Positions 1 through 47,607 of a DNA stretch of 47,607 nt are shown one piece after another (within the stretch, counting starts at the first letter, position 1; every line of letters starts with the position of its first letter). Position numbers and translations under genes: made by a program. This stretch comes from Macrostomum lignano (Eukaryota): the NCBI GenBank assembly GCA_002269645.1, contig NIVC01000071.1, positions 1-47,607 on the forward strand. Direction: 5' to 3'. Below the pieces are notes generated by a model. That model did no database searches. It had not been told where the DNA came from and worked only from the letters and a program-made list of their open reading frames with translations.

Positions 1-199
1 GCTTGTGGCCAGCGGACGAGAGCGCCTTCAGGTCACCTTGGTGGGCGCTCAGCTCGCCTTCGAAGGCCCTCAGCTCGTTTATTAAACTCTGCAGTTCGGC
101 TGGATCAGTCAGTGCAGCTGCGACTGTTGCCGCCTGTTCTGATGACTGAGACGCTTTTTCGATTTCCGACAAGCGCCTATCAATGCGATCTTGCCAAGT
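1..199 (-). CDS. shot/MACF1/DST-like: Spectraplakin exon, spectrin repeat (partial, runs off window)
   Basis: Acceptor ctttcttacag|ACT at 200/199, phase 0. Translates TWQDRIDRRLSEIE...DPAELQSLINELRAFEGELSAHQGDLKALSSAGHK, a typical spectrin-repeat helix A/B pattern. Confidence 0.88.
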
Positions 200-288
200 C
201 TGTAAGAAAGGAAAGCAAAGTTGATATTAGTTGTGTAATATTTTTTAAATACTGACGTATTGACGTATTTATTGTTAAGGCCGCTGAC

Positions 289-534
289 CTGCGCAGTTTG
301 CAATCGATCATTGAAGTGCTCGAGCGCATCTTGCACCGACGTCAGCTGTCGGATGCGCGCGTCCGCTTCGCGTCTCAACTGTTCAAGTTTGCTGCGCGAG
401 GCCGCCGTCTTTGTTGAAAGCGTGTCCTTCTGCTCGGACGCGAGACTGTCTGGACACTTCTGCACCAGGTTCTCCGTCTGGTAGTACAGAGTGAGCAGCG
501 GCGACTGCCGGGCCAGCAGCTCGTTGTTGATATC
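289..534 (-). CDS. shot/MACF1/DST-like: Spectraplakin exon, spectrin repeat (82 codons)
   Basis: Acceptor aaatttcag|GAT, donor CAG|gtcagc, 246 nt, phase 0/0. DINNELLARQSPLL...LEQLRREADARIRQLTSVQDALEHFNDRLQTAQ. Confidence 0.88.
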
Positions 535-616
535 CTGAAATTTGGACGAATTGAGAAGACCGGTCAGACCATAGTTAGGAGTTTCAAGAAAAAACTTAAG
601 AATCAAACTAATATAC

Positions 617-763
617 CTGATTCCCTTCGAGCAGCTTCGTGTCGTTCTGCTCGTCCAGATTAGCCGGGCCCTGGGCCAGCAGCCAGTCCTCGATTCCATC
701 CAACGAATGGAGCTCCTTTTCGAGATCTTTCAGCAGATCTTCGGCCATCTTCTTGGCGTCAAT
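617..763 (-). CDS. shot/MACF1/DST-like: Spectraplakin exon, first clear spectrin repeat after the plectin-repeat region
   Basis: Acceptor tcttcaatccttag|ATT, donor CAG|gtatat, 147 nt, phase 0/0. IDAKKMAEDLLKDLEKELHSLDGIEDWLLAQGPANLDEQNDTKLLEGNQ. The 5' boundary is uncertain because a second strong acceptor lies at 816/815. Confidence 0.72.
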
Positions 764-1220
764 CTAAGGATTGAAGATGAGCGGAGCGATCGGTCAGTGA
801 GGTGCCAGTCGCTCCCTGTGGGGAGAAAACTTCAGCCAACACCGATCAGCGAAGGGTTTGAACTGATAGGAACATTTAAACAGCAAAAATTCCAAGGTCT
901 AAGCTACGAAGCAAATAGTAAGGAATTAATAGGCAAAAACGAGAAAAGCGTAGAAATTTGCATGGCCAAAATAAAATCGAGTCGTCGGAAGCAAAATACC
1001 AATACCAATAGAATTACAGATATCAATTAATTTTCGCGCGTCGAAATATCCCGTCGTAGCAGTTCGACTTTCCAGTTTGATTCGGTCGCGTCTCGAACAG
1101 GCACCACACATAAATTAGCAAGAAACACCTCAACCAGTCTTAAATCATTAATCGAATTCATCAACCATTTCTTTTAGACCATTCACCAAACAGAATTTTA
1201 TAATTTTTCAAATCACGTAC

Positions 1221-1256
1221 TTCGTTCAAATGATCCACGCGCCAGATGATCACCGA
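1221..1256 (-). CDS. Candidate 36-nt micro-exon (SVIIWRVDHLNE in phase 0)
   Basis: Strong acceptor tttctctctgctttctcgccatag| and donor GAA|gtacgt. Length is divisible by 3 and it is open in the phase of the flanking exons. No other support. Confidence 0.3.
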
Positions 1257-1726
1257 CTATGGCGAGAAAGCAGAGAGAAATTTGACACTTTTTACTGCAT
1301 CATTTTAATTGAAACTACGGGAAAAAAATCAATAAAGCATTTTTATATTTCTTCTTCTAATAAAAGACATACTGCCAAATCTATGTCCCTTCATAAAATC
1401 ATTTTATGATCCTTATCTACCCTAAGGGCATCTCTGGGCTCTATAGCTCAGGTGTGGCAACTTCAAAATAGCAATATAAGAAGCAGTTTTGCTGCTCATT
1501 AAATCACCTAATCAAAGGAAACCGTAACCGATTAAAAAGCAAAATTGAAAGTAGAGAAATTTGCGCAGAGCACTATGTAAGAACGCGGCTAAAAACGGAA
1601 CGTTGAAAACTCTAGAGAGGCATCAGACAACAATCAAAGCGAATCGGATAAATGATTTTTCTCAAGCAAGAGAGTGGCACAAAGCTACACAACAGCAATC
1701 ACTCTTCTCCGACTACAAATGCATAC

Positions 1727-4700
1727 CACTGCGTCTTCTGACTCCAAGTCTCTTGCGTCGTTGTCGCTGTCAACAAAGCCGCAGCCTTCGCAGCTGGCAA
1801 CAGCGGGCGGCGGCGGGTTGCGGTCGCCGCCGTCATCGGGGATCAAGGGACTGGGCGAGATTTCGGGAGGGTCTCTGCTGCTAACTCGCTCGGTCAAGCT
1901 CGGCATAAGCGAATCGGCGCCCATGCACAGATTTGAGCATTCGACATCAATGCTGAGAGGTTCATCAACGGCGACTGAAGTTCTGGCTGACGAAGGTTCA
2001 TCCAACGGTAGCGCCGGCTGCTGCTCTTTGCTGTCGTTTTTGTCTAGCGAGCCTCGTGTGCCGATCAGATCGGCAGGATCGATGCCGTGAAGAAAGCCGA
2101 GCTGCGCGGCCATGGAGAGCGGATAGGCGGGCCCGTGTGGTACGTGGAGCACTCCAGTGTTTGGATCCACTAGCTGATCGTCAATAGCTTCTTGAAGTGT
2201 AATTCGCCGGCCTATTGGCGACTCCAGCGACAGAGTCACACCGTTTGGATCAATAGCTCCCGTCTCGATTGCTTCCTTGAATGTCAGCGGCTTGCCGCCC
2301 ACAACAACATGCGTGTCTTCACGGCACGGACTGGCAAGGCTGCTGTCGTCGTAGGAGATTCGATCATCTAGCAACGGTGACTTGCATGTTCGGGACTCAA
2401 GCGCTGGCTCTGGATAATCCGATGTGTACACTATGTCCATGGACATTGATCCTAGAGACATCAGCGAAGTGTCGTTGAGCGTTGGAGACGCTTCAGCTTG
2501 CTCAGCGTTTGATCGTCTTTGCTGAGGCAGATTCGCAGACTTCTTCGGCAGTGGAAACGACATCGATAGATCTTCGCTGCGCGGCGTGAAATTGCCAATA
2601 GAGTCGTCTTCTGTATCCTCTTCGACCATTTCGATGGTTTCACTGTCGCTTGGAATGTCGATATTGTCAACAGAAGCTTCGTCTTTTCGTCCGGTTGAAC
2701 AAACAGATCCATGCTGAGGAGATTGCACCGCTGATTCTGGTTGGCCAGTGGTATGGAACTCTTGTTCAGGCGTTATTCGCATCGGCTCGGCCGCCTTGAT
2801 TTCGATTTCTGTCACAGCCATGGGATGCTGAGTTGGCATAGACTGTTTTGTTGTTGCAAACTCCATCTGTTCTACTTGTTCTTCGTTTAGTTCAGCAACT
2901 TCCGATTTAGGTGCGAGTCCTGCTGTCTTTATGTCACTCTCGCATCTGAGGTGAACTGCGAGCACCAGTGTTTCTGAGTTTACCACCCTGATAGCATCCT
3001 TCGCTGCACGCCTAACTTTGCACACGAAATCAGTCCTCTTTAATGTTAAATCGCGTTCGTCCACTGTTTTTTCATCGCTCCCTAATTTATCTTTTGAATG
3101 AAAATCGGATGAAATCGGTTGATTTGCATCGTTTTCAGTTGAAGCCTCAGCTTGGCTATCGATGTGCAGAGACTGCTCAAACTCAACACTTGCACCATCA
3201 AGTTCAGTTTCCACTGGCGATTCAAAGCTTCTCTCCAGCTCGATTGCGGATTCAAGTCCGGATTCAGAAGGGTTCTCATGCAAACCTGTGCCCTTGTAGT
3301 CTGGAACCGAGCAAACTGAATCTCGGGAGTCCTTTCCAGAACTTCTCAGTTTAACTTCCAACACAGCTGTCTCTCGTTCAACCACATGAGGCGTTACGAC
3401 GTCATGCCTATCCCCGGAAGTGGCATCTCGATGGGAAAGGTTAGATCCTCTGCGACCAATGGACTCATTATCTTCCTCGAAAAGTACTTCGAAGTCACTT
3501 TCCGACTGGTTGAATGAAGGCTCGCGACTGTTCTGATGAGGCTGCAGTTGATTTTGCGAATCCGTACTTTTTCCTGAATCATCAAAACTTTCATGCTTAA
3601 TATTGATAGGCTGCATAACTGACGTGACGGACGCATCGCCTGCTGTTGGATCTACCGACATCAAGTCTTTATCACTAGCTGAACTATCTGCATCTGGGTT
3701 TGTGTCATCATCAAGGTGCATTGAAATCTCCAGACTGGTTGTATTTTCTGTTGCTTCTTCGCCGAGGCCTTCTGGTGTCGGTAGGTTGTCACTACGCTGT
3801 CTAACGTTTTCGGCATCAGCTGACTGATCAGGTATTTGCAGCGAAACAGCAAGCACCATTGTCTCAGTGTCCAGCGTAAAAGTACGATTTGCAAGCCCAG
3901 AAGTTTCAAGAACTGGTCTTCGGAACTCCTCAATAAAGCCTGCTTCGCTGGTTTCTGCCTCTTCAAATGGTGGCTCTAAGGAAATGCTGAGGGATTCGAT
4001 GTCACTGAACCTGCTATCGGGCTTTTTCAAGGACTCAAAATCTTCATCAGATGGTACAGTTGCAGTGTCGAGAGATTGTGAATCCTCCCGCTTCGAATCG
4101 AAATCTATTTCCTTTTCAAATTCACCTAAATGCACTTCAGCTTCGGGCTTAACACTTGTCAGATCGTCAGCAGCGATTTCACAAGAGCTTAATTCGTCAG
4201 ACTGACCTTCGACTACTTTGCTGGAGCTTTCGGGGCATTTTAAAAATGCGTTTTCCTCATCGTCTGTCTTATCATTGCGAAGCGTGACAGCCAGCCCATG
4301 ATGTTCGATGTCCATTTTCATATGGACTCGCTTGACATCGGGACTTTCCTCGGAAATTTCCTCTGTCTCTTCCAGTGTCCCAAACGAGTTAAGTCGTTTT
4401 CTTTTCTGCAGACTATCGGATGTCAAAGATCTACCGATTCTGTAGTCTTGGAATTCTTCAGGTTCATCCAGCTCCATCGAGATTGATATAATTTCACTCT
4501 CTGTTGCCTTGGACTCAACCTCAGCACCTCCAGCATTACTCAGCGAACTTTCGTGAAGTAATCGTTGGTTGTCATTCTGGGGCTCATCGAGCTCGAGCGA
4601 AATTGAAATCGTTTCAAATTCTTTTTCCACTGCAGGGAACTCCTGATTATCAGCTGTCGGTTCCTCTCTGCTTGCAAGCTTGACTCCGCTTTCTGGCTGC

Positions 4701-7700
4701 TCGCTGTGGCTTGGTGAGGGATGCAGATTCTTCAACGAATCAACTTTTAAATTCTCGTTACTTGTGCCTAAAATAGGGACCTCAGAATCTTCTTGTTGCA
4801 CGACTGCCATGTCATTCGAGTGAATGTCTTTTCCATTAGACACTCCTTCATTAGGCCGGAGGTCTGGGTAGAACTCGGAATCCGCGGGACTGAAACCTCG
4901 ACACGCAGGTTGGTCAAGGTCAGCTCGAGCTGTCAACTGTTGATTTTCTAGCCTTGATTTTTCGCTGAGAGATTCGCTGTTGGAATCAAGCATATGGTCA
5001 CCAGCAGACTCACTATGGTCCGGTTTTGAAGAGTTAAACTCTTCCTGGCTTGGTTCAGACCCAAAGCTGTTGTCTTTTGAATCGGTCAGTTTATACACCT
5101 TGTCAGGTGCCTGTTGGCTTGATTTGAGAATGACTGTAGCATCGCTAGGACTTGACCCGGAGTCTGAGTCGTAGTCATCATCGTCAGCTTCCTGACGTAG
5201 CTGAGCTGCAAGCACGTGACTCTCCGAGTCAAAACTGCTTTGTACAAGTGGCTCACACTCAGGCTCATTTGCTTCTATATCATCAGTGTCAAACAGACTT
5301 TCCTCTGTTGTTTGAGAAACAGTATTTACGTCTTTTAGTCCTGGTGTGACGTCAGAATGCTTGCTCATTTTCTCCACAGCAGTTTCCGGGAAGTGTTTGG
5401 AGCCTGGCATCTGCTGACGTGAGGGACTGTGTTTCTTGAGACATTCTTCGCTAAGCAGATCAGTCGGCTCACATGATTCCGAAAGATGCTTTGAAGACGA
5501 TCTTTCCGTTTCTGCAGTACTTTCGAAACTTTTCTCAATCCCGATGGTTGGAAAACCAGATGGAGAGTCGCCTCTCTTGGAATCCTCGGTACTGTTGCCA
5601 GCTGATTCTCCTTCATTTGCACCGCTCTCCTTTGGAATCGGCTCAAAATTATTTGACGAAAGATCATTGCGCCGAAGAAACTCTGGAACTGGTACAGCTT
5701 CATTTGGTTCGGTAGAAGCCTGGTCAGGAAAGCCAGACAGAAGATTTTCATCATTCCTGCACAGTCGCACAGCTAGGACATAGGTTTCCGTCTCCGCAAC
5801 ACGCTGAAGAGGCGCTCTGTCTTCTGCTTTGCTGCTAATTTCCTTATCATCCGGGAAAGTAGCATAAAACTGTGAGGCCGTTGTTCGCATTTCGATTGGC
5901 TGATGCTCGTGATTATCTAGAGTTGATTTATGCACGTCTTGCTGGGTGTCTGAAACACTGGTGATATGAGGCGGGCCAATTAGTGATGAATCTTTAGATG
6001 AACTGTGAATAGATGAGCCGTCGTCCATCGCACTCTCAGCAGCTCGCTCACTTTCCTGTACTTTTCCAGATTCCTGGAATGGTTGACGGTTTTGATCAAG
6101 TTCCTCTTCCTGTTCAGCGTCACCGCCCAGCTTCTCTGCAGCGTCTGCGATTTCCGACTCTTCATCCCGGTGTCGATTAGACTGTAAAATTTGGTCGGTC
6201 TTTCCACTGAACTTTTGCGAGTCCGGCTCAACATCTTTGACGTCGGCTGACTGAGTGACACCAGAATCTGCAGCAAAACCAGTCGGCTCATTGGTGTCAC
6301 TCTCCAAGGCATTCTCTGTAGTTTCTTTGCGCTTATCGACATCCTCATTCCGGTTTCTAATTGGTTCAGAGTCTTCCTGCTCACTGAGCTGGCGAATACA
6401 ATCAGAGTGAGAAGATTGCTCTGCCCCTGAACAAAGAACGTCATCGGCTGTGGTCTGTGCCTCCCAAGCCATGCGCTTGAAGTGTTCGGCTGGATTTTTA
6501 ATTACCACTGAAATGAACTCTTCGACTTCTTCAGAATCAGAAACTGAAATTTGCTCGTCGTCATATTCGCGCATTGGTTCACCAGCCTGCAGCTGTACTG
6601 CAAGAACGGCCGTCTCTGTATCAACAACAGTGTGAAAATTTTCAGGCAGATCATTCCTAAATGATTTCGCGCCTCGATCAGTTTCTGCAGCATCTGAAGG
6701 TGTGCGGTATTCCTTTGAATCCTTGCCAGATTGGTTACATTCATCTGTGTCCTGAGAATCAAGCTTTGAAGGAAACTCCTGCAATCCAGCCGGTGATGAT
6801 GCCTGAACGTTCACCCTCTCGGCCTTGCCCTCGTCACCCCAAAAGTCGAGGGTCTTTCCATCGTCACCTGATATTAGCTCATCGTCCAATTTGTCCTTGC
6901 GCTGTTCAAATGCGTCTCTCTCAGATTTGGCACCAATTGACGATTCGGATGCAGATTCATCATCATCAGCGATTGGAGTTTCGCTCACCTCTCTAATCTC
7001 TTTCTTGTTGTCCATTCTGACTTTTTGCTGGATTTCTTCGAGAAAAGATGCCAGCTCTTCTTCGCTGGCTGATGGGCGGGGCGCATTATCTAATAAATTT
7101 TCTGAGTCGGCTGTTTGGTCATTCTCGCCATCATTGGCCGCAAAATTCGGCCTGTCAGGCTTATTCTTCATCAAATCATCTCTGTCTGAGGACTCGCAAG
7201 GCTTTGTGAAGTCCGGGTGTAGAGAAGGCTCGGGTTCAACATCGAGATACTTCTCGGCGGGTTCAGCTTGGTTATGAAGGATTTCTTCCGAATCGTTGGA
7301 ACTGACGGATTGGTCTTCATAGCGCTCTAGCGTGCCGGTCCTGGTGGTGGGCACCAAGTTGTCATCAGATTCATAAGGCTGATCTTTCAGGCTTGCAGAC
7401 TCCGTACGAAGCTGCACGGCGAGAACTTGAAACTCGGAGTGTACAATTTTTTCGACACCTTTAACAGCTTTTATGGTAGGTTTCTCAGTGTCATTCGAGC
7501 TTTGGGATTTGGTTATTCTGCTTGGCTGTGTCTCCGTGGCGCTCTCGTTCTCATCTTTCAATGCGCTCACAAGCTTAATTGAGTCTTTATTTTCACTCAA
7601 ACTCTCAGCAGCTGGAATCGACTTTCGAGTTTGCTGCTCTTGTTTAAGAACAGATTCGCGCCTCTCCGTGTTGGCTAACATCTCTGTTTCGGAAAGAGGT

Positions 7701-8611
7701 CGTTTCAAACGGTACTCCGTGTCGCTAACGCCTTTATCAGGCTCGAACTCCAGACTGTCGGGCAGCTTGCGTTTACCAACCGGCACTGAGCTGACAGCTT
7801 CGGAGGGAAGGAACAGAGACTCTCCAGGTAGAACACTGCCCATTTCTTGATCCAACGGTTGATCCAGCAAGTTGCTTGTATCGCAAGGCTGCTCTTTTAT
7901 CGTAGTCGTAGATGGCAACACTTCATGTTCAGCAGTTTTTGAGTTGAGAATAGACTCTGAGCCATTGATGTCTGCTACTGAACCGGCTGCTGACTCAGGA
8001 CGGCTTGATCTGTCTAAAAACCCGGCATTAGTCGCATCAGCGCCCCTAAGAACAACATGGTCTGAAATCTTTGCTTTAGACAACACAGGATAGCTGACAG
8101 CCGCTGCCAGCTGCACTGGCAACTCCTGAACAACGTGTCTGTTCGCCTGCACTGGCTCAGCATACGACGCACCAGAGGTGCAAGCCTCAACCACCTCATC
8201 TTCGAACTCTACCAGCATGGAAACGTCTAGCTCAATCTGCTGACCGTGAATGACGTCCTCAAAGCAGACGCTCGAAGCGTCTGAACTTACTGAGATGTCC
8301 ACGATTTCGTGGTCATCAGCTTCGGACTGCTGAGAATTGAAATCTGAGTCGTCGTCATGTTTCTTGGGCAGACTGCGCTCGATAGAGACGCGTTCACGAC
8401 CTGACTGAATGGCATCAAAAGCCTTATCCACAGCTTCTTCTAAGCCTTGCTGCTTCTCAAAATCCACGTCCGCGCTCGACAGGCCTGATGGAGAAGCCGA
8501 CTGACCGAGCGAGTTAGGCTTAGTCTGCAAGCCAGAGACTAAATGACTGCCAGCATTCTGGGGCTGAGCATATTGGTTAGAGCTTTGGTTAGGGGTTTGG
8601 AAGCTCGAGGT
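1727..8611 (-). CDS. shot/MACF1/DST-like: Giant exon (2,295 codons): acidic Ser/Glu/Asp-rich low-complexity region ending in a plectin-repeat cluster
   Basis: Lies within ORF 1685-8617. Acceptor tttccttttttgttcggccacccatgcag|ACC, donor GTG|gtatgc, phase 0/0. Plectin-repeat motifs at ~2070-2310 (LTFKEAIETGAIDP, ITLQEAIDDQLVDPNTG, YPLSMAAQLGFL). Confidence 0.85.
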
Positions 8612-9123
8612 CTGCATGGGTGGCCGAACAAAAAAGGAAAAGTGTTAGATTTGTTATGTTTGAGAAAGCAACAATACAAAAATAGTTGCGTAAGTAATAT
8701 TGCAAGGTAAAACTGTAAAAGAAGCATTAGAAAATATTGATCAGCAGCTGCAATGCAATCCCTAAGACGTATTTTCGCTATGGCCAGAAATTTAGCGTAT
8801 GTTCGCGCATTGGTTTTAGACAAAAAAATGACAAAAAATAATTTGCTGGCCAAGCGCTCTTTAGCTACAGCGATCAAAGCTTCGTTATTATTCACACTCC
8901 GTGCGGTCCACTCGATAATCGGATGTGTGACTGAGGTGATCACGAGATCTGGTAGCTGATTTATAGTAAAAATCGCAATCAAAAACTTTAATCAATCAAG
9001 TGGCTGTTAAATTTCAAATATTAGATCCAATTTTGTTTCCTAAGTTATGTCCACTACGTAAGCCAAGCGAAAATCAGCGACACTCTTGCGCAACTTTTTT
9101 TCAAAAAAGACTATTTTACCAAC

Positions 9124-12100
9124 CTGATTTGGAATGCTCACTTGCAGCGCATCTTTGACGGCGAGTTCAGACTGACCCGCGGCACCCAGAGACAGCTCTG
9201 GGATGCTTCCCGCCGCTGGTTTACCACTGGATACCCCCTCAGCCAAGTCCGGGACATTCAGTTCTGCAACAGTCTGTTCTGTTGAATCTGCTGCTTGACC
9301 CGATGTGTCCTGATCGGATGAAAAATCGTTGGCATGCTTTAAGGAAGGCTCACCAGCACTATCTGCAGGTTTCTCTTTATCGATACCGCTAAAGCATGGG
9401 ATTGCTTGTTCCTCGACCAGCTGATGAGATTCCACAGATCGCGTAGGGAAGGCAGGTTGTTCCACCGGATCGTGTACGGCTGTCGATGAAAGCTTTGGAT
9501 CCGCGACGCTTTGATCGTTTCTCTGTTGAACATCCGAATCACCGCTCAATATTGCTGGCTCAGCTCCAACTGAATGCACTGATGGCTGCAGCTCCAAATC
9601 AGACGGCTGCAATTCCGATTGGCCAGACCCAGTTTGTGGGAGATGATCAGAACCTAAGATGACGGTTGGTTCTTCATGCTTTGATTTAGAAAGACTTGGC
9701 TGCTGTACTGATCCAGAAGGATCTACAGTTGACATCGATGCTGATCCAGGAAGGCCTATTAAAGGTTGGTGCTGCTGTTCTGATCCAGCAAGGCCTGTAG
9801 TTGGTTGTCGTTCTGATGCAGCAAGGCCTGTAGTTGGCTGCTGTTCTGATCCAGCGAGGCTGGTAGTAGGCTGCTGCCGTTGCTCAGATCCAGCAAGGCC
9901 TGTTGAAGGCAGTCGTTCTGATCCAACAAGGCCTGTATTTGGCTGCTGTTGCTGTTCTGATCCAGCGACGCCTGTAGCTGGCTGTTCCTCTGATCCAGTG
10001 AAGCCTGTTGAAGGCTGTCGTTCTGATCCAGCGAGGCCTATAGTTGCCTGCTGCTGTTGTTCTGATCCAGCAAGGCCTGTAGTTTGCTGTTGTTCTGATC
10101 CAGCAAGGCTTGTAGTTAGCTGCTGTTCTGATCTAGCGAGGCCTCTAGTTGGCTGTTGCTGTTGTTCTGATCCAGCAAGGTCTGTAGTTGGCTGCTGTCG
10201 TTGATCTAATTCAGCGAGGCCTGCTGAAGGCTGCTGTTGTTCTGATCCAGCGAGGCCTGTAGTTGGCTGCTGTTCTGATCCAGCAAGGCCTGTAGTTGGC
10301 TGTTGTTCTGATCCAGCGAGGACTGTAGTTGGCTGCTGTTCTGATCCAGCGAAGCCTGTAGTTGGTTGTCGTTCTGATGCAGCAAGGCCTGTAGTTGGCT
10401 GTTGTTCTGATCCAGCGAGGACTGTAGTTGGCTGCTGTTCTGATCCAGCGAAGCCTGTAGTTGGCTGCTGTTCTGATCCAGCGAGGCCTGTGGTTGCCTG
10501 CTGCTGTTGTTCTGATCCAGCAAGGCCTGTAGTTGGCTGCTGCCGTTGCTCAGATCCAGCGAGGCCTGTTGAAGGCTGTCGTTCTGATCTAGCGAGGCCT
10601 GTAGTTGGCTGCTGCTGTTGTTCTGATCCAGCAAGGTCTGTAGTTGGCTGCTGTCGTTGATCTAATTCAGCGAGGCCTGCTGAAGGCTGCTGTTGTTCTG
10701 ATCCAGCGACGCCTGTAGTTGGCTGCTGTTCTGATCCAGCAGGGCCTGTAGTTGGCTGCTGCCGTTGCTCAGATCCAGCGAGGAATGTAGATGGCTGTTC
10801 CTCTAGTTCAGCGAGGCCTGTAGATGCCTGCTGCTGTTGTTCTGATCCAGCGACGCCTGTAGTTGGCTGCTGCTGTTGTTGTGATCCAGCGAGGCCTGTA
10901 GTTTGCTGCTGCTGCTGTTCTGATCCAGCAAGACCTGTAGTTGGCTGCTGTTCTGATCCAGCAAGGCCTGTAGTTGGCTGCTGTTCTGATACAGCGACGC
11001 CTGTAATTGGCTGCTGTTCTAATCCAGCAAGGCCAGTAGTTTGCTGTTGTTCTGATCCAGCAAGGCCTGTAGTTGGCTGCTGCCGTTGCTCAGATCCAGC
11101 GAGGCCTGTAGTTGGCTGCTGATCTGATCCAGCGACGCCTGTAGCTGGCTGTTCCTCTGATCCAGCGAGGCCTGTAGATGGCTGTTCCTCTAATTCAGCG
11201 AGGCCTGTAGATGACTGCTGCTGTTTTTCTGATCCAGCGACGCCTGTAGTTGGCTGCTGCTGTTGTTGTGATCCAGCGAGGCCTGTAGTTGGCTGCTGTT
11301 CTGATCCAGCAAGGCCTGTAGTTGGCTGCTGTTCTGATCCAGCGACGCCTGTAGTTGGCTGCTGTTCTAATCCAGAAAGGCCTGTAGTTGGCTGCTGCTG
11401 TTGTTCTGATCCAGCGAGGACTGTAGTTGGCTGTTGTTCTGATCCAGCAACGCCTGTAGTTGGCTGCTGTACTGATCCAGCAAGGTCTGTAGTTAGCTGC
11501 TGATCTGATCCAGCGACGCCTGTAGCTGGCTGTTCCTCTGATCCAGCGAGGCCTGTAGATGGCTGTTGTTCTGATCCAGCAAGACCTGTAGTTGGCTGCT
11601 GTTCTGATCCAGCGACGCCTGTAGTTGGCTGCTGCTGTTCTGATCCAGCAAGGCCTGTAGTTGGCTGCTGCTGCTGTTCTGATCCAAAAAGGCCTGTAGT
11701 TAGCTGCTGATCTGATCCAGCGACGCCTGTAGCTGGCTGTTCCTCTGATCCAGCTAGGCCTGTAGTTGGCTGTTGTTCTGATTCAGCGAGACCTGTAGTT
11801 GGCTGCTGCTGTTGTTCTGATCCAGCAAGGCCTGTAGTTTGCCGCTGCTGCTGTTCTGATCCAGCAAGACCTGTAGTTGGCTGCTGTTCTGATCCAGCAA
11901 GGCCTGTAGTTGGCTGCTGTTCTGATCCAGCGACGCCTGTAGTTGGCTGCTGTTCTAATCCAGAAAAGCCTGTAGTTGGCTGTTGTTCTGATCCAGCGAG
12001 GCCTGTAGTTGGCTGCTGCTGTTGTTCTGATCCAGCTAGGCCAGTAGTTGGCTGCTGCTGTTGTTGTGATCCAGCGAGGCCTGTAGTTCGCTGCTGTTCT

Positions 12101-15100
12101 GATCCAGCAAGGCCTGTAGATGGCTGCTGTTCTGATCCAGCAAGGCCTGTAGTTGGCTGCTGCTGCTGTTCTGATCCAGCAAGACCTGTAGTTGGCTGCT
12201 GTTCTGATCCAGCAAGGCCTGTAGTTGGCTGCTGTTCTGATCCAGCGACGCCTGTAGTTGGCTGCCGTTCTAATCCAGAAAGGCCTGTAGTTGGCTGCTG
12301 TTGTTGTTCTGATCCAGCGAGGACTGTAGTTGGCTGTTGTTCTGATCCAGCAACGCTTGTAGTTGGCTGCTGTACTGATCCAGCAAGGTCTGTAGTTAGC
12401 TGCTGTTCTGATCCAGCGACGCCTGTAGTTGGCTGCTGTTCTGATCCAGAAAGGCCTGTAGTTGGCTGCTGCTGTTGTTCTGATCCAGCGAGGACTGTAG
12501 TTGGCTGTTGTTCTGATCCAGCAACGCCTGTAGTTGGCTGCTGTACTGATCCAGCAAGGTCTGTAGTTAGCTGCTGATCTGATCCAGCGACGCCTGTAGC
12601 TGGCTGTTCCTCTGATCCAGCGAGGCCTGTAGATGGCTGTTGTTCTGATCCAGCAAGGCCTGTACTTGGCTGCTGCTGTTGTTCTGATCCAGCAAGACCT
12701 GTAGTTGGCTGCTGTTCTGATCCAGCGACGCCTGTAGTTGGCTGCTGCTGTTCTGATCCAGCAAGGCCTGTAGTTGGCTGCTGCTGCTGTTCTGATCCAG
12801 AAAGGCCTGTAGTTAGCTGCTGTTCTGATCCAGCGAAGCCTGTAGTTGGCTGCTGTTCTAATCCAGAAAAGCCTGTAGTTGGCTGTTGTTCTGATCCAGC
12901 GACGCCTGTAGTTGGCTGCTGCTGTTCTGATCCAGCAAGGCCTGTAGTTGGCTGCTGCTGCTGTTCTGATCCAGAAAGGCCTGTAGTTGGCTGCTGTTCT
13001 AATCCAGAAAAGCCTGTAGATGGCTGTTGTTGTGATCCAGCGAGGCCTGTAGTTCGCTGCTGTTCTGATCCAGCAAGGCCTGTAGATGGCTGCTGTTCTG
13101 ATCCAGCAAGGCCTGTAATTGGCTGCTGCTGTTGTTCTGATCCAACGAGGCCTGTAGTTGGCTGCTGCTGTTGTTCTGATCCAGCAAGGCCTGTAGTTGG
13201 CTGCTGCTGCTGTTCTGATCCAGCAAGACCTGTAGTTGGCTGCTGTTCTGATCCAGCAAGGCCTGTAGTTGGCTGCTGTTCTGATCCAGCGACGCCTGTA
13301 GTTGGCTGCTTTTCTGATCCAGAAAGGCCTGTAGTTGGCTGCTGCTGTTGTTCTGATCCAGCGAGGACTGTAGTTGGCTGTTGTTTTGATCCAGCAAGAC
13401 CTGTAGTTGGCTGCTGTTCTGATCCAGCAAGGCCTGTAGTTGGCTGCTGTTCTGATCCAGCGACGCCTGTAGTTGGCTGCTTTTCTGATCCAGCAAGGCC
13501 TGTAGTTGGCTGCTGTTCTGATCCAGCGACGCCTGTAGTTGGCTGCTTTTCTGATCCAGCAAGGCCTGTAGTTGGCTGCTGCTGTTGTTCTGATCCAGCA
13601 AGGCCTGTGGTTTGCTGCTGCTGTTTTTCTGATCCAGCTAGGCCTGTAGTTGGCTGCTGCTGTTGTTGTGATCCAGCGAGGCCTGTAGTTGGCTGCTGTT
13701 CTGATCCAGCAAGGCCTGTACTTGGCTGCTGTTCTGATCCAGCAAGGCCTGTAATTGGCTGCTGCTGTTGTTCTGATCCAACGAGGCCTGTAGTTGGCTG
13801 CTGCTGTTGTTCTGATCCAGCAAGGCCTGTAGTTTGCTGCTGCTGCTGTTCTGATCCAGCAAGACCTGTAATTGGCTGCTGTTCTGATCCAGCAAGGCCT
13901 GTAGTTGGCTGCTGTTCTGATCCAGCGACGCCTGTAGTTGGCTGTTGCTGTTTTTCTGATCCAGCGAGGACTGTAGTTGGCTGCTGTTCTGATCCAGCGA
14001 CGCCTGTAGTTGGCTGTTGCTGTTTTTCTGATCCAGCAAGACCTGTAATTGGCTGCTGTTCTAATCCAGCAAGGCCTGTAGTTGGCTGCTGCTGTTCCTC
14101 TGATCCAGCGAGGCCTGTAGATGGCTGTTGTTCTGATCCAGCAAGACCTGTAGTTGGCTGCTGTTCTGATCCAGCGACGCCTGTAGCTGGCTGTTCCTCT
14201 GATCCAGCTAGGCCTGTAGATGGCTGTTGTTCTGAGCCAGCAAGGCCTGTAGTTTGCTGTTGTTCTGATTCAGCGAGACCTGTAGTTGGCTGCTGCTGTT
14301 GTTCTGATCCAGCGAGGCTTGTAGTTGGCTGCTGCTGTTGTTCTGATCCAGCAAGGCCTGTAGTTTGCTGCTTCTGCTGTTCTGATCCAGTAAGACCTGT
14401 AATTGGCTGCTGTTCTGATCCAGCAAGGCCTGTAGTTGGCTGTTTTTCTAATTCAGCGAGGTCTTTAGTTGGCTTTTGCTCTGATCCAGCAAGGCCTGTA
14501 GTTTGCTGCTTCTGCTGTTCTGATCCAGCAAGACCTGTAATTGGCTGCTTTTCTAATCCAGCAAGGCCTGTAGTTGGCTGATGTTCTGATCCAGCAAGGC
14601 CTGTAGTTGGCTTCTTTTCTGATCCAGCAAGACCTGTAGTTGGCTTTTGCTCTGATCCAGCGACGCCTGTAGTTGGCTGTTGCTGTGATCCAGCGAGGCC
14701 TGTAGTTGGCTGCTGCTGTTGTTCTGATCCAGCGAGGCCTGTAGATGGCTGTTGCTCAGATCCAGTGAGACTTCTATTTGGCTGTTGTTCTGATCCAACG
14801 AGGCCTGTAGTTGGCATTTGCTGTGATCCAGCGTGGCCTGTAGTTGGCTGTTGCTCTGATCCAGCGGGGCCTGTAGTTGGCTGCTGTTCTGATCCAGCAA
14901 GGCCTGTATTTGGCTGCTGTTCTGATCCAACGAGGCCTGTAGTTGGCTGTTGCTGTAATCCAGCGTGGCCTGTAGTTGGCTGTTGCTCTGATCCAGCGAG
15001 GCCTGTAGTTGGCTGCTGTTCTGATCCAGCGACACCAGTAGTTGGCTGTTGTTCTGATCCAGCGACGTCTGTAGCTGGCTGTTGTTCTGATCCAGCGGGG

Positions 15101-18100
15101 CCTGTAGTTGGCTGCTGCTGTTGTTCTGATCCAGCAAGGCCTGTAGTTGGCTGTTGCTCTGATCCAGCAAGGTCTGTAGTTGGCTTCTGCTGCTGTGCTG
15201 ATCTAGCAAGACCTGTAATTGGCTGCTGTTCTGATCCAGCAAGGCCTGTAGTTGGCTGCTGTTCTGATCCAGCAAGGCCTGTACTTGGCTGCTGTTCTGA
15301 TCCAGCAAGGCCTGTAGTTGGCTGCTGTTCTGATCCAGTGACGCCTGTAGTTGGCTGTTGCTGTTGCTCTGATCCAGCGAGGTTTGTAGTTGGCTGCTTT
15401 TCTGATCCAGCATAGCCTGTAATTGGCTGCTGTTCTGATCCAGCAAGGCCTGTAGTTGGCTGCTTTTCTGATCCAGCAAGACCTGTAGTTGGCTTATGCT
15501 CTGATCCAGCGACGCCTGTAGTTGGCTGTTGCTGTGATCCAGCGAGGCCTGTAGTTGGCTGCTGCTGTTGTTCTGATCCAGCGAGGCCTGTAGATGGCTG
15601 TTGCTCAGATCCAGTGAGACTTCTATTTGGCTGTTGTTCTGATCCAACAAGGCCTGTAGTTGGCTGTTGCTGTGATATAGCGTGGCCTGTAGTTGGCTGT
15701 TGCTCTGATCCAGCAAGGCCTGCAGTTGGCTGTCGTTTTGATCCAGCGAGGCCAGTAGTTTGCTGTTCCTCTGATCCAGCGAGGCCTGTAGTTGGCTGTT
15801 GCTCAGATTCAGTAAGGCCTGTAGTTGGCTGCTTCTCTGATCTAGCGTGGCCTGTAGTTGGTTGTTTTTCTAATCCAGCGAGGCCTGTAGTTGGCTGTTG
15901 TTCTGATTTAGCGATGCCTGTAGCTGGCTGTTGCTCTGATCCAGTGAGACTTCTAGTTGGCTGCTGTTCTGATCCAACGAGGCCTGTAGTTGGCTGCTGT
16001 TCTGATCCAGCGAGACCTGTAGTTGGCTGTTGCTCTGATCCAGCAAGGTCTGTAGTTGGCTGTTGTTCTAATCCAGCGAGGCCTGTAGTTAGCTGCTGTT
16101 CTGATCCAGCGATGCCTGTAGCTGGCTGTTGCTCTGATCCAGCGAGGCCAGTAGTTGGCTGTTGCTCAGATCCAGTGAGGCCTGTTGAAGGCTGTCGTTC
16201 TGATCCAGCGTGGCCTGTAGTCGATAATTGTTCTGATTCACTGAGGCCTGTCAAAGGTTGCTGGTGCCGTTCTGTACCATTGAAGTCTGTAGTTGGCAGG
16301 CCAACAAGGCCCGTCTGACCTTTTGGTGATGCAGATTCTGATGCTGAAAGTTGATCTATAGAAGTGCTGTCTGATGCAGGCAGCTGACATTTAGCAGTTG
16401 CGTTGAGGGCAGCATCTGCTTTCGGTTGCTTGTCCGTTCTTAAAGCAGGTGGTTCTACTAACTGCTCAACTTTTTCTTTTGGACTAAATGAGGCAGGTAC
16501 CTGATCAACTGCGGTGAGTCGCCTATCATTCGATTGTTGACTAGCAGGTCTTTCATGGGAATTAGTATCGGAATTAACTTCATTGCCAGCAAGGGTTTTA
16601 GAGATGGACTCTTTCTCTGTTTGGACTTTTGGGATCTGGTAGTGGAAATCTCCTGAGAGCTGCTCTGTCAATCCTTGACCTGTAGGCTTCTCTTCGAATG
16701 AGTAATTCGCTTCTCTTGCAATAGTGGGCGTCTGACTGACTGGCGCGAGTTTCAATTGAGTAGGTTCATTCTGCCTGTGCTTCGGGTCCACTTGAGCTTG
16801 GCTTAATGCGTCTCCGCTGTAGTCACTGCCGGGGTGCAAAAGTTCCCGCCCTGGCTGCTGTAGTGAAGGCTTTTCCGCGACGCCTGGCTGACTCACGTCT
16901 CCCTTGGCACCCTTAATCTCTTGCGCGCTGTCAATTTCTGGAGCCGAAACTTTTGCTACCTTGGCCTGGGGAGGCGTCGGAATAGTTTGCTCAGGTTGAC
17001 TCAACTCAGAAGCAGCTGCCGTTGCGCCGCTGCTTCCCGGCAACCTTGGAAAATGATTTGCAAGCCGATTTTGCCCGCTTTCACTGCCGGGGGTTTGAGC
17101 ACGTTTCTTTGCTTGGCTAACAATCGCTGGATTACGCGTGTCCGCTAATCCGTTCAATTGATCGGCGGTCTCCTGCCAGTTGGTTTCCTCGTCGATATTA
17201 TCTTCGCAATCGAATTGCGACTCGGTGCACCTGCACCGTTGCAGTTCGTGCAGCTGGTCCATGGTGATCAGGCCCAGTTGAACTGCTTCTGCCAAACTGA
17301 TTGGCCGTCCGTTTGCCGGGTTCACCAGACAACGCCTTCGAGGGTCGTAGGACGCTGCCAGCTCGCGAAAGCTGGGTAGCAGACGTTTCAGCAGAGCCTC
17401 GGCCTCCTCCTGGCTAATGAGGCCCCGACGAACAGCTTGACTTAGAGACAGTCGAGCTCCAGACGCAGAGTCTTCAATTCCAGCGTAGCAATGCCACAGA
17501 CCGAGCGGCCCCGTCTCGAGCTTTACCACCTCGGCCAGCGAGTCAGCAACTTGCTGAGTTACCAGACCGTCCAAGACTGTAACGAAATCCACACCCGAAG
17601 CCAGCCGCAATACTAGTCGAACAGATCGGAGAGCGCTGGAAAATTCCAAGCTGGGCACCCGATGCTGATGACCCTCGCTAAGCAAGTCCCCGTTGTGCAA
17701 GTGGACGAGTTTTTCGCGGAGAGCGGTCTCAAGTGGAGTCGAACGACCCGATTCTTCGACAACAGTGGACTCGACCAGATGAAAGATGCCTCTCTGCAGA
17801 CAGTCGCCAAAGCAAAGCGGCTCGCCGCTGACTGTGTCGAAAAAGAGCAGAACGGGCTGAAAGTCGGGGCCCAGGCCGGCTCGGTAGGTCTCTGAGCCAA
17901 ACAACAGCGGGTCGGAGCCTCCGAGGGGCTCCGGGCGACGGCTAAAGTTAAACATGGTCACCCCGCCGTCCTGGCCCAGGCGGGCAGTCAGGCAGTTGGG
18001 AAGGCCGCTGGGGGTGCCCTGGGGCCCAGCGGACGGGTCTTGCTTAACGGGGTCAGTCTGAAACAGGCCCGTCTGTGTTGGCAGCGACGGCTGCGCTTTC

Positions 18101-18168
18101 AAGTCAAAGCCGCCGCCGCCGCCGCCACCGCCGCCGCTGCTGCGGCTGCTGACGCTGTTATCGGGAAC
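9124..18168 (-). CDS. shot/MACF1/DST-like: Giant exon (3,015 codons): plectin repeats, then a ~6.5 kb 11-aa tandem repeat
   Basis: Acceptor aacccag|GTT at 18169/18168 is in frame with ORF 9040-18102. Donor CAG|gttggt, phase 0/0. Plectin repeats at ~17250-17850 (AGIEDSASGARLSLSQAVRRGLIS, LVNPANGRPISLAEAVQLGLI). Confidence 0.88.
9740..16290 (-). repeat. Coding minisatellite, 33-bp core unit with 36/39-bp Gln-extended variants, encoding (P)TTGLAGSEQQ(QQ), about 190 copies
   Basis: Directly visible as + strand tgttctgatccagcaaggcctgtagttggctgc repeats. Copy number estimated from length divided by mean unit. Confidence 0.97.
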
Positions 18169-18878
18169 CTGGGTTCGTTCGTCAATTTAATGGATTATTG
18201 AGGCAATATTGGCTTGAAATGGCCGAAAAGTCTTGAAATGTGTGCAACCTAGCTCTACTTTCTCACATAGCTCCTAAGATATGATCGAGACACTTTTTAA
18301 ATTGAATTTTGCTACTTACTCGGCTATTGCTAGGGTTCACTCCAATATGATGCAAGCTTCTAACTACGTATCTGTAGAACTGCTTGTAACTTTTAACAGT
18401 TTTGTTTTGTCTTTTGTCATTGTCATGGTGCATTCTGATAAATTCGCAGTGCATTAGATAACAAAAGCATCTCCTACGAGCTATTTTGTGAGAACTTGCT
18501 AAATACATATTTGTGCTTTATTTAGTTATTATTTTGCAATTTAACATACATTTTGACTTTGAAGTTAAAGAGAATGGTGCAAATATTGGCTATATTTTTT
18601 CGTATAAATTAATCATTAGTGGATGAGCCGAAATTATCTAAAGAGATAAATAATTCTCCAATCGATCGTGGAGTTACGACGCAATTGAGCAGTTTATAAA
18701 TAGCATGCTCAGTACTGGTAGCAATCACATGACAAAAAGGGAAAGAACCTGACACCTACGTAGTAATAGTAGCCCTAAAATGATTCAAATGATGTTTGAT
18801 AGAAAATTTGATTTATGTTCAAACGGTTTCTCGCTGTTGTGAATGGTAACAATTAGCAGTATTCACTCAACACCCTAC

Positions 18879-21519
18879 CTGATTGTCGATAGATCTCGCC
18901 AGCTGCCGCTCGTGCGGTGCCGAGATGATGCGGATCCTAGCGGCCTCTTCAAGCGGCGCTGAGCAGCCTGTGTTGGTGTCGAGCACCGCTCCAGTCACCG
19001 GGTTCACCAGTTCGCGATTCAGCGCCGTTGCCAGCGACACGGACTCGCCAGCGCTGAGGTCCCGCACCAGCACTAGATCCGGGTGCAAAATAGCTGACTC
19101 CACAGTTTGAGGAAATGTCGCGTTTCGACCGTCTCCATCGCTGAACTGCAGTCTCTCGGGTCCCAGTTGTCTTGGACCAGCCGGCGCAAGTAGAGGCAGC
19201 CGGCATAGGGTGCACTGAGGACTCGGAGAGTACCGTTGGCGAGACACTCGGTCAAACGGTCTTCGTCGAGTTCATTGCGGTTAAGAATTCCCAGCTCGAA
19301 TGCCTGTTCCAGACTAATTTCGGTAGGAGCCTGTTCGCCTTCGCTCTTTATCGCCAATTTCGTGCCTTGATGGCTGAGAAAATCCTCACGTATCGCTCGA
19401 GCCAAGCTGACGGGTTCCAGGGTGTCTGGCCGGTAGCAGCAGAGCAGCTCTGGATTGTAGGCGCCTTCCATGGCCAGTTGCAGCGCCGTTGGGCGCTTTG
19501 AAGACGACCACTGGGGTTGCAGGCGACCGGCCGCTTGGTTGGGCAGGCTGGTGTCGTATCCGTGGTGGAAATCGGCCTCCTTTTCATTGTCACCGGAGCT
19601 ACTTGGATAAGTTTGGCGATTAAAGTCTCCGGTCTGTGTAGGGTCCATTTGCTGAGTAGGCACTGCTGATCGAGAAGGATCAACTTGCTGAGTAGACATT
19701 CCTGGTTGAGCAGGATCAACTTGCTGAGTAGACATTCCTGGTTGAGCAGGATCCACTTGCTGAGTAGACATTCCTGGTTGAGCAGGATCAACTTGCTGAG
19801 TAGACATTCCTGGTTGAGCAGGATCCACTTGCTGAGTAGACATTCCTGGTTGAGAAGGATCAACTTGCTGAGTAGACATTCCTGGTTGAGCAGGATCCAC
19901 TTGCTGAGTAGACATTCCTGATTGAGAAGGATCCACTTGCTGAGTAGACATTCCTGGTTGAGCAGGATCAACTTGCTGAGTAGACATTCCTGATTGAGAA
20001 GGATCCACTTGCTGAGTAGACATTCCTGATTGAGCAGGATCAACTTGCTGAGTAGACATTCCTGGTTGAGCAGGATCAACTTGCTGAGTAGACATTCCTG
20101 ATTGAGAAGGATCCACTTGCTGAGTAGACATTCCTGGTTGAGCAGGATCAACTTGCTGAGTAGACATTCCTGATTGAGCAGGATCCACTTGCTGAGTAGA
20201 CATTCCTGATTGAGCAGGATCCACTTGCTGAGTAGACATTCCTGGTTGAGAAGGATCAACTTGCTGAGTAGACATTCCTGGTTGAGCAGGATCAACTTGC
20301 TGAGTAGACATTCCTGATTGAGAAGGATCCACTTGCTGAGTAGACATTCCTGATTGAGCAGGATCAACTTGCTGAGTAGACATTCCTGGTTGAGCAGGAT
20401 CAACTTGCTGAGTAGACATTCCTGATTGAGAAGGATCCACTTGCTGAGTAGACATTCCTGGTTGAGCAGGATCAACTTGCTGAGTAGACATTCCTGATTG
20501 AGCAGGATCCACTTGCTGAGTAGACATTCCTGATTGAGCAGGATCCACTTGCTGAGTAGACATTCCTGGTTGAGAAGGATCAACTTGCTGAGTAGACATT
20601 CCTGGTTGAGCAGGATCCACTTGCTGAGTAGGCACTGCTGATCGAGAAGGATCAACTTGCTGAGTAGACATTCCTGGTTGAGCAGGATCCACTTGCTGAG
20701 TAGACATTCCTGATTGAGAAGGATCCACTTGCTGAGTAGACATTCCTGATTGAGAAGGATCCACTTGCTGAGTAGACATTCCTGGTTGAGCAGGATCAAC
20801 TTGCTGAGTAGACATTCCTGATTGAGCAGGATCAACTTGCTGAGTAGACATTCCTGATTGAGAAGGATCCACTTGCTGAGTAGACATTCCTGGTTGAGCA
20901 GGATCCACTTGCTGAGTAGACATTCCTGATTGAGCAGGATCCACTTGCTGAGTAGACATTCCTGATTGAGAAGGATCCACTTGATAAACCAAATCTCCAG
21001 CACGAGTCCGATGAACTTGGCTAGCAAAGTTCTCTTGTTTATCAGGATCGCCAAGGTGACTAGAATTGGCAGGATGCGAGAAATCATTTTGATGATTTGC
21101 CGGTCGGCTAACATCCTCCTGGCTGCTGCTCATTGCCAATTCGTCGGCCAGCGCATGCAAAGCGTCGATTTGCTCTTCCTCGTCCATTGGCACATCCTCG
21201 CCCTGCTGTTCGTACCGGTTTCCCAGTCGCCTGTCGCCAAACTTGTTCTGCGGCGCCGATCCGGTTGGCTGCATGAAGGCGTCGGCGCCTGCTCGGGCCA
21301 TCCGTACTGAGCTGATCGGCTGATCTTGTTGCGCCTGCTGCGCCTGACGCTGCAGCAGCTCATCATCGGTATCTCCTGGTTGAATCGCCTCAGGCAAAGA
21401 AGCAGGCATATGACCGAGCTGCTCGGGGCGGGCAGGGGGACAGAATCGGGCTGAGGAAAACCATCACCGAAAGTCTGCGAGGAGGATGACTGCTGCGAGG
21501 AAGCAGCCGGGTTCGAAGC
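18879..21519 (-). CDS. shot/MACF1/DST-like: Large exon: 12-aa tandem repeat plus plectin repeats, with 1-2 apparent single-base deletions
   Basis: Acceptor ggtttcag|GCT at 21520/21519 (alternative phase-0 acceptor at 21419/21418), donor CAG|gtaggg. ORFs 19073-21409 and 18867-19247 join by a -1 shift at 19158-19160 (WD-P-ERLQFS). Plectin repeats include EISLEQAFELGIL and ESVSLATALNRELVNPVTG. Confidence 0.8.
19640..20990 (-). repeat. Coding minisatellite, 36-bp unit encoding QQVDP(A/S)Q(P/S)GMST, about 37 copies
   Basis: Directly visible: + strand acttgctgagtagacattcctg(g/a)ttgag(c/a)aggatc(a/c). Confidence 0.97.
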
Positions 21520-22085
21520 CTGAAACCGTTGGGTGCGAAGAGAGAAGTGAGGAGATATGAACACTAAACAGGGTATTGGCAGCGGATGAAAAAAGCCCAG
21601 GAAACACCGGACATGCGTAAAACTTTACAAAGTGTAAATATGAACCAGCGACCACGAGTAAAGCCAATATCCCAATAAGAAGACTACTGAATATGCGACG
21701 AAAGAAAACAGTTGCCAAAACCTGAGCTTTTGCGACAACTTACTCTGACTCTGCTGAACTGCTGATTGTTGAAACTTCTCGCCAATGACTTATAAGAGTG
21801 TAATACCTGACACTAAGGTAAATTAACTAACCGAAAGTTTCCTAGAGTGAAACTTATTGCATTTATAGTGGCTACGAAGGATGTTATGCTTTTAACTACT
21901 GGCAGTATTCTGTACATTAGCGGCAAATGCTACAGTTAGACAAACACACTCAGATTATGAAAAGCAAACGAAAAGCTTCTGATCTCAGGAAAATAGTCCT
22001 AATTCAATGGTCAGCCCGTCTCCGGCCACAGAAACGGCTGCAACCAGAGAACCAGGCTGCAACCAGCCGAGACTGCGCGCCATAC

Positions 22086-25000
22086 CTGCGACATCGGATC
22101 GCCGCCAGCTAAAGTGGCAGCGGCTGCCGCGTCGGCCACAGTCAGGATGCCCATCTTCTCGGCGGTCTCCAACGAGATGAGAGCGCCGCTCGGATCCTTG
22201 ACCTGGCCGGTGGCTGTCAGCTCGTAGCCCGAACGCAAGCGAAATCGTTGCGGTTGACTCGACGCGTCCGCCAGCACGCCGCCGGGATGGTCCAGTGCAA
22301 GCACGGCCGCTCTATCGGCTCCTAGAAGCTCTGCCGTAAGCTGCTCCTGCTGCTTTGGCAACGAACGCGCCGCCTGATGCAAAGGTTCTCTGACGGAATC
22401 GCCAACGTCCTTCGGCAGCTTGCGAGGCGCCTCAAGCGTCAGTTCTTCCTCCACAGTTCTGGCGTGGTAGTTGTCGAACGGGTGCGTCAGGCTGCTAGGA
22501 GCTCGAGACAGTGGTATTGTCTGCACCTGGCCCTCGCGCATGGCATCCGTCAGAATGGACACATCGCCAGTTTTGGTATCCAAGTAAGTCGCTCGCACCG
22601 GATCAATCAGACCGCGCTCCAGTGCTTCAAATACGGACACTCGGGTCTTGTTGTACGAGTCGTACACACCCTGAATCTCGTGCATGTGGTGCCTACTGTC
22701 GTACTGTTCCACGTACATTTTTCCGCGACCGACAGTCACGACAGTGGCGTAGGCGCTTCTCTTTCTAATAGCCTCGACAATAGTGATGCGCTGCAGGCTT
22801 TCCGGGTCTTTCAGAGTCCCGGATTCGAGATCCACTTCTCCGCTAACCAGCATCTGGTTGGTCACGCGTCCTTGCATTTTTGTGTTGCCGTGCTTCAGGC
22901 AGAGCATGTCCAGCACGCAGTTTCTCTCCAGTGCGCCACCGGCGCCGCTGACGCTGCTGATATCGCTTAGCTGACGACCGGACGGCCGGCCATCGTCTCC
23001 TTCTTTGTTCTTGGCTCCGTTTGTTCTGCTCGAACTGGACGGCTTATCTGTCTGTTGTTGTTTCTGTTGCTGTTTCTGCACCTGCGGCTGACTAGACTGA
23101 TTCTTTGAGCCAGAGAGATTCGAATAGATTGGATCTGTTTCGGGTGCTGCAGAGGCAGCTGGCGCGGCTGTACGCCTAGCAAGCAAAGTGCTGGCAAGCA
23201 CCGAAAGCTCTGATCCGGCCGCAGACGTTACCGCCGATGACGAAGCCGCCGGCGAGTCGAGAAACGGTCCTCCTGAGGCCTGAGCAGTTACGGGCAGCTG
23301 TGTAACGTCTGTCAATTCGCTGCCCTCGCTGGCGGTGTCTGCGTTATGCTTGGAACCCGTCGCTGACCGCGCGCTACCACCAGTTAGCGATGTCGGCGTA
23401 CGTCGCTCCTTGCTGCGCACGCTCGTCACCGACTGAGGCGGATCCAGCCACCCAGACGCAATCGCTCGATCAATCGCACCGACGGACGTCCAGGCAGTTC
23501 CACAGCGTTGCGCTTGTAATCGACGAATCCTCGACTGAGCGCCTCTTCAAATGTCATGTGGTCGGCAGCCATCGGAGTTTCCTCAGGCAGCAGGCCCTCT
23601 AAAACAGCGTCGGCAAAGGTTAAATTTTGTCCGCTGCTGCGACACCTCACGCTGCCGGATTCGGGATTCAGCAGACAAGTGGCAATAGCTCGGTTCAGTG
23701 GCACCTGAGCGCCAGTGTCGGGGTCGACTATGGTCGACAACTGGGCGTCAATGAGACCCCGGTTCAGCGCCTCAGCAATTGTGAATGGCGCACCGGGAAG
23801 CGGGAGCACCAGCAGTCCAGAGGTCTCGTCGACGAGGCCTCGAGTAAGCAGTTCGTTCAGCGTTGGCGCAGTTGCAGCCGGTCTTGAAGCAGCAGCCGAA
23901 ATTGAAGTAGCTTCAGGAGATGTGTCGATGCGCAAAGCTTTCATTTGCTGCCCTTGCTTCTGCTGCTGCTCTTTCTGTGTCTGCTTTCGCAGTGTCTCTT
24001 CGCTTTCGTCTTTGTCTTCATTGCTGAGTCGCCGTTTTCTGTGCTGTGATTGCTGCTGCTGCTGCTCTGCAAGTGCAGCCGCCATTGCTGCAGCTTGGGA
24101 TTGTCCCTGTTGCGGGCTGGTCTCTCTCGGCTGCCGCGAAAGTTCCCCTGGCCTGGCAATCGATTTGCTACCTTGGCTTATAGGGACAGTTGCTGTCTCT
24201 GCGCCGCCCAGCCCCCACTCCGCGAGTGAGTGCTGCTCCTCTGACCGGGGGAGCTTAATCGGATCTCCCCCGCCAGCCAAGTCGCTCCGATCGATTGGGC
24301 CGGATCTGCGCGAGACCAGGGCCGGGGCTGCCTGTACAGTCGCCATAGAAACCGGAGAAACAGTCGTACTCGCCGTGAGCTGCACTGGGCTGCGCAACTG
24401 GGTTAGCGGAAGCGCTCTCTCACTGCTGACTAGAACGCTAGTGCCGGCCTCCTGAACTGCCTCATCAGCTGCAGTGAAATCAGCAACGGACCAGCCGTCG
24501 CGATTATGTCTGATTGGAGAAGCAACAGCAAAATGGTTAGGCACATCAAGCACTGGACTAGGAGTGTTAGTTAGAATTGCACGCTTAGGCAGCAACTGCT
24601 GGTAGTCGCTTTCGCTTCCACCGCTACTGCCGACGTTGCTGTTGTTTAAACTGGCGTTAGCTAGGCTTAAGCTCTCATGCTTGGACGCTTGCAATACCTG
24701 CTGCCGGTGCTCAAGCAAAGCGACCAGCTTTTGAAAATCTCCGTTGAGTCTAGCAAGCTCCTCCTGGAGCTGCTCGGCGCCACCTTCGCTGCCGGAGCTG
24801 CCGCTGCCGCCTCTGCCAGCAAAGTCGTAGGTTCGAGCTACTTCGATCAACTCTGTGCCAGTCGCGTTGAGTCCGGCAAGATCCGCGCCCGCCTGCTCGG
24901 CCGATCTGCCGACTTCCACGATCGCGTTGGCGTCCGCGGACGGCGCTGACTGCAAGCGGTGGTGACAGCCGGCCAGCCACACGGAGAACTGCTTCGCCAG

Positions 25001-25177
25001 GCGCATGTAGGCGTCGAACTGGCCGGCGCAATGGTCCAGCAGGGCGAGCCGCTGCTCCGCAACGTCGCTGAGTCGGCGCCATCTCTCTGCGGCGGGTCGG
25101 GTCAGCTTGCTCAGCTGAGCAGCGGCCTCGGCTTGCTCCAGATCCGACTTGGCCGATTCTAGAAGCTGCTGAACGTT
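22086..25177 (-). CDS. shot/MACF1/DST-like: Large exon: last plakin-domain spectrin repeat, linker and two plectin-repeat clusters, with one apparent -1 frameshift at ~23465
   Basis: Acceptor ccgtag|AAC, donor CAG|gtatgg. ORFs 23426-25006 and 22011-23429 join as ...VRLIE-AIASGWLDP.... Motifs include FTIAEALNRGLID, VSVFEALERGLIDP and ISLETAEKMGIL. Length 3092 equals 3n-1. Confidence 0.87.
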
Positions 25178-25315
25178 CTACGGTTATGAGGAAAGAAGGA
25201 GACGAATTATAGCCTAGAATTAATAGTGTAGAATTATAGAAATATGGATAGACAGATAGAAGAGAAAGACTCCAACAAAGCTAACCGTCCATACGCCAGA
25301 AGCAGCACTACTTAC

Positions 25316-25726
25316 CTCAGACTCGCCAGGTGCCTCTGCAGTTCGGACTTCTCGAACTGGAAAGACTCGACTCTCAGCCAGCAGCTCCTCCACCCGAGTC
25401 AGGCTCGAGGCGACGCTCTCCAGCTGAGCGAAAAAGTCCCTAGCCGCCTGGAGACGTCTGACTTGCTCCTGGGCGACATCCCACACACTGCCTCGCCGTC
25501 TCTCGAGCAGCTGAAAGGAGTCCGGGACAACACCGAGCTCCTGTTGCAGCCTCTGTCTCAGGTAGTTCATCTCCCATTCCAGGCCACTCAGCTTGGACTC
25601 CAGCGAGTCCTGCTCAGTCACGGCCGCCTCTAGCGAAGCGAGATCGTTCGGACCGCCAGCAGAAGTCAGAGCGAGCATCCGTGTCTCAAAATTGGCCAAT
25701 TTAGAGTCCAAAAGTTCTAGCTCCTC
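25316..25726 (-). CDS. shot/MACF1/DST-like: Plakin-domain exon (137 codons)
   Basis: Acceptor cactcgcag|GAG, donor GAG|gtaagt, phase 0/0. EELELLDSKLANFETRMLALTSAGGPNDLASLEAAVTEQ..., spectrin-repeat-like. Confidence 0.85.
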
Positions 25727-25987
25727 CTGCGAGTGTGTACGTAGGCATATAGATACTCTATTTAGAGCTTGGGCTAAGTATTTTAAAAGTTCTTGTGAGT
25801 AACTACGTGTATCACCCAGTCAGTCAGTCTCTCACAATTCATAAAAATATTGTATTTATCCAAATCAGTAACCAGTTAGTGGTCTACATGTAACACAATC
25901 ACTTGACACCTGTCACTAAGGGTGTAAGAATATCTTACGGAGATATAGAACGTTATTTAAATCGGACAGAGTGCAATAGTCGCTCAC

Positions 25988-26275
25988 CTGCAATCGTCCC
26001 GAGTCGGCGAATCTTCCGGCGCCGCGAGCCAACCGGAAGAACGCGTCGTTGCAGGCGTCGAGGTCGGCGTGGAAAGTTTGACTATCAAGCGGAGCGATGC
26101 CGGCAACCTTCATGTCGAGCAGTAGTTTGCCCGCGTCTTGGTTCAGCGAGTCCAGAACTGCCCGCCGGTGCTCCAGCGATAGCGAGGCGAGCTCTTCCTG
26201 GACTGCTGGAGCAGGGTGGTCATGCTCGATCGGACCAGCTGCTCTCGGAGGCGGAGCTCGCGGTGTTGCAGTAGT
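25988..26275 (-). CDS. shot/MACF1/DST-like: Plakin-domain exon after the SH3, with one apparent -1 frameshift at ~26200
   Basis: Acceptor aaccacag|A, donor CAG|gtgagc. The entry frame reads LLQHRELRLREQLVRSSMTTLLQQ and the exit frame reads QEELASLSLEHRRAVLDSLNQDAGKLL...GRLQ. The phases require one additional base. Confidence 0.83.
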
Positions 26276-26485
26276 CTGTGGTTTTTTTCATTGGTTTTAT
26301 ACATGGTATGATTCAGTAGGTTGCTTCCTAGAAAATTCGCTGTGTCCCAACACCATGTGGATCCAAGCTCGACCCTCTGCGGTTCCAACGCCATACTTTA
26401 CCGTAATAAAGTCTCTATTTCATTCTAGTACCAGTTAACTACACTCAACCATGCAAATAAACAGTACGATGAAAAGGAAGCTCAC

Positions 26486-27139
26486 TTTTCCAGATGCTGA
26501 AACTTGAGGCTCAACTTTTTGGCAGCGTCGCAGGCCTCGGGGCACGGGCCGGACAGCCGAACACACAGCGCCGGCAGCCAGACTGGCGGACCCTCGCGTG
26601 GCCTGCCAGACACTTCGGTCCGCTGGAGTCCAGCAGCACCAGCGGCTCGCCCTGGGCCAGGTGCTGGTAACTGCACAGAGTCCGAGCTCCGTCCAAGCCT
26701 GTCATCGATAAATAGCGCTGATTTCGTTTGATCGGCACCGGGGCCAGGTGTGCCGCCTCGCCGTTCAAGTGTTCGAGTTCCGCCGACTTCTGCAACAACT
26801 GGTCGCGGGTGGACCGCAGCGACCTGAGCAGCGCCTGGCCCTCTTCGCTGCCCTGCTCCTCGTACAGCAGAAACTCGGAGCTGAGCTGCCGCTGCGCCTG
26901 CTCTGTCCAATCGTTGAGCTCTTGGGCGATGCGAAGAACTGGCCTGAGCGGACCGCCATCTCCAGGTGATGCTCTAAACAATTGGTAAGGCTTAAAAACC
27001 AAGTCCACTGCTGCTCCATCCTGGCCGCGGTCTCGTGAACCGTGGCCTCAGCCGGGTGACCGCGCCTGCGCATTTCGGCGCCCTGGTTGATGACGGCATT
27101 GAAGCGGTCCTCCCGGCTCTCCAGGCTCTCCATCAGCTT
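26486..27139 (-). CDS. shot/MACF1/DST-like: Plakin-domain exon containing the SH3, with two apparent -1 frameshifts (~26933 and ~26580-26620)
   Basis: Acceptor cccttgcag|AAG, donor AA|gtgagc. Reads KLMESLESRE...MEQQWTWFLSLTNCLEHHL...QFF, then RIAQELNDW...RTLCSYQHLAQGEPLVLLDSS, then WLPALCVRLSGPCPEA. These are recognisable plakin SH3-region motifs spread over three frames. Confidence 0.87.
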
Positions 27140-27234
27140 CTGCAAGGGAAATCGATCATTGAAGTCGGGTGTTATTAGCGATAATGGTTGAATCGTAACA
27201 GGTAGGAAACTCGCCTCGAGTTGCAAGTTTTGGC

Positions 27235-27480
27235 AACAGGTGATCAACCCCATATTAAGCAGGTGATCAACCCTATATTGAACAGGTGATCAACCCTATC
27301 TTGAAACAGGTGATCAACCCTATCTTGAACAGGTGATCAACCCTATCTTGAACAGGTGATCAACCTATCTTGAATAGGTGATCAACCCTATCTTGAACAG
27401 GTGATCAACCCTATCTTGAACAGGTGATCAACCTATCTGAACAGGTGATCAACCCTATTTGAACAGGTGATCACCCTGTC
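27235..27480. repeat. Intronic 23-bp minisatellite (aacaggtgatcaaccctatcttg), ~11 copies, with a degenerate tail to ~27660
   Basis: Directly visible periodicity. Confidence 0.95.
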
Positions 27481-28208
27481 TTTAATAGTATTAACACTGT
27501 CTTTATTAAACGATCAACCTTGTCTTCAAAAGGTGACAACCCTGTCTTTAATAGGATAAACCCTGTATTTAACAAGGAATCAGTCTTGTTTTTAACAGGT
27601 GATCAACCCTGTCTTGAACAGGTGAAAACAGATCGAAAACCTGTCTGTAAAGGTGACAGAAAGGCAAAACTACCATCGTCTCAATAACTTTATTCACATC
27701 AAAGTGCACCGACTACCAGAGAGGGACACGTGTGAGTGAGCAGTACAATAAGAGTACAACACAAAATTCCTGTGGTAATATATGGAATCTAACTTTGAGT
27801 CTAACACCAAAAGCCTGTGAAACAGTGATAAAGTGCACACGAGACAAAATTTAAAGTGATTGTAAGTGAAAAAATCAAGAGTCTAACACAGCTGGATATA
27901 CAGTGTGGAAATACTGCTCTACAACACGACACTGTATTCGAAAAGCACATTTTTAAACATAAACAAACCGGATGTTTTATATAATATAATATACCTGTAA
28001 TCGATTGTAGCAGCTCTAGAATGAAAGATAAAACCATTTAAAAAACAATTGAACTATCTTTTGAAGGGTTTCCGAGTTCTTAATTCCAGATATTTTGTTA
28101 TAATAGAGTTTCCGCATGCAAAGCGAGGCCATGTACTTCATAGCAATCGGAGTTAAAATGCTCATCGATAAAAACCATTTTAATGCTAAAATTTTTCCAA
28201 TTTCCTAC

Positions 28209-29700
28209 CTTAAAGTAGATCTCCACATCGTCGGTGTCCAATCCAGACGAGCCCCAATCGTGTCCAAGGACTTCGGACTCCTTTTCGGCCAGCCAGGCCA
28301 CTTCGGCCTCGGCGCTCTCCATGAAGGCCAGCAGCTCTTCGGTCTCGGCCAGCCTCCGGTTGGCCGCCTGCAACAGCGCCCTGTAGGCCGCGTCCAGCTC
28401 GCCCAGCAGTCGGTCAAAGGTCTCGCGCTCCTCGCCAGCCGACAGGCCGGCCCGAGCGCTTTCGCAGGCGTCAATTTGCGCGCGCTGCTGAATAACCGAA
28501 GCGCTTAGTCGACGAAGCAGCTCGGCGATGTCGTGCACCGCAGCAACGTCCGCGCCAGCTGGTGGCTGCTGCGATCTGCGCAGCTGCTCCTCCCGCTGAC
28601 GAATCCACGCCATGCAGCGGCGGAGGTCCGCGTAGGCCGGCGACGAAGAGAACGCCTGGCTGACGCTCGCCACCTCGTCGTAGAATCCGCTGCCGACTCC
28701 TCCGGCTGAGGTCGAGCCCTGCTGCAGCAGCTGCTCAGCGTGCCGGCGGAACTGCTGGCTGGTGCTGGACCCGGCCCGGCTGGCCCGCTTCGCGGATGCC
28801 GAGTCCACCTGGCGGTTCAGGTCCAAGTAGGACAGGTGCAGGCTGCACAGGCGGTGGTACAGGTGCTCAGCCTGGCTGTACTGCTCTTCGCGCAGCTCCT
28901 GCACCTGGTTGAACAGTTTGTCAACGCGCTGACCGACCTCGGACAGGCCGGAAGTCAAGCCGCGGAGAGCCCTCTCGGCGTCCATCGGATGTGCGTCTGG
29001 CGACAGGCTTTGCAGCTCCGACGCGATCGCCCGGACCTGAGCTTCCGCTTCTGAGGCTTCGTTGCGGACGCTGTCGCCGAGCTTGTAGAGCCGCTCAAGT
29101 TTGGCGATTCGCTGCTGCAGCGCTCGCTCGCGTTCGTTCACCGCCAGGTTGTAGCGCTCCCAGGCGCGCTCCAGCTGGTCCGGGCGAAGCTCCGGCTCGA
29201 TGCGGACGCTGCCGACATTGCCGACGCCTGATAGAAGCTCGTCGTAGCGACGAACGAGGGCGGACTTCTGAGCCATCCGCTGCTCGGCGTCGGCTCTGCG
29301 CTGCGCCTCAAAGCGTTCGGCGATGGCTCGCATCTGCGACAAGCCGCTGGTCAGGTCGCGGCCGACTAAATCGGCAGACGAGATTGACTGGCGCAGCCAG
29401 GTAAGCAGCTCCAGCGCGCTGCGCCGGTACTCCTCCCAGCTGCTATCGCCTATCGATGCGCCGCTTGCAGCGCCGAGCGGCTGTCGCTGCCGCTGCTGAG
29501 GCGTCCTGTGCTCCGCCACTACGTCGTAAATGGAGGACACATAGGTGATGAGGCTGCGCTCGTCCGGCTCTGGCATGTTGACATCCTCCGGGTCGAGCAG
29601 GCTGCTCACGCCCAGGTGCCGCTCGTTGAGCGCGAATGCGAGCCTGAGCCGCTCCTCAGCTGACATGGCTGGGATGCGGCTGGGATCCACCAGGTTCGGC
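28209..29700 (-). CDS. shot/MACF1/DST-like: Exon: C-terminal part of CH2 and first plakin-domain spectrin repeats
   Basis: Acceptor cactcccag|G, donor AAG|gtagga. PNLVDPSRI...RLRLAFALNERHLGVSSLLDPEDVNMPEPDERSLITYVSSIYD is a CH2 signature, followed by WEEYRRSALELLTWLR. Confidence 0.94.
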
Positions 29701-30213
29701 CTGGGAGTGAGAAGTGCAACTGTGGTTGATTCGATGGTAAGCGGATGCTGATGGGGAGCCTAAGTAGCTCAGCTGTAACTCGTCCGACTTTCGCGCTAAT
29801 GAACCTGATTATCTGGGTCACATCAGTTTGGGGTTCGAGCGCGCGAAAATTAGCCTTCCTAGGGCCTTCCCTAATAAGGCGGTGAGTGCGTACATGCCCT
29901 GACAATCTGAGAAAGTCAAGACCCGCTGTACACCCTGTAGGAGCGTGTGCCCGCTTACGTATCGGTGTGCTTGATTACTGACATTCGATGTCCTCTAAAA
30001 TGACTTTTTCCAGGATATTATAATATATTCTACAATTCTACAGATGGAAATAAAAAGATATTATTGTAAAAATAATATTGCGCCAAATGAAAACTAATTG
30101 TAATTATTTTACAGGCACTAGAATTTGTACACACCCAACCTGCACTCAAGCGTTATCGATAATAGAGCTGTACGTAAAGCTCACCTGGTCGTGTAAACCT
30201 ATTCACGACTCAC

Positions 30214-30401
30214 CTGAACCGATGAATCAAGTAGAGAAACGCTCTCCCGTCCGACCAGCAGGCTGAGAAATTGTCCAGCCGCAGGTCGGGGTAGTCGCTC
30301 AGAGACTTGCTGCACCAGTCGAGCAGGTAGTCTCGAACTGCGACGTCGCTTGTGACGGTCGCTGCACCGGCGGCTGCTTGGTCAGGAAGGACCTCGGATA
30401 G
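30214..30401 (-). CDS. shot/MACF1/DST-like: Exon: N-terminal part of CH2
   Basis: Acceptor tcgcgcag|CTA (phase 0), donor AG|gtgagt (phase 2). ...VRDYLLDWCSKSLSDYPDLRLDNFSACWSDGRAFLYLIHRFR. Confidence 0.94.
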
Positions 30402-31157
30402 CTGCGCGAGATTCGATGGAAGAAATAATGATAGTTATGGATAACTCAGTAACTTACTCTTCAACTACATTATCAAGTTATTAATAAAAATATAAGTAGC
30501 ATTTGTAAAAATCTTACAAATCTAAAGCGCTAGGAAAGTGTCTATGGGCCGCTCAGCTTCCTCTCGACTTCATGCTAATAATAAAACACCTTTATTTCAA
30601 GAAAAGAAGGGCTACTGGCCTCTCTTGAAAAATATTTTTGGCTCGCGGCGAATTCTGCAAAACCATTTGTACCTGAGAACAGCTGCGACAACCGCCTCAT
30701 CGCCCCTTCAGAGCTAGCCAGGGGGCACTACTCAACGACCGTCTTTCCTAGCCAGTCTCCCCACAATGTTCTCAAACACTATTCATCTCTCACCAGGCCT
30801 CCATCCATTGTTCGAGACTGGCAGAGCTCTCTCTGGCCCTACCATGCGTCTAGTAGAGAGACGGCTGTACGCAGGAGGCCCGAAGCCCTGCCTTGGCAAA
30901 CATGGCCTTCCAGCTAATTTCATTTCTAACCATTGGAAGAGCGAAAAATTCCTTTTTACCAACTCAGCCAAACTCGGTGTGCACAACAATCTTCTCATAG
31001 TTTTGAGTCGGCTTTCTCTAAATTTCTCACATAGCCCTCTTGACCTGGCTTACTCTATTAGCTTAACTTTGCGATGTTGCTTGTGAGGGCACAGTTGAGT
31101 GTGTAATCTGGCCGAATCAGTTCTAATTGACACTGCATGCAAGCAAATTGCGCACAT

Positions 31158-31505
<348 letters not shown>

Positions 31506-32347
31506 GGATTTCTCCGCTGTGCAGGGAAAAGCTTTGCATTGCAGAGGAAATTACATTTCTAATTCTTATTGACAGCTTCAATGTCGAAGCGCACAGGGGG
31601 AAAATCGATAAAAATATTTTCTCTTCCTAAAACTGTTCTGCTCGGCGACTAATAAAAGCATATGGAGACAATCCAGAGTATGTTAGAACTGGGTGATACA
31701 GAGCCAACCAACACTGTAATTTGCCCTGGGGGAAAAGCCAATTCTCTTCAACCCGATCTAATAAAGCAGTTTCCATATTTCACTGTCTGAGTAAAGGAAG
31801 AAAAGCGTTTTAACTCAAGTCGTCGCACTGTCAGAGAGGGTAGACGGAGGGTTTGAAAAATGAGCAAGCTGTAGAAGTGCTCGGGCACTGCATAGACAAA
31901 CAATACGGCTAGTTGGATTTCGCATGGACCATTTAAGCGTGACTTTGAAGAAAAGCCTTTCTCATACCTGGCAAAGCTGAGAAAGGCCCAGAGGCATTTT
32001 CAGCCTCAGTGGGAAGCAGGTGCACCTTAGTAAAGCATTGTCTTGTGTAAAACAGCACTAAGGCAAGCGGAAAGACAGAAAAGCGTCCACAGACTGGAGA
32101 CCAAAGCATATTTTTTGTTTTTTTAAATATAATCCAGCTCTTTGCCAAACAAAGGGACACAAACCCTAATATTTTAAAAGGCTCTTCTATTTGTATTAAT
32201 TAAGAAGCTGTATGCACAATTTATTTGGTCGAGTAACGGAGTTAATAAATTTGCGCTAAAATGATGGAGTGTACCTTAAAATACTTTCTTGCATGAGAAC
32301 TATCACACTGACCATCATTATGGTCATATACTAGAATCAACGTGGAT

Positions 32348-33392
32348 ATAGGCAAGAATCGATATTAGTCACAGATAAGAATCGAGATTGGTCATAGACA
32401 AGAATCTAGATTGTTTATAGACAAGAATCTAAATTGGTCATAGACAAGAATCTAAATTGGTCATAGACAAGAATTTAGATTGTTCATAGACAAGAATCTA
32501 GATTGGTCATAGATAAGAATCTAGATTGGTCATAGACAAGAATCTAGATTGGTCATAGACAAGAATTTAGATTGTTCATAGACAAGAATCTAGATTGGTC
32601 ATAGACCAGAATCTAGATTGGTCATAGACAAGAATCTAGATTGGTCATAAGGAAGAATCTAGATTGGTCATAGACAAGAATCTAGATAGGTCATAGACAA
32701 GAATCTAGATAGGTCATAAGGAAGAATCTAGATTGGTCATGGAAAAAAATCTAGATAGGTCATAAGGAAGGATCTAGATTGGTCATGGACAAGAATCGAG
32801 ATTTGTAATATACAATAATCTAGATTGGTCATAGGCAAGAATATAAAATGGTCACAAAACCAAGAATCGAGATCAGTCATAAACAAGAATTGAGATAGGT
32901 CATAGACAAGAATCGAGATTGGTCACAGTCAAGAATCGAGATTAGTCATAGACGAGAATCGAGATTGGTCATAGACAAGAATCTAGATTGGTCATAGACA
33001 AGAATCAAGATTGGTCGTAGACAAGAATCAAGATTGGTCATAGACAAGAATCAAGATTGGTCATAGACAAGAATCTAGATTGGTCATAGACAAGGATCTA
33101 AATTGGTCATAGACAATAATCTAAATTGGTCATAGACAAGAATTTAGATAGGTCATAGACAAGAATCTAGATTGGTCATAGACAAGAATCAAGATTGGTC
33201 ATAGACAAGAATCAAGATTGGTCATAGGCAAGAATCAAGATTGGTCATAGACAAGAATCTAGATTGGTCATAGACAAGGATCTAAATTGGTCATAGACAA
33301 TAATCTAAATTGGTCATAGACAAGAATTTAGATAGGTCATAGACAAGAATCTAGATTGGTCATAGACAAGAATCTAGTTTTGTCATAGCCAA
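32348..33392. repeat. Intronic 23-bp minisatellite (agattggtcatagacaagaatct), ~45 copies
   Basis: Directly visible. An 8-unit block is tandemly duplicated (32997-33180 and 33181-33364). Confidence 0.96.
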
Positions 33393-33518
33393 GACCAAGC
33401 ACAATTTAGCTCAAAAAATCATTTTTTTCTAGGTGTCTTTATAACGTATTCTATCAAATTGAACGAAAATTCGGGTAAAGTCTTACGTATTGGGTGAATG
33501 AAACGAGCAAGCACTTAC

Positions 33519-33758
33519 AGGTCGGTTATGCGAGAAACAATTAAACGGCCGCCAGCCGTGATGCTGGTGATGAGGCTTTGCCTCTCCGTTATCCTTTTTC
33601 TGCTTTTGAGTTTTCTGCTGTTTCTGCTTCTTATTGCTAGAAAACAATTTCTCAAAGCGCTTCATAGCGAAGGTGAAAAAAGCTACAGCAAGCCCTGCAG
33701 CCGTTAGCGCCCATACTAAATCGCCTGTGCTGCCAAGCCACAGGCTGCTCTTTCGCAT
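33519..33758 (-). CDS. Candidate alternative first coding exon for a CH1-less isoform with an N-terminal hydrophobic segment
   Basis: ATG at 33758 (second ATG at 33665) is open to a strong donor CCT|gtaagt in phase 0, matching the CH2 acceptor at 30401. It lies between the CH1 and CH2 exons. Confidence 0.55.
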
Positions 33759-34550
33759 TTAAATTCAACGAGTGAAAAAAAGTTTCTTAAACTGGGCGTC
33801 AGAATGTGTTTTTTGCCTTCTGACTCGTTGCACTGCAGCTATCTCGGACTAAAGAGAAACAGAGATAGAGCAGTTGGATTCTTAGTGGCTTAAGGGGGGG
33901 GGGGTCCTGAACTGCGCAAGGCCTTGCCGTGTCCTCTGCTCGATGCGGGCAAAAATATTGAATAGAGAAGATCCAGCTGAGCTAAGATAAGTGAGAGATT
34001 GATAATAACTGCATTTCCACCCACCGCACTGACCGCCAAAAAAGTCAAATTGACTCATTTAGGCGAACTGACTTGTTGACGCCACCCCCCACAAACAGGC
34101 CCAATTAGCGGCCCTATCTAAGAATAGCGTGTGCAGATCATGCGCAGATCAAATACAGACAGACTGATGTACCGCAGTAATGTACATTACAAGGGTTGGA
34201 CAATGGTTACTGATTTTAAGCTGACTGGCTTTCAATATTCCTTCTATTTTTATTTTTATTAGTTGCATCAAGTACAGAGTGTTATCTATTTATTGTGGTC
34301 AGTCTGAAGTTTAATAATGAATGTACATGTCCCTCTATCGCATGCCGCGATCATAAATTATTTAAAGTTTAATCTTAGGCGCCTAGCTTATCAGGGCGTG
34401 AGCAATAAAATACTTGTCTGCAATTAAAAAAGTACTTTTATACCTTTAATTTAAACCCCTCTAAATTTTGAATTCCAGACTACAATGGCTCATTTTTTAA
34501 ATTCGTTTGTCAAACTGCAAAGTGATTTGATCAATCATTCACCCTGCGGA

Positions 34551-35043
34551 GCGCCAGCACCAGGGGCGCCAGCACCAGGGGCGCCAGCACCAGGGGCGCC
34601 AGCACCAGGGGCGCCAGCACCAGGGGCGCCAGCACCAGGGGCGCCAGCACCAGGGGCGCCAGCACCAGGGGCGCCAGCACCAGGGGCGCCAGCACCAGGG
34701 GCGCCAGCACCAGGGGCGCCAGCACCAGGGGCGCCAGCACCAGGGGCGCCAGCACCAGGGGCGCCAGCACCAGGGGCGCCAGCACCAGGGGCGCCAGCAC
34801 CAGGGGCGCCAGCACCAGGGGCGCCAGCACCAGGGGCGCCAGCACCAGGGGCGCCAGCACCAGGGGCGCCAGCACCAGGGGCGCCAGCACCAGGGGCGCC
34901 AGCACCAGGGGCGCCAGCACCAGGGGCGCCAGCACCAGGGGCGCCAGCACCAGGGGCGCCAGCACCAGGGGCGCCAGCACCAGGGGCGCCAGCACCAGGG
35001 GCGCCAGCACCAGGGGCGCCAGCACCAGGGGCGCCAGCACCAG
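34551..35043. repeat. Perfect 15-bp GC-rich tandem array (caggggcgccagcac), 32 full copies plus partials
   Basis: Directly visible, with no variant unit seen. Confidence 0.98.
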
Positions 35044-35194
35044 CTACTAACTGGAAGGCTATTACTTTACCAGCTGATTAAAGGCAACACCGCAGCAGTC
35101 CTTGACCCCCTAGCTACGCCACTGTGTCATGCCATCACCAACCGGCCGATGAATTAACGTGGCGCATGCATTTCACAAAACACACTTCTCTCAC

Positions 35195-35287
35195 CTGATA
35201 GTGCAGAATAATAACCCAGAGCAGACCCAGCGTCAGTTTAGGATTTCCGTCCACTATATCTTCTGGGCGAATGTTTACTAAGCGAAT
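35195..35287 (-). CDS. shot/MACF1/DST-like: CH1 exon 4
   Basis: cag|ATT...CAG|gtgaga, 93 nt. [31 protein letters not shown]. Confidence 0.96.
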
Positions 35288-35397
35288 CTGGAATTTTTTA
35301 GAATAATTTTGTCTAGAAGTGCTTATACTACTTCTACTTAGGAACTAAGTAGCAAGTAGAGACTATTTATAAAAACTCGGTCGCGGTAGTCACTTAC

Positions 35398-35478
35398 ACC
35401 ACGGCGTGAGGTGAGAAAATTCAATGCAGTTTCCACATTTTGCAAATAATGAAATCGCATGCAGCCTCGTTCGCGCGG
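35398..35478 (-). CDS. shot/MACF1/DST-like: CH1 exon 3
   Basis: cgcag|CCG...GGT|gtaagt, 81 nt. PRERGCMRFHYLQNVETALNFLTSRRG. Confidence 0.95.
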
Positions 35479-35566
35479 CTGCGGGCGTAGACAATGATCG
35501 GCCATTATTTGTTTATGAAGTACAAGCTGCACTTTAACTAGAATCGCAAAAGTTGCAAATTCTTAC

Positions 35567-35656
35567 CAGTGACTGTTTCGACAAAATCTCTAGCAAAGTT
35601 ATGAGCGCTGTGCCGCTACGCAGGTCGTTGAACAGGTCGCGAATTTTGCAGGCTTT
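35567..35656 (-). CDS. shot/MACF1/DST-like: CH1 exon 2
   Basis: ttgcag|AAA...CTG|gtaaga, 90 nt. KACKIRDLFNDLRSGTALITLLEILSKQSL. Confidence 0.95.
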
Positions 35657-35738
35657 CTGCAATAATTGTTGAAATTTATTAGCAAAACTGTTTTGTTAAA
35701 ATTTCACAAAGGCAATCACAATGTTTCAACTGACGCAC

Positions 35739-35800
35739 CTTAATAAGCTGATTGTTGACCCATTTAGTAAATGTCTTCTTCTGTGTGCCATCTCGGACAT
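35739..35800 (-). CDS. shot/MACF1/DST-like: CH1 exon 1 (common acceptor for phase-1 first exons)
   Basis: cattcag|AT...AAG|gtgcgt, 62 nt. (D)VRDGTQKKTFTKWVNNQLIK matches the family DERDxVQKKTFTKWVN motif. Confidence 0.96.
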
Positions 35801-36156
35801 CTGAATGGTAAAATAATGTTAGTAACAAATCCAAGAATATCCATTGCGAATGGCTGATGATAGAATAGATTGACCTGGTGCGAATGGTCTTAACAATTGT
35901 GCAAACTAATCTTTATGAACCACACCGTGACATTGCAGGGTTTGCCTCTTGTCAAAAAGTAAGAGGAAGTTTTATTAAGAACCAATCACCACAGAGTCTG
36001 TGTTTATCGAGTTGAATAGTTCGTTGTTGTATCGGGGACACAAGGAAGTCTTACCAACATGCTCTTCCGTTTCTAAATGCGCATAATTATTATTTGTTAG
36101 ACATTGTGAAGCCAGATTGCGGCCGCCTCTCAAGCGATGGTCGCAATTTCACCAAT

Positions 36157-38151
36157 CTAACAGGTGAAAACTACCCTGTCTAACAGGTGAAAACTACCCT
36201 GTCTAACAGGTGAAAACTACCCTGTCTAACATGTGAAAACTACCCTGTCTAACAGGTGAAAACTACCCTGTCTAACAGGTGAAAACTACCCTGTCTAACA
36301 GGTGAAAACTACTCTGTCTAACAGGTGAAAACTACCCTGTCTAACAGGTGAAAACTACCCTGTCTAACAGGTGAAAACTACCCTGTCTAACAGGTGAAAA
36401 CTACCCTGTCTAACAGGTGAAACTACCCTGTCTAACAGGTGAAAACTACCCTGTCTAACATGTGAAAACTACCCTGTCTAACAGGTGAAAACTACCCTGT
36501 CTAACAGGTGAAAACTACCCTGTCTAACAGGTGAAACTACCCTGTCTAACAGGTGAAAACTACCCTGTCTAACAGGTGAAAAATACTCTGTCTAACAGGT
36601 GAAAACTACCCTGTCTAACAGGTGAAAAATACTCTGTCTAACAGGTGAAAAATACTCTGTCTAACAGGTGAAAACTACCCTGTCTAACAGGTGAAAAATA
36701 CTCTGTCTAACAGGTGAAAACTACCCTGTCTAACAGGTGAAAAATACTCTGTCTAACAGGTGAAAACTACCCTGTCTAACAGGTGAAAACTACCCTGTCT
36801 AACAGGTGAAAACTACCCTGTCTAACAGGTGAAAAATACTCTGTCTAACAGGTAAAAAAACCCTGTCTAACAGGTGAAAAATACTCTGTCTAACAGGTGA
36901 AAACTACCCTGTCTAACAGGTGAAAACTACCCTGTCTAACAGGTGAAAAATACTCTGTCTAACAGGTGAAAACTACCCTGTCTAACATGTGAAAACTACC
37001 CTGTCTAACAGGTGAAAACTACCCTGTCTAACAGGTGAAAACTACCCTGTCTAACAGGTGAAAACTACTCTGTCTAACAGGTGAAAACTACCCTGTCTAA
37101 CAGGTGAAAACTACCCTGTCTAACAGGTGAAAACTACCCTGTCTAACATGTGAAAACTACCCTGTCTAACAGGTGAAAACTACCCTGTCTAACAGGTGAA
37201 ACTACCCTGTCTAACAGGTGAAAACTACCCTGTCTAACATGTGAAAACTACCCTGTCTAACAGGTGAAAACTACCCTGTCTAACAGGTGAAAACTACCCT
37301 GTCTAACAGGTGAAAACTACTCTGTCTAACAGGTGAAAACTACCCTGTCTAACAGGTGAAAACTACCCTGTCTAACAGGTGAAAACTACCCTGTCTAACA
37401 GGTGAAAACTACCCTGTCTAACAGGTGAAAACTACCCTGTCTAACAGGTGAAACTACCCTGTCTAACAGGTGAAAACTACCCTGTCTAACAGGTGAAAAA
37501 TACTCTGTCTAACAGGTGAAAACTACCCTGTCTAACAGGTGAAAAATACTCTGTCTAACAGGTGAAAAATACTCTGTCTAACAGGTGAAAACTACCCTGT
37601 CTAACAGGTGAAAAATACTCTGTCTAACAGGTGAAAACTACCCTGTCTAACAGGTGAAAAATACTCTGTCTAACAGGTGAAAACTACCCTGTCTAACAGG
37701 TGAAAACTACCCTGTCTAACAGGTGAAAACTACCCTGTCTAACAGGTGAAAAATACTCTGTCTAACAGGTGAAAACTACCCTGTCTAACAGGTGAAAACT
37801 ACTCTGTCTAACAGATGAAAACTACCCTGTCTAACAGGTGAAAAATACTCTGTCTAACAGGTGAAAACTACCCTGTCTAACAGGTGAAAAATACTCTGTC
37901 TAACAGGTGAAAACTACCCTGTCTAACAGGTGAAAACTACCCTGTCTAACAGGTGAAAACTACCCTGTCTAACAGGTGAAAAATACTCTGTCTAACAGGT
38001 GAAAACTACCCTGTCTAACAGGTGAAAACTACCCTGTCTAACAGGTGAAAACTACCCTGTCTAACAGGTGAAAAATACTCTGTCTAACAGGTGAAAACTA
38101 CCCTGTCTAACAGGTGAAAACTACCCTGTCTAACAGGTAAAAACTACCCTG
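36157..38151. repeat. Intronic 23-bp minisatellite (ctaacaggtgaaaactaccctgt, variant ...aaaatactctgt), ~87 copies
   Basis: Directly visible periodicity. Confidence 0.98.
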
Positions 38152-38796
38152 GCAAACAAGCAAACTAGCATCACTGCATTGCAGAACTTCGTACGTTAGA
38201 GCATATTTCTGACTGTAAAGGTAAAATTAATTTCCTAAGTTGTTTTGTCAAATTAGTGAAATGAGTTTAAAAACCCCCTTATGAAGATAAGCTCATGCTC
38301 CCATAGTTATAACATGCCAGCTGCCCAAAGCGCTAATGGAAAACCATGGACTCAAGATTAGGGCGAGAATGAGAGACTGGCTGTACATTTTCATTCTCCC
38401 AGTCCCACCTCTCAACTTTTCTCTCCGTGTTTTTTGCCTTCTTCCCCAACGCTCTCCTCTACCTCTGGGGCAGCAGCAGACTGCATGGAAAACAGAATGT
38501 GTACACCTTTGCAGGTGCACTGTGGAGACTAAAAATCGATGCAATCTCATGCTCAGTCTGGAGACGAGGCGAGAGAGAATTAGGCCGGTGGGAAGGGTAA
38601 GGAAGTCAGGTAGGAGCTGTGGAGAAAATAGAAGAAACTTCAGGTGCAGTACTTAACATAAATCAATATGAGCGGCTATTCTATAAATGCTAGGTACTGT
38701 TTGTACTTTTGTGATTTCATACAGATGAACTATGAGTTGTTGAATATATTCGATCAATTTATCAAAAATTTTAGTAGAGCTTTCTAGGTTTTTTGG

Positions 38797-39140
38797 GTAC
38801 TGAAGGACCTGAAGTGACTAAGATGCTGTACTGAAGGACCTGAAGTGACTAAGATGCGGTACTGAAGGAACTGAAGTGACTAAGATGCGGTACTGAAGGA
38901 CCTGAAGCGATAAAGATGCGGTACTGAAGGACCTGAAGTGACTAAGATGCGGTACTGAAGGACCTGAAGGGACTAAGATGTGGTACTGAAGGATCTGAAG
39001 TGACTAAGATGCGGTAATGAAGGATCTGAAGCGACAAAGATGTGGTACTGAAGGACCTGAAGGGACTAAGATGCGGTACTGAAGGACCTGAAGTGACTAA
39101 GATGCTGTACTGAAGGACCTGAAGTGACTAGATGCGGCCG
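38797..39140. repeat. Intronic 31-bp minisatellite (gtactgaaggacctgaagtgactaagatgcg), ~11 copies
   Basis: Unit starts at 38798, 38829 and so on. Confidence 0.95.
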
Positions 39141-40268
39141 AAGGTACTAAAAGAAAGTTTGGTAATAACAAAATATATGTTTTCTAAATTTCAGACCGAG
39201 TTTATAGAAAATGTATTTAGCCTTCAACAATATTTTGTTTAAACTGGTGGGCGATAAAATGAACTGCGAAATTTACTAACGATTAAGAATTCCGAGGCAG
39301 TGTTTCCCTCTTGCATGGTTTTTAATTGATCCAATCAAAACGCGCAAACCTGCTCCAAAAAAAGCCAATGTGTTCCAAGCATAAATTTGCGACATTAATC
39401 GCAAGGCCGGGTTATTAAGACGCAGACCAAAAAAACTAATTAAAATTTACTCTAATGCTCGTGCTGTCCCACTGTACTCACTGCATCGCCAAAAAGCAGA
39501 GCAGAAAATGTTAAAAATGTACAGTCCCGAGATACTGAGTCAGCTCACCTCAGCATGAATCATGCGCACTCTGGGGGAGAGAGGTCGAGACCAAGGGAAA
39601 TCGCCCATGCCGGGGAGGGCCGGGGGAGGTTTGAGCTCTCACAATTCTGCTTTCCAAAAGCAGGCAAGAGAATTGTAGTTGGGCGCTTCTTGCTATTTTT
39701 AGCAACACATGAGCTCACACGGCTATTGCTGCTTTTGGCATTAGCTAATAGTGGATTTTTGTTGCTATCATAAACTTTGTTATAATATTTTGTAAGTTTT
39801 ATCTCAGCAGCTTTGAGCATGCCGACGAGACTTCAACATTTTCTCTCTTATTTTTGTTTTACAGGATTCAAATTTCCAGACTGTTACGTTGTGTGTCATT
39901 AAACTGCAAATGTACACCTAAATTTGCCGCATCAGATTGCCTCACAGACACTGGCATTGAGACTCCATTGTTAAACTACCCTCTGGCTTTTGCAGAGCCA
40001 GAGAGTTGTTTGTTGTGCCACTATGCTCAGCATTGCCTGCTAAAAATTGTGGACAGATGAAGCTGCACACTGCACAGGTTTTGCATGCCAATTGTATCTT
40101 TGAAAACCCCCTGGGGCAACTACACAGGGAAGACTTTCGGGTGCATTGCAAAACGTATTATTTTCCATGCAATTTGGACAACATTAAACCATTAATTTCG
40201 CGTGAAGGCGATCGAACCAAGGACTACATTTTTAAGGACAAATTTAGCACAATTTCCTGATAGTTTAC

Positions 40269-40323
40269 CTGTGGAATTATACCAACTAGAGATGATCAAT
40301 GAGTTGTTTAATATTTGATCCAT
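40269..40323 (-). CDS. Candidate alternative first exon C (MDQILNNSLIISSWYNST-D)
   Basis: ATG at 40323 follows an in-frame stop, and the donor G|gtaaac is in phase 1, fitting the CH1 acceptor. No motif support. Confidence 0.35.
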
Positions 40324-40445
40324 TTGTCGAGTTCATTGCTCAAAATTGGGGTCCTAGAGTTTGTTTAATTGTTTGAAGCGCTACCATTGGTGGTCCTTGG
40401 ATCGAAAATGCCAAAAGAGAATAGCAAAAAATCAATGAAACTCAC

Positions 40446-40557
40446 CGGCCACTCTGAGAACTGCTCGGTCAGCTTCATCCAGCTGCAGGATGCTGACTGG
40501 CAGATAGGTCTGAGCGAGGTCCGGATGCGCCACCCGCCCGTAGAGGTGCGAATCCAT
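40446..40557 (-). CDS. shot/MACF1/DST-like: Alternative first coding exon B (MDSHLYG...LDEADRAVLRVA-D)
   Basis: Donor G|gtgagt, phase 1. The C-terminal LDEADRAVLRVA-D matches the LDPAERAVxR(I/V)A-D motif that precedes CH1 in plectin, MACF1 and dystonin. Confidence 0.85.
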
Positions 40558-42438
40558 GTGGGTCCTCCGCTTTTGTCACCGTTCACTGCTCCAATTCAGA
40601 GGTTGCCAGAGTCAGAGGGTTGGCTGAGAGGTTAAAACCCTGCTAATTATGCTAATTAGATTGGAAACTCCCAGAGCTGGCTGACCAACGCCTATAGTCC
40701 GCGTCTCTCGGACTGCCTCAGATCAGTATCTAATGAGACTCTCAATGACTTAGTTCCGGTCAAACTAAACAACCAGCTCTCTCTGTGCCTTATCACTGGC
40801 TAATAGAGGTGTGAGTTTCCGCAACAGATTGAGTGGTCAATGCTCGCTGTTTAGTTAAGGGAGAGGGCAGGGTTTAAGATCTTAAGATCTGCACCGAGTG
40901 TAGAAAATGTAAATGAGTAATTCTCGTGCGCGTGTTCCGATATAAAACCGACAACTTTGCTCTGACAAGTTTTGATAATGTTGAAAACAAAAATTAGTAA
41001 ATTTAATTTCTCACCCAACAATAATGGTCTTGTAGACAAGTTTAAGTGGAAGATCAGGGATTTAAGAAAGACTTAGTTAAGATCTACTGTAAAATGTATT
41101 TATAGCAGTTCTCAGAAAGCTAAAGCTGTGAGCAGCTTTGGGGAGTGGACAGATTTGGGGGCCAACTTTTATATGCAACAATAGAAGCCCTCCTAGGCCA
41201 GTTCTCTCCCTCTCCCTGGTGGGAATTCAGAGTACAAGCAGACATTGTAACGACGAGTGTACGGGAGTCGAGAGTTGAGCAGGGAGGTGCAAGCTAAATA
41301 ATACCGCGGACTGGCTTCCAACCCCTCCCCAATGCGATTCCGTCCCTGTCGGGGGGCTGAATACGCCATAAAAATGGACTTTGTAGCTGCCACCCCTCCC
41401 CACTACGCAGATTATTCAGACTAGCTTTGGACAACAAAGCGAAGCAGAAATCCCCGCTGATTCCCCCGCCTCACTTCACTCGCATAGCCTGCGCCGACAG
41501 GATCGCAGCACTGATCCCTGCCCTCGGTAGAGAGAGACGGATCTATTAGCCTTTTTGACTGTCGGCTACAATCGAGGTCCTGGTGGATTTAATCGACCAG
41601 CTCGCATTGACTGTCACGGACAAAATCGTCCATATTTATGTCTATAAAGAAGGCTGAGCAAGCATTCAAATATTGTAAACTCTACTAGCAATATCCTGGG
41701 CGTCTGCTAGCTCAAAAGAAGAAGAATTAATTACTTTTTCGGCTACCCGGAGGGCTATAGCAGTTGCTAAAGTGAAATCAATTAACAATACAGTAGCTGA
41801 ATTATTGAGCAATTCACTTTAACAATTGAGATTTGGCGCATTCCCTACTGCAAATTTTACTTTAAATGTGAATTTGATGATAGATGTTAATAAAATGTAG
41901 CTTTCTCTTCTCCCAACGGCCAACATTACTCTTGTTCTTGAAAAATTCTGCACTTAGCTAATACATATCTACGTCGTACTTTAGCTTTTGACCATGGAGC
42001 AAGCAGTTAAACTCTGAATGCTTTTGGGCCTACGATATTTAAAAAAAAAATGGTTACAACTGCGGAAATATATTGCCAAAAATTTTGATGAGATTCACTT
42101 TTAGCATGTTCATGTTGCATACGAAAAACATGTAAAAGCAGTTATTGTATGCAACTGTATGCCAACGTTTTCAAATTAATTTTAAAAATTGTTTTTTTTC
42201 ATCTAAATGTAATAAGTAAATCATTAATAATGATTTAATAATGTCAGTAATAAGTAAATTCAATAAAATATTTATCAAATGTTTCGTTGTTGCTTTTGTG
42301 TGTAAATATTTATACAGACTAAAAGCAGGACCACTCGCTACTACTGCGGTCCTTGACTAAAAGCATATGTAGCAATGCGACTTAGTTACCATTGTAGACT
42401 TCCTTATCTTTAAAAAAATAAATCTGCAGCTTACTTAC

Positions 42439-42553
42439 CCTTGATCAAGTTCTGTTTAACATTTGTGATGTGGTCCTCATACAGTAAAATTTGCATACAT
42501 GTGACATGGACTTGCATACATGTGACATGGACTTGCATACATGTGACATACAT
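42439..42553 (-). CDS. shot/MACF1/DST-like: Alternative first coding exon A (MYVTCMQVHVTCMQVHVTCMQILLYEDHITNVKQNLIK-D)
   Basis: Donor G|gtaagt, phase 1. Acceptor tttttgctttctag| at 42563/42562, with a possible 62-nt UTR intron up to a donor at 42625/42624. YED...K-D resembles the YEDV...YK-D class of first exon. Confidence 0.55.
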
Positions 42554-42625
42554 GAGCTTGTCCTAGAAAGCAAAAAAGTTGAAACACGCGTTGACTCTTG
42601 AGTCATAATAACAAAAATAACTACC

Positions 42626-42908
42626 TTTCATCCCGCTTAATGTTTGCCAGCGATGCTTTTTATTATAAAATTTTAAAGTTCGAGAGTGTGCATAAATATT
42701 TTTATTCTAAAAGATATAACACAGAGTAAAGGGAGAAGTAATCTATTTTAAAATCGCATCATGTGTGATTTAATCTCATCTCATGGACACTGGTGAACTA
42801 TTTTTCTATTTAAAACCTTTTGGTCTTGATACGTCAATATTTCCGATTAAAAACTAAGCCGTAGCTAAATTGATATTTAACTTTTATTTGATCAGATCTA
42901 GCGTTATC
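42626..42908. promoter_or_regulatory. Putative bidirectional promoter between the spectraplakin 5' end and the SURF2-like gene
   Basis: Inferred only from divergent gene starts about 350 bp apart. The region is AT-rich and no specific element is claimed. Confidence 0.45.
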
Positions 42909-42971
42909 ATGGACATCATAAAACTACTCGAGAAGCCTAAGCGAAAGCACTTTGTTTTCAAGAATAATAGG
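42909..42971 (+). CDS. SURF2: SURF2-like protein, exon 1 (MDIIKLLEKPKRKHFVFKNNR)
   Basis: ATG at 42909, donor AGG|gtacgt, phase 0 matches exon 2. Length fits the short N-terminus expected before the C-x-L-T-G-H motif. Confidence 0.65.
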
Positions 42972-44557
42972 GTACGTTTGCACTTCTTTCTGTTTTGAAG
43001 TTAGATTATCTTTTCAAATGGTAGAACTGAAAACTGCCAAGAATATATCAATACGTCTCATTATCATTTTCTAAGGTTGATTTGTTAAATATAGTCTTTT
43101 AGATATCAACTAGGCTTAATTTTGCTTTTGTTTAGGCCTAGGCCTAGTCAATTCAATAAGAAAGCATGATATCATCCAGAATCAGATCCATATAACTTAC
43201 AAAATATATTAAACCTACTTATTTCGATATGTAAAAAATCCAAGGCCAAATTTCAGCCAATTCAGCTAGAACTAGACCCATTATAAATCTAAAGAAAACA
43301 TTAAATATTAGGTCTTGGGCCTAAAGATCATAGTTGGTTATCACACTAGGCAGCTAGGCCTGACACCTATGCAAGTATTCTCGTATAGATAGACTCCATA
43401 CCACCTGGCTAGTATTCATACACATAGATGGTACATAGATAGCACCTAATTAAATTAAAATATTAATTTTGCTATAATATATATGATCTCATTTTATTTT
43501 TATTTATGGGCCTATTAAAGTTAGATTAGATTGAAATCATTGCATGGAATTGGAAATTTAGATTTAGAATATTTTTTCTTGGTTTTGGGATCAGGATTTA
43601 GGAATTGGAATTGGGATCAGGTCTTTTAGAATACTATAATTTGTAGGTCCATATAGAGTTGGACAAAGTTAAATAAACAACATTAAGATCAAAAGGTAAA
43701 ACATGAGAAATTAAAATAGATAGGCTTATAATTTTTGTAACCCATTGATATTAAATTTTGATTGACCCACTGCTAAAGAGACATATTTCGTAAAATTACT
43801 ATAATCAAGTTTTTTTAATAACAGGCCCTAGCTAATCTATAAATACTAACATTTAGTCAATTATGAAATAAAAAAGATTTATTAAACTGGGCAACATTTT
43901 TAAAAAGATTAAAGAAGCTAATCTGCATATTAACAACATTATGCAATGCAAAAGTCAGTTTAAATTTCCATTGTAATCAAAACTTTCCTAATTATCAAAA
44001 TGTATCCATATTTGTAGTTAATTAATCTCCTATAACTTCCTATTTAATTTTTATTGATATTTAATTCAATAGCCACTCATTAACAAGCATATATCTAAAC
44101 TTTGCCCGCATCACTCCAACTATACAATATGCATATGGCTTAAAAATCTCTATTGCTGAGTCCCTGACTCTAAAGCTTTGAAACTGGCAATATATTTGTC
44201 CATTTCTATTGCATCTATTCCATTGGTTCTGTATCTTCCTGCAGCCATAGCTGTTGTTTTTATTAGATGGCAAATTTAGATGTATTAATTTTTGTTATAC
44301 TACAATATAAATAATTTTGCAAGTTGAATTTTGGGTTGTTCATAATATTTTTTCCTATCTGATTCCAAGCATTAGAGTGAGGCCTAAGACTGCAACATAG
44401 ATGTTTGCAATAATATGATAGTGAGTTAGATTAACTAACATTCATGTTTTGATTCTGATCCTTGAATCTTTGTTTGCATAATACTATCTATCTATTGATC
44501 AACTACAACAACTTTCTCATAAAAAAGTTTATACAAAACTTTAATTAAAACTGCCAG

Positions 44558-45213
44558 ATCCACTGCACCCTGACTGGCCACGAGCTGCCGCGCTCATCCG
44601 ATGCCCTACTGGCCTATGCCGGCGGTAAGAAGTTCGACAAAGCTCTGTCCAGATGGACCGCCAGCTGCTCCGTGCCCCAGGAGTTCCGCCGCTACCTTAT
44701 CGATGCCAGCCTGGTTGAACCGTCCAGGTCCAATGGGGCTGCTGGTGATGACGGCGACGCCCCGGCGGCCTCACAGCGGCTGTTCTGCCAGCTGACCTGC
44801 CGGTTTGTGTCGGACACGCCGGCGGATGTGGCCAGGCACACGAGCGGCAGGCGGTTCCTCGCCGCTCTGCTGGCTTATAAATCTGCCAGATCATCGGGTC
44901 AGCCGTTCGAGCCGAACACGTCGCTGTATAGAAAGTACAGCGCCAGAATGACGCTTCAAGGCTTGAAGAGGCCGGGCGAGAAGCTGCGCCCAGCTGTCAA
45001 GCCTGTCCGAGACTCAGACTCAGAAGGCGATTCCGAATCAGCTTCCGTTGATGAAGAAGAAGCTGAGGAAAATGAACCAGATGACGACAGCGATCAAGCG
45101 GACGAAGAGATGCTGGAAGAGTTGCAGCAACGTCAACCTTCACCGCCTCCATCAAAAAAGAAGAAATTAAAGCGAAAAGCAAAGCCGAGCCTACTAAACC
45201 GACTCAACAGACG
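44558..45213 (+). CDS. SURF2: SURF2-like protein, exon 2
   Basis: Acceptor ctgccag|ATC. IHCTLTGHELP...AYAGGKKF and RLFCQLTCRFVSDTPADVARHTSGRRFLAAL match the two SURF2 motifs (CxLTGHELP; LFCKLTxRHI...HxxGRRY), followed by an acidic tract and a basic NLS-like tail. Confidence 0.88.
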
Positions 45214-45305
45214 GTGAGATTCTCATTTTGCTACTGGCAGTAGAGCGTTAGTGAAATAATTTTATTTTATTCCAAAATGTATTTGTAAACTGGCTGTCTT
45301 TTCAG

Positions 45306-45375
45306 ACCGCGGCTTCTGCATCATCAAAGAAAAAGCGTAACAGTGATGAAATTTCAAGACTCTTCTTCACGATGA
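45306..45375 (+). CDS. SURF2: SURF2-like protein, last exon (reading frame uncertain)
   Basis: Donor CG|gtgaga at 45213/45214 and acceptor gtcttttcag|A at 45305/45306. The literal frame stops at TGA 45373-45375. Confidence 0.55.
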
Positions 45376-45656
45376 GGTTTTTAATCGCTACGAACTCTTC
45401 ATCTTCACTTGTCAGCTGTGTCAAAGAGAGCATTTTTATTGATTGCTTTTTGTTCAATGAAATTCATTGACATTAACTTTGAAGCTTGAGTTTGTCTGGC
45501 TTGCCGATTGTGCGTTTCGTATTATAAATATAAATTAAAGCGAAACTTGAACGTTTGAAGTCTCTGTGTTTCCTGCACTGCTGGGCAATTGAGTTAAGAA
45601 TTCCACCTTTGTTAACGTTGTTAATTTGGTTTTAAATTGAGTTTTCCATTAAGCTC

Positions 45657-46050
45657 CTCCCAGATCCTCCGTTGCGGGCCAGTCTCCCAGATCCTCAGTT
45701 GCTGGGCCAGCCTCCCAGATCCTCAGTTGCTGGGCCACCAGCCTCCCAGATCCTTAGTTGCTGGCCAGCCTCCCATATCCCAGTTGCTGTGCCAGCCTCC
45801 CAGATCCTCAGTTGCTGGGCCAGCCTCCCATATCCTCAGCTGCTGGGCCAGCCTCCCAGATCCTCAGTTGCTGGGCCACCAGCCTCCCAGATCCTCAGTT
45901 GCTATGCAGCCTCCCAGATCCCCAGTTGCTGGGCCAGCTCTAGATCCTCAGTTGCTGGGCACCAGCCTCCCAGATCCTCAGTTGCTGAGCTACTAGCCTC
46001 CCAGATCCTCAGCTGCTGGGCCAGCCTCCCAGATCCTCACTTGCTGGGAC
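45657..46050. repeat. ~28-bp minisatellite (gggccagcctcccagatcctcagttgct), block 1
   Basis: Directly visible, with 27-31 bp variant units. Confidence 0.95.
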
Positions 46051-46629
46051 GCCACCGCCAACCTGCAGTTGTAGAAGTTCCTGCTTACTGTGCTAATCGT
46101 ACTAAATTTTATTTAAGACCTGGAGTTAATATACGAGCGTAGTACGCTGGTACGAAGTAATTTGAAGCCTTGCCAACGCTTTACACCTCGTACTCGTACT
46201 AGCGAGCGTTCGTTTTGGCACTCCTGTCTGCCATTTGCGGTCCAGGTCTCCACATGCCTGCATGCTGAAATGTTTGGTAATGTGTAATCAGAGCTCTGTA
46301 CAAACACGCAGACCGTAATTTCTCAGGTTCTGGGCAGCATAGTGGAGCCGAATATTTGACTTTTGCTTGTCCGTTCGAGCGAAATAGGCTTTTATTTTAT
46401 TTCATTTCATATACGAGTCAATTAAATTTAAGCAGAGACTTTCAGACACCAGAATAAAGTGAAAATTAAACGAATTAAATTGCCTTTGCTGGTAATTAAC
46501 TTTTTAGATACTTTCATTGCGTTTTACAATGCAAATCTAAATAACCGTGCGACGAAGTTATATGACTGATAAAGTAAAACTTGGGCTTAAAACCTGTCAT
46601 CCGCACCTACAGGTTGTGCCACCGTTAGC

Positions 46630-47500
46630 TTCCCAGATTCCCAGTTGCTGGGTTCTCCCAGATCCTCAGTTGCTGGACAGCCTCCCAGATCGTCAGTTGC
46701 TGGGCCAGCCTCCCAGATCCTCAGTTGCTGGGCCAACCTCAGATCCTCAGTTGCTGGCCACCAGCCTCCCAGATCCTCAGTTGCTGGGCACCAGCTCCAG
46801 ATCCTCAGTTGCTGGGCCAGCCTCCAGATCCTCAGTTGCTGGGCCAGCCTCCCAGATCCTCAGTTGCTGGGCCAGCCTCCAGATCCTCAGTTGCTAGGCC
46901 GCCTCTCAGTCTCTTTGCTGGGCCAGCCTCCCAGATCCTCAGTTGCTAGGCCAGCCTCAGATCCTCAGTTGCTGGGCCAGCCTCCCAGATCCTCAGTTGC
47001 TGGGCCACCAGCCTCCAGATCCTCATTTGCTGGGCCAGCCTCCCAGATCCTCAGTTGCTGGGCACTCAGTGCTGAGCCAGCCTCCAGATCCTCAGTTGCT
47101 AGGCCAGCCTCCTAAGCCAGATCCTCAGTTGCTGGGACAGCCTCCAGATCCTCAGTTGCTAGGCCAGCCTCCTAAGCCAGATCCTCAGTTGCTGGGCCAG
47201 CCTCCCAGATCCTCAGTTGCTGGGCCAGCCTCCCAGATCCTCAGTTGCTAGGCCAGCCTCCTAAGCCAGATCCTCAGTTGCTGGGCCAGCCTCCTAAGCC
47301 AGATCCTCAGTTGCTAGGCCAGCCTCTAAGCCAGATCCTCAGTTGCTGGGCCAGCCTCCTAAGCCAGATCCTCAGTTGCTGGGCCAGCCTCCAGATCCTC
47401 AGTTGCTAGGCCAGCCTCCTAAGCCAGATCCTCAGTTGCTGGCCAGCTCCTAAGCCAGATCCTCAGTTGCTAGGCCAGCCCAGATCCTCAGTTGCTGGGC
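46630..47500. repeat. ~28-bp minisatellite, block 2 (same family)
   Basis: Same unit, with cctaagcc variants toward the right end. Confidence 0.95.
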
Positions 47501-47607
47501 TACGTTCCCCTAACCTCAGGTCCTACATACTTTAAAAACGCAGCCACTGACGAACTATTGCAAGCTAAGCTATATAGAAGACCCATCAAGCGACGATCTA
47601 AATACCG

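What the first reader, a model, noticed from the sequence alone, without database searches (positions are those of the whole stretch)
2948..7441. Eight dispersed copies of a short motif, [DE]-[TS]-E-T-x-V-L-A-V-x-L, in a ~2,100-aa acidic low-complexity region
Seen (minus strand): HSEFQVLAVQL (7409-7441), DTETAVLAVQL (6590-6622), ETETYVLAVRL (5762-5794), DSESHVLAAQL (5198-5230), DIEHHGLAVTL (4280-4312), DTETMVLAVSL (3839-3871), ERETAVLEVKL (3347-3379), NSETLVLAVHL (2948-2980). The DNA codons have diverged and the 130-300 aa spacers are largely dissimilar, yet the peptide persists, which suggests protein-level selection. I do not recognise it as a known plakin or spectraplakin motif. Inference: a multivalent, beta-strand-type docking motif (acidic lead-in plus hydrophobic strand) on a disordered tether, i.e. 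an undescribed interaction module inside a cytolinker.
Basis: partly seen in the sequence, partly recalled or inferred. Interest (0 to 1): 0.78.

Follow-up and report, generated by a model that had tools for sequence, protein, structure and literature searches.

The report
Repeated peptide motif in flatworm spectraplakin
A 14-residue peptide recurs eight times in a long, acidic, probably disordered exon of a giant cytoskeletal linker gene of the flatworm Macrostomum lignano; it is real and kept by selection on the protein, but no other protein searched carries it and what it binds is unknown.

Summary
All eight peptides are at the stated minus-strand coordinates, in one 6,885-nt exon (1727-8611) of a Macrostomum lignano spectraplakin gene. 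A loose pattern covering all eight copies occurs 8 times against 0.0025 expected in composition-matched shuffles. An unbiased scan ranks this word as the most recurrent in the exon.

The motif is 14 residues: phi-phi-[DEN]-[ST]-E-T-x-V-L-A-V-x-L-[RQ], with E3, L7 and L11 invariant. Copies are 71% identical at codon positions 1 and 2 but only 29% at position 3. No DNA repeats exist in the exon, so the constraint acts on the protein.

In the only available relative, a 97.4%-identical second gene copy, dN/dS is 0.18 in the motifs and 0.55 in the spacers. The counts are small.

A profile search of 1.84 billion proteins found no other carrier. The two weak hits are unrelated tandem-repeat proteins. 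The motif is unrelated to the gene's plakin repeats, and no recalled motif class (SUMO-interacting motif (SIM), PDZ ligand, LC8, FHA, LIR, nuclear export signal (NES)) fits all eight copies.

The likeliest reading is a lineage-specific short linear motif array: hydrophobic docking sites on an acidic tether. The partner and bound conformation are unresolved. It is of moderate, specialist interest.

The parts
1727..8611 (-). Single 6,885-nt, phase 0-0 exon (2,295 codons) encoding the acidic, probably disordered region. It ends with two plakin-repeat-like modules (…LTFKEAIETGAIDPNG…ITLQEAIDDQLVDPNTG…).
   Evidence: Open frame with no stop. Canonical acceptor (polypyrimidine tract + cag|A at 8612/8611) and donor (GTG|gtatgc at 1727/1726). 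Used as one exon in the gene model of the second copy, P0002. All indels against the second copy are in frame; dN/dS 0.56.
7406..7447 (-). Motif copy 1: IVHSEFQVLAVQLR
   Evidence: profile score 33.4 bits (training member)
6587..6628 (-). Motif copy 2: VVDTETAVLAVQLQ (strict consensus)
5759..5800 (-). Motif copy 3: VAETETYVLAVRLC (strict consensus)
5195..5236 (-). Motif copy 4: SFDSESHVLAAQLR. In the second gene copy it has a 1-aa deletion (DS-SHVLAAQL).
4277..4318 (-). Motif copy 5: KMDIEHHGLAVTLR (most divergent copy)
3836..3877 (-). Motif copy 6: TLDTETMVLAVSLQ (strict consensus). M to V at the variable position in the second gene copy.
3344..3385 (-). Motif copy 7: VVERETAVLEVKLR
2945..2986 (-). 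Motif copy 8: VVNSETLVLAVHLR. V to I at position 0 in the second gene copy.
4583..4609 (-). Second recurrent peptide ('motif B'), copy 1: ISISLELDE (context ETISISLELDEP)
   Evidence: Best-scoring internal 12-mer pair in the ORF: 49, against 36-40 as the maximum in shuffles. Pattern 4 observed vs 0.044 expected. Coordinates.
4463..4489 (-). Motif B, copy 2: ISISMELDE
3965..3991 (-). Motif B, copy 3: LSISLEPPF
3707..3733 (-). Motif B, copy 4: LEISMHLDD

Best explanation
The window is part of a spectraplakin gene of the flatworm Macrostomum lignano, on the minus strand. The gene encodes CH domains, a plakin domain, plakin repeats and a spectrin rod. One 6.9-kb exon encodes about 2,000 residues of acidic, probably disordered sequence between plakin-repeat modules.

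Scattered through that exon are eight copies of a 14-residue motif, phi-phi-[DEN]-[ST]-E-T-x-V-L-A-V-x-L-[RQ]. These copies are among the strongest hydrophobic islands in the region. They descend from very old internal duplications or were acquired repeatedly. Everything between them has drifted beyond recognition, while the motif residues have been held by purifying selection on the protein.

Shown: the motif, its non-randomness, the protein-level constraint, the gene context, and its absence from other proteins searched.

Inferred: the copies act as a multivalent array of short linear docking sites ('stickers') on a polyacidic spacer. Each folds on binding into a groove of a partner protein, so that several partner molecules, or one multivalent partner, are held along the tether by avidity. 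A strand-like bound form is slightly favoured by the alternating pattern, but a short helix is not excluded. A second, interleaved amphipathic peptide (phi-S-phi-S-phi-E-phi-D/E/P, four copies) may belong to the same unit. The partner is unknown.
For: Gene identity:
- Pfam finds CH, Spectrin and Plectin on minus-strand ORFs.
- The contig is NIVC01000071.1 of GCA_002269645.1, M. lignano.
- The N-terminal 1,279 aa of the second copy hit plectin, dystonin and MACF1 at E down to 1e-152.
- The exon is joined to plakin-repeat and spectrin exons in model P0002.

Non-randomness:
- 8 copies against 0.0025 expected.
- The motif is the top recurrent word in an unbiased scan.

Protein-level selection:
- Codon-position identity among copies is 0.71, 0.71 and 0.29.
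- There are no DNA repeats in the exon.
- Against the second copy, dN/dS is 0.18 in the motifs and 0.55 in the spacers; the plakin-repeat part of the same exon gives 0.17.
- By codon counts, the 11-mers hold 1 nonsynonymous and 4 synonymous changes, against 94 and 41 elsewhere (Fisher p = 0.037).
- In the 14-mers the two amino-acid changes sit at variable positions (M to V at x5 in copy 6, V to I at position 0 in copy 8).

Disorder and sticker character:
- Mean hydropathy is 0.402, below the charge-hydropathy boundary of 0.458, with net charge -0.125 per residue.
- Four of the five strongest 7-residue hydrophobic peaks between residues 100 and 2000 are motif copies. All eight are in the top 22.
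- AF2 on 1,010 aa gives pLDDT 33 and no secondary structure.
- Hydrophobic moments are higher at strand periodicity than at helix periodicity in all copies.

Other points:
- Redundancy typical of multivalent arrays: copy 4 carries a deletion in the second gene copy while the other seven are intact and in the same order.
- Not a decayed plakin repeat: hhalign probability 0.4%.
Against: - No partner, no binding data and no expression data. Inclusion of the exon in mRNA rests on a gene model and splice signals only.
- No orthologue of the exon was found, so long-term conservation between species is untested.
- The two-copy comparison rests on six substitutions inside the motifs. Its p-value rises to 0.08 if the deletion in copy 4 is counted as a change.
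- AF2 shows no confidence bump at the motifs in the long segment. For the isolated 42-mer it predicts a helix, not a strand.
- No known linear-motif class fits all copies, so there is no lead to a partner family.
Confidence: 0.5

Rival explanations
1. Homotypic stickers. The motifs, perhaps with the interleaved phi-S-phi-S-phi-E-phi peptides, bind each other within or between spectraplakin molecules through short cross-strand or helix-helix contacts. This would set the compaction, elasticity or clustering of the acidic tether rather than recruit a foreign partner.
For: Two different amphipathic, strand-patterned peptides alternate in the C-terminal half of the exon. The motifs are the main hydrophobic islands in a strongly charged chain. 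Both faces of the putative strand are conserved.
Against: AF2 on the 1,010-aa segment predicts no contacts or structure at all. This is a weak test, because only a single sequence was supplied. Motif B is absent from the N-terminal half, where four motif copies lie.
Confidence: 0.2
2. Remnant of a folded repeat. Each copy is the conserved core element of an ancient 150-300-aa tandem unit that still forms a small structural element, such as a hairpin with motif B, embedded in long loops. On this reading it is not a linear docking motif.
For: - Weak unit-level echoes downstream of some copies: Y[ED]D..[VI]S..DSEE after copies 1 and 2, and [IL]E[KR]SFES..ETE after copies 3 and 7.
- The same gene builds tandem arrays elsewhere.
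Against: Spacer lengths vary from 122 to 295 aa and have no detectable similarity. There is no Pfam or PDB match, no relation to plakin repeats, and AF2 finds no fold.
Confidence: 0.12
3. Member of a known linear-motif class. Candidates are a SUMO-interacting motif (hydrophobic core V-L-x-V with an acidic or phosphorylatable flank), an internal class-I PDZ ligand (E-T-x-V), an FHA phosphothreonine site (T-x-x-L) or an LC8-type T-Q-T-like strand.
For: The core psi-psi-x-psi is present in 6 of 8 copies, E-[ST]-x-[VIL] in 6 of 8, and T-x-x-[ILV] in 5 of 8.
Against: - None fits all eight copies.
- The full ELM expressions for SIMs, written from memory, match 1 and 0 of 8 copies.
- No copy has TQT.
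- The PDZ-like core is internal, without a free C-terminus.
- The invariant residues L7 and L11 are not explained by any of these classes.
Confidence: 0.12
4. No function: a chance recurrence, a neutral relic of duplication, a DNA/RNA-level signal such as a splicing enhancer, or a non-coding ORF.
For: The exon as a whole evolves fast (dN/dS 0.56) and has no homologues outside this species.
Against: - Chance expectation is 0.0025 copies.
- Third codon positions are randomised while positions 1 and 2 are kept, which excludes both a nucleotide-level signal and a young neutral relic.
- A 2,310-codon open frame with in-frame indels only, against the second copy, argues for translation.
Confidence: 0.04

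Closest known systems
Giant plakin-repeat exon of spectraplakins (Drosophila Shot; also MACF1b/dystonin plakin-repeat isoforms) - Roeper & Brown 2003, PMC2173965
   Same: Same gene family and same position in the gene: very large exon(s) between the plakin domain and the spectrin rod, carrying plakin repeats.
   Different: Here the plakin-repeat modules are few and separated by huge non-plakin inserts: two young tandem arrays and this about 2,000-aa acidic region with its own motif. The motif is unrelated to plakin repeats. I recall no acidic region or VLAV-type motif described for Shot or MACF1 (own knowledge), and no paper in the library holds the peptide in a relevant context.
Multivalent short-linear-motif arrays in disordered tethers, e.g. 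LC8-binding TQT arrays in ASCIZ/Nup159, SIM arrays in RNF4, SxIP motifs in spectraplakin C-tails (own knowledge)
   Same: Short conserved peptides, repeated several times. They are separated by fast-evolving disordered spacers of variable length and are more conserved than their flanks. Individual copies are dispensable.
   Different: The sequence matches none of these classes. At 14 residues it is long for a linear motif. No partner is known. It is seen in one species only.
SUMO-interacting motif
   Same: Hydrophobic four-residue core V-L-x-V next to acidic or Ser/Thr residues in 6 of 8 copies.
   Different: The full consensus expressions are not met. The conserved L11 and R/Q12 and the invariant E3-L7-L11 pattern are not SIM features.
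Class-I PDZ ligand (E-[ST]-x-V)
   Same: E-T-x-V or E-S-x-V is present in 6 of 8 copies.
   Different: It is internal, not at a free C-terminus, and conservation continues for six more residues.

Membership tests
Spectraplakin (gene level) | N-terminal calponin-homology actin-binding domain | tested here: met
   PF00307 is found in ORF 28098-29690(-), at E 2.8e-4. That is below Pfam's cut-off because the ORF holds only part of the domain. PF00307 is precomputed on the second-copy gene. Homologues are plectin, dystonin and MACF1 at E down to 1e-152.
Spectraplakin (gene level) | Plakin domain built of spectrin-like repeats | tested here: met
   PF00435 and PF21020 hit the same ORF, both just below their cut-offs. 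The homologues carry PF17902, PF21019 and PF21020.
Spectraplakin (gene level) | Plakin (plectin) repeats | tested here: met
   PF00681 scores above its gathering cut-off in three minus-strand ORFs: 31.9, 25.4 and 36.0 bits against 20.5.
Spectraplakin (gene level) | Spectrin-repeat rod, EF hands and GAR domain at the C-terminus | tested here: inconclusive
   The sequence just downstream of the exon gives PF00435 at E 6.4e-6, 27 bits, below the 29.9 cut-off. EF hands and GAR would lie beyond the window and beyond model P0002, so they were not seen.
Short linear motif in a disordered region (generic) | Short peptide, more conserved than its flanks, in a disordered context | tested here: met
   Column information is 2.8-3.8 bits at seven positions, against about 1-2 bits in the flanks. 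dN/dS is 0.18 in the motifs and 0.55 in the spacers. The disordered side of the charge-hydropathy plot and pLDDT 33 fit disorder. Disorder is predicted, not measured.
Short linear motif in a disordered region (generic) | Binds a defined partner domain | not testable with these tools
   No multimer prediction or interaction data are available.
SUMO-interacting motif | Hydrophobic core plus acidic flank, as in the ELM expressions (written from memory) | tested here: not met
   The core psi-psi-x-psi is in 6 of 8 copies. The full parallel and antiparallel expressions match 1 and 0 of 8.
Class-I PDZ ligand | [ST]-x-phi at a free C-terminus | tested here: not met
   E-[ST]-x-[VIL] is in 6 of 8 copies, but all are internal.
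LC8 (DYNLL) binding motif | TQT anchor | tested here: not met
   TQT is in 0 of 8 copies. T-E-T is in 3 of 8.
Plakin repeat (degenerate remnant) | Profile similarity to the gene's own plakin-repeat modules | tested here: not met
   hhalign of the motif profile against 12 plakin-repeat modules: probability 0.4%, 2 aligned columns.

The most novel reading that the evidence does not exclude
The motif, possibly with the interleaved phi-S-phi-S-phi-E-phi peptide, is a previously undescribed class of linear docking module. It has evolved within macrostomid flatworms. It turns the giant exon of a spectraplakin into a multivalent scaffold for a specific partner, for example a junctional or intermediate-filament-associated protein.
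Probability: 0.4. Interest if true: 0.5.

Novelty: new variant of a known kind. Interest (0 to 1): 0.35.

Why it matters
Spectraplakins are studied mainly through their folded domains. What the giant central exons do is poorly understood even in Drosophila.

This case shows a spectraplakin whose central region has been largely replaced by disordered sequence, and in which selection has kept only a small repeated peptide. If that peptide recruits a partner, it gives a compact, mutable handle on the function of the giant isoform. M. lignano allows RNAi and transgenesis (own knowledge), so this could be tested. It would also add a new entry to the catalogue of linear motifs.

The reach is limited. 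The motif is seen in one species, in two near-identical gene copies. No partner is known, and nothing here touches a long-standing open question.

Tried and rejected
- Homologues of the exon. The whole ORF against 5.8 billion proteins returned only itself. The 42-residue motif alignment found only 3 word-sharing candidates and none scored, not even the query's own protein. That search was therefore insensitive and uninformative (some searches were parameter errors).
- JGI metagenome contigs: no relative (one search was a frame error).
- Profile of the motif against 1.84 billion representative proteins: only two other hits. P0004 is a tandem-repeat protein in a bacterial phage-tail-like locus. 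P0005 is a translated repeat with no name. Both were rejected as weak matches multiplied by repetition.
- Orthologue route through the conserved N-terminus. All hits are N-terminal fragments or distant animals, and none reaches the central exons.
- The more distant M. lignano spectraplakin paralogue (P0010, locus L004): no motif copy in six frames.
- PDB sequence search with the profile: nothing at E <= 10.
- Pfam on the ORF: only a sub-threshold FAM163 match, which I take to be compositional.
- Degenerate plakin repeat: rejected.
- DNA-level repeat or signal: rejected.
- Known linear-motif expressions: none fits.
- AF2 on the 1,010-aa segment gave no usable model, so no fold search was run.
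- A first version of the unbiased recurrence test used too low a score threshold and did not discriminate. It was repeated at higher thresholds.
- Literature: no paper on flatworm spectraplakins or on the peptide.


Full report
**What the window is.** The window is contig NIVC01000071.1 of assembly GCA_002269645.1. A member of the same protein cluster is named by UniRef as a Macrostomum lignano CH-domain protein, and papers cite this accession as the M. lignano genome.

On the minus strand lies a very large gene. Pfam finds a CH domain and spectrin repeats in ORF 28098-29690. It finds Plectin repeats above the gathering cut-off in ORFs 23426-25006, 22011-23429 and 9040-18102. A second copy of the gene sits on contig NIVC01000513.1 (protein P0002, 5,543 aa; locus L002). 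Its full model runs CH, plakin domain, plakin repeats, acidic region, spectrin repeats. The N-terminal 1,279 aa of that copy hit plectin, dystonin and MACF1 from many animals at E down to 1e-152.

**The exon.** The finding lies in ORF 1685-8617(-), 2,310 aa. A polypyrimidine tract and cag|A acceptor at 8612/8611 and a GTG|gtatgc donor at 1727/1726 delimit one exon of 6,885 nt, phase 0 to 0. The P0002 model uses it as a single exon.

Residues 100-2000 are 22% D+E, 9.5% K+R and 19% S+T, with net charge -0.125 per residue. Mean normalised hydropathy is 0.402, below the charge-hydropathy boundary of 0.458. AF2 on residues 901-1910 from a single sequence gave mean pLDDT 33 and no secondary structure. 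This fits disorder but does not prove it. The last ~200 residues of the exon carry two plakin-repeat-like modules.

**Checking the observation.** All eight peptides translate exactly as quoted at the quoted coordinates. Spacers are 122-295 aa. Enrichment against 2,000 residue shuffles of the ORF is:

| Pattern | Observed | Expected |
|---|---|---|
| E..[VG]L[AE][VA].L (covers all eight) | 8 | 0.0025 |
| VLAV.L | 5 | 0.0045 |
| [ST]E[TS].VLA[VA].L | 5 | 0 |

These patterns are post hoc, so I also ran an all-against-all 11-mer scan. The most recurrent word in the ORF is DTETAVLAVQL, with five partners scoring at least 30. Forty shuffles gave at most three, usually one or two. A first attempt at a lower threshold did not discriminate.

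A profile built from the copies finds no ninth copy in any of the six frames of the window. Column statistics extend the motif to 14 residues: phi-phi-[DEN]-[ST]-E-T-x-V-L-A-V-x-L-[RQ]. E3, L7 and L11 are invariant. V6, A8, V9 and R/Q12 are each kept in 7 of 8 copies.

**Level of selection.** Among the eight copies, mean pairwise identity is 0.71 and 0.71 at codon positions 1 and 2 and 0.29 at position 3. It is also 0.29 at third positions of codons that encode the same residue. The exon has no tandem or dispersed DNA repeats beyond two chance 22-23-nt pairs. So synonymous sites are saturated while the peptide is kept. This excludes a nucleotide-level signal and a young neutral relic, and it means selection on the protein.

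The second gene copy is 97.4% identical in DNA over the exon. It carries all eight copies in the same order, and all its indels are in frame. Nei-Gojobori dN/dS values are:

| Region | dN/dS |
|---|---|
| Whole exon | 0.56 |
| Spacers | 0.55 |
| The 14-mers | 0.18 |
| Plakin-repeat part of the same exon | 0.17 |

Inside the 11-mers there is 1 nonsynonymous and 4 synonymous codon change, against 94 and 41 elsewhere (Fisher p = 0.037). In the 14-mers the two amino-acid changes are M to V at the variable x5 position and V to I at position 0. Copy 4, already a weak copy, has lost one residue in the second gene copy. If that deletion is counted as a change, p rises to 0.08.

**Distribution.** The whole ORF finds only itself among 5.8 billion proteins. 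A 30-column profile of the motif was scored against every one of 1.84 billion representative proteins and found three proteins at E <= 0.001: the query's own protein and two others.
- P0004 is a 62-aa tandem-repeat protein encoded between phage-tail-type genes on a 2.7-Mb bacterial metagenome contig.
- P0005 is a translated repeat with no name.

I reject both as weak matches multiplied by repetition. This search could detect proteins with about two or more good copies. It could not detect single copies.

No relative was found in metagenome contigs. The more distant M. lignano spectraplakin paralogue has no copy in 40 kb of six-frame translation. A word-indexed search with the motif alignment was too insensitive to count. 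True orthologues of the exon, from other Macrostomum species, were not in reach. All hits obtained through the conserved N-terminus are N-terminal fragments or distant animals.

**What it is not.**
- It is not a decayed plakin repeat. hhalign of the motif profile against twelve plakin-repeat modules of the same gene gives probability 0.4%.
- It has no PDB relative at E <= 10 and no Pfam match.
- No recalled linear-motif class fits all eight copies. The SIM core psi-psi-x-psi occurs in 6 of 8 copies, but the full ELM expressions (from memory) match 1 and 0 of 8. E-[ST]-x-[VIL] occurs in 6 of 8 but is internal. TQT occurs in none. T..[ILV] occurs in 5 of 8. The LIR pattern occurs in 1 of 8. The partial NES pattern phi-xx-phi-x-phi occurs in 6 of 8, but the full expression occurs in none.
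- The literature library holds nothing on flatworm spectraplakins or on the peptide.

**Anatomy bearing on mechanism.** Four of the five strongest 7-residue hydrophobic peaks between residues 100 and 2000 are motif copies, and all eight are within the top 22. The 12 residues upstream carry net charge -3 to +3, and it is 0 or positive in 5 of 8 copies. The 20 residues downstream are net negative in 7 of 8.

Hydrophobic moments are higher at strand periodicity (0.26-0.53) than at helix periodicity (0.10-0.33) in every copy. On a strand, L7, V9 and L11 would form one face with E3, and T4, V6 and A8 the other. Against this, AF2 on a 42-mer, with the eight copies as its alignment, predicts a helix over residues 9-27 at pLDDT about 79. 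The invariant residues are also spaced i, i+4, i+8. AF2 is known to favour helices for short peptides (own knowledge). The bound conformation is therefore open.

A second peptide, phi-S-phi-S-phi-E-phi-[DEP][DEP], occurs four times at ORF residues 1337, 1377, 1543 and 1629. That is 4 against 0.044 expected, with a post hoc pattern. Its best pair is the top-scoring internal match of the whole ORF, 49 against a shuffled maximum of 36-40. It is interleaved with motif copies 4-7. Weaker echoes follow copies 1 and 2 (Y[ED]D..[VI]S..DSEE) and copies 3 and 7 ([IL]E[KR]SFES..ETE). These hint that the region began as a tandem array of longer units. The same gene carries two young tandem arrays in neighbouring coding sequence.

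**Interpretation.** The shown facts are a real, non-random, protein-constrained, lineage-restricted 14-residue motif, present eight times in a probably disordered acidic exon of a spectraplakin.

The best inference is a multivalent array of linear docking sites: hydrophobic stickers on a polyacidic spacer that bind a partner by folding on contact (confidence about 0.5). The rivals are:
- self-association of the stickers (0.2);
- a cryptic small fold built with motif B (0.12);
- membership of a known motif class such as SIM, PDZ, FHA or LC8 (0.12, partly overlapping the main reading);
- no function (0.04).

**Novelty and interest.** The gene is a new member of a known family. A giant central exon is known from Shot (PMC2173965). 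Motif arrays in disordered tethers are a known kind of thing. This particular motif matched nothing in any collection searched. I rate it a new variant of a known kind. Interest is moderate and specialist (0.35), because it rests on one species, has no partner, and opens no long-standing question.

Noticed in passing
window 9040-18102 (-), array 9771-16251: A 3,020-aa open frame starts with a Pfam Plectin repeat. About 2,100 aa of it are a 33-nt x 187 tandem array encoding the 11-aa unit GLAGSEQQPTT. It lies inside what the second copy's gene model treats as a 14.6-kb intron. It is probably an unannotated or alternative giant exon of the same spectraplakin.
   Followed up: partly
window 19640-20983 (-): A 36-nt x 37 tandem array (93% matches) encodes the 12-aa unit QQVDPAQSGMST. 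It is included in the P0002 gene model between plakin-repeat modules and is a young coding array.
   Followed up: partly
window 4583-4609, 4463-4489, 3965-3991, 3707-3733 (-): A second recurrent amphipathic peptide, phi-S-phi-S-phi-E-phi-[DEP][DEP] (ISISLELDE, ISISMELDE, LSISLEPPF, LEISMHLDD), is interleaved with motif copies 4-7. It occurs 4 times against 0.044 expected with a post hoc pattern.
   Followed up: partly
ORF residues 433/685 and 1027/1794 (window about 7283-7318, 6527-6562, 5501-5536, 3200-3235, minus strand): Two further similar peptide pairs were found: YEDQSVSSNDSE/YDDEQISVSDSE after motif copies 1 and 2, and IEKSFESTAETE/LERSFESPVETE after copies 3 and 7. They may be traces of an ancient longer repeat unit.
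   Followed up: no
window 27235-27625, 31158-31503, 32348-33394, 34551-35043, 36156-38158, 38796-39137, 45656-46048, 46627-47500: The introns and upstream region are dense with minisatellites. These include 23-nt arrays of up to 87 copies, (AG)175, a perfect 15-nt x 33 array, and 28-nt arrays that also occur upstream of the second gene copy.
   Followed up: no
window versus L002 (NIVC01000513.1): The gene exists in two copies, 97.4% identical in DNA over the acidic exon. Synonymous divergence is about 0.035. This fits either alleles or the recent genome duplication reported for M. lignano.
   Followed up: partly
L003 3001-4545: The best non-self hit of the motif profile is a 514-aa protein made of 62-aa tandem repeats. 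It sits among phage-tail-type genes (sheath upstream, DNA_circ_N downstream) on a 2.7-Mb bacterial metagenome contig. Its position suggests a tape-measure-like protein. It is unrelated to the finding.
   Followed up: partly

What the first reader, a model, noticed from the sequence alone, without database searches (positions are those of the whole stretch)
1727..25177. About 7,200-aa plectin-repeat insert built from four phase 0/0 giant exons, including a ~4,800-aa stretch with no recognisable folded domain
Seen: exons of 3092, 2641, 9045 and 6885 nt all start and end in phase 0, so any subset can be skipped without losing frame. Plectin-repeat clusters (~23450-23870, ~22150-22900, ~18900-19500, ~17250-17850, ~2070-2310) are separated by low-complexity spacers, the largest running from ~17250 to ~2310. 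Established: Drosophila Shot and the mammalian MACF1b/BPAG1b isoforms carry an alternatively spliced plakin-repeat insert at this position. Inference: here it is modular and very long, potentially a length-tunable entropic spring, by analogy with titin PEVK splicing. The window alone encodes about 8,500 aa before most of the rod.
Basis: partly seen in the sequence, partly recalled or inferred. Interest (0 to 1): 0.72.

Follow-up and report, generated by a model that had tools for sequence, protein, structure and literature searches.

The report
Flatworm spectraplakin's giant repeat insert
This is the plakin-repeat insert of the Macrostomum lignano (flatworm) spectraplakin gene, a known kind of insert that is unusually long here because most of it is disordered spacer, including a 9-kb exon made largely of a 33-bp coding tandem repeat that the public gene models leave out.

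Summary
The window is a whole contig of the Macrostomum lignano Mlig_3_7 assembly. Its minus strand carries the 5' half of a spectraplakin gene: two CH domains, a plakin domain, the insert, then the first rod exons.

They are 25177-22086, 21519-18879, 18168-9124 and 8611-1727. Three match a GenBank model, built from RNA-seq, of a 97-99% identical sister locus. All have AG/GT borders in phase 0.

Caveats:
- In the window, exons 1 and 2 each lose frame at one-base homopolymer deletions, probably assembly errors.
- Exon 3 (9,045 nt) is skipped in both deposited models, so no transcript supports it.
- Phase 0 is the rule across the gene (13 of 16 introns), so it permits skipping but is not evidence for it.

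Exon 3 still looks coding. It is open for 3,015 codons here and 4,457 in the sister copy. It has no frameshifting indels, dN/dS is about 0.5, and its head has plakin-repeat homology.

The other roughly 6,300 aa are disordered by composition: a 33-bp array (187 versus 314 copies), a 36-bp array (37 versus 30) and an acidic region.

This is a new variant of a known kind. The spring idea is untested.

The parts
22086..25177 (-). Giant exon 1 (3092 nt here, 3093 nt in sister locus L002). It holds the last spectrin-like repeat of the plakin domain, a low-complexity linker and two plakin-repeat clusters. It loses frame at 23476.
   Evidence: Projection of P0002 exon 26037-29129. Borders are tag|AACGTT and TCGCAG|gtatgg. 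Pfam Plectin scores 44.2 and 27.4 bits.
18879..21519 (-). Giant exon 2 (2641 nt here, 2391 nt in L002). It holds a linker, the 36-bp coding array and a plakin-repeat cluster at its 3' end. It loses frame at 21439 and 19160.
   Evidence: Projection of P0002 exon 29696-32086. Borders are cag|GCTTCG and AATCAG|gtaggg.
9124..18168 (-). Giant exon 3 (9045 nt here, 13,371 nt in L002). It holds a plakin-repeat cluster, a linker, the 33-bp coding array and a unique tail. Neither deposited model includes it. A second phase-0 donor, CAA|gtgagc, lies 15 nt upstream, giving an exon end at 9139.
   Evidence: It is open in one frame only. Borders are cag|GTTCCC and AATCAG|gttggt, identical in L002. dN/dS is 0.50 for the head and 0.53 for the tail, with no indels in the unique parts. 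The head matches plakin-repeat proteins at E=7.7e-40.
1727..8611 (-). Giant exon 4 (6885 nt here, 6870 nt in L002). It holds about 2,090 aa of acidic S/E/D-rich sequence and then a three-unit plakin-type cluster. Its donor joins it to the rod exons.
   Evidence: Models P0001 (this contig) and P0002 both splice ...ESEDAV|IDAKKM.... All 5 indels against L002 are multiples of 3, and dN/dS is 0.56.
9771..16251 (-). 33-bp coding tandem array, 187 copies here and 314 in L002. The peptide unit is TGLAGSEQQPT, with units of 11 or 13 aa.
   Evidence: TRF.
19640..20983 (-). 36-bp coding tandem array, 37 copies here and 30 in L002. The peptide unit is QVDP(A/S)Q(P/S)GMSTQ.
   Evidence: TRF. The 252-nt difference is and the unit analysis. 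The array is part of the deposited model P0002.
23427..23821 (-). Plakin-repeat cluster 1 (five units). The frameshift at 23476 lies inside it.
   Evidence: Pfam Plectin E=1.7e-11. Own HMM.
22143..22823 (-). Plakin-repeat cluster 2 (three units plus one weak unit).
   Evidence: Pfam Plectin 27.4 bits. Own HMM.
18906..19447 (-). Plakin-repeat cluster 3 (four units).
   Evidence: Pfam scores only 14 bits, below threshold. phmmer gives 14-18 bits against the other clusters versus a shuffle maximum of 4.4. Own HMM.
17248..17853 (-). Plakin-repeat cluster 4 (four units), at the head of exon 3.
   Evidence: Pfam Plectin 41.5 bits. PDB envoplakin, desmoplakin and plectin at E=0.007-0.5. 108 relatives in the representative library.
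2072..2323 (-). Plakin-type cluster 5 (three units), at the tail of exon 4.
   Evidence: No Pfam or PDB hit. phmmer gives 27.0 bits against cluster 1 versus a shuffle mean of 0.4 and maximum of 8.8. Own HMM.
2940..7440 (-). Acidic disordered region of exon 4. It carries eight copies of the short motif (T/S)E(T/S)xVLAVxL(R/Q), 133-464 aa apart.
   Evidence: Regex and alignment. All eight are kept in P0002.
25316..40557 (-). Upstream exons of the same gene: start codon, CH1, CH2 and the plakin domain. Exons 26486-27139, 25988-26275 and 25316-25726 carry five more one-base indels relative to L002.
   Evidence: Exon projection. CH E=1.7e-43. PDB MACF1 4z6g at 3.6e-79 and plectin. Indels.
1..763 (-). 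First rod exons (763-617, 534-289 and 199-1). The contig ends inside the third.
   Evidence: Pfam Spectrin at E=6.4e-6, below the family threshold.

Best explanation
The region is the plakin-repeat insert of the Macrostomum lignano spectraplakin, the counterpart of Shot/MACF1/dystonin. [quoted passage not shown]

Shown:
- Exons 1, 2 and 4 are spliced into a CH-domain transcript model at the near-identical sister locus.
- That same model joins exon 2 directly to exon 4.

Inferred, about 85% likely:
- Exon 3 is a real protein-coding exon used in some mRNAs. If so, at least two size classes of insert exist: about 4,200 aa without it, and about 7,200 aa (this copy) or 8,600 aa (sister copy) with it.

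Inferred from composition:
- Only about 12% of the insert consists of plakin-type repeat units. There are about 20 units in five clusters, spaced 22-31 aa apart rather than the canonical 38 aa.
- The rest is intrinsically disordered and net negative. It comprises a Q/G/T/S/E-rich array of 11/13-aa units, a 12-aa array and an acidic S/E/D region with eight copies of a conserved short motif.

Proposed working (inference):
- The clusters act as small binding modules, for intermediate filaments or junction proteins as in other plakins.
- They are strung on long flexible acidic tethers, which set the reach between the actin-binding head and the rod.
- Tether length would change coarsely by use of exon 3, and in the germ line by gain and loss of array units.

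The window's frameshifts are most likely consensus errors of the long-read assembly.
For: Identity of the sequence:
- The contig is NIVC01000071.1 of GCA_002269645.1, M. lignano.

Gene architecture:
- Two CH domains, E=1.7e-43.
- Best solved relatives are the MACF1 and plectin actin-binding and plakin domains.
- Spectrin-type exons lie downstream.

Transcript support:
- P0002 is in NCBI nr. The GenBank annotation was built from RNA-seq with StringTie/TACO.
- P0001 on this contig uses the same exon 4 donor.

Exon 3 as coding sequence:
- 0 stops in 3,015 codons here and 4,457 in L002, against 45-227 stops in the other frames.
- AG/GT borders are identical in both copies.
- No indel in 2,562 nt of unique sequence, while 7 of 8 indels in flanking introns are not multiples of 3.
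- dN/dS is about 0.5.
- Array units are 33 or 39 nt, and variation among them is highest at codon position 3.
- The head scores 41.5 bits on Pfam Plectin and E=7.7e-40 against a plakin-repeat protein.

Spacers:
- No Pfam domain and no plakin unit.
- All lie on the disordered side of the charge-hydropathy line, while the clusters lie on the folded side.

Array copy number:
- It differs between the two copies.

Frameshifts:
- Eight one-base indels, seven of them a difference in the length of a 2-6-base homopolymer run, lie in exons with 0-0.9% substitutions.
Against: - No transcript, protein or database entry contains exon 3. Both deposited models skip it, and two protein searches with its unique parts found nothing from M. 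lignano.
- That negative is weak. Exon 4, which is in the models, also has no Logan members. One search also failed to return P0001 despite 117 identical residues.
- The exon 3 donor (gttggt) is weaker than the gene's other donors.
- dN/dS of 0.5 rests on few changes: 19 synonymous and 30 non-synonymous in exon 3.
- Array copy numbers in a 2017 long-read assembly may be wrong.
- The binding and tether roles are inferred, not tested.
- The AlphaFold model of cluster 4 was too poor to use (pLDDT 48).
Confidence: 0.78

Rival explanations
1. Exon 3 is not used. It is an intronic minisatellite together with the remnant of a former plakin-repeat exon, and the only real insert is exons 1, 2 and 4 (about 4,200 aa).
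For: Both deposited RNA-seq-guided models join exon 2 to exon 4 or start in exon 4. No protein in the databases contains exon 3. The donor gttggt is weak. Arrays of stop-free units stay open trivially.
Against: The unique head (1,917 nt) and tail (645 nt) are open, in frame with the array and free of indels in both copies. Flanking introns, by contrast, carry frame-breaking indels. dN/dS is about 0.5. Array variation peaks at codon position 3, and units are only 33 or 39 nt. Short-read assemblers and repeat filters tend to lose a 6-11 kb array.
Confidence: 0.13
2. The window copy is a decaying duplicate (pseudogene). Its eight one-base indels are real, and only the sister locus is functional.
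For: There are eight frame-breaking indels between 19160 and 26931. The DV1 line carries extra duplicated chromosomes, so redundant copies exist.
Against: Seven of the eight indels are differences in the length of a short homopolymer run. They lie in exons with almost no substitutions; two exons have indels but zero mismatches. Exons 3 and 4, about 16 kb, have none, and their indels are all multiples of 3. The sister contig also seems to carry such an error near its end. This pattern fits long-read consensus error better than decay.
Confidence: 0.18
3. Exon 3 serves as an alternative first or last coding exon rather than an internal cassette. In one version, a leader is trans-spliced to its acceptor, giving a repeat-headed isoform like MACF1-4. 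In the other, the transcript ends in the exon 3-exon 4 intron, giving a plakin-repeat-ended isoform like VAB-10A or BPAG1e.
For: M. lignano trans-splices many mRNAs. The frame reads through the donor to a stop 27 codons on, and an ATTAAA lies at 8992. Isoforms of both kinds are known in other spectraplakins.
Against: The read-through tail is not kept in frame in the sister copy, because an A-run indel changes it. Both borders are phase 0 and fit the neighbouring exons. No trans-splice or poly(A) data are at hand.
Confidence: 0.12
4. The insert is a length-tunable entropic spring, and differential splicing of the four exons sets the elasticity, as in titin PEVK.
For: The spacers are disordered by composition. 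All borders are phase 0. One exon is skipped in the recorded isoform. The contour length of the spacers would be in the micrometre range (own estimate).
Against: Phase 0 is the gene's norm, at 13 of 16 introns. Only one isoform is on record. There are four giant exons rather than many small ones. The composition is Q/G/T/S/E or acidic, not PEVK-like. Nothing shows that the protein bears tension in series.
Confidence: 0.15

Closest known systems
Drosophila Short stop (Shot) isoforms with the plakin-repeat exon (Roeper and Brown 2003, PMC2173965)
   Same: [quoted passage not shown] The exon is giant and optional. The repeats are not grouped into canonical 4.5-repeat domains and diverge in the second helix. 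The resulting protein exceeds 8,000 aa.
   Different: Shot has one exon of 10,497 nt with 33 repeats. Here there are four exons totalling 21.7-25.7 kb with only about 20 repeat units. About 88% is disordered spacer, including two coding tandem arrays. Flatworms have cytoplasmic intermediate filaments and flies do not (own knowledge), so the classical binding partner may exist here.
Mammalian MACF1b and BPAG1b (dystonin-b)
   Same: [quoted passage not shown]
   Different: MACF1b has five recognisable A/B/C-type plakin repeat domains. I recall no long tandem-array spacers there. Here the clusters are small (3-5 units) with 22-31 aa spacing.
GenBank model of the sister locus (P0002, 5,543 aa, NIVC01000513.1) and P0001 on this contig
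   Same: It is the same gene family copy at 97-99% DNA identity. Exons 1, 2 and 4 have identical borders.
   Different: The models omit exon 3 (13,371 nt there, 9,045 nt here). The window copy has frameshifts, so its model starts only at a methionine inside exon 4.
Titin PEVK region
   Same: It is a long disordered tandem-repeat segment inside a giant cytoskeletal protein, and its length differs between isoforms.
   Different: PEVK is encoded by many small exons and is rich in P, E, V and K (own knowledge). Here single giant exons encode Q/G/T/S/E-rich units of 11/13 aa, and a mechanical role is untested.
Coding minisatellites (VNTR exons, for example in mucins or involucrin; own knowledge)
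   Same: Units are multiples of three bases. The frame is kept over hundreds of copies. Copy number differs between genomic copies.
   Different: The host is a cytoplasmic cross-linker rather than a secreted or cornified-envelope protein.

Membership tests
Spectraplakin (Shot / MACF1 / dystonin / VAB-10) | N-terminal actin-binding domain made of two calponin-homology domains of the plakin type | tested here: met
   Pfam CH, two stretches, E=1.7e-43 on the spliced window exons. The best PDB matches are MACF1 4z6g (3.6e-79) and plectin.
Spectraplakin (Shot / MACF1 / dystonin / VAB-10) | Plakin domain (spectrin-like repeats) after the actin-binding domain | tested here: met
   The plectin plakin-domain structures 2odv/2odu match residues 296-503 at about 1e-14. 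Pfam Spectrin hits at E about 1e-6 fall just below the family threshold.
Spectraplakin (Shot / MACF1 / dystonin / VAB-10) | Long spectrin-repeat rod after the insert | tested here: inconclusive
   Only three rod exons lie in the window. Pfam Spectrin scores 27 bits against a threshold of 29.9. The contig ends inside the third exon.
Spectraplakin (Shot / MACF1 / dystonin / VAB-10) | C-terminal EF hands and a GAR/GAS2 microtubule-binding domain | not testable with these tools
   Both this contig and the sister contig end in the first part of the rod.
Spectraplakin isoform with internal plakin repeats (Shot plakin-repeat isoforms, MACF1b, BPAG1b) | [quoted passage not shown] | tested here: met
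   Model P0002 runs CH, plakin domain, exon 1, exon 2, exon 4, rod. Plectin repeats pass the Pfam threshold in exons 1 and 3.
Spectraplakin isoform with internal plakin repeats (Shot plakin-repeat isoforms, MACF1b, BPAG1b) | The insert is optional: isoforms both with and without it exist | tested here: inconclusive
   The only recorded isoform includes exons 1, 2 and 4 and skips exon 3. No expression data can be reached with these tools.
Canonical plakin repeat domain (desmoplakin A/B/C type) | Sequence match to the plakin/plectin repeat | tested here: met
   Three clusters score 27-44 bits on Pfam PF00681. Two more are linked by within-gene similarity well above shuffles. Envoplakin, desmoplakin and plectin structures match weakly.
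Canonical plakin repeat domain (desmoplakin A/B/C type) | 4.5 repeats of about 38 aa folding into one globular module | tested here: not met
   Clusters have 3-5 units spaced 22-31 aa apart. The AlphaFold single-sequence model was too poor to judge the fold (pLDDT 48).
Canonical plakin repeat domain (desmoplakin A/B/C type) | Binds intermediate filaments through a basic groove | not testable with these tools
   This needs binding assays.
PEVK-type entropic spring | Disordered tandem-repeat segment | tested here: met
   The arrays and the acidic region lie on the disordered side of the charge-hydropathy line.
PEVK-type entropic spring | Many small repeat exons that are differentially spliced, with P/E/V/K-rich composition | tested here: not met
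   The insert is four giant exons. The array composition is Q 20.7, G 15.3, T 15.1, S 9.8, E 8.5 %.
PEVK-type entropic spring | Bears tension in series and extends under force | not testable with these tools
   This needs mechanics or in vivo tests.
Coding minisatellite (VNTR exon) | Unit length a multiple of three, with the frame kept through the array | tested here: met
   Units are 33 or 39 nt, or 36 nt, with no stops in either copy.
Coding minisatellite (VNTR exon) | Copy number varies between alleles or copies | tested here: met
   187 versus 314 copies and 37 versus 30 copies between the window and L002. The exact numbers depend on the assembly's accuracy.

The most novel reading that the evidence does not exclude
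Exon 3 is a regulated cassette, and its 33-bp array adds a disordered tether of 2,200-3,600 aa to a cytoskeletal cross-linker. Protein length would then be set at two levels. Splicing decides whether exon 3 is in or out. Array copy number varies in the germ line, and the two genomic copies already differ by about 1,400 aa. The eight conserved TETxVLAVxLR motifs in exon 4 would act as multivalent docking sites along a second tether.
Probability: 0.3. Interest if true: 0.6.

Novelty: new variant of a known kind. Interest (0 to 1): 0.42.

Why it matters
Spectraplakins link actin, microtubules and, through plakin repeats, intermediate filaments or junctions. What the internal repeat insert does is still unclear even in flies.

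M. lignano has transgenesis, and RNAi and in situ methods (own knowledge). It also has cytoplasmic intermediate filaments (own knowledge).

The version here is extreme: few binding-type units on very long disordered tethers, and one tether appears to be optional. That makes it a practical place to ask whether spacer length matters for a cytolinker.

It also flags a 9-13 kb coding exon that the public annotation omits. And it shows that frameshifts in this contig are probably assembly errors rather than biology.

Tried and rejected
- Protein word-index searches. Exon 4, a chimeric query spanning exon 2/3/4 junctions and the exon 3 head found no transcript-derived protein with exon 3. The negative is weak. 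Exon 4 also has no Logan member, and one search missed P0001 although it shares 117 identical residues with the query.
- Unrelated hit. The only hit (P0004) is an unrelated dense plakin-repeat protein.
- Short intron at 23476. I looked for one to explain the frame change. The only GT...AG pairs there are 12-15 nt apart, so I rejected this.
- PDB sequence search with the exon 4 tail. It gave only a chance hit to a sensor protein.
- AlphaFold2 on cluster 4 without an alignment. It gave pLDDT 48, so I ran no fold search.
- Self-BLAST of exon 4. It found no long internal repeats, only the short motif.
- Bacterial promoter/terminator scan of the exon 3-exon 4 intron. It is irrelevant for a eukaryote.
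- Literature. Searches for Macrostomum together with plectin or spectraplakin found nothing.
- The idea that phase-0 symmetry marks cassette exons. I rejected it as evidence, because 13 of the gene's 16 introns are phase 0.
Full report
**What the window is**

The window is the whole 47,607-bp contig NIVC01000071.1 of assembly GCA_002269645.1. Cluster members and the accession NIVC00000000 identify this as Macrostomum lignano Mlig_3_7.

All long open frames of interest lie on the minus strand. Spliced together, the upstream exons (40557-28209) encode two calponin-homology domains (Pfam CH, E=1.7e-43). They continue into a plakin domain whose best solved relatives are MACF1 (4z6g, 3.6e-79) and plectin. 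Downstream of the finding, exons 763-617, 534-289 and 199-1 encode spectrin-type helical repeats.

So the gene is a spectraplakin-type cytolinker. Its EF-hand/GAR end cannot be checked, because the contig stops in the rod.

**A sister locus gives an independent yardstick**

The 90%-identity cluster of the model on this contig (P0001) also holds P0002. This is a 5,543-aa protein in NCBI nr, encoded on NIVC01000513.1 (locus L002).

L002 is collinear with the window. Unique sequence is 97.3-98.8% identical. The assembly's authors report extensive near-identical duplication in the sequenced DV1 line. They also state that the GenBank annotation derives from an RNA-seq-guided StringTie/TACO transcriptome.

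**Check of the observation**

Mapping P0002 exactly onto L002 and projecting the exons to the window gives 25177-22086 (3092 nt), 21519-18879 (2641 nt) and 8611-1727 (6885 nt).

The fourth exon, 18168-9124 (9045 nt), is absent from both deposited models. It has the borders cag|GTTCCC and AATCAG|gttggt, identical in L002, where it is 13,371 nt. A second phase-0 donor (CAA|gtgagc) lies 15 nt upstream. In L002 all eight borders are AG/GT and phase 0.

In the window, however, exon 1 loses frame at 23476, and exon 2 at 21439 and 19160. Each is a one-base deletion in a C run relative to L002. This is why 3092 and 2641 are not multiples of three.

Five more one-base indels sit in the plakin-domain exons. 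Seven of the eight indels are differences in the length of a short homopolymer run. They lie in exons with 0-0.9% substitutions, and two exons have indels but no mismatch at all. I read this as long-read consensus error rather than decay. That is an inference. Exons 3 and 4 have no such indels.

**The repeat clusters**

Pfam's Plectin model passes its threshold for three clusters: cluster 1 (44.2 bits), cluster 2 (27.4 bits) and the exon 3 head (41.5 bits). It gives 14 bits for the exon 2 tail and nothing for the exon 4 tail. The PDB sequence search likewise misses the exon 4 tail.

Both weak clusters are nevertheless clearly related to the strong ones. The exon 4 tail scores 27.0 bits against cluster 1, versus a shuffle mean of 0.4 and maximum of 8.8. 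The exon 2 tail scores 14-18 bits against four others.

An HMM built from 19 units finds units only at these positions:
- 23427-23821
- 22143-22823
- 18906-19447
- 17248-17853
- 2072-2323

It finds none in the remaining ~6,300 aa.

Units follow each other at 22-31 aa, not the canonical 38 aa. The same kind of departure was noted for Shot's repeats. The exon 3 head has 108 relatives in the 1.84-billion-protein library. The best is a 4,924-aa dense plakin-repeat protein (E=7.7e-40, 31% identity), and none is closer than 50%.

**What the spacers are**

They are not diffuse low complexity.
- Exon 3 holds a 33-bp tandem array at 9771-16251, with 187 copies encoding TGLAGSEQQPT units of 11 or 13 aa.
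- Exon 2 holds a 36-bp array at 19640-20983, with 37 copies encoding QVDP(A/S)Q(P/S)GMSTQ.
- In L002 the arrays have 314 and 30 copies. The insert is therefore 7,221 aa here and 8,575 aa there.
- Exon 4 is about 2,090 aa of S/E/D-rich sequence with net charge -253 and no Pfam domain. No homologue turned up outside M. lignano, which scored only the 8,000 candidates sharing most words.
- Exon 4 carries eight copies of a conserved motif, (T/S)E(T/S)xVLAVxL(R/Q), whose flanks are unrelated.

On a charge-hydropathy plot every spacer falls on the disordered side and the clusters on the folded side.

**Is exon 3 a real exon?**

For:
- One frame is open for 3,015 codons here and 4,457 in L002. The other five frames have 45-227 stops.
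- The unique head and tail (2,562 nt) have no indel between the copies. By contrast, 7 of 8 indels in the flanking introns break the frame.
- dN/dS is 0.50 and 0.53, compared with 0.30 for exon 1 and 0.56 for exon 4.
- Array units come only in multiples of three bases.
- Variation among units is highest at codon position 3 (0.133 versus 0.081 and 0.063; in L002 0.164 versus 0.090 and 0.061).
- The head encodes bona fide plakin repeats.

Against:
- Both deposited models skip it. P0002 joins ...SIDNQ|TSSFQ..., and P0001 begins at the first Met of exon 4.
- Its donor is the weakest in the gene.
- No protein in the searched collections contains it.

The last point carries little weight. Exon 4, which is in the models, also has no Logan-derived members, and one search failed to return P0001. 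I put the chance that exon 3 is translated in some mRNA at about 85%. That it is a regulated internal cassette is less certain.

**Interpretation**

The position of the insert and its kinship with Shot, MACF1b and BPAG1b are supported. Plakin repeats in flatworm spectraplakins have been noted before in a survey.

Phase-0 symmetry holds, but it is the gene's norm: 13 of 16 introns are phase 0. It permits skipping without indicating it.

Exon 1 also contains the last helical repeat of the plakin domain, so it is not a neutral cassette.

The 'entropic spring' is an analogy. The disordered character fits it. The exon architecture and composition do not resemble PEVK, and no load-bearing evidence exists.

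My working model is that small plakin-type binding modules are strung on long acidic flexible tethers. The length of those tethers would depend on use of exon 3 and on array copy number. This is inferred.

**Novelty**

The gene kind, the insert position and three of the four exons are already in public annotation or literature. The following are new as far as I could find:
- the unannotated 9-13 kb exon built around a coding minisatellite;
- the copy-number difference between the two genomic copies;
- the scale of the disordered fraction, about 88% of the insert;
- the eight-fold motif in exon 4.

That makes it a new variant of a known kind, of moderate interest.

Noticed in passing
window 2940-7440 (-), motif starts near 7426, 6607, 5779, 5215, 4297, 3856, 3364, 2965: There are eight copies of a conserved short motif, (T/S)E(T/S)xVLAVxL(R/Q), spaced 133-464 aa apart in the acidic region of exon 4. 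Their flanks are unrelated. All eight are kept in the sister copy. They may be a multivalent docking or strand-forming motif.
   Followed up: partly
window 26931, 26605, 26201, 25350, 25317 (-): Five further one-base indels relative to the sister locus lie in plakin-domain exons, outside the finding. One sits at a splice donor. The surrounding exons have almost no substitutions, which suggests this small contig was poorly polished.
   Followed up: yes
L002 55480-55850; window 1-199: The stop codon of the deposited model P0002 (L002 55490) is followed by sequence that still reads like spectrin repeat in another frame. The sister contig probably has a frameshift error too. Both contigs end within about 730 bp of each other, inside the same rod exon.
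   Followed up: partly
window 44549-45214 (+): A neighbouring gene on the opposite strand encodes a SURF2 homologue (Pfam PF05477, E=2.3e-20). The same neighbour is called in L002.
   Followed up: yes
window 31158-31503, 32348-33394, 34551-35043, 36156-38158, 38796-39137, 27235-27625, 45656-47500: The introns and the upstream region are packed with tandem arrays: (AG)175, 23-bp x45, a perfect 15-bp x33, 23-bp x87, 31-bp x11, 23-bp x17 and 28-33-bp arrays. Copy numbers differ from the sister locus, for example (CT)775 there against 175 here.
   Followed up: partly
P0016 (UniRef100_A0A1I8GMD7, M. lignano, 786 aa): Another M. lignano protein, named 'Glutaredoxin domain-containing', matches exon 3 residues 102-189 at 43% identity. 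Plakin-type modules therefore occur in at least one other gene of this species.
   Followed up: no
P0003 (UniRef100_A0A1I8J3M4); window 28101-28208: The UniProt entry for the CH/plakin part (596 aa) reads through the donor at 28209 into the intron (...YFKVGNWKNFSIK...). It is a mis-modelled fragment of the same gene.
   Followed up: partly
(tool behaviour): The word-indexed protein search did not return P0001, although the query ended with 117 residues identical to it. Negatives from that tool on low-complexity-rich queries are therefore unreliable.
   Followed up: no
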